DNA from: a virus
Reading direction: 5' to 3' (one strand)
Virus record (IMG/VR): IMGVR_UViG_3300046804_001782
Coordinates: 1 to 64,000 of that record
DNA: 64,000 nucleotides
Positions 1 through 64,000 of this stretch are shown one piece after another (the stretch's first letter is position 1; each line of letters begins with the position of its first letter). The translations under genes and the position numbers were made by a program. The notes beneath the pieces are model-generated. The model saw only the letters and a list, made by a program, of their open reading frames with translations. It ran no database searches and was not told the origin of the DNA.

Positions 1-1
1 A

Positions 2-151
2 CTCAGCACCTTGCAGGGTCTGTCCCGTGCGGCTAAGGATGCCGCACGCACCGCTCGTATGGAGATGACGGCAAACGCCGCCGCCGCCATTGAGAGCATC
101 ACCGACCCCACGGTCAAGGCGGCCATTCTGGCCGTCATGCCTCGTTCGTGA
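2..151 (+). CDS. 3' end of hypothetical protein (partial, runs off window start)
   Basis: Open frame LSTLQGLSRAAKDAARTARMEM...AILAVMPRS ending TGA 149-151; not in ORF track. Confidence 0.6.
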   Translation, partial: LSTLQGLSRAAKDAARTARMEMTANAAAAIESITDPTVKAAILAVMPRS

Positions 152-610
152 CGCATCGCCCCCACCCCAGAACCGCTGGGGTGGGGTGCGGTGGACTAAC
201 GGTCTATGATCGTTAGTCCACCGTACCCCACCGCAAGGTGGGCGAGGCCACTACGCACACACGAATACAACGTGGGAACCTTTCGTCGTTGTGCTGCCGT
301 TCCGTTTCGACGGGACGACGCTGCAAACGTGGCACTGTCCAATCATCAGATACTGCCTTACCGTATAGGCGTAGAATCATATGGTGACCTAGCAAGTCGG
401 TCGTACAAGGCGACTCCAATGCTGTCTAAGGCCCCCTATGTATGTACGTTATTTAGTGCATATGTAGGGGGCCTTTATTGTTAGTGGCATCCCCCCGGTA
501 CCACTAACGAGTGTGTCCTACCCTTAGGGGTAGGGCATGCAGTATGCCCTAATAGGTCATAGTGCATGCCTTACCAATGAGGCATATTGACCATAAGGAG
601 GTCAATCGTT
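152..610 (+). ncRNA. Hairpin-dense structured non-coding region (putative ncRNA, leader or ssDNA element)
   Basis: At least 9 stems: 160-186, 183-229 (22 bp), 227-242 (GCAA loop), 298-317 (UUCG loop), 428-475 (20 bp), 480-508, 511-540, 566-585, 586-606; stem mismatches are G-U on + strand. Confidence 0.6.
307..341 (+). repeat. Dispersed 35-bp site, copy 1
   Basis: TCGAC-GGGAC-GACG-CTGCAAA-CGTG-GCACT-GTCCA. Confidence 0.85.
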
Positions 611-796
611 ATGGCTAATACCGTTGTCCACGCACCGACCGCACCATACAGGGTGTGGCGTGAGCGTGACACATTTGTGGTAATCGCCGCATGCGCCTGT
701 GGCGGCGATTGTGCCATGACCGCCACCGTCTACTCCGACCGCTTCTACACCCCCGATGGTGACCCGTGGGTGCCGAACAAGGAGGACAACCGCTGA
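611..796 (+). CDS. Hypothetical protein
   Basis: AAGGAGG SD at 595-601, ATG 611; TGATG coupling to next gene. Confidence 0.7.
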   Translation: MANTVVHAPTAPYRVWRERDTFVVIAACACGGDCAMTATVYSDRFYTPDGDPWVPNKEDNR

Positions 797-1044
797 TGTC
801 CATCACCATCCATACGCACGATGGGGTGCATTATGTGTACCCCGAGGATCTGACCCTTGATTGGGCCGACTTCCGGTACGACAACTACCGGCACGGTGAG
901 ACGACCGTGCTCCAACCGCAACTGGAAGCACTCGGCTTCACCGTTCACGGTTGGTACAGCGCAGAGGCCGATTCGTTTGGAGTCTTGGTGCGTGCGGCAA
1001 ATGCCACGTACCACGACATTCGTGTCAAGTTCGTTTACGGATGA
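796..1044 (+). CDS. Hypothetical protein
   Basis: GGAGG SD, TGATG overlap, MSITIHTHDG... Confidence 0.7.
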   Translation: MSITIHTHDGVHYVYPEDLTLDWADFRYDNYRHGETTVLQPQLEALGFTVHGWYSAEADSFGVLVRAANATYHDIRVKFVYG

Positions 1045-1055
1045 AAGGAACATAC

Positions 1056-1268
1056 ATGAAGGTTGCCATCGACCTGCCCCATCAGGTCGCATATCTGGAC
1101 GATATCGATATCGATATCCCCACCTATAGCAGGGGTAAGGCCCTTGTTATGGAGGGCCGTCGCTCGTCGGTGAAGCCGAAGCACTACCGGCTGTTCTGGT
1201 ACACAAACGAGGTGACGCGCTCGTTCCGTGATCGCAAGGAGCGGTACATCGACCGTAACAAGCGATAA
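1056..1268 (+). CDS. Hypothetical protein
   Basis: GAAAGGA SD, MKVAIDLPHQ... Confidence 0.7.
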   Translation: MKVAIDLPHQVAYLDDIDIDIPTYSRGKALVMEGRRSSVKPKHYRLFWYTNEVTRSFRDRKERYIDRNKR

Positions 1269-1275
1269 CGCTAAT

Positions 1276-1480
1276 CGTCCTGAGTATGACGTAAAAATGC
1301 TCAATGCTTACCGTTCGGGGCTTTCGACGGCGTAGCCCGATACGTTACGGGCATATCAGCATAGAGAAAGAGGGGCCATGCGCTGATATTCATTATTACG
1401 GTTTCGTCCACCTATAAACAGAACGGACGGCGCTTTTGCCCATTGGGGGCTTTACGGGTTCGACTCCCGAAATGTGCGCT
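1276..1480 (+). ncRNA. Putative structured RNA: H-type pseudoknot (1276-1303), further stems and a tRNA T-arm-like hairpin
   Basis: CGTC/GACG stem with loop TGAGTAT pairing ATGCTCA; ATATCAGC/GCTGATAT stem; CGGG-TTCGACT-CCCG near 1455-1469. Confidence 0.45.
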
Positions 1481-1548
1481 CTGATAACAAAACAGAAAGG
1501 AAAGGAATGCAATGCGTAACAAGCACATTGTTCACGCCAGCGATTGTG
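1481..1548 (+). repeat. Direct repeat copy A (leader, SD and first 12 codons)
   Basis: Near-identical to 2048-2110 (CTGATAACAAAACAGAAAGG...AACAAGCACATTGTTCACGCCAGCGATTGTG). Confidence 0.9.
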
Positions 1549-1850
1549 ACACGCTAACTGTGTCACGTTTGCACGGTATCATCATCAAGAGGGCAACGGC
1601 CCTCTCTCTTGGTGACATCATCATCAACCCGCCGTTTTTCATCGACGGAAAGTTGATGTGCGACTCGTACACGTTCCGTGTGACGGGTCTGCGTCATACG
1701 GGAGACGACGTACACGTGTGGGGCGACGACGGCTCGGAGTTCTCAACCTCCGACAACAACAGGGTTATCGTCTACCGTTCTGAGGACACAGAAGTAAAGC
1801 AAGCGGATCCTGAGTTGGAGCGCATGCTTGACCGGTTGGATAAGCAGTGA
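1512..1850 (+). CDS. Hypothetical protein
   Basis: ORF track, SD AAAGGA. Confidence 0.7.
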   Translation: MRNKHIVHASDCDTLTVSRLHGIIIKRATALSLGDIIINPPFFIDGKLMCDSYTFRVTGLRHTGDDVHVWGDDGSEFSTSDNNRVIVYRSEDTEVKQADPELERMLDRLDKQ

Positions 1851-2044
1851 GGATCACATTCCTCAAACATCCCGGTATGGGTAAGGCCATAAGGGAGTTG
1901 TTCTGTGGGCATTTGATTGACACAGAGCGCACTCTTTATGTGTTCCGTACCCATAAGGGTGAGTTGACCGAATGCCCACACGGCTGTGGGCCACAGAAGA
2001 CACGACATGTGCGGAACGCCGAAAACATCAAGGAGGCCCAGTAG
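1847..2044 (+). CDS. Hypothetical protein (C/H motif)
   Basis: GTGA overlap with previous gene. Confidence 0.55.
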   Translation: MRITFLKHPGMGKAIRELFCGHLIDTERTLYVFRTHKGELTECPHGCGPQKTRHVRNAENIKEAQ

Positions 2045-2047
2045 TGG

Positions 2048-2110
2048 CTGATAACAAAACAGAAAGGAATGACATGCATAACAAGCACATTGTTCACGCC
2101 AGCGATTGTG
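2048..2110 (+). repeat. Direct repeat copy B
   Basis: Matches 1481-1548. Confidence 0.9.
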
Positions 2111-2133
2111 CTGCCGGGGAGGTGACGGCATGA
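2074..2133 (+). pseudogene. Truncated duplicate of the 1512 gene start (19 aa MHNKHIVHASDCAAGEVTA)
   Basis: First 12 codons nearly identical to 1512..1850; ATGA-coupled to 2130 gene. Confidence 0.6.
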
Positions 2134-2288
2134 GCATCTTCCCCGAAGATGTGTGCCCTGAGTGTGTCCCCATGTGTGACACCTGCGACAAGCCTGCCAC
2201 GGAGGTACATGGTGGTACGGACTGGTTCTGCGCCGATCACTTTGAGCAGTTCCGAGCCGACCTGTTGGGAAAAGAGGATCAGCAATGA
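2130..2288 (+). CDS. Small Cys-rich Zn-binding hypothetical protein
   Basis: GGAGG SD; CPEC, CDTC, CxxH. Confidence 0.65.
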   Translation: MSIFPEDVCPECVPMCDTCDKPATEVHGGTDWFCADHFEQFRADLLGKEDQQ

Positions 2289-2485
2289 TCCTCAATGGCT
2301 TTTTCGTTACCTGCCCTGAGTGTAAGAAGTTGCACACAGCGGAGGTCAGACTCGTATGCACCTGTGGTGCATACGTCCCGACATGGGAGAAGCACTCTGA
2401 TGTTCCTACGAACATCAAAGCCATCATCCGCAAAGTTGTCGATAACTACGACAACATGAAGAAAATGGAGGAAGAACAATCATGA
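2285..2485 (+). CDS. Small Zn-ribbon hypothetical protein
   Basis: CPEC...CTCG; ATGA overlap. Confidence 0.65.
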   Translation: MILNGFFVTCPECKKLHTAEVRLVCTCGAYVPTWEKHSDVPTNIKAIIRKVVDNYDNMKKMEEEQS

Positions 2486-2604
2486 ATTGGAGAAACCCTT
2501 ACGGGTATCTGCCGATGACAATCACCGTGTACGGACTGTATGGGCTGTTCGTGGTGTTGTTCGCCGTTGCCGTGGTGCAACGAGTCAAGGACAAGAGGAA
2601 GTGA
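2482..2604 (+). CDS. 40-aa single-TM membrane protein (not in ORF track)
   Basis: MNWRNPYGYLPMTITVYGLYGLFVVLFAVAVVQRVKDKRK; ATGA and GTGA overlaps on both sides. Confidence 0.65.
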   Translation: MNWRNPYGYLPMTITVYGLYGLFVVLFAVAVVQRVKDKRK

Positions 2605-2885
2605 CGTGGGACTGCCCCGACTGTGTGTACGTCGGGGAACACAAGAACGAATGGGGAGTGTTCTCCCTTTTCGTCCACTATCGACCGGAGTACGACAAGC
2701 GGGAGATGGTGGCCGTCTATGGCTGTAATGACAGTGATTACCCTGATTACCAATCAGGGGAAGCCTGTGATTACAGACAAGCAGACAGAGATGGTTACAT
2801 TTCGCCCGTTCGTGTGGCATTAGAAAATGCCATCAAGTTGGGAGTTCCGGGGTTCACCCCGGACCTTATCAAGGAGGAAAGATGA
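2601..2885 (+). CDS. Hypothetical protein
   Basis: GTG start with GAGG SD, in frame with track ORF 2487..2885. Confidence 0.6.
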   Translation: MTWDCPDCVYVGEHKNEWGVFSLFVHYRPEYDKREMVAVYGCNDSDYPDYQSGEACDYRQADRDGYISPVRVALENAIKLGVPGFTPDLIKEER

Positions 2886-3082
2886 ATCCGAAATGGCAGG
2901 AAGGTGCGTGGTATACGCACATCAAGTATCCGGGGCGGCGGTTGCAGGTAACCAAAGTCATGGGAGACATGGCCGCTGGCTACGTCTACATTGGCATGGG
3001 CGAGTTCGGGAAGCGCCCATCGTGGTGGGCCATCACGCTGTCGCCAGAAGATTGGGATCTCTGTGAAGTTATTGCATCATGA
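2882..3082 (+). CDS. Hypothetical protein
   Basis: AGGAGG SD, ATGA overlap. Confidence 0.65.
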   Translation: MNPKWQEGAWYTHIKYPGRRLQVTKVMGDMAAGYVYIGMGEFGKRPSWWAITLSPEDWDLCEVIAS

Positions 3083-3618
3083 TACCTGATCATATTCAGG
3101 AAGCGGTTGCTAGGTATCGACCGCACGTTATCCCTGATAACAGGGAAGTAAGGGCGGGGGATATCCGCAACATACGTACGATGGACGGTAAGTACAGTCG
3201 TCTTGGTGTTGTTCTAAAGGTGAACAAACCGAGGGATGGCTATCCCGACACCATCGCACAGGTGACTCTGCTGCATCCTTATACAGAGTTGGCAACTAAC
3301 AGTGACGTTGTAGTAACTGGGGATCATAAGACAGTCCCCTATAACGTCGTCGTTGAAACGTTCCTATTAGGAATCGTATGGTTGTCTCAGTTGGGTCCTC
3401 TCGTGGGGACCATAAGCGAAGAGGCACTTGATTGTTGTTGGTCTGATAACAAACAGACCGATAACTGTTATCGAGGTACTCATTTGGCCGGTTCTCTTGA
3501 TTCCCGGTGGACATTCAAAGAGAACGAATTTGATGAGTTTGCATTGTTTACCGAGGACTCCACTAAATATATCCTTGATGAAGCAGACAGGTATTCCAAA
3601 CAAAGGAGACAGTCATGA
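3079..3618 (+). CDS. Hypothetical protein, possible PemK/MazF-like fold
   Basis: RAGDI...SRLGVVL...LSQLGPLVGTISEEAL spacing resembles MazF/PemK. Confidence 0.45.
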   Translation: MIPDHIQEAVARYRPHVIPDNREVRAGDIRNIRTMDGKYSRLGVVLKVNKPRDGYPDTIAQVTLLHPYTELATNSDVVVTGDHKTVPYNVVVETFLLGIVWLSQLGPLVGTISEEALDCCWSDNKQTDNCYRGTHLAGSLDSRWTFKENEFDEFALFTEDSTKYILDEADRYSKQRRQS

Positions 3619-3920
3619 CCAGCATCAACCCCGAATTCAACGGGGAGCAGCAGAAGCCCATGCACTTCTGCGCCGAAATCTCGTATGACACCCCGGACGG
3701 TAACGTCCACTCAGACATCTGTTTCTCCTGCACAGAAGACAGGTTGATGCAGGAGAAGTACAGGCAATTCATCCACGATTGCTTGGACGAGTGGCTGGAC
3801 AAGTCCAACGGGAGTGGAGCCTTTTGGCTCGCCGGTTGGGAATACTGGGACAGCCTCAAAAAGGAAACCATCGAAGACTACCTGACCGGATTGCTCCACA
3901 AGAACAGGGAGAAGAAGTGA
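3615..3920 (+). CDS. Hypothetical protein
   Basis: AAGGAG SD, ATGA overlap. Confidence 0.7.
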   Translation: MTSINPEFNGEQQKPMHFCAEISYDTPDGNVHSDICFSCTEDRLMQEKYRQFIHDCLDEWLDKSNGSGAFWLAGWEYWDSLKKETIEDYLTGLLHKNREKK

Positions 3921-4105
3921 AGAACATTGTTTTGTGGACTGTGATGCTTTTCAATGTATTACAGTTTTTTAGGTACTGGTTCGTCCAGACCTTTATCGTC
4001 AAAGTAGAACTGACGGAAGAAGAAGTACGTCGGTTCGTAAAACCATCGTGGCACATGCTTATGTATGGTGCTATTGCGATGTTCAGCGTGTACACCCTCG
4101 TATAA
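3917..4105 (+). CDS. Small two-TM membrane protein
   Basis: GTGA overlap; two hydrophobic segments. Confidence 0.6.
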   Translation: MKNIVLWTVMLFNVLQFFRYWFVQTFIVKVELTEEEVRRFVKPSWHMLMYGAIAMFSVYTLV

Positions 4106-4114
4106 GGAGACAAG

Positions 4115-4342
4115 GTGATCATCAAGCCTGATGAAGTACTCAGCGACTTCGTGGATCCTATCCACGCAGAGTCTGTGCGTTTCGTAAGGGAACGTATCAG
4201 ACCCGTAACGGAAATATTACAGCGTCGTACACAAACGTGGACGCTTTCAGAGATGCCACCTGACTGGGGTAGGTATCAACGTCGCCCGAAATCGCTTCGT
4301 AAGCGAAACAAATATCTGAGAAAGGAACATTATGCTCAGTAA
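4115..4342 (+). CDS. Hypothetical protein
   Basis: AAGGAG SD; basic C-terminus. Confidence 0.6.
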   Translation: MIIKPDEVLSDFVDPIHAESVRFVRERIRPVTEILQRRTQTWTLSEMPPDWGRYQRRPKSLRKRNKYLRKEHYAQ

Positions 4343-4589
4343 TCTGCCGCCCGGTGTGTCTGATAGGCACATCCCCGGATATGACAATGGTATCTATGAA
4401 GTAGATCCAATGTCAGATGAGGGCATGCAAATGCCCGTAGACGAGTGTCGTTGCACAGCGTGCAACACTCTCGTCGGCCCCTACACATGGGGTGATTCAT
4501 ATGCATCGTGGGATCCTTGTTGGGCTAACGACGAGGGAATCCTGTGGTGTGAAGAGTGTTACACAAGCATCATGGAACAAGGAGAATAA
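4332..4589 (+). CDS. Cys-rich acidic hypothetical protein
   Basis: SNLPPGV start, CTAC...CEEC. Confidence 0.65.
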   Translation: MLSNLPPGVSDRHIPGYDNGIYEVDPMSDEGMQMPVDECRCTACNTLVGPYTWGDSYASWDPCWANDEGILWCEECYTSIMEQGE

Positions 4590-4590
4590 A

Positions 4591-5145
4591 ATGCCCAACT
4601 GGTGTGGAAATACGCTTGTCATTCGTGGCCCAAAGGAAGACCGTGATACGTTTGTCAACGGTATTCCTATCTCAAATGAGAATAAGCCATTCAATTTCAT
4701 TGAGCACTACGTACCGCTTCCCGACGACATTGGTGACGGTTGGTATGACTGGGCCATTGAAAATTGGGGAACAAAGTGGGGTGACTGTGAGATGTCAGTT
4801 CTCCACCACAACGATAAGGAGACTGCTCTGGGATTCTCCACTGCTTGGGGACCGCCCATCCCGGCAATCATTACTATCTCCCAACTGTTTCCAACGTTGC
4901 AATTCGTACTCGCTTACGAAGAGGGAGGAATGTGCTTCTTGGGGGCAGTAGGCGTAGTTGGTGGTATGTGTGTGTATGACAAGTTCATTGAGGGTGCTGA
5001 ATATGAAAACCTGTATCCCGAACGGCAGGATTATGATGATGACATTGATACATACTACGAAAGTGGTTACGAAGCAGTTATTGAGGAACTCTCTCGCATT
5101 TCCGATGAAGCGTGGGAGCATCTGGGAAATGTCACATCAGTATGA
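4591..5145 (+). CDS. DUF1281/YubB ferredoxin-like domain protein
   Basis: MPNWCxNxL, WYDWxxxNWGTKW, FSTAWGPP, YEE motifs. Confidence 0.75.
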   Translation: MPNWCGNTLVIRGPKEDRDTFVNGIPISNENKPFNFIEHYVPLPDDIGDGWYDWAIENWGTKWGDCEMSVLHHNDKETALGFSTAWGPPIPAIITISQLFPTLQFVLAYEEGGMCFLGAVGVVGGMCVYDKFIEGAEYENLYPERQDYDDDIDTYYESGYEAVIEELSRISDEAWEHLGNVTSV

Positions 5146-5176
5146 CAGCGGCACGCTGCAAACGTGCCACCGTCCA
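5142..5176 (+). repeat. Dispersed 35-bp site, copy 2
   Basis: ATGAC-AGCGG-CACG-CTGCAAA-CGTG-CCACC-GTCCA, at stop of DUF1281 gene. Confidence 0.85.
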
Positions 5177-5199
5177 AACCAAAAGAAAGAGGTGCTCTA

Positions 5200-5601
5200 A
5201 TGAATTGCAAACAGTGTGATAAGAAACTGTATAAGCCGAGATATCAAATTGGTTTGTGCAGCACCTGTAAGCCAGATCGACATGCAAAAAGTAGTGGCAT
5301 TAGTGTTAGCCGCACTTGTGCAGCATGTAACAAAGCAATCAACAAGAGAAGCCACGGGACCGGATTGTGTTCTATTTGCGTGCGTAAGAGGCATACAGAA
5401 CACAATGACGTATACACATCATCAGACTTCAACCTGAGTAACTTGTCTTACGAAGAGCGTTGTCTTGTGTTTATGTGGGCGGCAGGGGTTGATATTTCAA
5501 CGTACTTTGATCCCCGTCAAATCAGTAAGTGGGAACGTGCTGGAACAGTACGAGTTGGTTACGATACAAAAAGCAACAGAGTTATGCGACACATGGGGTG
5601 A
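5200..5601 (+). CDS. Tandem Cys4 zinc-finger protein
   Basis: Two CxxC...GLCxxC units. Confidence 0.65.
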   Translation: MNCKQCDKKLYKPRYQIGLCSTCKPDRHAKSSGISVSRTCAACNKAINKRSHGTGLCSICVRKRHTEHNDVYTSSDFNLSNLSYEERCLVFMWAAGVDISTYFDPRQISKWERAGTVRVGYDTKSNRVMRHMG

Positions 5602-5603
5602 TT

Positions 5604-5804
5604 ATGAATTGCGTATATTGTGGTTGTGATATGCGACCAGAACGTGCAGAGTTGTATGACTACTGCACAAGCGAGGAATGCTACAAACAAGGATTCAAAC
5701 AATCCGAGTACGTGGTTCTGGGCGTGCATAAATCTACGCCTGTAATTTGTTCCGTTCGTGACACGTTGGTTACAGATAACCGTTCATATATGGTTACCAA
5801 ATGA
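5604..5804 (+). CDS. Small Zn-finger hypothetical protein
   Basis: CVYC...YCTSEEC. Confidence 0.6.
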   Translation: MNCVYCGCDMRPERAELYDYCTSEECYKQGFKQSEYVVLGVHKSTPVICSVRDTLVTDNRSYMVTK

Positions 5805-6055
5805 GCCAGCGTTACAACACAAACGGGCGCACACACGTCGCCCTCCTCATTGCCAAACACTTCGGCAAACCTTTTACGATTGATGATATGCAAAAGATAT
5901 CAGCATTGTTTGTTGATCGTAAACTTGCAAGTAAAGCATTGAACACCCTGAGAAACTGGGGATTCGTTGCCAAACTTGATGATAGTTGGTGCATCACCCG
6001 TGAGGGCGTAGAGCATCTGTATACAACAGCAAAAACCTATGCATCTAGAGATTGA
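5801..6055 (+). CDS. Winged-helix-like DNA-binding protein (paralog of 21823..22107)
   Basis: RTHVALL.AK.F.KPFT...WGF...WCIT..GV.HLY.TAKTY shared with paralog. Confidence 0.65.
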   Translation: MSQRYNTNGRTHVALLIAKHFGKPFTIDDMQKISALFVDRKLASKALNTLRNWGFVAKLDDSWCITREGVEHLYTTAKTYASRD

Positions 6056-6069
6056 GGGGAGGTTAGAAC

Positions 6070-6267
6070 ATGCTTGCATACTTCGCTAGTGATGGAAACT
6101 TTGGTGATGCCACCGACTTGGTGCTCATTGACGTATCCAACTTTACATCAGAAGATTGGGAAGAACTTGATATGGTTCCAGATAATGAGCGTCAGGAGCG
6201 TGCCATTGAGTTGGCAAAATCTTACAATCAAAATTCAGAAACAACCCATTACATTGGCAACTTCTAA
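6070..6267 (+). CDS. Acidic hypothetical protein
   Basis: SD present; D/E-rich. Confidence 0.65.
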   Translation: MLAYFASDGNFGDATDLVLIDVSNFTSEDWEELDMVPDNERQERAIELAKSYNQNSETTHYIGNF

Positions 6268-6275
6268 CCACAACA

Positions 6276-6309
6276 ACGATTGACACACATACTGTGTGTA
6301 TCGTATCTT
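6276..6309 (+). promoter_or_regulatory. Putative sigma70-type promoter overlapped by inverted repeat (operator)
   Basis: TTGACA 6280-6285, 18 bp, TATCTT 6304-6309; ACACACA-TAC-TGTGTGT palindrome 6283-6299. Confidence 0.5.
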
Positions 6310-6357
6310 TATAAAACCACCACAGCCCAGTAGGGCAGAAAGAAAAGGATAACCATC

Positions 6358-7602
6358 ATGGTGTCTGCAAAGCACCTCCATCAGGGTATGGCTGTTGTTA
6401 TCAACAGTGGTACCCACGTGGGACGTACAGCCAAAGTCATTGATCCCGAGGTTGTTCCTGACGGACAACTCAACCAGCGTAAGGTGTTGGTTGAGATTGA
6501 TGACCCGGATAACCCGTGGCGTGAATGGATCATTCCAAAGCAGTTGGATGTTCCGGGTATGCACCGACCGACTACTAAGTGGTCAGCAAGGACGACTATC
6601 GTTGATATGGATGTAACTCCTATCACGTCTTTGGATGATCCATCATTGGATCAGTTTCGCCCTCGTGGTAAGAACCTGATGAAGAAGTATGTATCACGTA
6701 CTCTGCCGGGTGGCATCAAGGATATTGATGCTCTGATGAAGTATTGGAGTAACCGTGATGATAACGGATACTCACTAAACGTGGGTATGGTTGGCGATAC
6801 TCAATCAGGCAAGACCATGCTTGTGGATGTAATGGCTCACGTGGTCGCTAAGGAAATGGGACTCAGCAAGCCGCTCCCGGTGTTTACATTGTCCGGTTCC
6901 TCCGGTATCACCGATTACGACCTGTTCGGCCAGCCGAGACAAGCATCAGACGGAACCGACAGGCTAGTGTGGATGGAAGGCATTGTCGCTAGGGCGTGTC
7001 GTGTTGGCGGTATCCTGTACCTTGACGAGGTAAATGCCATGCCCGGTAATGTTACTAGTGCCTTGCACCCCATTACAGATGATAGGCGGCAGTTCGTAAA
7101 CCTCCGTAAACCTGTACCCGACGGTCATGGTGGGTGGCAACCTGAGGTTGTCAATGTCAACCCCGACTTGTGGGTTATGTGTACATATAATCCCGGCTAC
7201 TCCGGCATGTCCAAAACCAATGAGGCATTTGCTAACCGCTTTGAGTGGTTGCAATGGGATTACGACGAGGAAGTCGAAGCCAAACTCATCAAGTCTCCTG
7301 CTATTCGCATGTTGGGTCAGGCTCTGCGCCTCGCCCGTGAGACACGTGCCATCACCACCCCCGTCGGTACATCTGCACTCCAGCGTCTGGAGCGCAACCT
7401 TATCAACGTAAGCACCGAGTATGCCCTGTGGGCATTCATGGGTCAGTTTACCTCTAAGACTGAGAAGTCTAAGGTGGATGCAATCCTGACTGATCGTGGT
7501 ATCAAGGGCCTGCTGGAGGCAGAGTTCAATCCTCCCGAGGTCAATACCGACGTTGTCGATGACGATACAAACAACTATGCCCCAGATACACAAATTATCT
7601 AA
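6358..7602 (+). CDS. MoxR-family AAA+ ATPase (CobS/NorQ-like) with N-terminal KOW/SH3-like region
   Basis: Walker A GDTQSGKT, Walker B LYLDEVN, TYNPGY, AFANRF. Confidence 0.85.
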   Translation: MVSAKHLHQGMAVVINSGTHVGRTAKVIDPEVVPDGQLNQRKVLVEIDDPDNPWREWIIPKQLDVPGMHRPTTKWSARTTIVDMDVTPITSLDDPSLDQFRPRGKNLMKKYVSRTLPGGIKDIDALMKYWSNRDDNGYSLNVGMVGDTQSGKTMLVDVMAHVVAKEMGLSKPLPVFTLSGSSGITDYDLFGQPRQASDGTDRLVWMEGIVARACRVGGILYLDEVNAMPGNVTSALHPITDDRRQFVNLRKPVPDGHGGWQPEVVNVNPDLWVMCTYNPGYSGMSKTNEAFANRFEWLQWDYDEEVEAKLIKSPAIRMLGQALRLARETRAITTPVGTSALQRLERNLINVSTEYALWAFMGQFTSKTEKSKVDAILTDRGIKGLLEAEFNPPEVNTDVVDDDTNNYAPDTQII

Positions 7603-7611
7603 GGAGAAATA

Positions 7612-9645
7612 ATGGCACAACGTAAAAAGACAAACCCGGCGGTTCTTAATGCTCGTCGTCGTTGGAAGAACGACATGACTAAGCAGCGGAAGTACGCCGA
7701 TGAGCATGCAGCAGCCGTTGCTCGTCAACAGTTGATGTATCGTGACAATAAGGGTCCGGGTAACGACATCCAGAATGCCATTGTGTATGCGACTGCCCAA
7801 CTGGGTCGTGCTGTTGTTGACAGTATGGATATCAAGATGCCTATCAACATCTCGTTTAGCCATAGGACTCAGGCGTACACCGATTGGAAATCTATCGTCA
7901 TCAAGATCCAGAAAAAGATCTATGATCCCGATGATCTGCCCCAAATCAAGAACCTTATTAGTTTCGTAAAGGGTTTGATTTACCATGAGGTTGGACACCT
8001 CAGGTACACAGTACCATTGAAGAAACTTATGGAGGATGTCAATGTTGATTACACAACATTGCCATCACAAGATTTTGAGTGGATCCGTAGAGCGTGGAAT
8101 GCTATGGAGGACCAACGCATGGAGTGTGCGATGGTTCGTGAATCAGCGATTATGCGTAACTACTTTGCAGTCATCGTAACTGACTTTGTAATCATGTCTA
8201 GCGAAATCAGTTGGCCGCTGGTTGCAGGTAGGACGTACTTACCTAAGAAGTTACTGGACTCCATCCGAATGTATGCACAAGAAACTACGGGGAACAGTGA
8301 CCCTAGTCTTATTTCGGATACCAGTGCCGTCATTGCAAAGTACAAGCGGGCTGATAACCCCCAAGATATGTACGCACAAGTGCTTGCTTTTGTAGACATT
8401 CTTAAACGATGGGGCAAACTAGGGGTCACCGGAAGCGATCCCCGTGGGGACCACGTAGAGCAACCTGAGGGGATTCCCGATAACGATCCCACTAATGAGG
8501 GGGCTGACGTAGACTATCGTCAAAAGTATCAAAAAGCAGCCAACACCTCTGATGAAGAAGAAGCAGAAGCAGAAGCAGAAGACGGTGAGCAGGGTGAGCA
8601 GGGTGAGCAACCTGCCAACCCGGCCAACGGCACTGATGATGAAAGTAATGATGGTAACGGGAACGACGGTGATGAGGATGACTCTGATTCAGAGATAGTG
8701 AGAACCAATGAGGACCGTGGTCTGGTCAACAAGAATAACGATGCAGAACAAGACGACAAGACTTCTCGTGGTTCTTCTCATTCTAACGAGACACCTGCTC
8801 CTGTGCCTAAGCCAACGTATGAGGACCTTATCAAGTCACTCAAAGATGCCAGCAAAGAAATAATCAAGGATGCATTGAGTGGTAATGAGCAAACGGTAAA
8901 AGACTTTATCTCAACGGTCAATGACGAGTTGCGTAGGGACATGCCGCACAATATTGAGACGGCACCGCTAGAGCATGATGACTTAGTTGTTGCTGATGAA
9001 GTACATCGTGGAATAATGCAGGCACTAGAAACACTTGCAGTACAAAATGAACCAACGTGGCAGTTCAGACAGGAGCAGGGTATCCTTGACCCGTCTGCGT
9101 ACTCTCTACGTGAACCCGGTGATACCGATTACTGGATCGGTAAGGACGGAGATGGAAGCAAGGGATTCGACCTTGCAGTAAGCATCATGCTGGATACATC
9201 AGCCAGTATGTTGTTGCATTGGTGCGTATATAATGGTATCTCTGCATATGCTATCCGTAAGGCATGTGATGAGTTGAACATTCCTTGTACCGTAACTACG
9301 TTCTCCGATGATGGGCGGGCGTTGTGGCGAAGCGATGAACCAATCACCGAAGTGTATCCATATCCAACTGCTGGTACGCATCCACTGGATAACTTTGAAG
9401 CACTAGATGATGAACGCATGGGTAAGGGTCGTCATCTTGTTGTTGTGCTTACAGACGGACAATGGTCTGGAATTCATTCCGTGGCACAATACTATGCACC
9501 CGGAAGATACTTCTTGCTTGTATCTCTGGGGAACGGGTTACGACAGTACCTAGAGGCACTCAATCCGCACAGCGTGGTTGAGATTAGTAGTCCAAAACAT
9601 TTGCCAGAGCATGTTACCCGTGCGCTGGCTGGGTTCCTTGCGTAA
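7612..9645 (+). CDS. CobT-like metallopeptidase-motif plus VWA domain protein (MoxR partner)
   Basis: YHEVGH (HExxH), NAMEDQRME, acidic linker, MIDAS DTSASM and LTDG. Confidence 0.85.
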   Translation: MAQRKKTNPAVLNARRRWKNDMTKQRKYADEHAAAVARQQLMYRDNKGPGNDIQNAIVYATAQLGRAVVDSMDIKMPINISFSHRTQAYTDWKSIVIKIQKKIYDPDDLPQIKNLISFVKGLIYHEVGHLRYTVPLKKLMEDVNVDYTTLPSQDFEWIRRAWNAMEDQRMECAMVRESAIMRNYFAVIVTDFVIMSSEISWPLVAGRTYLPKKLLDSIRMYAQETTGNSDPSLISDTSAVIAKYKRADNPQDMYAQVLAFVDILKRWGKLGVTGSDPRGDHVEQPEGIPDNDPTNEGADVDYRQKYQKAANTSDEEEAEAEAEDGEQGEQGEQPANPANGTDDESNDGNGNDGDEDDSDSEIVRTNEDRGLVNKNNDAEQDDKTSRGSSHSNETPAPVPKPTYEDLIKSLKDASKEIIKDALSGNEQTVKDFISTVNDELRRDMPHNIETAPLEHDDLVVADEVHRGIMQALETLAVQNEPTWQFRQEQGILDPSAYSLREPGDTDYWIGKDGDGSKGFDLAVSIMLDTSASMLLHWCVYNGISAYAIRKACDELNIPCTVTTFSDDGRALWRSDEPITEVYPYPTAGTHPLDNFEALDDERMGKGRHLVVVLTDGQWSGIHSVAQYYAPGRYFLLVSLGNGLRQYLEALNPHSVVEISSPKHLPEHVTRALAGFLA

Positions 9646-9650
9646 ACACA

Positions 9651-9685
9651 TTGACTGGGCAGCGGTGCAAACGTGCCGCTGTCCA
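9651..9685 (+). repeat. Dispersed 35-bp site, copy 3 (also forms a 17-bp hairpin 9652-9689)
   Basis: TTGAC-TGGGC-AGCG-GTGCAAA-CGTG-CCGCT-GTCCA, 5 bp after VWA stop. Confidence 0.85.
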
Positions 9686-9711
9686 GTCACATACCTATAA
9701 AGGAAAACAAA

Positions 9712-10065
9712 ATGACTGATTACATTCCTACAAACTTTGATTACGTAATTGATTCACGTGATGTCATTGAGGCCATCAGAGTAATGGATAATGGGGGCAT
9801 TGATGATTGTGCGGATGATCTTGCTGACCTCAAAGAACTCAATCGACAAGGAGAAGAGGCTTCTCCAGATTGGTCTTATGGGGCCACACTTATCCGTGAC
9901 ACATACTTCACAGCGTACGCTGAAGAGTTGGCGAACGACTGTGGTCTGATTAGAGATAACGCTGGTTGGCCTTACCAACATATTGATTGGGAGATGGCCG
10001 CAAGAGATCTACAAATTGACTACACACCAGTAGGTTTTGCTGGTGTCACGTACTGGGTTAGGTGA
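9712..10065 (+). CDS. ArdA-like antirestriction-type protein (C-terminal similarity)
   Basis: YAEELANDCGLI...HIDWEMAARDL resembles ArdA C-terminus; acidic. Confidence 0.5.
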   Translation: MTDYIPTNFDYVIDSRDVIEAIRVMDNGGIDDCADDLADLKELNRQGEEASPDWSYGATLIRDTYFTAYAEELANDCGLIRDNAGWPYQHIDWEMAARDLQIDYTPVGFAGVTYWVR

Positions 10066-10072
10066 CAAAACA

Positions 10073-10354
10073 ATGCGATATAGAAATATCAACAGCATGC
10101 CCGGTCCCGGTGATTTCTACACACGGGAAGAGTTAGATGATGGCCGTTGTGAAGATTGCGGCTACGAGGACTGTACATATTACTGTGAGTGTGAAATTTG
10201 TTTGCCAACTTGTTGCACCTTTTGCGACAATAGGTCAAAAGATTGGGAACACGCTTACTCTGAGTTTGATCCTGAATATGCAGTAGATGACTTTCCTGTT
10301 TGTAATGAGTGTTTTCAAGGTCTAATGAAAGAACGTGAGGAAAACAAAGAATGA
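10073..10354 (+). CDS. Cys-rich acidic hypothetical protein
   Basis: Many CxxC motifs. Confidence 0.6.
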   Translation: MRYRNINSMPGPGDFYTREELDDGRCEDCGYEDCTYYCECEICLPTCCTFCDNRSKDWEHAYSEFDPEYAVDDFPVCNECFQGLMKEREENKE

Positions 10355-10713
10355 ATAACAAAGTTGAGCATGTTGATTGGCTACATTCCCTTATGCAAGA
10401 GTTAGAAAATAATGATATTGAGTTGCCTATCGGTGACTATTATTCCGTATATGAGGTGCTTGAGTCTTTGCGTGAGCATCTGCTAAACACTGAAATAGAC
10501 CCACTTGACGTTGTTTCGTTAGGCGAAACACTGTACGAAATCTACGAGAAAGACGGCAAATCTGGTGTATATGCATATGTTAATGCTCATTACCCAGATT
10601 GGGCTTGGGGTTACTGTTGGCTTTGTGACTGTGAGTCACCGGCTATGCCAGACGGTTACTGCGCCGTTTGTTGGGGTGAAAAAGTACAACTGGAAAATGG
10701 AGAAACAAACTGA
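10351..10713 (+). CDS. Hypothetical protein with C-terminal Cys4 ribbon
   Basis: CWLC...CAVC; ATGA overlap. Confidence 0.65.
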   Translation: MNNKVEHVDWLHSLMQELENNDIELPIGDYYSVYEVLESLREHLLNTEIDPLDVVSLGETLYEIYEKDGKSGVYAYVNAHYPDWAWGYCWLCDCESPAMPDGYCAVCWGEKVQLENGETN

Positions 10714-10714
10714 A

Positions 10715-10855
10715 ATGATTAAAGAGTATGAAGAAGAACTTGGAGAGTGTGACTCTTGTGGATCAACATACGTTATTGGTTCCGATGATCACTGCGGGGA
10801 ATGCGGTTGTTGTTGGGGCCATTGTTGGCATGTAGAAAAGATGGAGGATGAGTAA
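10715..10855 (+). CDS. Small Cys/His-rich protein
   Basis: MIKEYEEELGECDSC...HCGECGCCWGHC. Confidence 0.55.
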   Translation: MIKEYEEELGECDSCGSTYVIGSDDHCGECGCCWGHCWHVEKMEDE

Positions 10856-11187
10856 TGGGTGCTGATTTTATTGGAGGCTATGTACACGTAGCCAAGACCA
10901 GACAAAAAGCGTACGATGCATTGGAAGCAATTGATGCATCTCGTATCGCCATGCATTTGATAAACGCTGGCCTCAGCGTAGAAGAGACTGAGTACACGGT
11001 ACGAGAACAGGCGTTCGATTATGTAAACATGGTCTACGATGCTTACGAAGGTTACCGTCGTGATGGGGACGTATGGATCATTGATGATAAAACGTATGTC
11101 GTCACAGGTGGCATGTCATGGGGTGATTCACCAACCGAATTATGGGACGCGGTAGTGGCGGTATCGGCATTAGGGATAACCCACTAA
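10855..11187 (+). CDS. Hypothetical protein
   Basis: TAATG overlap; TGGMSWGD motif. Confidence 0.7.
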   Translation: MGADFIGGYVHVAKTRQKAYDALEAIDASRIAMHLINAGLSVEETEYTVREQAFDYVNMVYDAYEGYRRDGDVWIIDDKTYVVTGGMSWGDSPTELWDAVVAVSALGITH

Positions 11188-11223
11188 TATGGTTTACATA
11201 CATACAAACGAAAGGATAGCAAA

Positions 11224-11532
11224 ATGACTACACGTTCAACAAGCATGGTTGTAAACGAAATTATGAAACTCATAGAAAACGAGGATGAGGCAATCCATCT
11301 ATACCATGCTCTTGCTCAACATTTTGGATGGCAGGGAACATTTTGGACATTTGAAGATGTTGAGTCAGTCTGGCAGGATTGTTATGCCGATCAACAGATT
11401 CCCATGCCTTTGGATGTCTGGGAAGAGGTACAAAACAACTGGTACTGGCGTCGTGGGTTGGTAGAACGCATGAGCGAAGCAGGAAGTGACTTAGTATATG
11501 AAGCGGTTCGTGAAGTAGTGGAGGGTAAGTAA
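11224..11532 (+). CDS. Hypothetical protein
   Basis: AAAGGA SD. Confidence 0.7.
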   Translation: MTTRSTSMVVNEIMKLIENEDEAIHLYHALAQHFGWQGTFWTFEDVESVWQDCYADQQIPMPLDVWEEVQNNWYWRRGLVERMSEAGSDLVYEAVREVVEGK

Positions 11533-12338
11533 TGGCAACACAACCACAGCGTAATTTGATTAACACGCTTGTCAGTGCTCGCAGAACGGCACTTGAAGCA
11601 AACCCGGAGTTTATGGATGAAATTGTTAAAGCCTTACCCGAGGATGTACATTGGAAAGAGGCTAGCAAAGTCATTGAACGACTCAAGACTCTACCTTGTG
11701 ATGCACGAGCAGATGAAGACATTGATGCTGTTCGTGATCTTGTAAAGGATATCAAAGACACATGGCTTAGACTAACAGTTCCTGACATTATCAAACGATT
11801 TGACTCTGGCGGTGCGCTGTCTGACAAGCAACGAGAGGTACTCAGGAGAGGACTTGAAGACGCACTTAAAGCACCTCTTGAACAAGGCATTTACAAAATG
11901 AATGACGAGTATTACCGGGTAACTAAGACCAAGGCTGACCACCACAAGTTGGTTGCTCGCAAATTGGTAATGCGTTCTATGGGTGATCTTCGTTACTGTG
12001 AGTTTCATTACTCCAAAGATGCTTTGTATAAACTCACTCCTGACATGCGTGTGTCTGAAGAAGAGGCCCGTGCCTTTGGTCACAAATTCAAGTTGTGTTG
12101 CAATTGTGGTGAACCTATCGGGTATGGTGACAAGCGAGGAACCCTGATGTCCTACGCTGTTGGATACGGGCCGGTGTGTGCATCACGTAATAATTGGTCT
12201 TATCCCAAGAATGTTCAAGAAGCAATCGACATCTGTCACCGCCTCAATCTCACACACCCTTTACTCACTCTTGTTGATGCTGGTAAAAGCATTGACGAGG
12301 CTGAGGCAGAACTTAGTAATGAACAACAAGTAAACTAA
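11532..12338 (+). CDS. DUF6011-like zinc-finger protein
   Basis: CCNCGEPI...SYAVGYGPVCA. Confidence 0.6.
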   Translation: MATQPQRNLINTLVSARRTALEANPEFMDEIVKALPEDVHWKEASKVIERLKTLPCDARADEDIDAVRDLVKDIKDTWLRLTVPDIIKRFDSGGALSDKQREVLRRGLEDALKAPLEQGIYKMNDEYYRVTKTKADHHKLVARKLVMRSMGDLRYCEFHYSKDALYKLTPDMRVSEEEARAFGHKFKLCCNCGEPIGYGDKRGTLMSYAVGYGPVCASRNNWSYPKNVQEAIDICHRLNLTHPLLTLVDAGKSIDEAEAELSNEQQVN

Positions 12339-12356
12339 CCACCACGAAAGATTACT

Positions 12357-13820
12357 ATGACAACATTTGATGAACTATTGGATCAGTTGAAGAAACCATC
12401 CAGTGCTAGTATTCCCAAACTACAGGTACCAGTACTGAACTTACCGCTTCTTCCATATCAAGAGGAAGCGGTGGGGTTTGCCCTCCAACGTGGAGAAACG
12501 TATCTAGCACTGGACATGGGTTTGGGAAAGACCGCATGTGCCATCGCTATTGCAGTAGCAGAAGTCGGTGCAGGAAATGCCCCGGTTGGCGTGTGCGTAC
12601 CACCTAGTTTGAGAATCAACTGGGAACGGGAGTTTCTGAAGTTTGCTCCCCACATTCGTGTAAAAACGATTAAGGGAAATAAACCTTATGACGTAAGCGG
12701 TGCAGACGTTATCGTATTTGGCGATAGCGTATTGTCCTCTTGGGCTTGTGCGGATCCTCAGAAGAGAAGCCCCTACGATCTTCATGGAAAGATTAAGGCA
12801 CTCATTGTCGATGAGGCTCATCGACACAAGAACAATTCAAGCAGGGCTAAGTCTTTAAGCAGTCTTGCAAAGACAGTGCGTGGAAGACGAGTACTGTTGT
12901 CTGGTACTCCCATACCCAACGGTAGAACGGTTGAAATTGTTAACCAACTAAATGTTTTGGGTGACAATGCTTGGGCGGCTATCGGTGGTATGGGTAAGTT
13001 TTGGCAATACTATGCACCAAAACAATCGTACGGTCGTGGCTCTGTAGACCTTGAGGGTCTTGGTGATGTAATGCGATCAACGTTCATGCTCAGGAAACGC
13101 CGTGACGAAGTACTAGACCTTCCAAACAAGGGACGTTCAGCGATCATTCTGGAGGGTCATGGTGATGGGATCCGTAAGTATATTGAGATTGAAAATGATC
13201 TCATTGCGTTCCTCCAGAAAGAGGGACGAGAATGGCGTGGTGCTGCCCGTAATGAGACATTGGTAAAACTGAATCTCATGAGGGCTGCTGCCGGTGAATC
13301 CAAGGTACGAGCACTTATTGAACACATCACTGACATGATGGATACACCGGGAGGTGTGTTCGTGGTGGCCGAACACAATCTAGTAATGGATAACCTCGTT
13401 ATGGGATTATATAAGCACGGCGTTGTCTGTATTAGAGGTGGAATGTCTGACAATGACAAAGCGGAAGCTATGGATGCATTCAACACGGGAAGAGCACGTA
13501 TATTGGTTGGCCAAATTACGTCTGCCGGTACCGGTTTTACATTGCATGGCAACGGACTAAATCACCGTGTTGTAATCGCTCAGATACCTTGGACACCTGC
13601 TGAACTTCGTCAGGCAGAAGACAGGCTGCATCGAATTGGGCAGACACACGATGTAACCGTTGAGGTGGCATTGTGTCATATCGAAAACAAACTTACCATT
13701 GATGAACGCTTGTGGAGTGTTTTGGAAAGCAAAGCATTTGATACAGGCCGTCTTATTGATGGTATGGGTGAGTACTTACTCAGTGAGGTTCAGGAGAGCA
13801 TTATTGACTCGTATCGCTAG
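12357..13820 (+). CDS. SNF2-family (SMARCAL1-like) helicase
   Basis: DMGLGKT, DEAH, LSGTP, QAEDRLHRIGQ. Confidence 0.9.
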   Translation: MTTFDELLDQLKKPSSASIPKLQVPVLNLPLLPYQEEAVGFALQRGETYLALDMGLGKTACAIAIAVAEVGAGNAPVGVCVPPSLRINWEREFLKFAPHIRVKTIKGNKPYDVSGADVIVFGDSVLSSWACADPQKRSPYDLHGKIKALIVDEAHRHKNNSSRAKSLSSLAKTVRGRRVLLSGTPIPNGRTVEIVNQLNVLGDNAWAAIGGMGKFWQYYAPKQSYGRGSVDLEGLGDVMRSTFMLRKRRDEVLDLPNKGRSAIILEGHGDGIRKYIEIENDLIAFLQKEGREWRGAARNETLVKLNLMRAAAGESKVRALIEHITDMMDTPGGVFVVAEHNLVMDNLVMGLYKHGVVCIRGGMSDNDKAEAMDAFNTGRARILVGQITSAGTGFTLHGNGLNHRVVIAQIPWTPAELRQAEDRLHRIGQTHDVTVEVALCHIENKLTIDERLWSVLESKAFDTGRLIDGMGEYLLSEVQESIIDSYR

Positions 13821-13832
13821 TTGTTGTATAAC
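13804..13832 (+). promoter_or_regulatory. Putative sigma70-type promoter
   Basis: TTGACT-17 bp-TATAAC, running into repeat copy 4. Confidence 0.45.
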
Positions 13833-13863
13833 CTACGCCACGCCGCAAACGTGGCTCAGTCCA
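13829..13863 (+). repeat. Dispersed 35-bp site, copy 4
   Basis: TAACC-TACGC-CACG-CCGCAAA-CGTG-GCTCA-GTCCA, just after SNF2 stop. Confidence 0.85.
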
Positions 13864-13876
13864 AAAAGGAATACCA

Positions 13877-14059
13877 ATGGAAAACAAAACTGTATGGGTT
13901 TGTGATACGTGTGGAAGTGACGCTGTTTACTTTGATGCATATGTAAATGTAAATGACATCCAAGACATCCGAGTGTTTGATTACACAATGTGTGATGTTT
14001 GTGGTGGAGAAACAACCATTAGAGAAATTAACGTAGAAGAAATGGATACATGCAAATGA
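13877..14059 (+). CDS. Small Zn-ribbon protein
   Basis: CDTCGS...CDVCG. Confidence 0.65.
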   Translation: MENKTVWVCDTCGSDAVYFDAYVNVNDIQDIRVFDYTMCDVCGGETTIREINVEEMDTCK

Positions 14060-14418
14060 CAATCACCAAGAAGCAAGAAAAAGTGCTTGACAAGTACCTC
14101 TCTCTGCGAGAAGAATATGAAATGCTCAAGCAAATCATGGAAGAAACAGAGGATGAAATCAAAAACATTCTCCGAGAGATTGATGGACACACCGTTAAGT
14201 GGGGCGGTCATCAATTTACACTGGTTGAAGCGGAACGTAGGTCGTTCGATGCTTCAGCACTCAAAGAGTTAGTTAGTAACTCCGTGTTTAGAAAAGTTAC
14301 AGAACCGGTGGTTAAAACAACACTCATTGACGCTGCTGTTAAAATTGGTACGATTCAACCAGAGGTAGTAGATGCTATTACTTCTATTACACCTTACACA
14401 CAACTGAGGGTAAAGTGA
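14050..14418 (+). CDS. Coiled-coil phage protein (Gam/Gp157-like; resembles 35345..35779)
   Basis: N-terminal coiled coil, ERRSFD, FRKVTEPVV. Confidence 0.5.
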   Translation: MQMTITKKQEKVLDKYLSLREEYEMLKQIMEETEDEIKNILREIDGHTVKWGGHQFTLVEAERRSFDASALKELVSNSVFRKVTEPVVKTTLIDAAVKIGTIQPEVVDAITSITPYTQLRVK

Positions 14419-14579
14419 CTAAAAACGCAGTAACGTGGGTATGTACCGTGTGTTCAAACAAAGTGACCACATTGGTAACGCTCTCAGAACCTCCCGTCTG
14501 TAATAACAACCATCTTCGTGGTGGGAGAGTAATGAAGAAAGTACAGGAAACCAATAGTGAGGAACAAAACAATGAATAA
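14415..14579 (+). CDS. 54-aa Zn-ribbon protein (not in ORF track)
   Basis: MTKNAVTWVCTVC...PPVCNNNH; GTGA overlap. Confidence 0.55.
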   Translation: MTKNAVTWVCTVCSNKVTTLVTLSEPPVCNNNHLRGGRVMKKVQETNSEEQNNE

Positions 14580-14745
14580 TAAGGTTAGCATTGAGGATGT
14601 AATGGCTTGGTTGCAGTCAAAACACACTACAATGTGGGGCGGTAACGGTTGGACTGTCACGAAAGAAGATACTTGTAGACAGGCTGCTGACTGGTTTGTA
14701 TCTCAAATCAATGACCTATACGATTGGAAGAACAATGCACAATGA
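14572..14745 (+). CDS. Hypothetical protein
   Basis: GAGGA SD. Confidence 0.55.
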   Translation: MNNKVSIEDVMAWLQSKHTTMWGGNGWTVTKEDTCRQAADWFVSQINDLYDWKNNAQ

Positions 14746-15085
14746 TACCCACAGTGCTGTTGAGGAAATCAAACGCCTCAGAAAGATTAACAAGCAACTA
14801 CGAAACATCGTAATGAATGCTAATGATCCCCACAGCAATGATTGCTACGGAGTTCTAGTCGATGATCCTACACCGGTATGCACGTGTGGGTATGACGACG
14901 TAGTTCGTGACTCAATAATGGTAACTACGGAATGTGATGACTGTGATCCTAAACTTGTCGATTTCCTAGCCGCATCCCTTACCGACGTTATTGGTAAGCA
15001 TGTTCCAGAGAACGAGCAGAATAATTGGAATAACGTACTGCTTATGTACATTAACTACAAAGAAGGAAATAAAAACAATGAGTAA
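14735..15085 (+). CDS. Hypothetical protein
   Basis: EEIKRLR coil, HxxxC...CTCG. Confidence 0.6.
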   Translation: MHNDTHSAVEEIKRLRKINKQLRNIVMNANDPHSNDCYGVLVDDPTPVCTCGYDDVVRDSIMVTTECDDCDPKLVDFLAASLTDVIGKHVPENEQNNWNNVLLMYINYKEGNKNNE

Positions 15086-16094
15086 TACCACGGTATTAGT
15101 GACCGGGGCTTCGGGATTCGTGGGACACCACGTCGTGGAGCACCTTTTGGAGAACACCGATTGGGACGTAATAGGAACGTATACATATCAACATCGTGGT
15201 GATCCGTGGAGGTTGAAGCACCTAGCAGACAACCCTCGTCTAAAGTTGGTTCGCATGGATTGCGCTGCCCCGTTTGGATCACTTAGTGATGCCTTTGATA
15301 ATGTAACAGTTGATTATGTGCTGCATATTGCTGCCGACTCACATGTTGATCGCAGCATCACTGATCCAGTTCCTTTCATCCGCAACAATGTTGACCTTAC
15401 GTTGTTCACTTTGGAGTGGGCACGACAAGCCAAGCCGAAACTGTTCATACAGTTCAGCACTGATGAGGTATATGGCCCTGCACCAGCAGGTGTGCAACAT
15501 GAGGAATGGTCGCCAATCGTTCCTAGCAATCCTTACAGTGCTAGTAAGGCGGCACAGGAAGCAATCGCCATTTCTTACTGGCGCACCTATGACATTCCAC
15601 TCATTATCACTAACACCATGAACGTCATTGGAGAGCGTCAGGACGTTGAGAAGTTCGTGCCGATGCTCATTCGTGGCGCACAGACTGGTGAAAGCGTTAC
15701 GATTCATGCGGATGATGAGGAACGACCCGGTAGCAGATACTACATCCACGCACGTAATGTGGCTGATGCTCTCTTATTTATTATCAATAAGTATAAGGAT
15801 GAAGACATCCTCTATCGTGAGCGTCTTCGTGATAAACCTCCTCGCTTCAATGTCGTTGGAGAGATGGAGATGGACAACCTTACGATGGCGTTCAAGGTTG
15901 CTGATGCTGTTGGAAAGACGCTTAACTATAAACTAGTAAACTTTCACGCTGCACGTCCCGGCCATGACCGCAGGTATGCACTAGATGGTGCTAAGTTAGC
16001 CAACCTCGGATGGGTACCTCCGGTAGACATTGATACGTCTATTCGTCGCACCGTAAATTGGGAACTTAATAACAGGTGGAAAGACAATGATTAA
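15078..16094 (+). CDS. rfbB: dTDP-glucose 4,6-dehydratase (RmlB/RfbB-like extended SDR)
   Basis: GASGFVG, AADSHVDRSI, STDEVYG, YSASK, RPGHDRRYA. Confidence 0.9.
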   Translation: MSNTTVLVTGASGFVGHHVVEHLLENTDWDVIGTYTYQHRGDPWRLKHLADNPRLKLVRMDCAAPFGSLSDAFDNVTVDYVLHIAADSHVDRSITDPVPFIRNNVDLTLFTLEWARQAKPKLFIQFSTDEVYGPAPAGVQHEEWSPIVPSNPYSASKAAQEAIAISYWRTYDIPLIITNTMNVIGERQDVEKFVPMLIRGAQTGESVTIHADDEERPGSRYYIHARNVADALLFIINKYKDEDILYRERLRDKPPRFNVVGEMEMDNLTMAFKVADAVGKTLNYKLVNFHAARPGHDRRYALDGAKLANLGWVPPVDIDTSIRRTVNWELNNRWKDND

Positions 16095-16545
16095 AACAGT
16101 TTCTCAGTATCAATACGAGTATTGGGAATTCCTAAAGGATAGGGGATGGAAGATGATTCCGTCCCCTATCTCTTTGGGCACTGCCAATACGGATCTAAAC
16201 AAAAAAACTATAAACGTAAGACCATCAGTGTTTGCACAACCCTCTATAAGAGTAGTACGGTATGTCATACCTCACGAGATTTGGCATGCTCTACATGGAG
16301 AACTTTTAGATTACATGTGCATGACACTCCGCACGCAACGACGGTTGACTGCAAAATCAGCAATTGAGGTGGTTGCCGATAGTGGATGTTTGTTTATGGA
16401 TGATTCACGAGCCATGAATACATGGGTACGGTCTTCCGTTATGTGGCATGGTCGGGTAGGGTATAGATACTCAATGTCAGACGTACGTTCAAAAGAAGCA
16501 CTGGATCTAGTAAACATGTTGGATGCGGAGGCCCGCCGTGGCTGA
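16087..16545 (+). CDS. Putative zinc metallopeptidase
   Basis: HEIWH (HExxH) and downstream EVVAD. Confidence 0.6.
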   Translation: MIKTVSQYQYEYWEFLKDRGWKMIPSPISLGTANTDLNKKTINVRPSVFAQPSIRVVRYVIPHEIWHALHGELLDYMCMTLRTQRRLTAKSAIEVVADSGCLFMDDSRAMNTWVRSSVMWHGRVGYRYSMSDVRSKEALDLVNMLDAEARRG

Positions 16546-16738
16546 TTTTGAATATACAATTCATGGACCAATGTGGCAATATAAGTGTGAAAGTTGTCAT
16601 GCTATGGGCGATTGCTGGGATACCGAGCAAGAAGCAATAGATGATATGAACGATCACGATTGTATAACATACTGGAAGAGCCGCATACCTCCCAGTGTTC
16701 TTGAAGAACTTATTAATCAAAGGAAACATGATGACTGA
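16538..16738 (+). CDS. Hypothetical protein
   Basis: GGAGG SD, GTG start, CESC. Confidence 0.55.
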   Translation: MADFEYTIHGPMWQYKCESCHAMGDCWDTEQEAIDDMNDHDCITYWKSRIPPSVLEELINQRKHDD

Positions 16739-17015
16739 AAAGATAAACTTTGTTTATGAATGGGAGTATGGTGAGGATACAGGTACCTATTTATGCGTAG
16801 GTCAGGTATTCATTCTTGGAGTTCAGTACACCGAAGAGTATGGTGGATACTGGTCGATGTGTTGGGATAACGAACCATCAGACCCACGTTGGGGAGAACA
16901 ACAGTTAGAAATCTCTTCAGAAGCAATACACCCAACCATTGACCAAGCAATGGATTGGTGCGAAGAAATGGATATGAAAGAAGCCGACTACGACGCTGCT
17001 CAGTTTGAGCAGTAA
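16728..17015 (+). CDS. Acidic hypothetical protein
   Basis: AAGGA SD. Confidence 0.6.
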   Translation: MMTEKINFVYEWEYGEDTGTYLCVGQVFILGVQYTEEYGGYWSMCWDNEPSDPRWGEQQLEISSEAIHPTIDQAMDWCEEMDMKEADYDAAQFEQ

Positions 17016-17029
17016 AAGAAAGAATAACC

Positions 17030-17536
17030 ATGATTAAGGATTCCTATAGCAACCCACCATTTTACAAGTACGACTGGGATTTAGTTATGTGGGCAAACCC
17101 ATTGCCAAATGACTTGGTCGCCTTGTACGAACTATGTGAAAGCGTAAGAGTTACGTTTACCAAACACCTTCGTGTACTTCTAGAGAACGGTGGAAACCTA
17201 GACGATGCCCCACCGTGGCGGCAGTGGTTGTGGGACTTTGCAGTTGTTAAGTCACAATTCACACAAGAAGAAGAATTTGAAGAAGGTACTTACTTGGCAT
17301 TCCTAGACTTTGAAAATATTGGTAAGTACGTACACGATGATCGAATGTTTGAGTCTATGACAGAAGAAGAAATGGAAGAACATTTTGAAATGTTAAACAG
17401 AGTAGAGGACATGCTGAATGAGATCATGAACAATGACGCATATGCGAAATCTCTGCTTAATGTACAAAAACGTTCTGAGGAAATTGATGAACTAAACGAG
17501 TTGTTTAACTCTTCAGGAAGTGGAGATACCGAATGA
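17030..17536 (+). CDS. Acidic hypothetical protein
   Basis: ORF track; E-rich C-terminus. Confidence 0.65.
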   Translation: MIKDSYSNPPFYKYDWDLVMWANPLPNDLVALYELCESVRVTFTKHLRVLLENGGNLDDAPPWRQWLWDFAVVKSQFTQEEEFEEGTYLAFLDFENIGKYVHDDRMFESMTEEEMEEHFEMLNRVEDMLNEIMNNDAYAKSLLNVQKRSEEIDELNELFNSSGSGDTE

Positions 17537-17721
17537 ACGACGACAACATAAGCCAACTGGTGGATGAGATCATCAACGGAATAAAGGGTCAGAGCATTGT
17601 GTCTTCTATAGAGATGGTTGACGCACTTCTTGATATCAGGAATGCCGCTGTGTCAATGGAGCAGGAACTTCAGCAACTACTGGACGCAAACAAACCGCAA
17701 ACGTGTGGCTGTCCAGAATGA
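17533..17721 (+). CDS. Hypothetical protein
   Basis: ATGA overlaps at both ends. Confidence 0.6.
   Translation: MNDDNISQLVDEIINGIKGQSIVSSIEMVDALLDIRNAAVSMEQELQQLLDANKPQTCGCPE
17681..17715 (+). repeat. Dispersed 35-bp site, copy 5
   Basis: TGGAC-GCAAA-CAAA-CCGCAAA-CGTG-TGGCT-GTCCA, 2 bp before HNH ATG. Confidence 0.85.
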
Positions 17722-18197
17722 AGAAACTATGCAGTGGACCAGTTTGTAATAGAGAAGTCGCTGCCAAAGGATTGTGTTCTGCACACTATAAACAAATGCA
17801 ACGGCACGGAAGACTCTCTGTTATTGAAGAATTTGATTCCGAGGAAGACCGGTTCTGGTCACATATAGATAAACGAAGAGATAGTGGTTGTTGGGTATGG
17901 ACAGGACCAATTGATAAAGGTTACGGTAGGCTTTACCATAACGGAAAAGCCTACCAAGCGCACAGGTGGTCATACGAGCAACACAAACATGTGTCACTCA
18001 CCAAGAAAGATACACTAGACCACTTGTGTCGAAATACACTCTGTTGCAACCCAGAACATCTAGAAAAGGTTTCTCTCATTGAGAATATTGAGAGACAACA
18101 CCTGTATCATGCTTTGGTCGCTGAGAATGAAAGACTGCGTGATTTCATTGCAAGTTTGGGATACGATCCAGATAACTTACTCAAAAAGGATGACTAA
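17718..18197 (+). CDS. HNH endonuclease
   Basis: CWVWTG, AHRWSY, DHLCRNTLCCNPEHL. Confidence 0.9.
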   Translation: MKKLCSGPVCNREVAAKGLCSAHYKQMQRHGRLSVIEEFDSEEDRFWSHIDKRRDSGCWVWTGPIDKGYGRLYHNGKAYQAHRWSYEQHKHVSLTKKDTLDHLCRNTLCCNPEHLEKVSLIENIERQHLYHALVAENERLRDFIASLGYDPDNLLKKDD

Positions 18198-18199
18198 TT

Positions 18200-18631
18200 G
18201 TGCAAACATTTCTAACACACGTACCGGTGTGGGTAGATTTCAGAACAACAGCAAGCACTCTTGATTATCGGCGGCTAGGAAAACAAAGGGTGGAGGGTCT
18301 TCAAATCCTTAATACACTCACCGGTCGTTCCACAGGATGGCGTAACCATCCAGCAGTCCGTATGTGGGTAGGGCACGAAGAAGTACTTGCTCACTACGTT
18401 ATGGACATCTGCCGTGAGTGGATAGGACTGGGATACAAAGACACAGTTATGGGAAAAGTAAAAGATATGTTTCCCATGCTTTCCTATGCTTCCCAACTGG
18501 TTGTTCCAGATTGGTTGACTGAGGATCTTGTTATCTCGCACAGATCCAACCTAGTTCGTAAGTTTCCAGAGCATTACGGGCCTTTGTGGCCCACCGTACC
18601 AAATGATCTACCATACATCTGGCCAAAGTAG
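18200..18631 (+). CDS. MSMEG_6728-family / pyrimidine-dimer DNA glycosylase-like protein
   Basis: MQTFL, LDYRRLGKQRVE, HPAVRMW, SHRSNL, LPYIWP. Confidence 0.8.
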   Translation: MQTFLTHVPVWVDFRTTASTLDYRRLGKQRVEGLQILNTLTGRSTGWRNHPAVRMWVGHEEVLAHYVMDICREWIGLGYKDTVMGKVKDMFPMLSYASQLVVPDWLTEDLVISHRSNLVRKFPEHYGPLWPTVPNDLPYIWPK

Positions 18632-18637
18632 GACAAA

Positions 18638-18904
18638 ATGAACGATAAAGATATTGTACTTCCTATCCTCAAGTGGGAAGGAAGAAGAGGTTGGAAAGAA
18701 GAAGCAGCGTGCCGTGGCCTTTCTACTGAACTCTTCTTTAGAAAGAAGCCAACCTATGCACTCATTGATAGGTGTAACAAATGCCCGGTACGTCTAGAGT
18801 GTCTTGAATACGCTATTAGAAACGACTTAACCAGTGGCATCTTTGGTGGTTTGAACATGCAGCAGAGGGAAGGTATGACCGTTGAAGATATCAAAGTCGG
18901 ATGA
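18638..18904 (+). CDS. whiB: WhiB-family transcriptional regulator
   Basis: AAC...LFF...CNKCPVRLEC...GIFGG. Confidence 0.85.
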   Translation: MNDKDIVLPILKWEGRRGWKEEAACRGLSTELFFRKKPTYALIDRCNKCPVRLECLEYAIRNDLTSGIFGGLNMQQREGMTVEDIKVG

Positions 18905-19271
18905 CCGTTGGATGAGGCTTGCCATCAAGCAGGCTCAATGGGCACCACATGACAAGTGGCGGGTTGGAGCCGTGCTGGTGAGGGGAGGTTCCGTCATCAG
19001 CACGGGTTACAACCGGTATAGAAACCACCCGGCGCAAGTAAATCTAGAGGGAATCTCTTACCACGCTGAGGAAGCCTGCATCATGAAGGCAGGCGACCCA
19101 CACGGCGCTACTATCTATGTAGCCCGTATTACCAAGAGTGGACTTCTTGGGATGGCAAAGCCTTGTGTAAGGTGCCAAGAACTACTTCTCAGTAATGGAG
19201 TTCGTGCTGTGGTTTACACCACACCTACGGAAATCATAAAACTGAGATCTTTGTACGAATTAGATGTTTGA
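18882..19271 (+). CDS. Cytidine/dCMP deaminase-family protein
   Basis: VGAVL, GYN, HAE, PCVRC. Confidence 0.85.
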   Translation: MKISKSDDRWMRLAIKQAQWAPHDKWRVGAVLVRGGSVISTGYNRYRNHPAQVNLEGISYHAEEACIMKAGDPHGATIYVARITKSGLLGMAKPCVRCQELLLSNGVRAVVYTTPTEIIKLRSLYELDV

Positions 19272-20321
19272 TAGGATGTCTATCCATCTGCGTGCCCCAA
19301 CGGACACATCTCTTTGTTGTACTCGTTCCCAGTTTTGCAAACTCTCATCACGGCGAACACTGTAATTTTGTAACGCCTTTAGGTGCTTAAGCCAATCGGA
19401 CGGATGTTTGGCTACACGACCAATGCCGTATGTCTTGTTTAGAGATATGTAAGAGTCTAGGTTTTGAGCGACAAAGGGGATGCCTGCGGCAGCGTACTCT
19501 AAACCTTTTATGTAACTCTTTGCTTGGTTGAACGGTACGTTACTCAAAGGAACTATACCTACATCCATAGTCAATGCTGATGGGTATAGATCAGCAGGAA
19601 GTAATCCTACTTTGTGAACTGATTCTTCCTCAACTCCGATAGTTTTGGCAAACGAGTCATGAACATCAGCATGACCAACATGCATTAGGGAGTATTGACC
19701 GTTTCGTTGCACTTGTTTGAGTACGGAGGCGACTGTCTCTAAATCACCACTTCTGTGGGCTGTAGAACCGGCCCATCCTAAAACAGGAACCGCTACATCT
19801 TCGTGAGTCTTCTTGGTAAACCGACTAATATCTACTGTGTTCTCAATCAGTACTATCGGTGCTTTTACAAATGAAGAAACCCTATCAGCAAGATAGGGTG
19901 TACTAACAGTAACTATATCTGAGTTGGACAGAATACCGCGGTAATGGTTAATGTTCTCTTTTATATTGTACTTAGGGTGAGATAACTTCCAAGCAGCATT
20001 TCTAGTGCTGAGTCCCCAGTACCAGTCATCTAAGTCATTTATTATCTTCTGACCATTAGCACGAGCCATTTTAATATGGCGAGCCAACCCATCGTGCATC
20101 AAGCGTTGCAATATGAGTACGTCTGGAACGTGATCGTTACCATCGTCGTCCGTGATTATAAAGCAAGAGTTTTTCCATGTTGGAAAACCTACTACTACTT
20201 TATATGGCATAAAGAACAGGTATTGACCTATGCGTATCCAGCCGCTTCCCCCCCAGTAAGCCTTGCCATCAGCAGACTTACTGGAGGGAATGCGATCAGC
20301 CGAGGCAATGCCTAGGATCAT
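19260..20321 (-). CDS. Glycosyltransferase (GT-B, GT4-like)
   Basis: DLDD, VTVST, GWAGS, DVGIVPL...FNQAKSYIKGLEYAAAGIP. Confidence 0.85.
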   Translation of the reverse strand: MILGIASADRIPSSKSADGKAYWGGSGWIRIGQYLFFMPYKVVVGFPTWKNSCFIITDDDGNDHVPDVLILQRLMHDGLARHIKMARANGQKIINDLDDWYWGLSTRNAAWKLSHPKYNIKENINHYRGILSNSDIVTVSTPYLADRVSSFVKAPIVLIENTVDISRFTKKTHEDVAVPVLGWAGSTAHRSGDLETVASVLKQVQRNGQYSLMHVGHADVHDSFAKTIGVEEESVHKVGLLPADLYPSALTMDVGIVPLSNVPFNQAKSYIKGLEYAAAGIPFVAQNLDSYISLNKTYGIGRVAKHPSDWLKHLKALQNYSVRRDESLQNWERVQQRDVSVGARRWIDILSNI

Positions 20322-20542
20322 GCAGACTGCTCGTTACGCTTCTTACGACGAACCCAGTTATTAGCAAACTTGGAGATGTCAGTTGCATCCCACAGTGGAG
20401 TAGCAGCCAGAGTGCGAATTGGCTGAGGGAAGTCCTTGCGCTTACGCAGTGTGTAAATCTGCTGCTTCGGGCACTGAAGGATAGCCGCTACCTCAGCAGT
20501 GCCGATAATGCTTTCAATGTTTACAAGAGTGTTTGAATCCAT
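20318..20542 (-). CDS. AlpA/excisionase-like HTH DNA-binding protein
   Basis: IGTAEVAAIL...DFPQPI...PLW. Confidence 0.75.
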   Translation of the reverse strand: MDSNTLVNIESIIGTAEVAAILQCPKQQIYTLRKRKDFPQPIRTLAATPLWDATDISKFANNWVRRKKRNEQSA

Positions 20543-20543
20543 G

Positions 20544-20927
20544 TTATTCACCTCTGAAAATGTCGAAAATGAGTTTGTCGATGTCAAAGTGTTGTCCATT
20601 TTTTGGTACCTTTTCAATGTCTATTGTTGTTGTTTTTTCTGCTTCTGCATTGAAGCATTTTTCGCATGAGCATCCGAGTCTATAACGCTCTCGTGTGCCG
20701 TGAGGAACTTTACTGGGATTCTTACGGTCTTGGGGAGAAGTACCTCCCCAACAACCCCATCGTTCATCACTTTTTATTGCGCTTTCTATACAGTACTCCC
20801 ATACAGGACAGTTTGTACAGACTTGTTTAGAAATACTGTAGTACGAATTTGGATCTTTTAGTTCAAGGGGTGGGTAGAACAAGTCTATGTGTATGTCTTT
20901 ACATGCAGCCTTGTCTAACCAATCCAT
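20544..20927 (-). CDS. whiB: WhiB-family regulator with C-terminal HGT-CxCxxC extension
   Basis: WLDKAAC, CTNCPVWEYC, GCWGG, HGTRERYRLGCSCEKC. Confidence 0.85.
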   Translation of the reverse strand: MDWLDKAACKDIHIDLFYPPLELKDPNSYYSISKQVCTNCPVWEYCIESAIKSDERWGCWGGTSPQDRKNPSKVPHGTRERYRLGCSCEKCFNAEAEKTTTIDIEKVPKNGQHFDIDKLIFDIFRGE

Positions 20928-21833
20928 TTAACTACTTCGTACCACACAGTCATAACCACACGCTGCATACCCGGCTTTATCAGCCCACGTGTCTTGTTTG
21001 TTAGGGTCCCAAGCAAGGCGAGAATCCTTGAGTTGACCCATCATAATAGCGACATCATGTGTATCCAACACGGTGTCAATGATGTCCCAAACCTCTTCGT
21101 CAATGCTGTATCCCAAAACATGGAGTTTGCGACGAAGAACACCGCCGACATGCGTTGACCAATAAGTGGCAGTACGTCGGAAGTCATCATTTGGATCACC
21201 GTACTGGACATTGCGGTCACCATTTACCAACCCCGTTGCCATTTCTAGCAAGTGTGTGCGATGGTTAGTGATTTCTTCGTCTTCCATATAGTGTTCTGTT
21301 CCTGACATGATACCTTCGTACGTTCCCATAAACAACTCGTAAGCAAGTTCTGGGGAAAACCCAACTTGTGAACCACTACGAATATGATCTGCTTCCCACA
21401 AGTAGGTAGCCCGGTCTGCGTGATGGATGACCTCTGGGTGTGGATAGATACCACCAAACTTTTGATGAATTATCTTCATTACCGATTCTTCAATTGGCTT
21501 AAAGACAGCCTCCATTTGAGGAAGACGTTTTAGTGGACGCATCATGTCGCCAACGTATGCTTCTGCTGCGTCATGTAGCAGACCAGTTAGTACGATGTCA
21601 TCACTATACCCCTGTTCATTCAACCACCACGCCACTCTTACACTGTGCTCTGCAACTGAGTAAAAGTTAGGCAAGTGACCATTGAACCTACAGATATTGG
21701 AGAGACTGGTAGCGATGTCCTCCATAGTTAGCATGTCTGGTTCAATGTTAATAATATCGGCATAGTTTCCTGTGGCTGTCTCAATGGTGCCGACCCATTC
21801 CCACTTGGCTTCGTTTGTTGTATCAGTAATCAT
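20928..21833 (-). CDS. HD-domain 5'-deoxynucleotidase (YfbR/YfdR-like) fused to DUF6378-like domain
   Basis: RFNGH, YSVAEHS, LLHDAAEAYVGD; C-terminal GDRNVQYG...DVAIMM.QLKDSR...DTWADKAGYAACG. Confidence 0.75.
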   Translation of the reverse strand: MITDTTNEAKWEWVGTIETATGNYADIINIEPDMLTMEDIATSLSNICRFNGHLPNFYSVAEHSVRVAWWLNEQGYSDDIVLTGLLHDAAEAYVGDMMRPLKRLPQMEAVFKPIEESVMKIIHQKFGGIYPHPEVIHHADRATYLWEADHIRSGSQVGFSPELAYELFMGTYEGIMSGTEHYMEDEEITNHRTHLLEMATGLVNGDRNVQYGDPNDDFRRTATYWSTHVGGVLRRKLHVLGYSIDEEVWDIIDTVLDTHDVAIMMGQLKDSRLAWDPNKQDTWADKAGYAACGYDCVVRSS

Positions 21834-22107
21834 TTTGTGAGTCTCCGTAGACGTACGTTTTTGCCGTGCGGTATAGGTGGTCTACACCTGCTTCTGTAAT
21901 ACACCACTTGTCTTCTACTTTTGTAATGAACCCCCACTTTTTAAGGAGATTCATAGACTGGCTTGTAGATTTGCGGTTAGAGAAGAGGACAGAAATGCTC
22001 TCCATATCTTCAACGGTGAATGGCTTTTTAAACATCTTAGCGACAAGAAGTGCCACATGCGTTCGGCTGTTTGGTTTGTATTTCTGATCCAGCACTTTAT
22101 TTTTCAT
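21823..22107 (-). CDS. Winged-helix-like protein (paralog of 5801..6055)
   Basis: End-to-end similarity to 5801..6055. Confidence 0.65.
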   Translation of the reverse strand: MKNKVLDQKYKPNSRTHVALLVAKMFKKPFTVEDMESISVLFSNRKSTSQSMNLLKKWGFITKVEDKWCITEAGVDHLYRTAKTYVYGDSQNDY

Positions 22108-22136
22108 GGTACCCAGTATGTCAGTAAGCACAACTA

Positions 22137-23564
22137 TCAGTCAAGATTTATCACATCTTGTATAAAACGATCTGTATGTTTTCGATCTAATCCCCCACCG
22201 GGTAATTGCCGTGCCGTTTCTCCTGCCTTGGAACCAAACAACCGTGATAAAACCCCGCTACTTGCTCGTGCTTCTACCTCAAGTCTTACCATATCCCTAG
22301 TATCTGATATGTTTTTAAACTTATCAATAAGGCTGAACAATCTGTCCATCTCGGATGACAGGGCTGGATCCAATCCCTGCCCTTCCAGTTCTTCAGCGAA
22401 CCGGGCGAACAAAACACGACTTGCTTGCATCTCAATCATGGCTTGAAGCGTGGCCATGAGTTGGTCTTTAGTACGTATCTCCACGGGGAGTTTGTACCCA
22501 CAATCTGAATGTTCCTTGAATGCAGGGCAACGGGAGGACAGATAGCAATTATCGCACTGACGCACAGGGCTTGAGTTGTAGCGTATAACAGGCACCTCTT
22601 GGGGATCAATTTCTATTGATTCTCCCTGCTCAGTATCAGTAAATGAACCTGCTGTAACGATACGTTCTATACCCATTACCGGTAGCAATAAGCGTTCTTC
22701 GTCGTGCCGCTTTTCTAATGGGGCGATAGTAATACTTGACCTACGAGAATCCACAGGAAGGCGGGTATCTATTTCTTGGTCGATAGTAATTATCTCATCC
22801 CCAAACGTGTCACTAAACTCATCCTCATCGTCACCGTTTTCGGGGTCATAGGCCGAAAGGTTGCGTACTTCGTATTGTTGCCACGACTTTATGGCAAGAC
22901 TACCTATGGTGCTTACGTTGTCTTCTAACACCTCGTTATAGTCGATACCAAGTCGTATAATATCTGCTCTATGCTTTTTTCTACTGGATTCTTTTTGCTG
23001 GGCTGGATACCGTCGAAGACCGTGACCATCCCATACTTGGGTTTCACCGTAACGGATGGTACTTGTCCACGATGTGACCACGACGGCTTCCCAAGGGAGA
23101 GCCTCTATGATCTCAACCTTACTTGTCAGTCCGATGAGTACTGCTCCCCAGCGTTGAGAGAGCGACCTAATTCTTGGTAATGTTTTTGAATTAATCGCTT
23201 TATCAGATATGGCCACCCGTCCATACCGCTGGCAGATGTATGCCAACCTCTCTAAATCTTGATCATCAGACCATACGGGAACATACTTTTCCCCTAGCCA
23301 ATCGCCATCCATATCTGGTCGCCCTATTACAATGTCTATATTGTCGGCGTGTTCCCGTATGAAATCGGAATACCGGTTTACGTCCTCGTCACCTTCTGAG
23401 GTGTACACGAGAATGGAAGATGATCCAAAAGTTCCAGTTATAGTGAATTCTTTAATCTTTGGTATTGCTAGTTGGGTTATGTTTACAGCGATGTTTTCTA
23501 CATTATTGTGAGAAAGCAGACTCCTGTGCGAACCCTTTTCTCCACCACCTAGATAGACTCTCAT
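22137..23564 (-). CDS. Hypothetical: degenerate TGT/DpdA-like N-terminal domain, Cys4 motif, helical C-terminus
   Basis: VPVW, YGRVAI, PWEAVVVTSWTSTIRYG; CDNC...CPAF...C. Confidence 0.45.
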   Translation of the reverse strand: MRVYLGGGEKGSHRSLLSHNNVENIAVNITQLAIPKIKEFTITGTFGSSSILVYTSEGDEDVNRYSDFIREHADNIDIVIGRPDMDGDWLGEKYVPVWSDDQDLERLAYICQRYGRVAISDKAINSKTLPRIRSLSQRWGAVLIGLTSKVEIIEALPWEAVVVTSWTSTIRYGETQVWDGHGLRRYPAQQKESSRKKHRADIIRLGIDYNEVLEDNVSTIGSLAIKSWQQYEVRNLSAYDPENGDDEDEFSDTFGDEIITIDQEIDTRLPVDSRRSSITIAPLEKRHDEERLLLPVMGIERIVTAGSFTDTEQGESIEIDPQEVPVIRYNSSPVRQCDNCYLSSRCPAFKEHSDCGYKLPVEIRTKDQLMATLQAMIEMQASRVLFARFAEELEGQGLDPALSSEMDRLFSLIDKFKNISDTRDMVRLEVEARASSGVLSRLFGSKAGETARQLPGGGLDRKHTDRFIQDVINLD

Positions 23565-24037
23565 TCTACCTCTCTCCAGTTTTTATCAGAGGCTTTCATG
23601 GCCTGATCATCAAGTTCTTTGGTGAGAGTGTCCCATGTTTTGAGTTCTCTAGTACCTGCCCACTCCGGTCTAATTATGTAAGGAGAGGCAACTAGGAGGG
23701 TAGGGATACCGCGTTTGAGGGTTTCAGCACATACTCGGGCATCGTTATCAACGTACCATTTTGCTCTGCCCCAAATTCCAGATATTGTATGTATTCTCTC
23801 AGCCCTTAATACAGGGTCTTTAAAATCTATAAACTCGTACATTGCGGCTTTAAAAGACTCACGACGCAACCATTGTTCAAAGAGTTCTTTGTCATAATCC
23901 TGATTGACTATAAGACAGATACGTCCCAGTTCTTTATCATGGAACATGTTCCAGATGGAACGACCATCGGAGTCTGGTTGACGTTGGCCTATTTGATCAG
24001 CCGGTTTAGCAATAACGTCAAAGTTAAAAATAATCAT
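23561..24037 (-). CDS. HAD-fold-like hypothetical protein
   Basis: IIFNFDV start, WYVDND, IPTLLV. Confidence 0.45.
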   Translation of the reverse strand: MIIFNFDVIAKPADQIGQRQPDSDGRSIWNMFHDKELGRICLIVNQDYDKELFEQWLRRESFKAAMYEFIDFKDPVLRAERIHTISGIWGRAKWYVDNDARVCAETLKRGIPTLLVASPYIIRPEWAGTRELKTWDTLTKELDDQAMKASDKNWREVE

Positions 24038-24492
24038 CAGGCATACATGCCCTTAGCCTTGCGGTTCTTATGAATAACATAAGCACTTGCTGGGCAGTAA
24101 TGGCATAGGTACTGACGATTCTCTTTAGGAACACCAATACGCCTACCGATAGTCTTAGAATCGTCTTCATAGTCTGGACAATTGTTACTAGGGCGATTGT
24201 GTCTGTTAAAGCAACTGAGTGCTTCTACTTTCAAATCCTGCCGCAGTTCACGAATATCCCACTCGTTCTTCATAAGTTCATTACGAACCTGTGTTTCGTC
24301 CCCCAACTTATCCCAAGTTTCCTGATCGCAGCGGAAAATAAGACCTTTGTGGGCCTCTGGGTTAGGGTCTTTAGACTGGTGTAGGTGTCGATTGATAAGT
24401 TCAATCAACTCCATGTCATACTCAGCAGGACCGTCGTAGTCATGCATACGAAACATAACACCACATGATTTACAGGCTAGAAGCCTAGGCAT
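24037..24492 (-). CDS. Zn-binding hypothetical protein
   Basis: CKSC...H..., C..H..C..CHYC. Confidence 0.65.
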   Translation of the reverse strand: MPRLLACKSCGVMFRMHDYDGPAEYDMELIELINRHLHQSKDPNPEAHKGLIFRCDQETWDKLGDETQVRNELMKNEWDIRELRQDLKVEALSCFNRHNRPSNNCPDYEDDSKTIGRRIGVPKENRQYLCHYCPASAYVIHKNRKAKGMYA

Positions 24493-24516
24493 TTTGTACT
24501 CCCTATTTATTTGTTA

Positions 24517-24735
24517 TTAGTATCCGTACGTTCCCGAACCAGAAGAAATCTTTCCTAAAAGACCACGCTCGCTGTCGGTAATTCCATATTGTTGCTGTAG
24601 CGTAGCATACCGCTCGTACAAATCGTGCAGTTCTACTGAACCTCCCCTATCTGGGGATAGGTTTTTACAACACCCATCGTGGATGCCAGCCTGTAAATCT
24701 TCATTCATGGAACGTGTGTTGTTTACTGCCATCAC
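24517..24735 (-). CDS. Hypothetical protein
   Basis: ORF track, coupled to upstream gene. Confidence 0.6.
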   Translation of the reverse strand: MMAVNNTRSMNEDLQAGIHDGCCKNLSPDRGGSVELHDLYERYATLQQQYGITDSERGLLGKISSGSGTYGY

Positions 24736-25613
24736 ATATCCTTACTCGTTGGGGGGTTTTCTTTATCTTTGGCGGTGTTACGCTTACGCGCTATGCCTGC
24801 GTCACTACGCGTCTTTTTTGTATCATCAGCATTCGTCTTTTGTTCTTGTGGACTATCCTCAAGAAACGCTTGCATAGGCGATATTTGAGGACCACGTGGA
24901 TAGACACTAACTGGTGCTGGGGCCATCCGAGGACCGGGAGTAGGAGCCATAACATGACCTGCGGTCATCTTTGGTGTTGCTGTTACGTCGCGACCAATTA
25001 TGTAACTAAGAACATGATTCTCATGTGCTTGTTTTTTTTGTGCTTGTACGCGTTCAGCCATTTCGTTAATTGCTGGTAAACCTTTATGTACTTGCTCTTG
25101 CATCTGCCTATCCCAAAGAACAGACGGCGGTGCGTCGGCTTCTATATCGCTATGTGGAGGAACGTAATACCAATCAACTTCCCAAGGGTGGTCATATTTG
25201 CCGCTCATCCACTCTTGGTCCTGTCGCATACGTTCTGCCAAGCGTCGTTTATGTTGTTTAACATTTGAACGATTCTGTGCGTATGCTCCAAGCAATGATC
25301 CTACAGTCTCACTAGGGGTTAGACGACTGCGTGATGATGCTGGGGTGTGCATACGGCCTATTCCGTAGCCTTCATGCCAAGGGCGATTAAATGTGGGTGA
25401 AATAGGAGCGCGAGAGTATGGCATCCGTCTACTGGATACGGAACCGTGTGGCAATGTAGCACTAGTTTCTTGCACTAACTTCCTACCATAACCCTGATCT
25501 CTTAAAAGAGGGGTTGGTGATGTTTGAGTAATGCGGTATCTTGTACCAATAGATCCATAGTTATTTGGATCCTGCATTGTCATATATTCTTTTAATACTT
25601 CATCGGCTTTCAT
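24732..25613 (-). CDS. Low-complexity/disordered hypothetical protein
   Basis: GAGGA SD then MKADEVLKEY; P/R/S/Q-rich. Confidence 0.55.
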   Translation of the reverse strand: MKADEVLKEYMTMQDPNNYGSIGTRYRITQTSPTPLLRDQGYGRKLVQETSATLPHGSVSSRRMPYSRAPISPTFNRPWHEGYGIGRMHTPASSRSRLTPSETVGSLLGAYAQNRSNVKQHKRRLAERMRQDQEWMSGKYDHPWEVDWYYVPPHSDIEADAPPSVLWDRQMQEQVHKGLPAINEMAERVQAQKKQAHENHVLSYIIGRDVTATPKMTAGHVMAPTPGPRMAPAPVSVYPRGPQISPMQAFLEDSPQEQKTNADDTKKTRSDAGIARKRNTAKDKENPPTSKDM

Positions 25614-25623
25614 ACTGCTGTCC

Positions 25624-25917
25624 TCATGACCATAGTGCGCCCATAGAGTACCGTCCACTACCCATATACTCGTCATCAGTAAAACTTGATTCCATTACTG
25701 GCATACCGGAGAGCCATGAACGGTTTGTTGCTACATACCGGTCTATATTCATAACGGTATTGATATCCAACACTTGCTTACTGAACCCCATTCGGGGTGG
25801 AAACGGATCCTGTGGATGCATGGGACGTAGTTGGCGAATCGTTTCTGGGTCGCTAGTAGCAGCCTCTAAGGCCCTGTCTACTTGAAACTCTTGAAAGGAT
25901 TGCCACGGCTTTGGCAT
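25624..25917 (-). CDS. Hypothetical protein
   Basis: MPKPWQS... Confidence 0.6.
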   Translation of the reverse strand: MPKPWQSFQEFQVDRALEAATSDPETIRQLRPMHPQDPFPPRMGFSKQVLDINTVMNIDRYVATNRSWLSGMPVMESSFTDDEYMGSGRYSMGALWS

Positions 25918-25921
25918 TTTA

Positions 25922-26092
25922 TCAGAAGCGGCTTTCTTGGATACCGGCGTAGAATGAATAGGATTCTGGAATGCGTTGGTATGTAGCGTAAGGATCACCC
26001 ACAGTGACTTTTGCGTCACCTAGGTACATTCCATAACTCATTCCTACATTAGAATCGTAGTTAAGTTCATTACCAAAGTTATCTTCATTCAT
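25922..26092 (-). CDS. Hypothetical protein
   Basis: GGAGG SD, MNEDNFG... Confidence 0.55.
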   Translation of the reverse strand: MNEDNFGNELNYDSNVGMSYGMYLGDAKVTVGDPYATYQRIPESYSFYAGIQESRF

Positions 26093-26097
26093 AATCA

Positions 26098-26592
26098 CTA
26101 CCTCCAAGGTGGTGCTAGTGTTTTCAACATACTTCTACGTTGCTTGTCTATGATCTCTTTTTGAGGTCTGTCTGGACCACGCGGAATGCCACGTGGTCCA
26201 GACTTACCATCGTTGGTAAGCCGTACTGGTTCTGCTCCGGGTGGAGAAAACTTCTTTCCTTCAGACTCCAATTGTATACCAGTTAAGAGGTTAAATTCTT
26301 TAGGCCATACATAATCACCCGGATTTATTCGCTCTCCTTTATGCACGCCTCTGCTATACGAACGTTTGTTTTGGCGAGCAACAGCATCAAGCATTTTATC
26401 TTGACGGCGATTTGATGACATCGTACCAAGATAACCATCTGGATAAGATGTGTCTGGTGAGGCACCAAAGGCCGCTAACATCCTGTCTTTTGGACTACGA
26501 AAAGAAGGAGCGGGACCCAACAGGGGTGCGGTTTCTCCACTATAAGGATCGTACCCACCACTCCAGTTGTTAAATGTTTGCTGATTAGCCAT
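26098..26592 (-). CDS. Hypothetical protein
   Basis: YPDGYLGT, YSRGVHKGERI, PPWR. Confidence 0.7.
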   Translation of the reverse strand: MANQQTFNNWSGGYDPYSGETAPLLGPAPSFRSPKDRMLAAFGASPDTSYPDGYLGTMSSNRRQDKMLDAVARQNKRSYSRGVHKGERINPGDYVWPKEFNLLTGIQLESEGKKFSPPGAEPVRLTNDGKSGPRGIPRGPDRPQKEIIDKQRRSMLKTLAPPWR

Positions 26593-26733
26593 TTATCGTG
26601 TCTGTCCTGAGGATTGACCAAAACTTGATAGCAGACCGCCCTGACCGCCACCCACATTGGAGATGGGTTTAATACTGTCAGCCTTCGTAGAAGTCTTCTT
26701 CTTCTTCGTACCTTTCTTTTTTGCGGTCGGCAT
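26593..26733 (-). CDS. 46-aa Lys/Gly-rich micro-protein (not in ORF track)
   Basis: MPTAKKKGTKKKK...GGGQGG; stop abuts next ATG. Confidence 0.45.
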   Translation of the reverse strand: MPTAKKKGTKKKKTSTKADSIKPISNVGGGQGGLLSSFGQSSGQTR

Positions 26734-26833
26734 TCTTTCGCTTCTTTCCACGTTGGTACATTTCGTTTACAGAGTAAGCGTAAGGATCAAAGTCGTCCTC
26801 TTCCCACTTATCATAATTTCTTAACTTTGTCAT
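26678..26833 (-). CDS. 51-aa charged micro-protein (not in ORF track)
   Basis: MTKLRNYDKWEEDDFDPY...EEEEDFYEG. Confidence 0.45.
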   Translation of the reverse strand: MTKLRNYDKWEEDDFDPYAYSVNEMYQRGKKRKNADRKKERYEEEEDFYEG

Positions 26834-26853
26834 ATCTTTATATTACTAGTTTA

Positions 26854-27138
26854 TCACTCACGGACTACGGGTTTGAAAGACATCGCAGATATGGTGGAAC
26901 CATCTTCTCCAGTTATGTCATCAAAACCAATCACATACACAACATCAATGCCGCGTGGGGCAACAAAACCACGAGCAATAGCACAAGCCTTAACTGCTTG
27001 GTTTACTGCGCTGGCCCCTATGGCTCGTATTCGCGGAGACTGGCCTGCTACAACGCTACGGGCAACAATAGAACCAACACTTTGTGGATTGCTGCTTCCA
27101 GAAACCTTGATAATATCTTCTGCATTTGTGTTTGTCAT
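26854..27138 (-). CDS. spoVS: SpoVS-family protein (Alba-like fold)
   Basis: IKVSGSSNPQSVG, AIGASAVNQAVKACAIARGFVAPRGID. Confidence 0.9.
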   Translation of the reverse strand: MTNTNAEDIIKVSGSSNPQSVGSIVARSVVAGQSPRIRAIGASAVNQAVKACAIARGFVAPRGIDVVYVIGFDDITGEDGSTISAMSFKPVVRE

Positions 27139-27182
27139 TTTATTCTCCTAAAGGCTCAAGTTATACAAACAACTTAAGTATT

Positions 27183-27548
27183 TTAGAAGAAACCACCTAC
27201 CTTTAGTAGGTCAATAAGATCGTCAAGACGCATAACAGCATAATTATCACCAATGGCTGCTTTACCCTTACCAATGCGTTTAACAACAAGCACAGGAAGA
27301 CCGTCACCCAGTCTGTCTGCCTGTTCTACTGTGGCGTTAAGCCAACCGCTAAGGTCATGAGACTTCTGGTTTTTACATTGTATAGCAACCTTCTTACCAG
27401 TAAGACCGTTGCGTATACCATTTATGTCACCAGTGTCTTCACCAGACTTGAGAGCGGTTCTATGTGCATCAAGAAAACCAGACTCGTTAAGGTAGTCCTT
27501 GATGAGGGTTTCAAACGAGGTTCCTTTTTGTTTCGCTTTATTAGCCAC
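27183..27548 (-). CDS. Holliday junction resolvase (PD-(D/E)xK)
   Basis: KQKGTSFE, DTGDI, IQCKN. Confidence 0.8.
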   Translation of the reverse strand: MANKAKQKGTSFETLIKDYLNESGFLDAHRTALKSGEDTGDINGIRNGLTGKKVAIQCKNQKSHDLSGWLNATVEQADRLGDGLPVLVVKRIGKGKAAIGDNYAVMRLDDLIDLLKVGGFF

Positions 27549-27846
27549 GGAAAGCCTCATCGTATGAATTAAGGACCGTATCCCATTCATCCTCAGTAAC
27601 AAAACCAGACTCACTACGACGCATGACATCTACCGTACTGGTCAACATAGTACGCAGTCGTTCAATCTCATCGGCGGCTCTTGTAAGCAAATCTGAACCA
27701 TACACTAAGACCTTAAACTGTGGAGCACGTGCCCTACACTCTTCTACAACATCACCGGGAAATGAAGGTTGTTGACTACGTGTTGACCGGTTGGCACAAT
27801 AATCACAGGGCATAGGCCAACCGCAATAAGAACAAGTTTCTTTCAT
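27541..27846 (-). CDS. Hypothetical protein
   Basis: CSYC/CDYC; AADEIERLR motif. Confidence 0.6.
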   Translation of the reverse strand: MKETCSYCGWPMPCDYCANRSTRSQQPSFPGDVVEECRARAPQFKVLVYGSDLLTRAADEIERLRTMLTSTVDVMRRSESGFVTEDEWDTVLNSYDEAFRG

Positions 27847-28499
27847 GGTGCCACTCTACCATGTGCTACCCATGCTTCGTATGTATGAGGCATTTTATTA
27901 GCGAAATGTAGTTCCACATCATTTGCATACTGCCTTATTTCTGCTTGAGCATTTTTATCAGTACGCAGTGATAAAAAGTTCATAAGACTTCTAGCGTTTA
28001 CTGTCCAATAGAATTCAGTAAAAGTACCCATAGGCAAAACAGTTCGTGCTATCTCTTTAGCAACACCAATACTAAGTAAGTATTTGTACGTTCTATAGGA
28101 GTGATCATTTGCTTCGTAGATAGTGTCAGCCGCTTCTTTTTGAATATCATAAGGCAGTGGCTCAAAGACATAAGAACCCGGCTTTCCAACCTGTGTACGC
28201 ACGGAAAGCACTTCAGGTACCCATGCTCCCGGTTCTACTTCTGTGTACCTAGCACTAAACTCATTAAACGAACCAATACGATGTCTGAACCACTCCCTTG
28301 CTACAAAGATAGGACAACGAACGTGGAAACGGAAAGCGTTATGTTCAAAGGGAGTACCGTGACGCTCTCTCATTAAAAATTCTATGAGTTTGACATCACC
28401 ATCATCTAGATAACTTTTTTGTTTACCAAAGGATACTCGGGCTGAATTAACCACCGACAGGTCGTCAGCCATACATGCGTCAAGATGTACAAAAGTCAT
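27843..28499 (-). CDS. thyX: Flavin-dependent thymidylate synthase
   Basis: HGTPFEH, REWFRHRIGSFNEFSARY, AQAEIR. Confidence 0.95.
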   Translation of the reverse strand: MTFVHLDACMADDLSVVNSARVSFGKQKSYLDDGDVKLIEFLMRERHGTPFEHNAFRFHVRCPIFVAREWFRHRIGSFNEFSARYTEVEPGAWVPEVLSVRTQVGKPGSYVFEPLPYDIQKEAADTIYEANDHSYRTYKYLLSIGVAKEIARTVLPMGTFTEFYWTVNARSLMNFLSLRTDKNAQAEIRQYANDVELHFANKMPHTYEAWVAHGRVAP

Positions 28500-28999
28500 G
28501 CGTTAAACCTCAACCCTCTATTATCTCTTGGTGCTGCTGATATACGGCGGCTCAATTCCCGTGATAGCAATTGAGCACCTCGTTCGCACCTATCAAATAC
28601 AGATTCAACTAACTTTCTGTAGGCACGGGCTTCAAGGTGAGTATTCTGCTGCGATACGACACGTGAGTCAATATCACGACGTGCCTTAGCAATAGTAACC
28701 CGGTCACCCTTGGCATCTGCACCCCACTGTTCGATTAGCACCTTTGCTTCTATCAATCGACAGTTATTGGCTTCTCTCTCTTCTGATACTTCTGCTAAAA
28801 CCATATCGGCCTTAGCATATGAAACCCATGCCATAAACTTTGTGTACAACTCCATCAAGTCAGAGTCAGATAGGTCATCCAAGTATTGTGGCATCTCTGG
28901 AATATCATTATCTGGCTTGTCTGGGAGAGAGAATTTCATTGTGAATCGTTGTTCAGCATCTTGAACTGGATCGTTATTCCTGTGGAGTACTCTTGCCAT
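28496..28999 (-). CDS. Helical protein, possible UvsY-like recombination mediator
   Basis: All-helical, LSRELSRR C-terminus, sits in RecA/Cas4 cluster. Confidence 0.45.
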   Translation of the reverse strand: MARVLHRNNDPVQDAEQRFTMKFSLPDKPDNDIPEMPQYLDDLSDSDLMELYTKFMAWVSYAKADMVLAEVSEEREANNCRLIEAKVLIEQWGADAKGDRVTIAKARRDIDSRVVSQQNTHLEARAYRKLVESVFDRCERGAQLLSRELSRRISAAPRDNRGLRFNA

Positions 29000-29861
29000 T
29001 CCAACAGACCTCCTTGTAGGGACAGAATCTACAACCATTACACTTATCGTTGGTCGCCCATTCAGGACGTTCAGGAACTGTGTCACTCTCAAGATGCGAC
29101 ATGACTATTTTACAGTTATTAAGTACTTCGGTAATTTGCTCTGGTTGATACCGAACTTCAAACTCTTTTACCTGCTGTGTCGGTTTCCACTCATAGATAA
29201 ATATGATCGTGTCAATCTTTCGACAGTGCATGTAAAGGTTGCCTTGTCGTAGATGAGAAGGAAATGGGGTCTTGATACTGTCCCAGAGTCCATCAATGGT
29301 TAATTCGTTGTTGGCGTATGCCTCATACAGAGAAGGCTTCTCCCAGCGAACGGTACCTACACCTACCGACTTAATCTCAATAAGGGCACGGCCTTTTTCA
29401 TCCTCAATTTCACCATCAGCGTGCCCAATAATATGGTGCTCATCGTCACGCAAAGGAACTTCGCGATACCGAATACGCTTAGAAGAGCATAGAATGCACT
29501 CAGTTGGCGACTTTGCGTTCCACATGTTGTCGCACTCATCACAAGCCCAAACACCCCAAAGAACACCGGCATTGTGTAACCAGTTTTGCCATTTCCTGTG
29601 GATATTATTACCTTCTTCAAAAACATTGAGTCTGGAAAAGGAATAGTTTTCTTGAGCCTCTTGATACTTCTTTATCTTGTACCACGCACTGCGTGTGCAG
29701 AAATGACGCTTTGATAGTTCGCTAGGATGTAAGTAATTGGTATCCCTGTGTTGGTTTTTCTCACGATATTCCATCATGAGGGTTTTCTGAGCCAGAGGGA
29801 TAACACGACCCTTAGTTTTCATTAACTTTTTGTAGTCTTTTAAATACCACGGCTGTGTCAT
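28974..29861 (-). CDS. Cas4-like PD-(D/E)xK exonuclease
   Basis: HPSE, GHADG, EIKS, QGNLY, C..CRFCPYKEVC. Confidence 0.85.
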   Translation of the reverse strand: MTQPWYLKDYKKLMKTKGRVIPLAQKTLMMEYREKNQHRDTNYLHPSELSKRHFCTRSAWYKIKKYQEAQENYSFSRLNVFEEGNNIHRKWQNWLHNAGVLWGVWACDECDNMWNAKSPTECILCSSKRIRYREVPLRDDEHHIIGHADGEIEDEKGRALIEIKSVGVGTVRWEKPSLYEAYANNELTIDGLWDSIKTPFPSHLRQGNLYMHCRKIDTIIFIYEWKPTQQVKEFEVRYQPEQITEVLNNCKIVMSHLESDTVPERPEWATNDKCNGCRFCPYKEVCWNGKSTPQE

Positions 29862-29892
29862 TTATTAATTAAACTCACCACAACTGGTTTGT

Positions 29893-30225
29893 TTACTCTC
29901 CAATCAGTTCAAGAAAGTCATCTTCTATCAAGACTACATAGGATTTTAGATTGATATCAAACTGAAGTACAGGGATACGGCTCTCAAGAATGGATCTTTT
30001 TTCAAGATCTCTTAGATCAACGGCTTTTATAGTATACGATTTAACATTGTCAGTAAACTTGTTTTCAATAAGAAACATTTCTGAACGTACATCATTCTTA
30101 CGAAGCCATCCAGAACCTGACCCGGCGTTGCGACTACCCTTGTACTTGTCAGCGGTTCGTTCTTCTTGTTTCTTGCTTTTCTTATTAATGTATTTGCGGT
30201 CGTTGCTACTGTCACCAATGATCAT
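29893..30225 (-). CDS. Small PD-(D/E)xK nuclease/resolvase
   Basis: QEERTA, GSGSG, KNDV, IENK. Confidence 0.7.
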   Translation of the reverse strand: MIIGDSSNDRKYINKKSKKQEERTADKYKGSRNAGSGSGWLRKNDVRSEMFLIENKFTDNVKSYTIKAVDLRDLEKRSILESRIPVLQFDINLKSYVVLIEDDFLELIGE

Positions 30226-31244
30226 CGCAAGAAAACCTTTCTCGCCTCTTCAACAAGGGCATCCTTGAGATCTATCTCTGACCTCACAGCAGCGATAAGT
30301 GCATCCTTACCTTGCCACTTACTATCGTTATAGGAATAATAAGCACCAGCACGCTTAATAATATCTGTGGAAATACAGATGTTTACTACATCCTTAACGG
30401 TGTCATACTCTCCGAGTGAAAAGCCATTAGAATCTGCAAAGTAAAAGTCAACTACGGCAACCTGCTGAGGGCGGTAGGACTTGTTCTTCAAAGTACGGGC
30501 CTTGACAGTCTGTCCTACTGCTTCGTCCTTTTCTTTGAGCCACTCATCTCGCTTAACCTCAACGCGAGTGAAGTAGTGGAAATTCTTAGCCTTGCCACCG
30601 GGAGTTGTACGGTTGTCACCGTACATGACACCAATCTTCTCACGCCACTGGTTAATGATAAGACCTGTACATGGTCGATCTTCTTGAATAAGGGATCGCT
30701 TCTGGGCCTTTCCTGATTTGCGGAAGAACTTGCCAGTAAGACGAGCACCTAGACCCATAGTGAACTCGTCCATCATCTTCTCTGCCTCATCACCCGGAAC
30801 AAGTGCAGGTAGTGAATCAATCACGATGCAGTCAACGGCACGGTTGTCCAGAGCACGGATAACGAGGTCAAAGGCATGCTCCATTACATTCGTCTCTACC
30901 ACCCATAGGCGTTCTAGATCAACACCAATGGCCTTGGCATACTGCGGAACGTATTCCTCAGCAGCAATCCACATAGCACACCATTCCGGGTCAAGGGCTT
31001 GATTGGCGGCTATGGTCTTATAAGCCAAGGCTGTCTTACCACTGCTTTCATCGCCAATGATCTCTGACCATTGGTTTGCGGGCCAGCCACCACCAAGCAT
31101 CAAGTCAAAAGCGAGAACACCTGTGGTAATCCGGGGTATTTCTTCTTTGACTTCACTGCCTCGTACAACAATGTCTTCACCGTACTTCTTATTAATAGAA
31201 GTAATAATATATTCAAGAGTCTCACGACTCTCATTTTTTGACAC
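30222..31244 (-). CDS. recA: RecA recombinase
   Basis: GDESSGKT, IVIDS, INQWREKIGVMYG, TPGG. Confidence 0.95.
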   Translation of the reverse strand: MSKNESRETLEYIITSINKKYGEDIVVRGSEVKEEIPRITTGVLAFDLMLGGGWPANQWSEIIGDESSGKTALAYKTIAANQALDPEWCAMWIAAEEYVPQYAKAIGVDLERLWVVETNVMEHAFDLVIRALDNRAVDCIVIDSLPALVPGDEAEKMMDEFTMGLGARLTGKFFRKSGKAQKRSLIQEDRPCTGLIINQWREKIGVMYGDNRTTPGGKAKNFHYFTRVEVKRDEWLKEKDEAVGQTVKARTLKNKSYRPQQVAVVDFYFADSNGFSLGEYDTVKDVVNICISTDIIKRAGAYYSYNDSKWQGKDALIAAVRSEIDLKDALVEEARKVFLR

Positions 31245-31257
31245 GTTAATCTCCTAA

Positions 31258-31656
31258 TTATCCCCAGTTAGATTCGGTACCTTGGGTGTACAGACCTGTC
31301 CAACCACATTCAAAACAGCGTGGTGCTGGACTCTTTCCTTGAATTGTAGTGTTTCCGTTACGGGAAACACGGCTAAAAACATGCTGGCTTCCGCACTCCG
31401 GGCAATACATATTTCCCTCTTTACGTGCTGCTTCTCCACCCTTCCACAGACGTATTGCATCTCCCATGTGTATCTCTTCAGTAGGGGGACGCTCTTCATC
31501 AAGAACACGCGCCTGTGGTTGCTGCTGTTGCTGTGGGTACTGAATCTGATGACCAATGCGAATGGGTGGCGATACGGGTGGTACCGATGTGCGCGAAGAC
31601 GGTGCTGGTGTATTTGGAGTGTTGGACAGTTTCCTTGCCCACCAATCGGATGCCAT
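31258..31656 (-). CDS. Zn-ribbon protein with Pro/Gln-rich N-terminus
   Basis: CPECGS...RCFECG. Confidence 0.65.
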   Translation of the reverse strand: MASDWWARKLSNTPNTPAPSSRTSVPPVSPPIRIGHQIQYPQQQQQPQARVLDEERPPTEEIHMGDAIRLWKGGEAARKEGNMYCPECGSQHVFSRVSRNGNTTIQGKSPAPRCFECGWTGLYTQGTESNWG

Positions 31657-32066
31657 TATTCCTCTCCCATTATGAGTTTCTTTATGTCTATAGAAGACGT
31701 TCCTTTACCCATATTATCAAGGTAGTCAATGTGTTGGGAATCAAAAAGATGTATCAAAGTAGCGATGGCATATGACGTAACAAATACTCTAGACGCTTCC
31801 TCTTGTTCATCATTAAAGTTATTAACTTTAGAAGTTGTTTCTACTATCCAGTTAGCACACTTATGTATTTCATCAATAATACCTAGATCAAAAAGTACTA
31901 GCCATTTAGAAAGTACGTCCATAATTTCATGCTTTTGTACGTCTTCTGACGGTATTGAGAATCCAGAAAGGTGTGCCAGTTCCTGACCATTTGTAATAGA
32001 AAGAGAAAGATGAAAGTTTCTTTTTTCCAAAGATTCATTTCGTTCTATTGGTGCATCTTCCATCAT
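31656..32066 (-). CDS. Hypothetical protein
   Basis: ORF track, coupled. Confidence 0.6.
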   Translation of the reverse strand: MMEDAPIERNESLEKRNFHLSLSITNGQELAHLSGFSIPSEDVQKHEIMDVLSKWLVLFDLGIIDEIHKCANWIVETTSKVNNFNDEQEEASRVFVTSYAIATLIHLFDSQHIDYLDNMGKGTSSIDIKKLIMGEE

Positions 32067-34150
32067 TTTCCCTTTGCGTCAGACCAACTATGTGCGGAGT
32101 GGCAGGACACCTTGATAGGTATTCCCTCAATGACTGTCCCATCTCCCATCGCTTTTGTAAATATGGGAATCATATCAGCCACTTCCTCAGTAGGTACCAT
32201 AACCACCAGTTCGTCGTGTACTTGCACCAACATCTTAGCATTTGTATTATTAAATGCTTCAAATACACCTATCATTGCTTTTTTACAAATATCAGCAGCG
32301 GATCCCTGAACCACGGCGTTAATAGCCTGTCTTTCTGCACGTGCTTTTAGAGACATATCTGATGATGTGATGTCTGGAAGCCTACGTCGTCTTCCAGAAA
32401 TGGTACTCACATATCCTTGTCGGATGGCCGTGTGTATAACAGACTGTTTCCAAACGGTGATACCTTTAAACTGCTTGTAGTAGTTTTCGATCACAAACCT
32501 TGCATGATCTATAGAAACACCGGTGGTGTTTGCCAACTTAGTTGGTCCTCCACCATATGCTGTGAGGAAGTTAACACCTTTTCCCAGTTGTCTCTCTTCT
32601 GGAGTAACGTCTTTGGGATCCTTTTTCAGAATTAGGGCGGCGGCACCGGCATGGATGTCGGCACCAGTTTTAAAGAACTCGCTCATCTTTGGGTCGTGAG
32701 AAAACATGCACATTACACGCAACTCAATCTGATCATAGTCAGCAACTAACAGAGAGTAGCCGGGTGGTGCAACGAACAACTTACGAACACTACTGTCTCG
32801 TGGAATGTTTTGAAGGTTTGGGTTTGATGAGGACATACGTCCCGTTGTTGTCCTGTGGAGATGGAACGACGGGTGCAACTTTTGCTTATTAAGTTTTGTA
32901 AGAAGACTATCAACGTACGTTGATTTCATTTTCTTTGTTTCAGACCAATCAAGAAGCAAAGGAATGATTGGATGCTTTGCTTCCATAGCCCGTAGTGATT
33001 CCTCGTCAACGGAAGCAGCACCAGTTTTGGTTTGCTTACTTGACTTTAATCCTAAACCACCTTCTGATTTCTTAGAGAACAATAATTGTTGTTTATGTTT
33101 TGTGCTGTCTGGATTGAATCCGGGCGAAACGTAGGACAACATGGAAACAAGTAGATCATTTAGTTTCCCATCAAGTTCTTTGCCTAGTTTTGACATTGAC
33201 CTTTTGTCTACATTGATCCCATTATTCTCCATATCCATAAGAACATGGAGAACTTGATTATCCTGTTCTAGACAAGCCACAAGGTCTGGCTTTGTCTTTA
33301 TGCGATTCCACAGTTTTTTGTAGAGCAACCAAGTCCAACGGACATCTAGGTGTACGTACTCTGAGGCTTGAGCAAACGATACTTGATTAATTATCTTTCC
33401 AAGTTTTCCGTACCTGTGGTAGGGATCAAACCCGTCGAAGTTGTTGTGAAGCAATTTCTCCAAAGAGTAACCCGAAAGGTTTTCATCAAGGACGTGCTGC
33501 ATGAGCATGGTGTCCATGTATGGACCGGGGGGTAGAGCATCGTAATACTTAGTAATAGATCTAGCATCAAACTTTACGTTGTGCCCGATCTTTAAAAGAT
33601 CGCTAAAGAAAATTGTCTTCAATGTCTCAAAAACAACTGTCTTGTTTAGTTGTTCTGGTGGTTCGGTAAACTCGGCTGGTTTGTAGTACCGGGCTTTTGC
33701 CAGCGATTCCTTACCGCTTTTTAGGATGCTGCGATAACCCGGAGGTGGAACCGTACTACCATCACCACGTTCTTCTGGGGTGATTACCTTACCGTTCGGG
33801 TGACCCATAGGAATAGCCCATGATTTTCCATCAATGGCAATGCCTATCCAGAAAACCTCATTACGAAGGGGATCAAGTGCTAGTTGATTTTCCCACTTCG
33901 TTATTATTGTTTCTTTTGACCGTGCAAGTATGTCTGAACTAGTCGTTTTGAGACTCTTTTTATGTTCTTTCCACTCATCTTCAATGAGTGAAAGCACGTC
34001 CTGATGTCGTTCTACTAATCCGCGTGTCTCTACGTCAAAACAAAACCTACCTGCCTCTTGTACCTCTGCTACAACTTGCTGTAGTTGTTCAACTGTGTAA
34101 ACGACAAGGGGGGCCGTATGGCCCCCCTCGTTGGGATCCCCCACCGACAT
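32063..34150 (-). CDS. polA: DNA polymerase family A with 3'-5' exonuclease
   Basis: FDVET, HNVKFD, TTGRMSSSNPNLQNIP, DYDQIELR, KGVNFLTAYG, VHDE. Confidence 0.95.
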   Translation of the reverse strand: MSVGDPNEGGHTAPLVVYTVEQLQQVVAEVQEAGRFCFDVETRGLVERHQDVLSLIEDEWKEHKKSLKTTSSDILARSKETIITKWENQLALDPLRNEVFWIGIAIDGKSWAIPMGHPNGKVITPEERGDGSTVPPPGYRSILKSGKESLAKARYYKPAEFTEPPEQLNKTVVFETLKTIFFSDLLKIGHNVKFDARSITKYYDALPPGPYMDTMLMQHVLDENLSGYSLEKLLHNNFDGFDPYHRYGKLGKIINQVSFAQASEYVHLDVRWTWLLYKKLWNRIKTKPDLVACLEQDNQVLHVLMDMENNGINVDKRSMSKLGKELDGKLNDLLVSMLSYVSPGFNPDSTKHKQQLLFSKKSEGGLGLKSSKQTKTGAASVDEESLRAMEAKHPIIPLLLDWSETKKMKSTYVDSLLTKLNKQKLHPSFHLHRTTTGRMSSSNPNLQNIPRDSSVRKLFVAPPGYSLLVADYDQIELRVMCMFSHDPKMSEFFKTGADIHAGAAALILKKDPKDVTPEERQLGKGVNFLTAYGGGPTKLANTTGVSIDHARFVIENYYKQFKGITVWKQSVIHTAIRQGYVSTISGRRRRLPDITSSDMSLKARAERQAINAVVQGSAADICKKAMIGVFEAFNNTNAKMLVQVHDELVVMVPTEEVADMIPIFTKAMGDGTVIEGIPIKVSCHSAHSWSDAKGK

Positions 34151-34152
34151 GT

Positions 34153-34893
34153 TCAGTCGTCCAGTTCTTCCTTGGCGATATCAAGGAGTGTCTTGTATTC
34201 TGGAATTTGAATGATGGAAGCATCATACGCCTTTTTGCGTAGACGCTTAAGGTCGTCTTCGTCAAGAGGCTCTACGCTGTAGTCCTCTAGATCCCGATCC
34301 CTCAACATTTGATGGTTTGTTGATGAGCGAGCACCCTTACCACTACGAGAGATAGCCCAGTAGTGCTTTGTGAGAGGCCCTTGACGTGGATCGACAGAGA
34401 AGTTCTTCAACTGGTCAATAACACGTGCGCCAACCTCGTATGACTTAATGAGTGGCTCTTCATGGTCAACGAGAAGCGCAACATTGAAGTTAAAGCGGCT
34501 GGATGGCCGGTTACCAGCATCGCAAAGAGGACAACCCTTTGACGAGAGGTCAGCAATGCAGGTGAAAGACTTTTGTCCGGGTCGCTCAATCCAATGTTGG
34601 CGAAGGACGGCGTATGGCTCGTCTTCCAAAAACTTAACGATGACAGGATCGTCACCAACCTTAAGACGCTGTGCAAAAGAGGAATCAGAAGAGACTACAG
34701 ATTCAACGGCACCCCAACCACGCTTAATGGTGCGTGGAGACGGGGGTGTATCGTCATCGTCGTCATCTACAACTTTGCTCTTTGTCTTTAGAGTTCCTAC
34801 ATCTTCTTGCTCGTCCGAATTATCTTCGGAGTACTTCTTTGCAGTTGCCCTGCGTACGGGCATTTCATCTTCGTCGTCGTCGTATCGTCCCAT
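34153..34893 (-). CDS. Single-stranded DNA-binding protein (gp32-like)
   Basis: VKFLEDEP, HW, FTC...CPLC, acidic N-terminus, next to PolA. Confidence 0.65.
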   Translation of the reverse strand: MGRYDDDEDEMPVRRATAKKYSEDNSDEQEDVGTLKTKSKVVDDDDDDTPPSPRTIKRGWGAVESVVSSDSSFAQRLKVGDDPVIVKFLEDEPYAVLRQHWIERPGQKSFTCIADLSSKGCPLCDAGNRPSSRFNFNVALLVDHEEPLIKSYEVGARVIDQLKNFSVDPRQGPLTKHYWAISRSGKGARSSTNHQMLRDRDLEDYSVEPLDEDDLKRLRKKAYDASIIQIPEYKTLLDIAKEELDD

Positions 34894-34917
34894 GATTATC
34901 CCTTTGTGTGTGTGTTG

Positions 34918-35355
34918 TTACTTTGTTGGCCAGTTGTTTTTGATGTGTTGTCTGAAACCATCCCAGTCACTGTGGGCTGGGTCATCTATCTTAAAGGATT
35001 CTGCCGCTGCAATCAAGAGTTCTAACTGTGCGACACTGTATAAACGGCGACCTTTGCTTGGTTTACCGGGAATCTGTTCTCCTGACGGAGCAGGAGTTCT
35101 GTAGGTTGCTTTAGGTATCCAACCTTGTGATTCCCACATTCGGATCGTTATCGCCTTGCGTCCCAATGCCTTCGCTAACTGTCCCACAGTGAACAACTCA
35201 ATGTCAAGACCTGCTATGCGATACGTTTTTGGTTTTGCACCATTGAACAGATCTATGGCTGGTTTTTGTTTGTTGTTAACATTTCTGTTTTTAGGAGGAG
35301 TATTACCGGGCCAGTCGGGAAGATCTCCCAGCAATTCCATAGGGTCACGACTCAT
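34918..35355 (-). CDS. MerR-like HTH DNA-binding protein
   Basis: FTVGQLAKALG...TIRMWE.QGWIP...RRLYS. Confidence 0.75.
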   Translation of the reverse strand: MSRDPMELLGDLPDWPGNTPPKNRNVNNKQKPAIDLFNGAKPKTYRIAGLDIELFTVGQLAKALGRKAITIRMWESQGWIPKATYRTPAPSGEQIPGKPSKGRRLYSVAQLELLIAAAESFKIDDPAHSDWDGFRQHIKNNWPTK

Positions 35356-35779
35356 CTATGTATGCCTTCTTTTCAACAACCTTAAATGCCCACGTTACTT
35401 TTTCTTTATTAAAAGATTCAATGATAGGAGAGGCTTCTCTGTGCTCCCAAGCGTAAGCAAGCAGTTTATCTTCATCGACTACTTCTTTGAAGATCACGCG
35501 TTTTACATCATTAAAAATACCTTCTGACTTTGCCCACTGTTCCGCTGACTCTTCATCAAAGGATAGGGAGGAACGCCTTTCCTTTTTCAACTGCCTATTT
35601 CCTGCCGGGAGCCAGAGGTTTCCTTTTTCATCTGGTTGTCCCTGCTCATCGACAAGTCGTGTAAGAGCCTCTTTTAACTCATTCAGCCTAGTTGTAACCT
35701 TGTCCAACATAGATTTGGTATTTACATACTCTTCTGAGAGTCGCTCTATATCTTCTTTTGTGTACATGTTATGCCTCAT
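35345..35779 (-). CDS. Coiled-coil phage protein (Gam/Gp157-like)
   Basis: Coiled coil, ERRSSLSFD, EVVDEDKL. Confidence 0.5.
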   Translation of the reverse strand: MRHNMYTKEDIERLSEEYVNTKSMLDKVTTRLNELKEALTRLVDEQGQPDEKGNLWLPAGNRQLKKERRSSLSFDEESAEQWAKSEGIFNDVKRVIFKEVVDEDKLLAYAWEHREASPIIESFNKEKVTWAFKVVEKKAYIDES

Positions 35780-37329
35780 ATATTTGAAGAACGTAAAAAG
35801 GACGATAAGGTACTTAAGGTGATATCCATACCCCCACGTATGTCATGATGTTTACCATCAACAAACGCTTCATTTACAGATCGTTTATGTTGAAGCATGT
35901 CATATTGTCTTTCTTCAATACTTCCTTGCATCACAAACGTTGCAATAGTTACGTGTTCAAAGGTGGATGACAATCTGATAATCCTTGCTTCTCGTTGTTC
36001 TAGTTTGCCACTAGACCAAGGTAAGTCGTAAGATATTAAATAGTTTGCCATAGGTAGATCAACACCGTAACCACCGGCATCTGATGACAAAAACACTCTA
36101 ACATGATCGTCTGTAGAAAACTTCTGTTTTGCCACATCTTTTTCATCTGAAGACATATCTCCAGTGAACTTTACGCATTGTGTTAGTTTGTTAAGACGTT
36201 GTTCTATGATGTCTAGATTCTTTTTAAAGAAAGAAAACAATACAACTTTATTATTTGGTTCTTCTGAAAGAATCTGTTCTACGTAATCAACCACTGCATC
36301 AAGTTTTGGGGTCGCTGTAGTAGTAACCATGCCCTTTTGAACAATTGAATGAGCATAAACACTGCCCGCTTTTGATCCTGTTTCTTCTAATTGTTTTGCA
36401 GAAACTCTGATGAGGTCTGGATTGTCACAGAGCATGCGGAGCACGGTAAGGCGGGACATTATTTCCCCTTGAGCCTCATTTGAGGATGGGTCGTTGTAGT
36501 GCTTCCATAAATTAAAGCCTGCACCGTGTTTAGATACTGCTTGCTGCAATTGGTGAAGAAGGTCAGAGGATATAGAACGGTATAAAGCAGCACCTTGTAT
36601 ATCAAAAGGAACCGGTATCACTTGATGAATAATCTTTGGAAGTTGATCGGCAATCTCTTCTCTTGTTTTTCGTATAAGACATTCCGTCAATGATTTATGT
36701 AATACGTTAAGATTTTTATACCGGGTGGGCCTGCCAAAGTGATCACGAACTATAAAGGTGCGATCAAACTCTCTGAAATTTCCCAGAACAGATGGGTCTA
36801 CAAACTCCATAATACTAAACAACTCTTCAGGTTTATTCTCAATGGGTTGTCCAGTTAGTGCAAAACGATAGGGAACTGGTTTAGATAACTTTTTAAGAAA
36901 CCTAGATCTCTTGCTTGAGCGAGATTTTAATAAGGTTGCTTCATCAATGACCAAGGATTGCCATGTGTAGTGCTTTAGTTTTAACACGTCGCGCATCAAA
37001 GATTCTGGATTTACGATTATGTATTTTGTTGAGATGGAAGTTTTCCATAAACGATCTCTAACAGACGGACTGCCATCTATAACAATTACATTAGAATCTG
37101 TAAACTTTTCTATTTCCCGTTTCCACTGATACTTCAACGCCGCTGGAACAACCACTAAACAGCGGTCTACTTCACCTTGTTGAAAAAGTGTCTCAACAGC
37201 AGCAAGCGTTGTAACAGTCTTACCCCCACCCATAGTAATACCAAGAAGCATGGTGCCACGATCCACCATCTTGTCCACAGCCTCTTGTTGATACGGATAT
37301 AGGGTTCCTTTAAACACTAGGACACCCAA
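35776..37329 (-). CDS. SNF2-family helicase
   Basis: MGGGKT, DEAT, LTGQP, QREARIIR. Confidence 0.9.
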   Translation of the reverse strand: MGVLVFKGTLYPYQQEAVDKMVDRGTMLLGITMGGGKTVTTLAAVETLFQQGEVDRCLVVVPAALKYQWKREIEKFTDSNVIVIDGSPSVRDRLWKTSISTKYIIVNPESLMRDVLKLKHYTWQSLVIDEATLLKSRSSKRSRFLKKLSKPVPYRFALTGQPIENKPEELFSIMEFVDPSVLGNFREFDRTFIVRDHFGRPTRYKNLNVLHKSLTECLIRKTREEIADQLPKIIHQVIPVPFDIQGAALYRSISSDLLHQLQQAVSKHGAGFNLWKHYNDPSSNEAQGEIMSRLTVLRMLCDNPDLIRVSAKQLEETGSKAGSVYAHSIVQKGMVTTTATPKLDAVVDYVEQILSEEPNNKVVLFSFFKKNLDIIEQRLNKLTQCVKFTGDMSSDEKDVAKQKFSTDDHVRVFLSSDAGGYGVDLPMANYLISYDLPWSSGKLEQREARIIRLSSTFEHVTIATFVMQGSIEERQYDMLQHKRSVNEAFVDGKHHDIRGGMDITLSTLSSFLRSSNI

Positions 37330-38243
37330 GGAGGCAACACTGTAGCGGTTTTTAAACCCTGCTCAATCTCGTCGTCGGTCATGTCCCCGATGTCTTTCGC
37401 ATCAGTAGACGAGTAATTCCACCAGCGTGTACCGCGACGAGGAGTTCCAAGGTTTTTCATGATTCTCTTACTGGCTTCCTTACCGGCCTTATCATTATCC
37501 ATTGCAATAATGATACTGTCAGCGATGGCCGTTAGCAATCTCAATTGCTGAGTGCTGACTTGTGCTCCAAAGGATGCCAGTGCTTGTGGTTTATCAAAAA
37601 CACCAGCAAAGCGTATAACGTCCAAAGGAGACTCAACAAGTATGGCAGTTTTACTGCGGAATCTTTCAATGCCAAATAACGTTGTACTCTTTTCTACTCC
37701 TATTGGGTAGTTTCTTACATGTCCGACTTTCTTTTCTTGCCAGCCACGGAGTATCCCTGTTGTGTCAAAAATGGGTATCGCCCATGATTTGTTCTGGGAA
37801 TTCCATCTAACTCCATAAGAAAAAACAATATCAGGGTCTAATCCCCTCATATAACATTTCTTATCAGACACTCGGCTAAAAGAAAAGAACTGGGTTGGAT
37901 CGAACTGGTGTTCTATTTCCTGTTGTTTAGGAGATAACAAACGATTTAAACCGTGAGTTACAAGCATCTTTTGAACACCAAAGGTATCAACAGAACCATT
38001 AGATAGTTCATTGATCAGCATGGACAATGTACCTCTTGCTCCACAAGAGAAACAAAGCCACAGACCTGATTCGGCGTTCATACTCCACGATGGGTTGGAG
38101 TCTTCATGTCCAGTAACTCTGCGGTGAACTGGGCATTTACCGGTGATTTCACGATCACCGGCCCTCTTTACAGCAACACCTAGATCTAATAAAACCGCTA
38201 GTAAATCAGTCGAATGATGGATTGACATCGTAGTCATCACCAT
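37317..38243 (-). CDS. DNA primase (CHC2 zinc finger plus Toprim)
   Basis: CPVH...CFSC, VESPLD, MDNDKAG, KDIGD. Confidence 0.9.
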   Translation of the reverse strand: MVMTTMSIHHSTDLLAVLLDLGVAVKRAGDREITGKCPVHRRVTGHEDSNPSWSMNAESGLWLCFSCGARGTLSMLINELSNGSVDTFGVQKMLVTHGLNRLLSPKQQEIEHQFDPTQFFSFSRVSDKKCYMRGLDPDIVFSYGVRWNSQNKSWAIPIFDTTGILRGWQEKKVGHVRNYPIGVEKSTTLFGIERFRSKTAILVESPLDVIRFAGVFDKPQALASFGAQVSTQQLRLLTAIADSIIIAMDNDKAGKEASKRIMKNLGTPRRGTRWWNYSSTDAKDIGDMTDDEIEQGLKTATVLPPWVS

Positions 38244-39471
38244 CTACCTCTTCAAATTCCATAGTGTTCCAGTCCCACTTGATGTGTACGACACCTGTTG
38301 GGGCTGAACGAGCAATGACTACTCGGATAATTGCTTGATCATCTAGATCTGGGTTTCTCTCAACGCCAAGAACGAGGTCTGCGTCCTGAGCAAAAGATGA
38401 CGAGTAGCCAATCGCATCAGCAGTTACTGCACGTGTTTTCTTATTATTAAGTTTCCAACCTAATACTTGTGTGGTAGCAACTACTGGAATGTCAAACCTC
38501 TGGGCCAACCGCTTTAGCGACCGGGTGATGTTGGTAAGAGCCTGTGGTGATCCCTTTGGTTCTCCTTCTTCATCATCCATGAGGTATACACCATCAACAA
38601 TGAGCAGATCAGGTTGGTATTCTTGCACCTTACTGGCCAAGGCACTAACAGTAGTTAGTGATGCCGTGTCTTCTGAAAAGACGAATGGTTGCATGTTCTT
38701 GCGTAGGGACAATGCCTTTCGTATCTTTTTCATATCTATGTCTGTGAGATCACCACTCAGGATCCGGGTATAGGGAACCTTAGAGATGAATGAGTCGTAA
38801 CGAGCCTCTTGCTCTTCGATGCTCATCTCAAAAGAAACAAACAAAGGACGCTTTCCATGTGTGTGGGCTGAGTTACCTATGATCAAAGCGAATAGAGACT
38901 TGCCTCGTTTAGGTTCTCCTACGAACACAATAAACTGTTGTGGGCGTAGACCATGAGTGATCCTATCAAGACCATGAAACCCAGTGGGAATACCACGCAA
39001 GGCATTGGGTGTTGCCCGTAACTCATCATACCTGATGAGTCTATTTTCCCAGTTTTGAATGATGTCGATGTCACGTAAGCGTGCTGACTCTACTGCTGTT
39101 TTTTGTAAGCCAGTAGTTAGTGTGGTTAAAGCACTATCAAGATCATCATTGTTGAGTTCAGGAATTGCTTCAGCAAGGGTGTCCATAAGGACACGCTTTT
39201 TGTAGTTGTTGAATATTTCATCAATAAGACGGGTAAATGGTTCGTCGGAAGCATCCTCTAAGTCAATGTCTCCAAACTCTTGTGAAAAGACACGTTCCGT
39301 AGGAACAGAACCATGTTCTCTGTAGAAGTCAAGTAACCAAGTCCATACCTTTGGCCATTCCCCACTGAGATGGTCTGGTTTTAATCCAGAACGTACGGCT
39401 ACTTGTATGTCTTTGTCATGTACGATTTTTGATATAAGAAGAAGTTCACTGGATGCCATTAGATTCCCCAA
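38206..39471 (-). CDS. dnaB: DnaB-like replicative helicase
   Basis: GIPTGF, GEPKRGKS, SFEMS, QDAD. Confidence 0.9.
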   Translation of the reverse strand: MGNLMASSELLLISKIVHDKDIQVAVRSGLKPDHLSGEWPKVWTWLLDFYREHGSVPTERVFSQEFGDIDLEDASDEPFTRLIDEIFNNYKKRVLMDTLAEAIPELNNDDLDSALTTLTTGLQKTAVESARLRDIDIIQNWENRLIRYDELRATPNALRGIPTGFHGLDRITHGLRPQQFIVFVGEPKRGKSLFALIIGNSAHTHGKRPLFVSFEMSIEEQEARYDSFISKVPYTRILSGDLTDIDMKKIRKALSLRKNMQPFVFSEDTASLTTVSALASKVQEYQPDLLIVDGVYLMDDEEGEPKGSPQALTNITRSLKRLAQRFDIPVVATTQVLGWKLNNKKTRAVTADAIGYSSSFAQDADLVLGVERNPDLDDQAIIRVVIARSAPTGVVHIKWDWNTMEFEEVDGDDYDVNPSFD

Positions 39472-39887
39472 GACGTTAGCGGATCTACGGCAGTCGCACG
39501 TATTCCAAACATTTGTGCCAATTCTGTTGTTGGTACGTAAATAGTATGAAAACTAAAGTTGTAGCGGTACGCCTCTACTGCTTCAGCAAGACTATCAAAA
39601 GCGTATACCGGACAAGACACCCCACGACGGGTAAGCCATCTATAAACATCATCTTCCATGTGTGTTCCAAGAGTTGTGAACACAGCAGTAGTGATATCTA
39701 AACGGTTTGTTTGATCAATGAGAGTCTTTAGAGGAAGTTCATGAGCAACCCAACCTTTTAGGGTTGTGATGTCATCATTGGGACGGAACTTAAAAACCCT
39801 GCGCTTTGTTGGTGATGCAATAAGACCTTCAAATAAACAGGCACGTTCTGGACGCTCATAGATTGCTATGTCTCCACGTTCCATCAA
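39459..39887 (-). CDS. Hypothetical protein (possible degenerate HAD fold)
   Basis: MERGDI, CLFEGLI. Confidence 0.5.
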   Translation of the reverse strand: MMERGDIAIYERPERACLFEGLIASPTKRRVFKFRPNDDITTLKGWVAHELPLKTLIDQTNRLDITTAVFTTLGTHMEDDVYRWLTRRGVSCPVYAFDSLAEAVEAYRYNFSFHTIYVPTTELAQMFGIRATAVDPLTSWGI

Positions 39888-39888
39888 G

Positions 39889-40473
39889 TCATCCTATCTT
39901 TATTATGGACATCTCATTAATACAACCGCTGACACGCTCACCGTATCGGCGTATGAAGTCAGTCACACCTATGGTAGTGGTTATGATCGTAGAACGCATG
40001 TCCTCGTCACGTTTGCGTATGAGGCTTCCAATCTCATGAACTGAGAAGTCAGTTTCTCTTTCATTGCCAACGCCATCCAACAGCAAAACACTGTAGACAC
40101 CACGGATGTATTTCAGAAGATGTGGGGAAGAATACATCTCTGGAAGAGAACCATCTCCCTCAAAAGAATCTTTGAGCATCTCAATGTACGTCTCGCTGCT
40201 CACGAAGCGTCCTGAGAGGTGGTGTGTACTTACCAATTGTTTTATAGCGCACTGGGCAATGGCGGTCTTTCCTGAACCGCTTGGACCGTGTAGGTACAAA
40301 GACTTTCCGTACTCGTAGGTCTTTACCCAATTGGCAACAGTCCTAGGTAACTCAATTTGTTGAGAACTCCATTTCTTTGGAATTCTTAAGTGAAAGAGTC
40401 GTTCTTCTGTTGAACGATTGTTCCACCACCGCTCTGATTTCCAATCAGTCGGAACCGGGAATTGCTGGGCCAT
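39889..40473 (-). CDS. DnaC/IstB-like helicase loader ATPase
   Basis: LYLHGPSGSGKT, LLLDGVG, TIITT. Confidence 0.8.
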   Translation of the reverse strand: MAQQFPVPTDWKSERWWNNRSTEERLFHLRIPKKWSSQQIELPRTVANWVKTYEYGKSLYLHGPSGSGKTAIAQCAIKQLVSTHHLSGRFVSSETYIEMLKDSFEGDGSLPEMYSSPHLLKYIRGVYSVLLLDGVGNERETDFSVHEIGSLIRKRDEDMRSTIITTTIGVTDFIRRYGERVSGCINEMSIIKIG

Positions 40474-40744
40474 CTAATTCCTCATTGTGGTACTCGTTGT
40501 TTATGATTTCCCAAAACTGAAGATCTTCTTCTATGAAGTCTTCATCATCAATATTGTCCATGAGACAAACTGCATCAATGGTTGTAATCGCAATTGTTGA
40601 ATCATCTGCGTCTGCCAAGAAAGGCATCTTCTCCACGAGGTATTCCTCAAAATCCTCTGGTTTTTCAAAGTTAGCAGTTAACCACTCAACAAATATAAGA
40701 AGTTCGTCAAGGTTGGAGAACTGGTATCCGATGTTGTCAAACAT
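40445..40744 (-). CDS. Highly acidic hypothetical protein
   Basis: D/E-rich, GGAGG SD. Confidence 0.6.
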   Translation of the reverse strand: MFDNIGYQFSNLDELLIFVEWLTANFEKPEDFEEYLVEKMPFLADADDSTIAITTIDAVCLMDNIDDEDFIEEDLQFWEIINNEYHNEELDGPAIPGSD

Positions 40745-41942
40745 GCATAGTCCTCCGGTATTGATAGATCGCTGACACAATAGTACCAGCAGATTCTCGT
40801 ACGTTCCCAGTCAAGAGGTCTTTCGGAAGAGAAAGGTATGACAAAGTACTAGTAAGTGATTCAATGTCATGAGTTTCCTTGCCAAGTTGTGTTTTGACAA
40901 GTGCATCCAGAGCACTTAGGTCGTTCAAGAATTCTTGATTCTTGAAATCTCCTGCCCATTTGTAAATGATACCAACCACTAATTCCGGGTATCTGTACAG
41001 TGATTCTAGGCACCGTGTGGTTACTCCTGTACGGAGGTACGAGTCTTGCACAATGTCCCAAGGCATGTCTAGGGAACCACGATCAAAGTCTGACAGCAAA
41101 AGCATAATTACTGGATCCTCGGTTGTAACCGAAGCGTTGATCCGTTCGATCAATACCTTTTGGATCTTCTTTGAAGCAAATCCAAGGATTGGGTTTTCGT
41201 AGGATGCAAATCTACTGTCATTTAAAAAGTTGTCAATCATTTTCTGAATAGTGTTTGCTGCCAAACCAGACTTCAATAGTGTCTTGAACGTTCTACGTAG
41301 GATACCAACGTCTGTGGGTGGGTAAACCCGCATGACATTGGATCTGTGATGTATGAATTGATTGGTAAGATCGTTAATCACTGTGTTTGAGATCTTGGAA
41401 ACAGTTTTTGTTGATTCTGGATCACTACCAATGATCATGTTTGGACCAACTTTCTGGCTGTCCCCAGCCTTCTTAATACTCTTATTTTTAATACTAGTAC
41501 TATATGTTTCTCTATGCAGTGACATTTCAGCAGGTAGATCTGTATTTTTGGGGGTGTTTATAGGGTCATGGGTGACCCCATACTTTTGGGTGTCAGGTAG
41601 ATCTATAGGGTCATGGGTGACCCCCTGTGGGGTCATGGGTGACCCCATAAACTTGTATTGGATGTGGTACTGGTTGACATTTTTTCCACCACTTCTTGTT
41701 ACTTTAACAACACCTTCCTGTTCAAGCCAATGCAACATTCTCTTCGTCGTTTCACACGACAAATTAGTATGTTCTGCAATTTGTTGAACAGTAGCGGTGG
41801 TTACTTTCGTTCTGATATTCATCAGATCCACTAGAGTACAGAGTATTTCTAATGCTGCACCTTTTTTTGCTTTCGCAATGCGGATGCGTGCCCATCGCGG
41901 TATCGCCAAAAAGGGGCCGTCAAACATGGGTGTGCTTTTCAT
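40737..41942 (-). CDS. Replication initiator-like protein (N-terminal HTH, internal iterons)
   Basis: TVQQIAEHTNLS...LEQEG HTH; repeated GVTHDP; upstream of DnaC-like and DnaB. Confidence 0.65.
   Translation of the reverse strand: MKSTPMFDGPFLAIPRWARIRIAKAKKGAALEILCTLVDLMNIRTKVTTATVQQIAEHTNLSCETTKRMLHWLEQEGVVKVTRSGGKNVNQYHIQYKFMGSPMTPQGVTHDPIDLPDTQKYGVTHDPINTPKNTDLPAEMSLHRETYSTSIKNKSIKKAGDSQKVGPNMIIGSDPESTKTVSKISNTVINDLTNQFIHHRSNVMRVYPPTDVGILRRTFKTLLKSGLAANTIQKMIDNFLNDSRFASYENPILGFASKKIQKVLIERINASVTTEDPVIMLLLSDFDRGSLDMPWDIVQDSYLRTGVTTRCLESLYRYPELVVGIIYKWAGDFKNQEFLNDLSALDALVKTQLGKETHDIESLTSTLSYLSLPKDLLTGNVRESAGTIVSAIYQYRRTMHV
41531..41646. repeat. Iteron cluster / putative replication origin
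   Basis: GGGTCATGGGTGACCCC x3 (41563, 41608, 41630); CAGGTAGATCT x2 (41531, 41594). Confidence 0.75.
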
Positions 41943-41992
41943 GGGAGCATCCACTGTACCGTACAAAAAGATCTTCCGTCTACCGTTGTCAT
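41939..41992 (-). CDS. 17-aa leader peptide MTTVDGRSFCTVQWMLP
   Basis: ATGA-coupled to both the upstream uORF and the initiator; AAGGTGG SD. Confidence 0.4.
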   Translation of the reverse strand: MTTVDGRSFCTVQWMLP

Positions 41993-42048
41993 AACCACCT
42001 TCGATCCTGTATTGTTTGAGAGTCGCTTCGTGGTGGTTGCGGCAACAT
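41989..42048 (-). CDS. 19-aa leader peptide MLPQPPRSDSQTIQDRRWL
   Basis: GAAAGGATAACC-ATG, same SD context as MoxR gene. Confidence 0.4.
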   Translation of the reverse strand: MLPQPPRSDSQTIQDRRWL

Positions 42049-42063
42049 GGTTATCCTTTCGGC

Positions 42064-42112
42064 AAAGGGCCGGGTCAGGCGGTACAATAAGTACCATCAG
42101 ACCCGGCTTTTT
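42064..42112 (+). terminator. GC-rich hairpin with T tract (terminator-like) between divergent units
   Basis: GGGCCGGGTC...GACCCGGCTTTTT. Confidence 0.5.
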
Positions 42113-42125
42113 GTTGTTCTATAGG

Positions 42126-42566
42126 ATGTTTATGAAAGACTTGATCAAGCAGTTGAAAGTTCTTATGTCAGATGTAGTAACTATGTACTTTCAAGCACAT
42201 GGGTACCACTGGAACGTAGAAGGTCAAGACTTTAGTCAGTACCATTCTCTTTTTGCTGACATTTATGAGGATGTTTACGGAAGTATTGATCCCATCGCAG
42301 AAATGATTCGTAAACTTGATGACTACGCACCATTTGGTCTACAGGAGTTTATTGACACCAGAACCGTTTCAGCGGCTAGTGTGGAGCCTGACCCCAAGGC
42401 AATGGCTAAAGCCCTTCTCAAGTCAAATGAGGGGGTTCTCAAGTCACTACAGAAGACCTTTGATTTGGCTATCAAGGCTGATAAACAGGGCGTTGCAAAC
42501 TTCCTTGCTGACCGTATTGACCAGCACGATAAATGGTCATGGCAACTAAAATCGTCTACAAAGTAA
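42126..42566 (+). CDS. dps: Dps (ferritin-like DNA starvation/stationary-phase protection protein)
   Basis: HWNVEG..F..YH.LF..IY, DPIAE, HDKWSWQL. Confidence 0.9.
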   Translation: MFMKDLIKQLKVLMSDVVTMYFQAHGYHWNVEGQDFSQYHSLFADIYEDVYGSIDPIAEMIRKLDDYAPFGLQEFIDTRTVSAASVEPDPKAMAKALLKSNEGVLKSLQKTFDLAIKADKQGVANFLADRIDQHDKWSWQLKSSTK

Positions 42567-42576
42567 AGGATAAAAA

Positions 42577-42771
42577 GTGAACACCAAAGTAACTACCATT
42601 TATACAGGCTCTACTACGGCACCATATGCTTGGACAACCAATGATTATGATGTAGCAGTTTCATTGGCTGGCAAAGATGCAAACCGGTCGGGCCGTTTAT
42701 TCAGTGAAATTTATAATAAAGTTACCAATACCATTGTTGGTTTTGCATCGTATGATGGAAAGGAAATCTGA
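42577..42771 (+). CDS. Hypothetical protein
   Basis: AAAGGA SD, GTG start. Confidence 0.55.
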   Translation: MNTKVTTIYTGSTTAPYAWTTNDYDVAVSLAGKDANRSGRLFSEIYNKVTNTIVGFASYDGKEI

Positions 42772-43055
42772 TGGCCGCCAAGAAGAAATCAGCAGCATGG
42801 ACACGTAAAGAAGGGCAGAACCCAAAGGGTGGCCTTAACGAAAAGGGGCGCAAGTCCTACGAACGGGAGCACCCCGGTAGTAACTTGAAGCATCCTGTCA
42901 AGCGTGGTGAGGCTGCTAAATCAGAGAAGGCTGCTGCTCGTAGGGAATCCTTCTGTGCCCGTATGGAGGGTATGAAGAAGCATAACACTTCCAAAAAGAC
43001 TGCCAACGATCCGAACAGTCGTATCAACAAATCACTCCGGGCATGGGATTGCTAG
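42771..43055 (+). CDS. Basic phage protein, DUF6321-like
   Basis: AWTRKEG.NPKGGLN.KGR.SY, RR.SFCARM, SRINKSLRAWDC. Confidence 0.7.
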   Translation: MAAKKKSAAWTRKEGQNPKGGLNEKGRKSYEREHPGSNLKHPVKRGEAAKSEKAAARRESFCARMEGMKKHNTSKKTANDPNSRINKSLRAWDC

Positions 43056-43219
43056 TGGCTACCAAGAAAGTTTGGGATACGGACAATCCCAAGAAGAAGT
43101 CCAAGAAACTTACTGCTGACCAGAAAGACGCAGCAAAGGAAGCGGCCAAGAAGGCCGGTCGCCCTTACCCCAATCTCGTTGATAACATGAATGCTGCAAA
43201 AAAGAAAGGGGGGAAATAG
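43055..43219 (+). CDS. 54-aa Lys-rich protein (not in ORF track)
   Basis: MATKKVWD...AKKAGRPYPNLVDNMNAAKKK. Confidence 0.65.
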   Translation: MATKKVWDTDNPKKKSKKLTADQKDAAKEAAKKAGRPYPNLVDNMNAAKKKGGK

Positions 43220-43220
43220 T

Positions 43221-43334
43221 ATGTGTAAGGAATGTGGGTGCGGTCTAACCGACAAGAAGGACCCCGGCTACGGCAAGGGTAAGAAGGGCGCAAAGATGAC
43301 TTCTGACAAGAAGAAGCCCGCCAAGAAGAAGTGA
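43221..43334 (+). CDS. 37-aa Lys-rich protein (not in ORF track)
   Basis: MCKECGCG...GYGKGKKGAK...KKK. Confidence 0.55.
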   Translation: MCKECGCGLTDKKDPGYGKGKKGAKMTSDKKKPAKKK

Positions 43335-43337
43335 ATG

Positions 43338-43370
43338 TGAAAAAGGCCCCCAGTTCGGGGGCCTTTTTCA
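43338..43370. terminator. Bidirectional intrinsic terminator
   Basis: TGAAAAAGGCCCCC-AGTTC-GGGGGCCTTTTTCA between convergent genes. Confidence 0.9.
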
Positions 43371-44063
43371 TAGTTCCATTTTCATTCCATCTGAGTAGTA
43401 CACAACTACTTTGACGATGCTTCTGTCCGTTTGAATTGGACTTTTTTCTAGTGCTTCTTCACCAAGCACTACTTTGATAGCCTCATCCTTTGTTTTGGTA
43501 GTCGTTCCCTTGTCTTTAGCCATACGTTTGACAACAGCCGCTGGCATGTTTTCTAGGGTTGACCTATCAAATTTCTCAGGAACATCATCAGTTGGATCAT
43601 CTTCTTCGATGACTTTTTCTTTAATTTCTGCTGGTTCCTCATCAAAAACGATAGGCACCAAACCATTAGTTAACTCTAATGTGGGAAGACCGGCATCAAT
43701 GCACCTCTCTGCCAATGCTTGACTTGCCTCGTTGAGTTTGTCGTCCCACAACAACAATGCAAATCCCTTTACTTCACCATACTTAAGAGTCTCAATGAGG
43801 TACTGGTTTACGTCTCCAGAGATCATGTCCACGTCAGTGGCTTGTGACACAAGTGCTTTAGGAACCTTGGTTGTCTTGTTTGCTACAACAGTAAAGGTCG
43901 CTTCATTATCAAGCAACCAATCATAAACAATCTCAATACCTTCTGTAGGAGAGCCGTACCAAGGCACATAGTAATGCACCTGAGTTCCCACGTCCTCTAA
44001 CGCTGCTTGTATTACTTTAGTAGAGGACGTGCCCGTTCCTAGAATTCCGTATGTTTCTTTCAT
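43368..44063 (-). CDS. Hypothetical protein with C-terminal HeH/Rho-N-like motif
   Basis: LENMPAAVVKRMAKDKG...TKDEAI. Confidence 0.55.
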   Translation of the reverse strand: MKETYGILGTGTSSTKVIQAALEDVGTQVHYYVPWYGSPTEGIEIVYDWLLDNEATFTVVANKTTKVPKALVSQATDVDMISGDVNQYLIETLKYGEVKGFALLLWDDKLNEASQALAERCIDAGLPTLELTNGLVPIVFDEEPAEIKEKVIEEDDPTDDVPEKFDRSTLENMPAAVVKRMAKDKGTTTKTKDEAIKVVLGEEALEKSPIQTDRSIVKVVVYYSDGMKMEL

Positions 44064-44075
44064 GGTGTTCCTTCT

Positions 44076-44330
44076 TCATCGAATGCTGCGCTTTCTGGCA
44101 ACATCACCGACTAGTGTTATTAATCGTAAAACTGTGTGTACAATACCGGCACATGCCGCAACGGTCAAACCCATCACGGGCTTGTGTTCCAATGACAGTA
44201 TAAACACGGAGGCGTACCCTAAAGCAATGCCTACTAGGATCTTTACCCAAGGCATCGCTTCTTTGGGAGACAAGGAGTCAAGCACCTGTACGGTCTTGTA
44301 TACGGCTAGAGATGCTACGAATAATTCCAT
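44076..44330 (-). CDS. Small multi-TM protein, holin-like
   Basis: Two or three hydrophobic segments, basic C-terminus, end of late operon. Confidence 0.45.
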   Translation of the reverse strand: MELFVASLAVYKTVQVLDSLSPKEAMPWVKILVGIALGYASVFILSLEHKPVMGLTVAACAGIVHTVLRLITLVGDVARKRSIR

Positions 44331-44340
44331 GAGGGAAATA

Positions 44341-45105
44341 CTACACGTAGTCGATGGTCACCACAAGCGTTGGCTTATATCCGGTGGTAGAACCGGTGAG
44401 TGGTCCGATGATTGTGCTCCACATGTAATCAAACGTGGTTCGGTCAGTTCCCACATTGGTTATTCTTGAAAGTAACGCTATTGAATAACCGCTGTCTCGT
44501 AACCCTTCTACCGTTTTGTCAGCCACCTGCATGTTCCATTTTTCACCTTTTGACAACGGGCTACTTTGGGTAAATGCCTTAGACTTTATATAGTCAGTTG
44601 TGTAGTCAAGTTTATTGTAGTTTGGACTAGCACTGCCAACCGCCCCTTTATACATTGCTGTATAAACTGTACCGTATGCGTCGTTATATCCAATATCTGT
44701 TGAAGAACGCTGCATATATAATGTTGCAGACTTAATTACTGTTCTTGGGTTACTACCAAGTACAGACTCAAGAGTATTGTTGCTACTATCTTTGAAAGAG
44801 CCAATAACACCGACAACATCCTTTTTAGATGTATTACTTAAATGATAGCCTGCTATGGCTGCTTTGTTTTCGTAATCGGAATCCCCTTGTGCGAGTGTCC
44901 AAGAGTTAGACCAAAGGCTCTGTACCTTAGTAGCATTAAAAGTAAGTGTTTGTGGATCTGAGTTATACCAAACATCAACCCACTGGTTGTTTTGGCGCAC
45001 TTTAACACTAGTCGCGGTTACCCATTGATTATTTTGTCGAACGCGAACACCATTGCCTAGTAATTGTCTGCGTACCCCAGAAGAATCCCAAACGTAAATA
45101 CTCAT
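44341..45105 (-). CDS. Putative tail fibre/receptor-binding protein
   Basis: Duplicated VRQNNQWV motif, IKSATL, KPTLVVT. Confidence 0.55.
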   Translation of the reverse strand: MSIYVWDSSGVRRQLLGNGVRVRQNNQWVTATSVKVRQNNQWVDVWYNSDPQTLTFNATKVQSLWSNSWTLAQGDSDYENKAAIAGYHLSNTSKKDVVGVIGSFKDSSNNTLESVLGSNPRTVIKSATLYMQRSSTDIGYNDAYGTVYTAMYKGAVGSASPNYNKLDYTTDYIKSKAFTQSSPLSKGEKWNMQVADKTVEGLRDSGYSIALLSRITNVGTDRTTFDYMWSTIIGPLTGSTTGYKPTLVVTIDYV

Positions 45106-45836
45106 ATCTGCAACCAAATATCTCCGTTGGTAGCACCACCCGGTTCAGTGCTTGAGATTGTTATGCGGTAACCAGATGCCCCTGATGCACCACCGTAAGC
45201 ACCTAAGTTTGCAAGAGCACCAGCAGCAGTTGATGCACCTGTTCCCCCACGGGCTACAGCAAGTTGATCTGTTGTTATTTTTGTAGCAGATAGGTTTGGT
45301 ATCAATGAAGTATCAAAAGCAGTAGGACCAGTAACAAGGTTTGTTGTAATGGTTGGTATTGCTCCTACGGGAATCTTTTGACCAGTAGGACTTACTATTT
45401 TATCTGCTTTAATATTAGGAAGTCGATCTTCAGAAAGAGTTCCAGTAGTTATCTTTTCTGCCGATACGTTTAAAACTTTTACATCAGTAACAGCAGACGT
45501 TCCTAACTTATCGTTGTTTACTGCACCGTTTACTATAGAAGCAGTAGCGACTGTATTAGTTGGTACGGTAGTACTAGCAATCCACGCACTACCGCTATAG
45601 TACAAAATATCGTTAGTTGCTAGGGTCTTATTAGTTGGTTGGGCAACAAAATTATCCTCTAATGCAGCAGCAACCGGTGCTTCAACCAATGCAGAGACAG
45701 ATGCGGCCAACTGCCCATAAGTAACATATTGTAGATCTGCTAACTCATCTACAACGCTGGACCAAATTAACAACCTGTCAGATGACACAGGTGTTGCTTT
45801 TTGAGTAAGATCCGCTATATTTAACTGACTAGGCAT
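45102..45836 (-). CDS. Tail fibre protein
   Basis: A.KITTG repeats, LAVARGGTGASTAAGALANLG, GDIWLQ. Confidence 0.7.
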   Translation of the reverse strand: MPSQLNIADLTQKATPVSSDRLLIWSSVVDELADLQYVTYGQLAASVSALVEAPVAAALEDNFVAQPTNKTLATNDILYYSGSAWIASTTVPTNTVATASIVNGAVNNDKLGTSAVTDVKVLNVSAEKITTGTLSEDRLPNIKADKIVSPTGQKIPVGAIPTITTNLVTGPTAFDTSLIPNLSATKITTDQLAVARGGTGASTAAGALANLGAYGGASGASGYRITISSTEPGGATNGDIWLQI

Positions 45837-45838
45837 AC

Positions 45839-47281
45839 TTAAACCTCACTAGGTGTAATCATTGCATCAATAGGAACACATACATAATCATCTATTCCGG
45901 TGCCTTCTGCATCGGCAGGACCCCTACCTACGCCATGTTTTGTTGCTGCTGTATTAGCAGTCGTTAGTGTGTATGTTTTGTATTGTGCAGATGGATAATT
46001 ATTAACACTTATTTCTAAATAATTATCATACACTAACAACTTTATAGAGGATATTGTTTCTGTATTAGTCTGATCAAAGTTGTCTGAAACTAGTAAATCT
46101 ATTGCTGAAACCTGACCATCAATACACTCTTCCGCAACAATTGAATACGTTGTGGTAGTTTCTACCACGTCCTCTGCCGTCTGTATAAATGTACTGGCAC
46201 CTGTAAGAGTATTGAGTGCGTAGTGGGTATGTGCTCCAACTGTTGATATGTGTCGGCAGTTATCCAATAACAAATCATGTGTATGTGTTATGTCTGTGTA
46301 TACACCCTCTGGTGGATAGTCTGGTGAAGCACCCCATATTGTTTTTGTTGGAAAATGGTATGTACTTCCGAGTAGGTATCTACGCAAATAGAGTGTTCGT
46401 TCTGCTTCTACAGATGTACCCATGTTTATTGCTGCTATTGCTAGACGATCAATGACTAGCCAAGACTGTAAATTCCAAGCAAAACCATCAACGATTATGT
46501 TTTCTTCTCTCTGCAACCTCTTTAATTGGGATTCTGTGTACGGACCAAAATAACCATCAACTACCATTTGATCATCATCATAGTGGTGTCGTAAAACACC
46601 TTGTAGGTATTTTACGTCGTCGCCGGTACTAGCAATAATGTTTCCTTCTAAGTCTTTATATCGTATTCCTCGTTTTACCATCATGTATGGATACTTGCCC
46701 CATTTTAAAGTTAGGGGGTCAAATTGTGATATTTGAGGATTGTTTGTTGTAATAAGCACTTCGTGATCATGGACACTGTTTTTACAAGTTGTTTGTGATG
46801 GATAATACTTATTAGTATCTTTGTATATAGATACGTAATTTGAAACAGAGGCAGAAGATTGCCATTCATATTCATAGTATCCAACAGGAGTAGTCGTCGT
46901 TTCAACTTCCGATGTTAAATACACGCGGCTCCAGTTGTTCTCATCTATTACACGAAAATATAAACCATCGCCCCCCACATCTGATATTGATGCAGACATT
47001 AAAACGTTGGTTGATCCGTTATTTATAACGGCAATACCCGATGCTGTTGGAGTATCAAGAATATTGGTAGAACCAGCAAGTAGTTTATTGTTGTATATAG
47101 AAAACGAACCTACTAAAACATCCCACGCTGCTCGTCCATCTGTTATGTAACTTGCTAAGGAGTATGCTTCTCCTACCTTTTCAATAGTTCCATTTGGGCG
47201 ATCAAAAGTATCCTCAACGGCTAAGTAACCTGTTGAGTTGGCAAGTAGTGGAAGATTGCTTAGGGAAAACCCTAGGCTCAT
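45839..47281 (-). CDS. Virion/tail protein with internal peptidoglycan-binding domain
   Basis: GDDVKYLQ..L...VDGYFGPYTE...LQ...IVDG. Confidence 0.6.
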   Translation of the reverse strand: MSLGFSLSNLPLLANSTGYLAVEDTFDRPNGTIEKVGEAYSLASYITDGRAAWDVLVGSFSIYNNKLLAGSTNILDTPTASGIAVINNGSTNVLMSASISDVGGDGLYFRVIDENNWSRVYLTSEVETTTTPVGYYEYEWQSSASVSNYVSIYKDTNKYYPSQTTCKNSVHDHEVLITTNNPQISQFDPLTLKWGKYPYMMVKRGIRYKDLEGNIIASTGDDVKYLQGVLRHHYDDDQMVVDGYFGPYTESQLKRLQREENIIVDGFAWNLQSWLVIDRLAIAAINMGTSVEAERTLYLRRYLLGSTYHFPTKTIWGASPDYPPEGVYTDITHTHDLLLDNCRHISTVGAHTHYALNTLTGASTFIQTAEDVVETTTTYSIVAEECIDGQVSAIDLLVSDNFDQTNTETISSIKLLVYDNYLEISVNNYPSAQYKTYTLTTANTAATKHGVGRGPADAEGTGIDDYVCVPIDAMITPSEV

Positions 47282-47931
47282 GTACTCACCGCCCATGCGG
47301 CAACACATTCAGCCGCAGTAGTTCCAAAACTTGTTACTGATAGTATTCCAGTTTTATTAGCAAGTATCGCAGTAGGTTTTATTCCTACAAAAACCCAATC
47401 ATTGGGAAAATACAAAAGCCTTGTGGACGTGGTTGTTATTTTTATAGTTAAAGTCCTACCCGGACCATACGTTAATGTGTCCACATTGTAAGTAGTTGAC
47501 CCTGTCAAATCATGAGTCAACAAACCTGCACCAGTAAAATCAAGTGTTACATTTGTTCCCGACAATGAAGAAACTTGAAGACTTTTAACCTTTTCTGGAG
47601 TTACCGCGTAGTTGGTTATGCCATCAGTAGAAACTGTTCCCCAGTTAACTCCTGCTGTTTGTGTGTTGTCTGCTATTAATACCCTGTTGTTTGCGCCAAC
47701 AGGAACAGTGGTTAGGCTTCCTGCTGAAGCACCTACTAGTAGATCACCCTTATATGACACTATAGATGTGTCAATAAATGAACCATTTGCCGTTACATAT
47801 CCGACGATATCAGTAAGCCTCAGGTACTGTAGATCGCTCTGTTCGTCAACAACATCTGGCCATACAGCCAGCCGGTCACTACCAGCAAGAGGTGTCTTCT
47901 GTGTTGTATTGACTAGGTTTATCTCAGTCAT
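47278..47931 (-). CDS. Tail fibre-associated protein
   Basis: KGDLLVG...VGANNRVLIAD; N-terminus similar to 45102..45836. Confidence 0.6.
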   Translation of the reverse strand: MTEINLVNTTQKTPLAGSDRLAVWPDVVDEQSDLQYLRLTDIVGYVTANGSFIDTSIVSYKGDLLVGASAGSLTTVPVGANNRVLIADNTQTAGVNWGTVSTDGITNYAVTPEKVKSLQVSSLSGTNVTLDFTGAGLLTHDLTGSTTYNVDTLTYGPGRTLTIKITTTSTRLLYFPNDWVFVGIKPTAILANKTGILSVTSFGTTAAECVAAWAVST

Positions 47932-47944
47932 TATTTACTCCATC

Positions 47945-49672
47945 CTAAAGAACGTTTGGCCAACCAAGTTCAGTAAAGGCAACGTCACCGACAGGGTCTA
48001 TTCCTATGTTACTTGATAGTACTGATAGTGATAACATCGTTCCAAAATTAGGCAAAACGTTTGGGGTGGCGGGATCATAAGTGTATTCTGGTAACTCATC
48101 AAAAACTATGGTGTATTGATCCATCCAGTTTACAGGAAGAAGTTTCTTATAAATATTGTTAATAGTTTTTCTAGTTCTCCAAGCATCGGCTGAGTATATT
48201 GAATACGTTTCAAAATACTCCCACGTTGGTACTCCGTCAGTACCCAATGTCGGATTGTTGTGCCAGCGATAATCAGATCTAGAAACATCTCCCAGTAACC
48301 AACCACCTATATTTGTATTACCGTCAAAGTATTTACCCATATAGTTATCTTCTAGCAGAAGATTTCTCACAAGAACGTAGCCACCGGGTGGTATTTTTAT
48401 CTGTATAAAAAGGTATGCAGAAGTGTCTTCACCAATATCGGACATGTCTAGTTTGTAGTATGTCCTTCCACCACTTGTTTTTATAACCTTGTTAGTACCT
48501 ATTCCAGCAGATGCTGCTAGAGTTGCATCAGGTTTATACATGTAAACATTTGTGATTTGATCATTTGCCGGACTTTCTGCACTGAAGTAGAAGGTATTGT
48601 CGGCAGATATTGGTACTAGAAATCTACTAAAAATATATACGTTTGCTTCTACATCGCCACCGTTAACAATAGATCTCACCGGGTTAAAAGCAACACTGGC
48701 GTTGTTTGTAAAGGTTACGCTTGAATCATAAAATGTAATAAGATCTTGAGAAAACCGTACGTTAATGTTGTCGGTTACAGCACCATACCAACCATCTTGT
48801 AATCCTCTAATTATTTTAGGATCCCTCGCCCAATTAGTACGTTGTGGGTGTACATTGATTTTCTTAGCAACTTTGTCTATCGTCACACGACATCCAGAAA
48901 TAGCCTGAAGAACTGCAATGGTTCCGTCCTCTGTTCCCTTTTGTAGGCGAAGACTAATAACGTCTTGAAGATACTGACGCGCTCTAGATGCACCTAATTC
49001 AACAGTTGTTATTACTGTTCCTAGTTCTTCCATTAAGTATTGGAGAGTTTCTGAGTTAGAGATCTGCGGATCTTTCTGCACCATCACGTAATCAAGTAGT
49101 GACCGTATGTAGTCAATGTCCCAACCAAATATACTCAGATAATTATATAGTTCTTGATTGTCATCGTTTTCTCTAAAGTAGACCGGGATGCGCGACCATA
49201 AATCATCTACCGATCCGTAGTTATTTGGTAGCAACACACTTACTGAGGCAACTTTTTCAAAGTATTGTTCCTGATCAAAATACAGTGAAGGAACTGTACT
49301 TGCAAAGCGTAAGAACAATGAATAGTAAACCCATCTACCACTTAACTCTTCTGCGTTATTAGGTGTGTGCTCAACTGTTCCAACATTGCTAGCATTTTGT
49401 ATTACTGTATAACCATCTTCTATAGTTTGAGGTTCCCCAGTAGATGACCACACTACAAGAATTTCTACTGGAAGAATATCTTCCTGTAATGTAAAGAGTG
49501 GGGCACTCCAAGATATTTCAGTAGTTCCATAATCTACTGTCTTTACATCAAGATAAAACTCTGTATCTACAAAAGGGCTTAGACTAGCAGACGCAAATAG
49601 AGAGTCATTGTACTCAACGTACTCCCCTAAATCTGTTCCTAAGTTTCTTAACGTGAATATTTGTCGTGCCAT
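47945..49672 (-). CDS. Baseplate wedge / tail protein (P2 gpI-like)
   Basis: LWSRIP.YFR, YL.IFG, LRLQKGTE; follows baseplate J. Confidence 0.6.
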   Translation of the reverse strand: MARQIFTLRNLGTDLGEYVEYNDSLFASASLSPFVDTEFYLDVKTVDYGTTEISWSAPLFTLQEDILPVEILVVWSSTGEPQTIEDGYTVIQNASNVGTVEHTPNNAEELSGRWVYYSLFLRFASTVPSLYFDQEQYFEKVASVSVLLPNNYGSVDDLWSRIPVYFRENDDNQELYNYLSIFGWDIDYIRSLLDYVMVQKDPQISNSETLQYLMEELGTVITTVELGASRARQYLQDVISLRLQKGTEDGTIAVLQAISGCRVTIDKVAKKINVHPQRTNWARDPKIIRGLQDGWYGAVTDNINVRFSQDLITFYDSSVTFTNNASVAFNPVRSIVNGGDVEANVYIFSRFLVPISADNTFYFSAESPANDQITNVYMYKPDATLAASAGIGTNKVIKTSGGRTYYKLDMSDIGEDTSAYLFIQIKIPPGGYVLVRNLLLEDNYMGKYFDGNTNIGGWLLGDVSRSDYRWHNNPTLGTDGVPTWEYFETYSIYSADAWRTRKTINNIYKKLLPVNWMDQYTIVFDELPEYTYDPATPNVLPNFGTMLSLSVLSSNIGIDPVGDVAFTELGWPNVL

Positions 49673-51141
49673 TACACATCGCCGGTAGTTATACCACCAT
49701 ACGCGTTTAGCGTTATGGTTCCCTTTCTGAGTAACTGCACGGAGGATGCAGAAATGCTTTGAGATACACCAGATAATGTGCTACTAAATACGCCGCCTTC
49801 AGCACCATCTATCTCAGCGTAATCGACACCCTCAACACTTATTATTGTTTTATATATCTCACTTAATGAAAGCCTTTGGCCTAGTGAGACACTATCAAAC
49901 GAAAACAGGGCAGACAAAGCATTATATACATCTGATATAACCCATCCAGTAATGTACCTATCATTGACATGTACATCAGCAGTTATGTTTACCGGTATTA
50001 GATCTATTTTATTTGCCACATAGACATTTACGCCTAACAAAGCCTTAGGCTGAATTGTATCAACAAGAACATTTTGCATTGAAACAGGAACTGGTATTGA
50101 TGCAGCAGTAGTTGTTGAATAATCAGATTGCATCGGGACGGGATAAATAGTTACAGAACCTGATGCATAGGCAGCCGACGGTGATGAGTATGTAGCGGAT
50201 GCTTTATAAACACCCGGAGTACTTAGTGCTAGATCTATGAAATCATCTAGTGTTACTGCCCTATCCTGTGGGCGTGTTTTAAGGGGTATAGAAACACGTA
50301 AAGAATCAATACTTTCTTCATCAGAACCACCAACAAAAGCATATGAACTGGCTATGCGTAAAGAGGAAGAAGTGCTTCGTTTAAAAGAAGTAACTGAGTT
50401 TATTCCATAGTTGCCCAGTGCCCCTGATGACGTTGCATATGAAACAAAAAACGTTGAGTTTGCTGGAGGTATAAAACCATTAATACTATTACCTAGTATT
50501 ACTTGCGTGTATTTTTCAGCATCTGTATACGTGCTGAATACTCGTTCACCAAACCGTCCCTCAGACAAACTGTTCACATATCGGTATTCTGTGTCATTTT
50601 CTCCGTCTTCGCGAACGAATAAACGAATACTGTTACTCACTACATTATCAACCGGTAATGAAATGCGCTGAGAAGGATTACCTGTAGACGTTCCTATACT
50701 TTCTTTTGTTATGTATGACCCTTCATAAACAGTAACTGAAACTATGTTGTTGGGGCTAATTACTACTTCTTCTGTTGTATAGCAGGTTACAGCGGGACCC
50801 AATAAAATAGTTCCTGAAGGAATAGTAAACTCTGTACTGTCACTTGTGTTTTCAATGAATACTGTTGCGTACGCAGCGGTTCTACTACTTGGTGTGTAAT
50901 CAAGCAGGTTTGCGATTGCCAAAACACTTTCACGCTGTGTAGCGGTATTTAAAAAGGATTCACCAGCCGCACGGTCTATATAGTAATGGAGAACGTCTCC
51001 CATATATGACCATAGATCAACAAAAAGCATTCCAAAATCGGACGTGTCACGATCTGTCCATTCAGGCAATACTGAAGAAGCCCTGTCTAGAAGGGCATTT
51101 TTTATTGTGTTGTAATCTCTGCGGGTGTAATCAATAGCCAT
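49672..51141 (-). CDS. Baseplate wedge protein (J/gp6-like)
   Basis: IDYTRRDY, WTD..SDFG, ESFL.TA.QRES, RAVTLDDF. Confidence 0.85.
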   Translation of the reverse strand: MAIDYTRRDYNTIKNALLDRASSVLPEWTDRDTSDFGMLFVDLWSYMGDVLHYYIDRAAGESFLNTATQRESVLAIANLLDYTPSSRTAAYATVFIENTSDSTEFTIPSGTILLGPAVTCYTTEEVVISPNNIVSVTVYEGSYITKESIGTSTGNPSQRISLPVDNVVSNSIRLFVREDGENDTEYRYVNSLSEGRFGERVFSTYTDAEKYTQVILGNSINGFIPPANSTFFVSYATSSGALGNYGINSVTSFKRSTSSSLRIASSYAFVGGSDEESIDSLRVSIPLKTRPQDRAVTLDDFIDLALSTPGVYKASATYSSPSAAYASGSVTIYPVPMQSDYSTTTAASIPVPVSMQNVLVDTIQPKALLGVNVYVANKIDLIPVNITADVHVNDRYITGWVISDVYNALSALFSFDSVSLGQRLSLSEIYKTIISVEGVDYAEIDGAEGGVFSSTLSGVSQSISASSVQLLRKGTITLNAYGGITTGDV

Positions 51142-51149
51142 GCTATTCC

Positions 51150-51542
51150 TTAAAATAGTGTTTCTTCAGTTATTGCTGACGGGACTACCACTTTAAATGT
51201 TAATAGTTGAGGGTTGCTTAAAGGTAGTTGGTAAATAACGCCTATGTTAGCAACGTTTTCCTGATACCTATCAGGTACAATCTTAATATTTAATATATTT
51301 ACTAAACTAACACGATTTGTTATCTCTCTTGATGCATCCGATGTGTAATCGGATAGCACTAAAGGATCATTGGCCTCAAAAACCATGCGATAAATACCAG
51401 CACCAAAGTTCGGTATTCCAGTCCTTTCTCCGGGTGTAGTTACTAACGTTGTAACTATCTTTTGTTCTGATGCAGCAGATGACGTAGTAACAACATCCAC
51501 ACGCCCGTTGGATATGGAAAATGGTATTTTAATAGATTTCAT
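51150..51542 (-). CDS. Baseplate gp25/GPW-like sheath initiator
   Basis: IPF, LVTTPGER...FGAG. Confidence 0.8.
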   Translation of the reverse strand: MKSIKIPFSISNGRVDVVTTSSAASEQKIVTTLVTTPGERTGIPNFGAGIYRMVFEANDPLVLSDYTSDASREITNRVSLVNILNIKIVPDRYQENVANIGVIYQLPLSNPQLLTFKVVVPSAITEETLF

Positions 51543-51561
51543 GAGACTATTTTATCACTGT

Positions 51562-52518
51562 CTACGTTGTTTCATACATAATATTTATCCAACAAACATC
51601 ATTAGCAGCCATTGTAAAAGCAACGCTAGCAGATGCTGTATCAGACTGTCCTACTGACGCATCAAACTGACCAAGTGGGTTTAATTGTCTGAGTTCTAGG
51701 TTTGTTGATGATGTTACCCTAACGGTACCTCCGGTATAACCGACACCTTGGTTTAAGAATAAGCATTCTCCAATAACCGCACTAGCCCCTAAGTCTAGTA
51801 CTTTAAAAGCAGGTAAATCATTAGGATTTATAGCAATTGCTCCAGATGCAGACGATGTTTTATTTGCAACAACACGACATTGTGCAATAACCAGTTTTCC
51901 AATTTGTGTGTATCTTGCAAAGGATATGGTTTGATCGCCAGCCCCGGTGCCTAGTTCTACACCACCCTGTTTTAGTTTTGGTGTCCATGTAGACCATGCA
52001 CCCGGTGCAGGTCCTGTAGCCCCAGTAGCCCCAGTAGCACCTGTGGGACCTGTTACTGTGCTTGCAGCACCAGTTGGTCCAGTTGGTCCAGTTGAACCAC
52101 TAGCACCAGTAGGTCCTGTTACTGTGCTTGCAGCACCAGTTGGTCCAGTTGATCCAGTTGAACCACTAGCACCAGTAGGTCCTGTTACTGTGCTTGCAGC
52201 ACCAGTAGCACCGATAGGGCCAGTAGGGCCAGTAGGGCCAGTAGAGCCACCACTGTTTGGTTGAAAATCATTAATGATATATACAATTCTCGCCCTAGGA
52301 CCATCAAGTCCCACCAGTACCTGAGTGTCCTCAGTAGGAACACTCCACACACCATCAACAAGTGCTAGATAATCTTTGGATACCGGTAGATGTTCATCAG
52401 GTCCAAGAAGTTCTGGGATCTTTACAAGGACTTCACCAGTCGTTGAATCAGAACGAACGACAAGTGCTCTGTGAACATATATACCTGTCTTATGGATGTG
52501 TTCATTATTGGTATGCAT
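51562..52518 (-). CDS. Spike-position protein: Gp5/VgrG OB-like N-terminus, collagen repeat, C-terminal globular domain
   Basis: VHRALVV, VLVKIP, VP...QVLV; long GPT/GAT run. Confidence 0.6.
52007..52250 (-). repeat. Collagen-like G-X-Y tandem repeat (54-bp and 9-bp units)
   Basis: [12 protein letters not shown] x3; GGGCCAGTA x3. Confidence 0.85.
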
Positions 52519-53674
52519 TTATTTTCCTAAATTCTGCTACCCAATTCTTTCCGTCAAACTTAGGTTTGGGCGGGTCTGAAAAACGCTCTGTATTATACAC
52601 AGTGTATTTTTCTTCATTTGTTGAATCAGAAACAACTTCTAATTTTGTAGTTAAACCCATGCCACCAAGAGTCATGGTGACTCCTTTTACATACCAAAGG
52701 TTGTCTACAAGCGTGTCAAATCCTACTAAATTAATAATACCGCCCGGATAAATACCTATAACTCCAAGTGTTTCTATAGTGGCATAAAAAGGTATAGAGT
52801 CTCTCATGCTCGTTTTTATTGCCAACTCAGCCTCTTCGGCAGATTTTGCTGGAGCATCTAAACGAGAACGGTACTCAGTAGTGAACTTTTTACCAAGACC
52901 AGAGTTTTCTTCACCGTCTGAAAACTGGGTGCTAGATACGGACGTTATATTTCCTTGAGAATCTAATACCGCTGTGTACGTCTCTGATGCCGGTTGAGAA
53001 AGGAATGTACCATTGAAACTCAGCACAACACCGGGTGTTGGTTGTGGGTCATAGTTTGTTTCTTTTACAGAAAACAACTCATGGTAGGATCTTTGTCTTC
53101 CCGTCGCCCTATACGGATCCCAAATATGCATATGGGTTCCATGTACAGTAAGTCCGTATGCGTACAAATCACAAATTTCATTAAGGAATACCCAATCAGA
53201 TTTGTTTATCTGAGCGGTGTCAGAATGAAGTAGTGTTGTTTTGGGAACGTCTAAACTAAACTTATATGTACTTGCCAACTCTGTTGCAATATCTGTAAGT
53301 GTCTTTTCTCCCCAAACCTTACTCTTGGATCCCCGCATTTTGTAGGAAGATCCCATACAGTAAATGTCGGCCTCTTGAAATGGGCTGTTATTTACAGCAC
53401 CTTTTCTCAAATCATTAGTAGGTACTATTTGGGCAATCTCGCCCACGAATTCTTGTCTCTCTGTGTTACCTCTGGAAAGAACTATTTGTACGGGAGCACC
53501 TATGTATTCTATTATTGCTTTTTGAGGAATACCGTACATCTTTAAAACGACCATGTCGTGTTCTCCCTCATTCAGGGACAACTCCACGGTTTTAATAGAC
53601 TCATAGAGAACTGGAACGCCACCTATAGATATTTCTATGCTTGGTGTTATGCCAAACGGGTGTTGAAAAATCAT
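52505..53674 (-). CDS. Baseplate hub (gpD/gp27/VgrG-like)
   Basis: [19 protein letters not shown]; position. Confidence 0.75.
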
Positions 53675-53919
53675 CGTGGAATCCTAATAATTTGTCCTAC
53701 CTCAAGTTTATTAGGAAACTTTACATGTGGATTAAGGTCTGCTATCTCCCAGTATCTAGAAAAGTCTCTTAATAAACGATGTGCTAAAAGATCAAAAGAG
53801 TCGCCCTGCTTTGCAACATACGTTGTATACACTACATTTTTATCAGTCTTTTTTCTGTAAGCCTCTTGTTTATTACCCGATAAAGAATAGCGGGCATTAG
53901 ATCCATATTTAATAATCAC
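53671..53919 (-). CDS. LysM/tail X-like protein
   Basis: YVAKQGDSFDLLA...YWEIADLNP...IRIP. Confidence 0.8.
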   Translation of the reverse strand: MIIKYGSNARYSLSGNKQEAYRKKTDKNVVYTTYVAKQGDSFDLLAHRLLRDFSRYWEIADLNPHVKFPNKLEVGQIIRIPR

Positions 53920-55661
53920 ACCAAATCCCCCGCTACCCAGTCTAGGCTTACCTCTTTCATTTTTTCTTTCTTGTAGAGTTCACCATACCCCGGTCCTGTT
54001 AATACCCAGTTGGGGCCAACCTCATGATTATATCCATTTGTTTGAAAATCCATAATACTTCTCTGCCCACGAGATGTAGAATCAATACGCAATGAATATA
54101 TAACAGCAAAAAACCGATTCGGGTCAGTCCTTGACGCAAGCGTTTTTAAAGTACCTACGGTATTGGTAGTATTAAAGAATGAACGATCTGCTGTAAAATC
54201 AAATCCCTTTTTAAACTGTTTCCAATCTTCAAAAGTATTTATAGTCTTAGATACTGTATACATTGATATTTTCTTAGTTCTAAGATTTGTAACGCGAGAA
54301 TCACTATCGCTAACACCCCCTAGGACATTGCTAAATGGTGATCTTTTTGAAGCAGAAACCAAATAGTCTGCATCTTCTGAAGTCATAGGTCCATACGTGG
54401 TCACATATGCCGTAAGCGACATATTGGTACCATCGCTAAAGGCACTCTCCATTTCTGAATCTTTTATTGTAGTACTTACTTTTATATTGATAAATGGTTC
54501 TATTTTTATAGCATCTCCGGGGTTAGTTAAACCAGACAATGACGACATTGTGGAGTTGTTATAATAAGGAATTAATATAGTTGCTGATGTTCTATCATCA
54601 AAAGTGCTTGTTTCTACTGATGTTTTATCAGTATCATACACTACTCTTATTTTATGGTATACAGTGGTCTTCTTAAAACCAGAAACCACAGATGTAAGCG
54701 TGTTACGTGATTTTTCTATATTGTCGCTAATTTGTTGTGTAGATACGGCTGCTGCCTCCTCCAAGTTATATGTAAGGAACGTTTTCTCCTTAGCAAAACC
54801 AACGTACATAGCCTGCATAGATAAAGTAACAATACATTGCATAGGTACTAGGCTTCTACTGAATTTGGTATAAACAACGTCTGTTTGTGTTACATAACCA
54901 TCAACCATAAAAAGACTAGAAAACATTACACGCACAGGAGTAGGTATTAGGAACGCAGTGTTTCCAATATTTCCACCTTCACCACTAAAGTAGTTTGTAT
55001 CTTCTATAAAGGTTGATGACTGTGCGGTTTCAGCCTGACTTTCAGTAAGTGTTCCCACTGAGCCCATTTCTATTTGTGCGTTCATCTGTTGTCTGGCATT
55101 TTCTAATTGCCATTTCATGGTTTTTTCGGTAATTCCTTGACCAATTACTTGATACAAAGCACGTATATCAGCCAATACACCAATATCTTGTTCATCGGGT
55201 GATCCCTGTGTACCACCACCTTCTCCACTTGAATTGTTTAAGGTATGTGATCTATCAAAAAGTAATTCAAAGGCAAAAGTTACTTCTCCCCCGATTGGCT
55301 GAGACATCTGAGCCGGGTCCTGTAAGAACACGTTTGTTAGGTTTGTTCTCATGGGAACACTATGTTGTATTGTGCTTGGATTAAATTGAAAATTACAACG
55401 CAATTGTGGAGCAGAACCTATTGCTGTATCTGATATTTGTACTTTGTCTAGAAGACTTCTTATGTATCCTTTTTTTAAAGTAAAGGGTGTGTTTTCCCAC
55501 TTTGTAACTAGTTGACCATTGTCATCTCTAGTATTTTTAACAAACGTGCGTATTGTGCTTCTTGGTCCAACAAAAGGTGGGTTAATAGCGTCCCCAGTGT
55601 ACGCTCCTAAGGATGGTTCAAATCCACTAGTACTTATAAATTGATCACTTTTGTAACCCAT
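53916..55661 (-). CDS. Tail tube initiator (CIS tube-like) protein
   Basis: FQFNPSTI, FELLFDRS, FSRSLVPMQC. Confidence 0.6.
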   Translation of the reverse strand: MGYKSDQFISTSGFEPSLGAYTGDAINPPFVGPRSTIRTFVKNTRDDNGQLVTKWENTPFTLKKGYIRSLLDKVQISDTAIGSAPQLRCNFQFNPSTIQHSVPMRTNLTNVFLQDPAQMSQPIGGEVTFAFELLFDRSHTLNNSSGEGGGTQGSPDEQDIGVLADIRALYQVIGQGITEKTMKWQLENARQQMNAQIEMGSVGTLTESQAETAQSSTFIEDTNYFSGEGGNIGNTAFLIPTPVRVMFSSLFMVDGYVTQTDVVYTKFSRSLVPMQCIVTLSMQAMYVGFAKEKTFLTYNLEEAAAVSTQQISDNIEKSRNTLTSVVSGFKKTTVYHKIRVVYDTDKTSVETSTFDDRTSATILIPYYNNSTMSSLSGLTNPGDAIKIEPFINIKVSTTIKDSEMESAFSDGTNMSLTAYVTTYGPMTSEDADYLVSASKRSPFSNVLGGVSDSDSRVTNLRTKKISMYTVSKTINTFEDWKQFKKGFDFTADRSFFNTTNTVGTLKTLASRTDPNRFFAVIYSLRIDSTSRGQRSIMDFQTNGYNHEVGPNWVLTGPGYGELYKKEKMKEVSLDWVAGDLV

Positions 55662-58528
55662 TACTTCCTCCTTAATTCCTTTATACGTATTTCTTGCTCT
55701 ATCAAAGATCCTATCTCCTTAGCGATTTTCTTTATATCACTATGAGATACGTTACTAGCACTTCCTTCAATGTGTATGGTAGGAGATATTTGATATATAA
55801 CTGGGCGTGAATAAGCAACAGCAACGCCACCACTTCCTCCAGTTATCGCACTTTGTGGGGCTTGTTGTGAGGACATTGCATTTGCAAAATCACCATCACC
55901 AGCACTTTCTGGGCCGTATGGATCTACTGAAAAAGAGTTAGGTGCTACTGAGGTGGGAGCATACGTACTGTATTTTGTTTTTACGTTGGCTTTTACTTTC
56001 TTTATTATCTGATCAATAGATAGACCAAAGTATGAGGAAACACCAGACGCACTAGTCATCGACTTTCCAAGACCCTGTGTCGAAAACCCACTGGCTGTTT
56101 GAGTACTGGACGAACCATCAGACCATGTTGATGGTGTTTCAGACGTTGAAGTATTAGGGGATGTTGCGGGAGGTTGATTTGTTCCAGTTTCTGAAATTGC
56201 TTCTTCTAACCATTTTTCAATCTCTTTTTCATTTACTGATCCACCACTTTGTCCCAATAGTCCTGAAGAAATGATGTCCTTTACCAAGGATGGAATACCT
56301 ATTGTACTTGGATCCACTCCACCCTCTGTCATAGACTTTATGATTTGTTCAGTAACAAACTTAGCGTTAAGAGTTCCTAATGGAAGAGCACCCTTCTTGA
56401 TATCTTCAAGAAGAGCCTTATCTGTTGGTATGCCACCGTATCCCGGTCCTTGTTTTTGCCAGTTTATTCCTTTGGTGCCCATCCATACGGCTTTTCCTTT
56501 ATAAGGACTTCCCATTAAGCCTGCTAACTGAATGTGTGGAGGGTCACCCTTTGGAGAAGGTATTACCAACCCAAATCTTGCGGCGTTTCCAAGAACCCAT
56601 TTATTGGACCTTACATGCGCTCCGCGTTTAGCATCTCCCCAACCAAATAAAAGGTCTGCTGCCATACCAACATTATGTAGACTCATACCCGGAGGGGCCA
56701 TTGGGTAAGACTTGTCTCCCGGTTTCTTTTCCCAGAACGTTCCGTTCCAAAATATTCCTGTATCTCTGTCTGTTTCTCTATACCGTTTCCTAAAGCCAGA
56801 CTCCTGTTCTTTTACCGACCTGAAACCTTCTCCAACACCTACTGTAGATATAAGTTCACCAGACGCTGTTTTTGATACAGGGGCAGATGCTATTAGTTTT
56901 AATAACTTACTTTTAAACGTTGGACTCAATTGTGATATTTGTTGTGTGCTTCCTAGTTTGGAGTATGGAACTAATTTTGGTCTGTACCCTACTGGAACCA
57001 TTAATTCGTTAGTTTTGTTGTTGTTGTTGGCAATTTGGTCTACAGAACTACTACTGTTAGATGTAGTTGCAGTATTACCCGTTGGAATAGAGTTTCCTGT
57101 TTCAGTGCTGCGCCCATCTGTGGTTACCGGGTCACCAGTCAAGGCATTTGTTGCTGCGTAAGTCCCTCCTGCTGCTGCGAATCCAGCAGCAGGACCTGCT
57201 ACCGCCGTAGCAGCCACTCCAGCCAATGCTGATGCTCCAAACTTAAGAGCACCTTTAAGGAATCCACCTATTTTACTTTGCCAAGGACGTGTACTTGTCC
57301 GCGCTCCTATAATTCCACTCAACCTGTCTTCTAATGCTCCAAACATTTGAGTTAGTTTTTGTGTTGCTCGTTCCAGATCCGCAAAGTTATCGGCCTGACG
57401 GCTGTAGAACTTTTCTTCTCGGCGCATACGTACGCGATCTGTTTCTTCTGCTTGCGTAGCAAAGTTTTCTTCAATCCCCATGAACTTTCGTTGTTCTTTT
57501 TCACTGGGGTTATACATTCCTTTCCCACCCTTTTCTTTATATGCAACGTTTTGTCGTGCATACTGAAGAACGGTGTCAACCATCTCTTCTGGAACGCCCA
57601 TTTGACGAAGTCGTTCTCTTGATACTGATCCGGGCTGGAAAGCAGATTCAACGATAGCCTTATTTGTAAGACCAGACATTCTAGTGATGTTCTTAACAAC
57701 ATCCATTGCTGATCTTTGTTTTCCACCAAAACCGTATAGTGATTGTCCAGTCATCATAAACATTCTGTTTACTGTTTCTGGACGTGCTAATGATTCAACC
57801 ATGCTAGCAACATCACCAGTTCCTAAAGAAAAGCCAGAGATAGTTCTCAACGCTTCTACTGACGGTGCCTGTATTGCTGCATTTATTCCAGTGCGTGCCT
57901 GTAGACCAAGTAACGTATTAATACCACCCATACCAATACGATAATTTGTTAAAGGTTGCCTAAACTTGTCTTGAACCTGCACCTGTGACATACCAGTCAT
58001 CTGTTGATACAGTACGCTCATACGGTCGGCAGACAATGAATAGTTAGCATTCTCGTCTATTCTTTTGTCCATCAGGTTTACGGCTGTGGTTGCTGCACTT
58101 AGTGCCATCTGCACGCCTGCGTTAACAGCCGCGCCTTTCATACCACCGCCAGCAAGGGATCCAGCGGAACGAGCAATACCTTGTTTGTATGGTGCTTGTC
58201 TGAAGTCTTCGTCTGCTTTTTGCATGTGTGATTGACTAAGTGCTTGTTGAACTCCGTTTATAGCACCAGACTTAGATCGAAACCGTTCTGTTCCAATGTT
58301 TTGCAAAGAATCGCTCTCAACGGCCATAGACCGGATATCTTCAACAATCTTAGGAAGAACTACACTAAGTTCTTTAGCCTGTTTATTTATGCTTTCAAAC
58401 AGTTTGTTTATGTTAGTAAGAAGTCCTGTAGGTAGGCTAAGTTTCCCCTTGGAGGATGGTCCTACAGGATTGTTTTGGGAACCAATCATGTTCCCAACTT
58501 GTTGATTTACTTCAAACTCGTTTTCCAC
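55661..58528 (-). CDS. Tape-measure-like protein with M15 peptidase domain
   Basis: Helical N-terminus, hydrophobic Gly/Ala segment, GFRS..EQ, APPGMSLHNVGMAAD, DPPHIQ. Confidence 0.7.
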   Translation of the reverse strand: MENEFEVNQQVGNMIGSQNNPVGPSSKGKLSLPTGLLTNINKLFESINKQAKELSVVLPKIVEDIRSMAVESDSLQNIGTERFRSKSGAINGVQQALSQSHMQKADEDFRQAPYKQGIARSAGSLAGGGMKGAAVNAGVQMALSAATTAVNLMDKRIDENANYSLSADRMSVLYQQMTGMSQVQVQDKFRQPLTNYRIGMGGINTLLGLQARTGINAAIQAPSVEALRTISGFSLGTGDVASMVESLARPETVNRMFMMTGQSLYGFGGKQRSAMDVVKNITRMSGLTNKAIVESAFQPGSVSRERLRQMGVPEEMVDTVLQYARQNVAYKEKGGKGMYNPSEKEQRKFMGIEENFATQAEETDRVRMRREEKFYSRQADNFADLERATQKLTQMFGALEDRLSGIIGARTSTRPWQSKIGGFLKGALKFGASALAGVAATAVAGPAAGFAAAGGTYAATNALTGDPVTTDGRSTETGNSIPTGNTATTSNSSSSVDQIANNNNKTNELMVPVGYRPKLVPYSKLGSTQQISQLSPTFKSKLLKLIASAPVSKTASGELISTVGVGEGFRSVKEQESGFRKRYRETDRDTGIFWNGTFWEKKPGDKSYPMAPPGMSLHNVGMAADLLFGWGDAKRGAHVRSNKWVLGNAARFGLVIPSPKGDPPHIQLAGLMGSPYKGKAVWMGTKGINWQKQGPGYGGIPTDKALLEDIKKGALPLGTLNAKFVTEQIIKSMTEGGVDPSTIGIPSLVKDIISSGLLGQSGGSVNEKEIEKWLEEAISETGTNQPPATSPNTSTSETPSTWSDGSSSTQTASGFSTQGLGKSMTSASGVSSYFGLSIDQIIKKVKANVKTKYSTYAPTSVAPNSFSVDPYGPESAGDGDFANAMSSQQAPQSAITGGSGGVAVAYSRPVIYQISPTIHIEGSASNVSHSDIKKIAKEIGSLIEQEIRIKELRRK

Positions 58529-58689
58529 TACACCCCTCCGTTACTCAGTCGCCACCTAGCGGTGCGGAACCAATAATCCCTTTGCCGAACACTCATTGTT
58601 CGGATATCCGTTAGATTAAACCCTTTGTATACGGAGGCTATGTATTCGTAATCCCAGTATATCTTTCTTATATCAACCGAGTATAAGAA
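58528..58689 (-). CDS. Probable frameshift extension of tail assembly chaperone (gpGT-like)
   Basis: +1-frame ORF FLYSVDIRKIYWDYEYIASVY...RQRDYW with no 5' start codon; stop overlaps tape-measure GTG. Confidence 0.6.
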   Translation of the reverse strand, partial: FLYSVDIRKIYWDYEYIASVYKGFNLTDIRTMSVRQRDYWFRTARWRLSNGGV

Positions 58690-59464
58690 ACACCCAGTCG
58701 ATCATAGCGGTGATCTTACTGCCGCAATGAACGCAATCTACGTCCACCTCCTCCATCGTGGGACCCATTTCTATAGAAATAAGTTCCTTGATGAGTTTGT
58801 TACGATCAACCATTCCTAATGAACGCGCCCATTCTTCTGGGTTTGTTGGGGCATTCTCTTTCCAAACGCTGCAACGGGCCAACAAAAGAGTGCTCTGCTC
58901 TGCATTTGTCTTAGCCTTTTTACCGACATACAAGGTGTCCGCAGCAGTAGGGATCCTTAGTTCGTGAATGACACCATTACGTAACTCCACCTTTAGTGTG
59001 TCTGTTGGGTCAAAACTGGGAACAACAACAGGAAAGTCATCTACAAGATCAATTGTTATTTTATTAATCTTATTACAAGAATCACAGGTTCTATCAAAGG
59101 AACGCTCACGACCGTAGGTCGTTCTTACAATTGCCAAGAAGAGGGAGTTGCGATCACCTATTGCTAAATCATCTAGCCTGCTTTGAAAATTAGATATTGA
59201 GCCAAGCGACACAACACCCATTTTCAAAATCTCAGTAATGTACTCAGCATAGGTTATGTTTTTGCGGTTCTCCAATGAGGCAATACGCTCTTCGTCATAC
59301 CCATTGAGTTCTCTAACTTCTGCTACTCGTTCCCAAATACCAGTAGTGGTATTCAATAAGCCACGCTGTAGTTCTATAAAATTGCTTAGATGATTGGGTA
59401 TTTCTGGAAATGACTCTTGATTAATGTTTTGTAAAGCATCAACAGTCTCCACTTGGTGTTCCAT
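58673..59464 (-). CDS. Tail assembly chaperone / T4 gp26-like hub assembly protein
   Basis: VRELNGYDEE, GDR..LFLAI..TYG, CDSC, CVHCG. Confidence 0.7.
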   Translation of the reverse strand: MEHQVETVDALQNINQESFPEIPNHLSNFIELQRGLLNTTTGIWERVAEVRELNGYDEERIASLENRKNITYAEYITEILKMGVVSLGSISNFQSRLDDLAIGDRNSLFLAIVRTTYGRERSFDRTCDSCNKINKITIDLVDDFPVVVPSFDPTDTLKVELRNGVIHELRIPTAADTLYVGKKAKTNAEQSTLLLARCSVWKENAPTNPEEWARSLGMVDRNKLIKELISIEMGPTMEEVDVDCVHCGSKITAMIDWVFLILG

Positions 59465-59486
59465 TTATATAACCTTTCCTAGTCTA

Positions 59487-60113
59487 TTAGTTCAGTTGTG
59501 ACAGTTTGTCGAAGTCACTTTCGTTATTCACGATAACAAAACCTTCATGATGTAGCGTCATTTGCTGAACCAGAATACCACTACTACTTGCATTGAGGTC
59601 TGTCATTGCAAAAGCACCGGGCCAGCAGTTGTATAGCGCAAAACCAAGGCGCATTGATGGAAGGTTTACTGTTTGCTGTGTTGCTTCGACAGGATCTACA
59701 ACATACGTTGCACCTGATGCGGGGTGGTCTAGTACTCGTACATACACGTTACACCGATAATCGTTAGAACCTGAGTTAGAGGTTCCTGAAAGCGCGTTTA
59801 GTGCTCCAGTACTCCATGTGTGCAGATATTGCTGCCACTTATACAAAGCATCTTGGTTAGGACCAAGAAACACACCACGACTAAAGGTTATTGCTCCGTA
59901 GTCTGACTGTCCTAGGAGTTTATGCGGGTGCGTGTTCATACCACCCTCACGGTAACTGACAACGTCATTAGTTACAGTAAGACCTGAGACAACAGCAAAG
60001 CCTAGGTTTAGATCACCAGTAATTCCCATAGCCTGCTTAAGTGAGGCTGGTGGAGAAATTGTTACATCAAATTTAAAGTCACGAATGGGATCGTGTGAAG
60101 ATGAACGTGGCAT
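59487..60113 (-). CDS. Tail tube protein (T4 gp19-like)
   Basis: DPIRDFKF, SGL, YREGG, ITFSRG, NCWP, LHHEG. Confidence 0.9.
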   Translation of the reverse strand: MPRSSSHDPIRDFKFDVTISPPASLKQAMGITGDLNLGFAVVSGLTVTNDVVSYREGGMNTHPHKLLGQSDYGAITFSRGVFLGPNQDALYKWQQYLHTWSTGALNALSGTSNSGSNDYRCNVYVRVLDHPASGATYVVDPVEATQQTVNLPSMRLGFALYNCWPGAFAMTDLNASSSGILVQQMTLHHEGFVIVNNESDFDKLSQLN

Positions 60114-60126
60114 AGGTTCTCCCTTA

Positions 60127-61638
60127 TTAGAGTGTTTCTACGGCATTGCTGCCGCCTGTCCATTGACTAATGTTAATAACTATGAATTCCGCTGGTTGCT
60201 GTAGAGCCACGCCGATTTCAACATGGACTTCCCCATCGTCAACAGTACTTACTGTGTTGTTTGTGGAGTCACAAGTAACGTAGTAAGCCTGATTTTGTGA
60301 TCCCTTCAAACCGCCAGCAGCCCAAAACGTGCTAAGAACGTTTCCACAGGCAGAGCGAACTGCTGCCCACAGGCGTTCATCGTTAGGTTCAAAAACTGCA
60401 AACTGTGTTGCATCCTTTAGGGCTTGCTTCAAGTAGTTGAGTGATCGACGTACAGAGATATACCGATCTGGGCGTAGACGCTCTAGTGTGCGACCACCGA
60501 AAAGGACAATACCTGCACCCGGAACCTGCTTAAAGCAGTTGATACCCGCGTTGTACATATCCCCGATATCGCCTTCGGTAAGTTTAAGATCAATACCAAG
60601 AGCATTACGGATGTCTGCTGAATAACCAGCGGGTGTCTTAGCCACACTACGCTCTGCCTCAGTACGAGCATAAAGACCGGCAACTGCTCCACCGGGATAT
60701 GTGCGTCGTATAGCCGCTGGTCCACTACGTGCTGGATCAACCATCGTAAGCATTGGAGCGCAGAAGATAGCGTAGTTACTACCGGGTGATGAACGGTGTG
60801 TAGAAACTTCAGCAATAAATGCTGACTTATCTGTACTTAGTGGTGATGGATCAATGATTGCTATAGAAGTTCCACGATCTAGTGCTTTAGCCATTACAGC
60901 GTTTACTACTGTACCGGTGTACTTGCCTACCGCATTGATCATCAGAACACCTTCAATAGTGTCCAGAAGGTCTAAAGCATCAGCGTAATCCTCATCGTCA
61001 GGGGCATCATTAGTACCACCAGCAAGCGTATACGCAGTTAGTATGAAGTCTGTATCTGGACCAGCCAAGATGGACGCAATATTAGATATACGAATGTACC
61101 TTGAGTACGTATTGATAACACTACCTACGTACCTTGAATTAGATACTTCAGTTGACACCTCGGTCCAACGCTCAACTTCAAGGCCATCCAGTGTTACAAC
61201 AACATTGAATGTTGGTATTACATCTACGGCAGGGGTTACTAGACCTTCAGTAATTGAAATTTGAATAGTGTTGCCCCAAGTGCCGGGATCTATTGCTTCT
61301 ACATCAAACAGTGTTGCACTTGCACCAGTACCACCATTTGTGTAGTACTTTACTGCGATTTCTGAAGTAGTTGCACCAGTACCAACTACACGAGTTACAT
61401 ATGCTGCTGGACCACCATTAGCAAAGTAATGATAAACAGCATAACCCAAATCGTGTGATGTGGATACTGGTCCAAATAGAGAAGTGAATTCAGTCCATGT
61501 GCTGATAAGTGTTGGACTAACTGGACCTCGGTCAGAGGTTCCAAAAAATGCCGCAATAGATGAACTAAGGTTAATAGAGGCTACACGACTCTTGAATGTT
61601 GATTCAGATACGTATACGCCGGGTGTTGAGTAAGCCAT
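60127..61638 (-). CDS. Contractile tail sheath protein
   Basis: PGVYVSE, YFANGG, YISVRR, FEPND, PAEFIVI. Confidence 0.95.
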   Translation of the reverse strand: MAYSTPGVYVSESTFKSRVASINLSSSIAAFFGTSDRGPVSPTLISTWTEFTSLFGPVSTSHDLGYAVYHYFANGGPAAYVTRVVGTGATTSEIAVKYYTNGGTGASATLFDVEAIDPGTWGNTIQISITEGLVTPAVDVIPTFNVVVTLDGLEVERWTEVSTEVSNSRYVGSVINTYSRYIRISNIASILAGPDTDFILTAYTLAGGTNDAPDDEDYADALDLLDTIEGVLMINAVGKYTGTVVNAVMAKALDRGTSIAIIDPSPLSTDKSAFIAEVSTHRSSPGSNYAIFCAPMLTMVDPARSGPAAIRRTYPGGAVAGLYARTEAERSVAKTPAGYSADIRNALGIDLKLTEGDIGDMYNAGINCFKQVPGAGIVLFGGRTLERLRPDRYISVRRSLNYLKQALKDATQFAVFEPNDERLWAAVRSACGNVLSTFWAAGGLKGSQNQAYYVTCDSTNNTVSTVDDGEVHVEIGVALQQPAEFIVINISQWTGGSNAVETL

Positions 61639-62351
61639 TAAAAAGCCTCCGAAAAAGGTGGGTTGAATACGGGAGTTTCGCTTTCTACATTAGTAATATT
61701 AGCAACTACAGAGGTTGCTCGCTTGACTAGTGTCCAGTCTTCTCGTGGTATCTCTGCATTGATTTTCAATGTATATACTTTACGAAAGATTCGTTTACGG
61801 TAACCAGACTCATTGTCTAGTAGGTCAGCCTGCTGCCAACCAAGCATGTCCAGACGACGGGTGGTGCCATCGGCAGGTATAAGTAGTGCATTACTACGAA
61901 ACGGTAATATATAACGTAATAATTTTGCAGTTAGTTGTCGGTCATGAAGGGCCGAACGTGTGTATGTAGATATTTGATATGTAAGATCTACAGGTATTGG
62001 GGCAATCATTCTCAAATAGTCTTGTTGGTTATCCTCTAACAAATCGTCCATACCATCTTGATCTATCTCAGATGGAAAATACCCAATACTTAAATTTCCA
62101 AAATTGCTAATGTTCTCTGCATCTGTGTGTTGATAGTAGTAATAGTGCTCTGAGTGTTGCCTATTTAGTGCTTGTACTAAACTGACCATCTCAATAGTTA
62201 TAAATGGGTATTCTTTTTCAGTTTCACCTTCAGGGTATCTAAAGAACACCTTCACGGGCCTGCTTGCGTTTCGATCATCAGAAACGGTTATGCCAGACAG
62301 GCGAGTTTTTAATGCTTCATCTTCAGCAAGAAGGAAACCTGTGCGAGACAT
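61638..62351 (-). CDS. Tail terminator/completion protein
   Basis: EDEALK, YPFITI, DLTYQI; position upstream of sheath. Confidence 0.6.
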   Translation of the reverse strand: MSRTGFLLAEDEALKTRLSGITVSDDRNASRPVKVFFRYPEGETEKEYPFITIEMVSLVQALNRQHSEHYYYYQHTDAENISNFGNLSIGYFPSEIDQDGMDDLLEDNQQDYLRMIAPIPVDLTYQISTYTRSALHDRQLTAKLLRYILPFRSNALLIPADGTTRRLDMLGWQQADLLDNESGYRKRIFRKVYTLKINAEIPREDWTLVKRATSVVANITNVESETPVFNPPFSEAF

Positions 62352-62698
62352 TATGCCAATTCCTTTATTACTTTATTTAGTTCAGTGTTGGCATATTGTG
62401 TAAAGTTACGAACTTTTGAATTCAAAGGATTTTGTGGTGTCCCATACTCTAGATCAAGAGCCTTGGGATGGTTTACCTGTACAACAAAACCATCATCGGT
62501 GATATTTACCTGTGCGTAATCAACTAGAGTTTCCCAGTCTTTATCTTGTTTAAGAATGGTGCGAAACTCTTCTTGAAGAGACGCTGCCTTTTCCGCAAGT
62601 TTAGTAATGACCACACTTTTAAGGTTTATATAGTCATTTAACTCTATAGAAGGACCATCAGAAGGTGTCTGCATGGATGCAGCAGTTTCGACGCTCAT
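62351..62698 (-). CDS. Neck/tail completion-type hypothetical protein
   Basis: ALDLEYGT motif. Confidence 0.5.
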   Translation of the reverse strand: MSVETAASMQTPSDGPSIELNDYINLKSVVITKLAEKAASLQEEFRTILKQDKDWETLVDYAQVNITDDGFVVQVNHPKALDLEYGTPQNPLNSKVRNFTQYANTELNKVIKELA

Positions 62699-62758
62699 AC
62701 GTCCCTCCGTGGTCTAGGCAATTAAGACAATAGACGCTCATCTACTGTCTAATATAGT

Positions 62759-63289
62759 TTAGCCTAAAATTGGAAGGTTAGTTGGCCAAGGCAATTCTGT
62801 ATCTAAATCATCGTAGGGGCCGGGGTCGTTTACCATTTCTTGATCAACGTACAACTGACTTCCTTGAACAAGGTGATAAACGTCACCACGTAAGTTTCCT
62901 CGTACTTTGTAATCAACCACTGTATATACTCGCCCATCCCACTTAAAAATGTCATTAAGGTGGTTTTCATACTCCCAAGGATTGCTAATACCAGCATCTC
63001 GCATAGTCTTAGAAGTTATAAACATTTCTATATTCTGGATGGGCAGGCGCGCGTCAGGTATTGCTCTCTTTTGGTCTTCTATTTCAGTTATCCGTAGTAC
63101 CGGAAGTTTTACCCCTTGCTTATACTTTCTTCCATTGCTTCCTACAATACCCTCGTCATAAACGTCATCAAAGGTACTGTTGCCAACAGTTAGTGGTAAA
63201 AACTCGTACCAAACAATTACCATTCCCTGAGTTTTATGGAACCAATCAAACTGTTTATTTATTAAATCCAGTTCACGTCTGATATCCAT
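62759..63289 (-). CDS. Head closure / head-tail joining protein (putative)
   Basis: DDVYDEG, DIFKWDGRVY; position. Confidence 0.5.
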   Translation of the reverse strand: MDIRRELDLINKQFDWFHKTQGMVIVWYEFLPLTVGNSTFDDVYDEGIVGSNGRKYKQGVKLPVLRITEIEDQKRAIPDARLPIQNIEMFITSKTMRDAGISNPWEYENHLNDIFKWDGRVYTVVDYKVRGNLRGDVYHLVQGSQLYVDQEMVNDPGPYDDLDTELPWPTNLPILG

Positions 63290-64000
63290 TAGTAATACAC
63301 CGTCGTTGTTTGTCCAGAGGGTGGAGGACCATCAACGTAAACATCAGTACGCATCGGTTCTTCTTTAATTTCTTGATTAATAATCCCTGAATCCATACGT
63401 GGCCATAGACGCTCAACAGGGCTATATTCACCAATTTCACGAGCCTTATACAAAGGCACAAGATAACCAGTTGTTCTGGATATGCGCCGCAAAGAGAACA
63501 CTTCCATACGGTCAATACCAATATTCAAAGCCGTAGCGTGCCTCTTATATTCTTCTTCCCATTGTGCTAGAAGGGCTTGAACCATCCTAAAACGCTGACT
63601 GGCAGGAATGTGTACTGATTCAGATGTTATTACATCAATGTCACGACTGTACTCAGTCATCAATGCCCATAGGCTTTCACATATAGCAGAAATACCTATC
63701 GCATTAATTACTGCGTCAGACACCTCAGTTAAATCAAAACCTACCGGATCAAGGTGTTTTTCTACGGCCTTCTTTGCGTAAAAAGCAAGGTCGTCAGGAG
63801 TTACCCATTCATAGTAATAACCCTCCACCATAATCTTGGAAGAAGATGTTGGAGGGTTATTTAGTCTCATGATTCCGTTTCTGGAATCAAGGGTGTATCC
63901 AGTAGCGGCTATAGCCGTAACACTGGCTGATGGCGTATTGGGAATGTATGACGCAACCCACAAAGAGTCAGCATCGACGTTAGTGTGCCCAAGTTGATAC
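63289..64000 (-). CDS. Head-tail adaptor/neck protein (5' partial)
   Basis: Frame open to window end; IPASQRFR, FSLRRISRTT. Confidence 0.5.
   Translation of the reverse strand, partial: YQLGHTNVDADSLWVASYIPNTPSASVTAIAATGYTLDSRNGIMRLNNPPTSSSKIMVEGYYYEWVTPDDLAFYAKKAVEKHLDPVGFDLTEVSDAVINAIGISAICESLWALMTEYSRDIDVITSESVHIPASQRFRMVQALLAQWEEEYKRHATALNIGIDRMEVFSLRRISRTTGYLVPLYKAREIGEYSPVERLWPRMDSGIINQEIKEEPMRTDVYVDGPPPSGQTTTVYY

Follow-up and report, generated by a model that had tools for sequence, protein, structure and literature searches.

A conserved, strictly co-oriented 35-bp element confined to the early arm of a clade of uncultured freshwater phages

Repeated and oriented DNA sites have been described in several systems. 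In Cluster A mycobacteriophages (L5 gp71, Bxb1, TipsytheTRex), many copies of one conserved stoperator or operator site, private to one lineage, lie mostly in short intergenic spaces and are oriented with transcription (PMC9283540). Stoperators are asymmetric sites of 13 bp, occur in more than 20 copies on both arms, are bound by a monomeric immunity repressor of a temperate genome, and block transcription elongation in one orientation. Localized single-strand interruptions are known in T5, phiKMV-like phages, and phage tf; such nick sites lie on one strand only, in few copies and with uneven distribution, the phiKMV nick consensus includes an N5 spacer, and the nicking genes of T5 map to the late region (PMC3517423). 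They are ligatable 3'-OH/5'-P breaks at a fixed position of virion DNA, are non-palindromic, belong to phages of Gram-negative hosts, and have no HNH enzyme tied to them. PeSL cassettes of T4-type phages are regulatory words repeated between early genes that are not essential; homology among relatives often breaks at them, each consists of a sigma-70 promoter and a terminator hairpin, and they give rise to mini-circles (PMC2839356). Core sites of tyrosine recombinases such as loxP, FRT, and dif have inverted, conserved arms of 11-14 bp around an asymmetric spacer of 6-8 bp and a cognate recombinase, which yields deletions, circles, or inversions by crossover in the spacer. Ter sites bound by RTP or Tus consist of a strong and a weak half, and several back-up copies act on a translocating machine.

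The element described here was found in a window of 64 kb, i.e. the whole stretch of DNA analysed, which belongs to a viral record of 76,480 bp. A pattern scan gave five exact matches to GCAAACGTG-N5-GTCCA, all on the + strand, with starts at 323, 5158, 9667, 13845, and 17697, at a chance expectation of 0.00 matches in dinucleotide shuffles. No sixth copy was found with two mismatches in the window or with one mismatch in the whole record, and a covariance model trained on 57 members of the family returned the same five sites only in the window. These scans bore out the original observation of five co-oriented copies in an otherwise empty window; GAC is indeed kept in four of the five left arms, with TGGAC in copy 5. 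The sites and the features around them are as follows.

192..220, no strand: perfect palindrome TGGAC-N19-GTCCA, inside the inverted repeat 177-235 with 28-nt arms
307..341, + strand: site 1, 35 bp, with the core GCAAACGTG-N5-GTCCA at 323-341; covariance model 37.3 bits
428..475, + strand: terminator-like hairpin of 20 bp with a T-rich tail, 86 nt 3' of site 1
5142..5176, + strand: site 2, pattern match; covariance model 42 bits
9651..9685, + strand: site 3, pattern and covariance-model match
13829..13863, + strand: site 4, pattern and covariance-model match
17681..17715, + strand: site 5, pattern match; ortholog throughout the clade
17718..18197, + strand: HNH / His-Me finger endonuclease gene, with matches to HNH phrogs and PF05551
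20318..20617, - strand: HTH_17 (AlpA/excisionase-type) protein of 99 aa, a core gene present in 5/5 compared genomes

Site 1 lies in a non-coding stretch of ~450 nt and is flanked by the hairpins 177-235 and 428-475; the palindrome at 192..220 shares the outer half-sites of the element and lacks the core. Copies 2-5 are located at or next to gene junctions, as had been stated, in or at short gaps between + strand open reading frames. Site 2 overlaps the stop codon of the frame ending at 5145, and its GTCCA end is 23 nt away from the ATG at 5200. Site 3 is found downstream of a CobT-like gene (end 9645) and 26 nt upstream of an ArdA-like gene (ATG 9712), and site 4 downstream of an SNF2 helicase gene (end 13820) and 13 nt upstream of a small zinc-ribbon/Lar-like frame (13877). 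Site 5 lies within the final codons of the frame 17533-17721, immediately 5' of the HNH gene, with 2 nt (start 17718) or 14 nt (start 17730) between its GTCCA end and the start codon, and is the orthologous site kept best across the whole clade.

The element is present on ~40 related contigs of uncultured freshwater phages, five of which are near-complete genomes of 87-96 kb, and the clade carrying it probably consists of actinophages. Each complete genome has 5-8 copies, which without exception follow the sense strand of the ~19-kb early arm; the other ~70-75 kb of the complete relatives yielded no confident site. With the HNH gene used to orient the loci, all of the 94 model hits fell on the + strand. 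Thus, the sites exist, are conserved in the clade, strictly and not randomly oriented, and confined to the arm, and this clade-wide occurrence upholds the earlier proposal of a conserved, undescribed, co-oriented cis-element restricted to the early arm. Across the family, the sites agree on the consensus T(A/G)GAC-N8-CGnyGCAAnCGTG-N5-GTCCAA, and their conserved blocks are centred at positions ~3, 13.5, 23.5, and 33.5; at this spacing of ~10 bp, the blocks all lie on the same face of the helix. The pattern used to collect the sites did not include the left T(A/G)GAC box, which is nevertheless kept in 45-50 of 57 of them. Among 2.9 million viral contigs, 31 of the 32 stretches matching a pattern with 17 specified bases belong to this clade, and 596 Gb of prokaryote genomes gave one match, within a glycosyltransferase gene. 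Such a clade-specific occurrence points to a phage-encoded reader and not to a general host factor. The genomes look lytic, as an integrase was not found and an immunity repressor was not recognised.

With regard to symmetry, pairing of the arms in the 14-7-14 layout amounts to 58.9% versus 57.5 +/- 0.8 in column shuffles and falls to ~36% when the register is slid. The pairing therefore reflects column composition, and the consensus is palindromic without covariation. The originally described 14-7-14 symmetry holds for the consensus, whereas single copies in the window have just 9-10 of 14 pairs. The arm sequences given for copies 2 and 4 (GGCACG/CGTGCC and GCCACG/CGTGGC) are correct. Across the family, 4-14 of 14 positions pair per copy, and perfect hairpins are a subset of copies; in three genomes (G002, G003, and G006), the most perfect palindromes are found together where the arm begins. 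Site 3 is the sole copy in the window able to make a long near-perfect hairpin, in a shifted register (-31.8 kcal/mol, z -7.7).

These data bear on the possibility that the sites work in RNA, as a stem-loop of the early transcript with a conserved loop and 3' tail. Such a signal, comparable to nut/boxB or RNase III sites, would govern processing, stability, translation, or antitermination. The orientation of the sites follows transcription, a Shine-Dalgarno sequence comes 0-26 nt after the end of many of them, and on the + strand site 3 and the opening sites of G002, G003, and G006 are strong hairpins that include G-U pairs. An inner 7-bp stem in another register, with the loop AAnCGUG, has 32 cells changed on both sides versus 20.9 +/- 3.6 in shuffles, a covariation reached by 0-2 of 500 shuffles that lends weak support to that stem only. 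Given this stem and the subset of very stable hairpins with G-U pairs, some copies might have a role in RNA. However, RNAalifold predicts no consensus structure among the sites, no Rfam family matches the element, and on inspection the good stems share no register, being offset by 0, +5, or +8 columns depending on the copy. On the + strand, A-C mismatches (87) outnumber G-T pairs (58), the orthologous HNH site of the G001 clade lacks a stable stem (7 of 14 pairs) and keeps all sequence blocks, and copies in coding regions would cut or block their mRNAs. The left T(A/G)GAC box is also kept where the stretch up to the core cannot pair, and an RNA stem would thus not explain it. The shared hairpin with the loop nyGCAAA that had been among the original candidates is not supported, and an RNA-level signal is on the whole unlikely.

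The sites are located at gene junctions, within genes, between hairpins, and directly 5' of the terminator that ends the arm. Most occupy short intergenic gaps and face along transcription; copies inside genes are found in the variable linker of an ATPase and in codons 2-13 of a helicase, and some sites lie 10-12 nt 5' of the strong terminator closing the arm. Because of these positions inside genes, between hairpins, and before a terminator, the elements as a class are not promoters. Conserved, co-oriented motifs that mostly lie immediately upstream of genes might be expected of phage-specific promoters for early operons, and TAGACT, the form of the left box in 20 of 57 sites, fits the actinobacterial -10 pattern TANNNT. 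Yet copies before the arm terminator, in the first 13 codons of the helicase, and in mid-gene speak against it, as do the lack of a -10-like element or TANNNT at a fixed distance over the whole set and the near absence of the motif from host-type genomes. No T7-type RNA polymerase and no sigma-70 region 2 (Sigma70_r2) was found encoded in the five genomes (the PF00940 search having been run without a positive control), and a promoter function is highly improbable. Hardly more can be said for recombination of gene cassettes, either by a site-specific enzyme (loxP/dif/attC-like) or by homology between the 35-bp repeats (PeSL-like). The element resembles loxP, FRT, and dif in its total of ~35 bp and in having an asymmetric 7-bp centre between inverted arms, but no tyrosine or serine recombinase is encoded, the left arm is degenerate, keeping only T(A/G)GAC and CG, and the several direct copies per replicon, five here, would delete the arm. 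Neither PF00589 (Phage_integrase) nor PF00239 (Resolvase) was found above cut-off in the G000 record and four complete relatives, which extends the earlier statement that the window encodes no recombinase to the whole record. Deletions, circles, or joined forms at sites were not seen in Logan contigs of two DNA runs holding the phage, where contigs drop rare variants, and no rearranged contigs were seen. Together with the degenerate arm and the missing recombinase domain, this speaks against cassette exchange by a site-specific enzyme. In genome pairs, 5 of 25 homology-block ends lie within 20 nt of a site versus ~0.6 expected at random. As to the proposed division into modules of 4-5 kb, however, the break rate is about that expected for breaks at any gene junction, and site spacing among relatives ranges from 0.5 to 4.9 kb. 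One contig (L153) carries an extra Myb-like gene inserted immediately 3' of a site, but this gene is flanked by a repeated ribosome-binding region and not by a repeated site. PeSLs are similar in their repeated words and homology breaks, whereas here no promoter consensus, shared hairpin, or circles were found, and promoter-like or terminator-like matches are not enriched and none lies inside the repeats.

Two further explanations assume a protein acting on DNA. As polar, Ter-like replication-fork barriers, the sites would be bound by a protein that stops forks entering the early arm against its transcription. Each site has a strong and a weak half, all are co-oriented, a site is found in two clades at the 3' boundary of the arm adjoining the convergent terminator, and the phage encodes its own replisome (PolA, a DnaB-like helicase, primase, and RecA). 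This reading is nevertheless pure analogy: orientation and several copies are shared with Tus-Ter and RTP-Ter, whereas sequence and protein similarity are not, a Ter-binding protein was not recognised, and in G000, G002, and G006 the arm ends without a site. To our knowledge, no fork-barrier system of the Ter type has been described in phages, and we regard one here as very unlikely. Alternatively, the sites might be strand-specific nick sites at which the co-conserved HNH/His-Me endonuclease would cut a single strand of the early arm, either in virion DNA or in DNA under replication. They have in common with known nick systems 4-14 sites per genome, clustering in one part of it, a long consensus, and positions partly kept among relatives, on one strand only and with uneven distribution, and with phage tf also convergent arms (PMC3517423). 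Tolerance of coding sequence and of neighbouring terminators suits a DNA mark on which gene signals have no bearing. A site precedes the HNH gene in every relative examined, usually by 11-12 nt before the start codon, the HNH protein is 67-73% identical across the clade, and its PF05551 match is to the I-PpoI-type zinc loop. The HNH protein may therefore be a partner of the sites, as nickase or binder. On the other hand, co-occurrence of gene and site is inseparable from clade membership, contig ends show no accumulation at sites (L016 is the sole contig starting within a few bases of one), nick sites of the known kind also occur beyond a single arm, and a pseudo-palindrome with perfect copies at the arm start is more typical of a regulator. 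In contrast to the described cases, nicks here are candidates, and nicking is possible but rather doubtful. With similar reserve, the early arm might be seen as a physically marked DNA domain, in which a dedicated HNH/His-Me enzyme, with its gene adjoining one of its own sites, would bind the oriented words and nick one strand or act as a polar polymerase barrier. If true, sites and enzyme could be named together for the first time in a sequence-defined nick or barrier system, which would also be the first of this sort beyond phages of Gram-negative hosts.

Protein-binding or nicking sites, as put forward originally, still appear to be the best class of explanation. Within it, we tentatively prefer, at clearly less than even confidence, that the elements are polar duplex-DNA recognition sites of a clade-encoded protein that would act on early-arm transcription in a stoperator-like manner. 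Action as duplex DNA, binding of a protein, its identity, and an effect on RNA polymerase are what we infer as most likely. A putative sequence-specific phage protein would probably bind as a dimer or via two domains and read, on one helix face, the strong half GCAAnCGTG-N5-GTCCAA and the weak half (T(A/G)GAC, CG). On the sense strand, the sites occur where the arm begins, between genes, in coding linkers that tolerate them, and where the arm ends. Their likeliest job would be an orientation-dependent control of transcription already running on the early arm, with roadblocks (stoperator-like) or operators that might gate or shut off early genes. Besides the HNH protein, the HTH_17 protein of 99 aa may by inference be an alternative binder.

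Like the elements, stoperators are a conserved site repeated many times in a genome of actinophage type, mostly in short intergenic gaps, strictly oriented with transcription, and restricted to one lineage (PMC9283540). In contrast, the elements here are 35 bp long, pseudo-palindromic, and present in 5-8 copies on one arm of genomes lacking a recognised repressor, and some copies lie in coding sequence or adjoin terminators. Sites directly before the arm terminator, or between two hairpins like site 1, would not be needed for a roadblock, which counts against stoperator-like action, and the constant HNH neighbour fits nicking better. The most perfect palindromes, at the arm start of G002, G003, and G006, are placed as operators at early promoters would be.

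Exact matching of the pattern GCAAACGTG-N5-GTCCA identified the five copies of the original prediction in the window, all on the + strand, at 323, 5158, 9667, 13845 and 17697, whereas 0.00 matches are expected from dinucleotide shuffles. No further copy was found in the window with up to two mismatches or, with up to one mismatch, anywhere in the virus record (76,480 bp, 81% complete according to CheckV). Alignment of the flanks fails beyond ~35 bp, and the copies are therefore short words and not repeats of a mobile element. As had been claimed, copies 2–5 adjoin gene junctions: they fill or overlap short gaps between + strand ORFs, with 23, 26, 13 and 2/14 nt, respectively, between the end of GTCCA and the start codon. 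Copy 1 lies in a non-coding stretch of ~450 nt between an inverted repeat and a hairpin, and the earliest ORF with a strong ribosome site begins at 612. The region 152–610 is a long non-coding region rich in strong hairpins. The features of the window are as follows.

177–235, inverted repeat with 28-nt arms, 5' of site 1
192–220, perfect palindrome TGGAC-N19-GTCCA inside this inverted repeat
307–341, 5142–5176, 9651–9685, 13829–13863 and 17681–17715 (+), sites 1–5, 35 bp each
428–475, 20-bp terminator-like hairpin, 3' of site 1
6358–7602 (+), CobS-like AAA+ ATPase
9712–10065 (+), ArdA-like ORF directly after site 3 (E 2e-4, below the Pfam cut-off)
13877–14059 (+), Lar/zinc-ribbon ORF directly after site 4 (weak match)
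17718–18197 (+), HNH (His-Me finger) endonuclease directly after site 5
18638–18904 (+), WhiB family, at the convergent junction of the arms
20318–20617 (-), core HTH_17 (AlpA/excisionase type), at the convergent junction
20544–20927 (-), WhiB family, at the convergent junction

The + strand early arm (1 to ~19.3 kb) additionally carries small ORFs of unknown function and genes for a CobT-like protein, an SNF2 helicase, a sugar dehydratase, a DenV-type glycosylase and a dCMP deaminase. Immediately 3' of sites 3 and 4 are genes that resemble anti-restriction functions. Outside this arm, the genes lie on the - strand and include a complete set for replication (PolA, a second SNF2 helicase, primase, DnaB-like helicase, loader, initiator, RecA and ThyX), presumably along with those for structural proteins. 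The sequence derives from a freshwater metagenome, and no close nucleotide relatives were present among 50,697 cultured phage records, in which only distant actinophage HNH and CobT-like genes matched at the protein level. An actinobacterial host is indicated by the two WhiB genes and by the best distant matches, which are to phages of Mycobacterium and Gordonia. Both WhiB genes and the HTH_17 gene are kept in relatives.

Relatives were recovered by the motif first and by the HNH protein second, giving ~40 IMG/VR contigs. Five of these are near-complete genomes of 87–96 kb (G001–G004 and G006), which are colinear with the window, with late genes only 65–76% identical and an early arm that is mostly unalignable. 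Each complete genome has 5–8 sites, every one on the sense strand of the early arm, and no confident site was found in the remaining 70–75 kb. A covariance model was trained on 57 distinct sites; these were motif-selected, which inflates the information content of the right half, and the site counts of the relatives depend on the model. The scan, which had been proposed as a check, found the motif in the relatives and strictly co-oriented: of 95 matches up to E 0.05, 94 were in HNH-oriented loci, 94/94 on the + strand, and the 95th, which was weak, fell on the - strand of an unrelated contig. With this model, no sites were found at the loci of distant HNH homologues. Among all viral contigs, 31 of the 32 stretches matching a pattern with 17 specified bases fall in this clade. 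Because the sites are limited to the sense strand of one arm, co-oriented in all 94 matches and restricted to the clade in 31 of 32, the element is, by comparative genomics, functional, polar, arm-specific and exclusive to the clade.

A search of 596 Gb of prokaryote genomes gave a single full-motif match (L196, 6091–6126, - strand). It lies within a gene for a GT2 glycosyltransferase in a Candidatus Nanopelagicales MAG, and its contig has no homology to the phage. This match is probably due to chance, and a host regulon was rejected as an explanation. Nanopelagicales are a plausible host order for low-GC freshwater actinophages.

The family consensus reads T(A/G)GAC-N8-CGnyGCAAnCGTG-N5-GTCCAA. 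Its left box was absent from the search pattern, and G, A and C at positions 3–5 are retained in 46/57, 45/57 and 50/57 sites; the A just 3' of GTCCA is retained in 50/57. The orthologous site 5' of the HNH gene, which was found via the protein and not via the motif, has identical blocks in 19 distinct versions. The conserved blocks are centred near positions 3, 13.5, 23.5 and 33.5 and are thus spaced by roughly a helical turn; GCAA lies in between.

RNA hairpins had been among the suggested options, and compensatory pairing of the arms had been noted in copies 2 and 4. In the 14-7-14 register (left arm, centre, right arm), 58.9% of the cells pair, compared with ~36% when the partner is slid; letter shuffles within columns already reach 57.5 +/- 0.8%, and covariation measures were no better than these shuffles, so that column composition accounts for the pairing. 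Pairing at the N5 positions amounted to 110 pairs vs 100 +/- 6.5. RNAalifold predicted no consensus structure from the family alignment, and an Rfam scan of 1–20,000 gave no match at the sites. Good stems, where present, sit in differing registers: perfect 13–14-bp palindromes are found only at the first sites of G002, G003 and G006, and site 3 of the window forms a 17-bp stem only with a 5-column shift. An inner 7-bp stem (loop AAnCGTG) exceeds shuffles and speaks faintly for a hairpin, a signal that comes largely from two HNH-site clades and can arise from related sequences without structure. A-C mismatches are more frequent than G-T pairs on the + strand (87 vs 58). The left GAC is kept even where ~25 nt between GAC and GTC are unpairable, which can therefore be accounted for by protein contact on duplex DNA and not by a 3-bp RNA helix. 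We conclude that the feature common to the copies is most readily read as a pseudo-palindromic duplex recognition site, with some copies also foldable. An element acting at the RNA level is unlikely.

Recombination of gene cassettes at the sites, another of the suggested options, is most improbable. No Phage_integrase or Resolvase domains scored above cut-off in the record or in four complete relatives. Among sequencing runs, the window is represented by no listed RNA run and by only two DNA runs, both from one freshwater sample and available as contigs. Compared with 1–20,000, these showed no joints, loose ends or breaks at sites, and one continuous contig of ~50 kb spans sites 2–5. The expectation that gene content breaks at the sites held in part: 5/25 ends of homology blocks between genome pairs lie within 20 nt of a site, where ~0.6 would be expected uniformly, but this is close to the expectation for any gene junction because a site is present at about 1/7 of the junctions. 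In one relative (L153, 5861–6199), an extra gene for a Myb/sigma-70 region 4-like DNA-binding protein is inserted right after a site, and the insert is flanked by a 13–17-nt repeat of the ribosome-binding region and not of the site. The gaps between the sites of the window (4835, 4509, 4178 and 3852) form a near-arithmetic series with steps of -326, -331 and -326, which is very unlikely under naive nulls (1/658,008 junction subsets and 0/2,000,000 random placements). None of the five relatives has such a series, their gaps being 0.46–4.9 kb, and we therefore attribute it to chance in a very large scan and do not regard it as a system property. A DNA spool as the origin of the spacing was rejected, since by our estimate it misfits capsid geometry and the pattern is absent in relatives.

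It is also very doubtful that the sites are promoters. Two separate clades have a site 10–12 nt 5' of the terminator (19–20-bp stem and T-run) that closes the + arm (G001 24984, G004 28750, L143, L147 and L156), and site 1 of the window has a terminator-like hairpin downstream. Codons 2–13 of the helicase gene are formed by a site in the clades of G001 and L143, and in several genomes one lies ~200 nt into the ATPase gene, in frame, within a hypervariable protein linker; in the CobS-like ATPase and its homologues, such a linker of 25–35 residues follows a conserved N-terminal domain. Across the 57 sites, no TANNNT was found at a fixed offset except the left box itself, which reads TAGACT in 20/57. 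Neither a T7-type RNA polymerase nor sigma-70 region 2 was found in five genomes, the RNA_pol search having been run without a positive control. A sigma-54-like reading of the reverse complement was rejected by hand (GG-to-GC spacing of 16, not 12), and so was a sigma-70 reading of TTGAC-like left boxes, which have no -10-like element 16–18 bp 3'.

Site polarity calls for a machine moving along DNA. A polar barrier to replication forks is quite improbable. Strand-specific nicking, as in the phages T5, phiKMV and tf, is the leading alternative to the reading favoured below and is possible, if rather doubtful. It is favoured by the HNH/His-Me endonuclease gene, which follows a site in every relative and whose product is among the most conserved early proteins. 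To our knowledge, the nicks of T5, phiKMV and tf still have no explanation, decades since their discovery. These systems likewise have consensus sites in one strand, few copies and uneven distribution, with convergent arms in tf (PMC3517423). As a proxy for nicks, contig ends say little, as a single contig (L016) starts within a few bases of a site. Fold comparison was precluded by the low quality of the AlphaFold model of the HNH protein (mean pLDDT 59.5), in which confidence is limited to ~30 N-terminal residues and a long C-terminal helix; the PDB, searched by sequence, contained weak I-PpoI-type matches only (E 0.16).

The reading that we tentatively favour is that a phage protein controls transcription of the early arm, on account of the confinement to the arm, the best sites at the arm start and the preference for short intergenic gaps. 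Stoperators accounted for genome-wide silencing in one actinophage cluster. The protein would act at oriented sites, like the orientation-dependent stoperators of Cluster A mycobacteriophages (PMC9283540), and sites along the 19-kb unit would permit a fast shut-off of polymerases already moving. Oriented multi-copy sites are a rare handle on how phages organise whole genome arms, and this element is strictly polar, private to a widespread freshwater clade, found only in the early arm, kept even within genes and always paired with the conserved HNH gene. Five 35-bp sites and a few candidate proteins (HNH, HTH_17, both WhiB proteins and the wHTH at 5801–6055) thus offer a compact system for asking how early genes are gated or marked in a lytic actinophage; should the sites prove to be ordinary operators, the addition to phage regulation would be modest.

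Other palindromes were also seen. Operator-like ones near the arm start, built on GTGACA/TGTCAC, include GTGACAC-N7-GTGTCAC in the window (~1540–1572) and, just after the first site of G001 (~11,570–11,620, L129), GTGTCACATATGTCACAC read on the - strand, which we take to be CRP/GlxR-like; they may represent a second regulatory motif. In the higher-GC relatives, the first copies of the element, which are perfect, are bordered by small CCTAATCATTAGG- or CTAGTCACTAG-type palindromes (G002 27,760–27,830 and 29,900–29,930; G003 ~12,100–12,190; G006 ~540–560). Contigs of the source sample also contain a length variant at 16984–17363 of the window, with 378 bases skipped or replaced within an acidic, repeat-rich ORF (17030–17536), which is a population polymorphism with no link to the sites.
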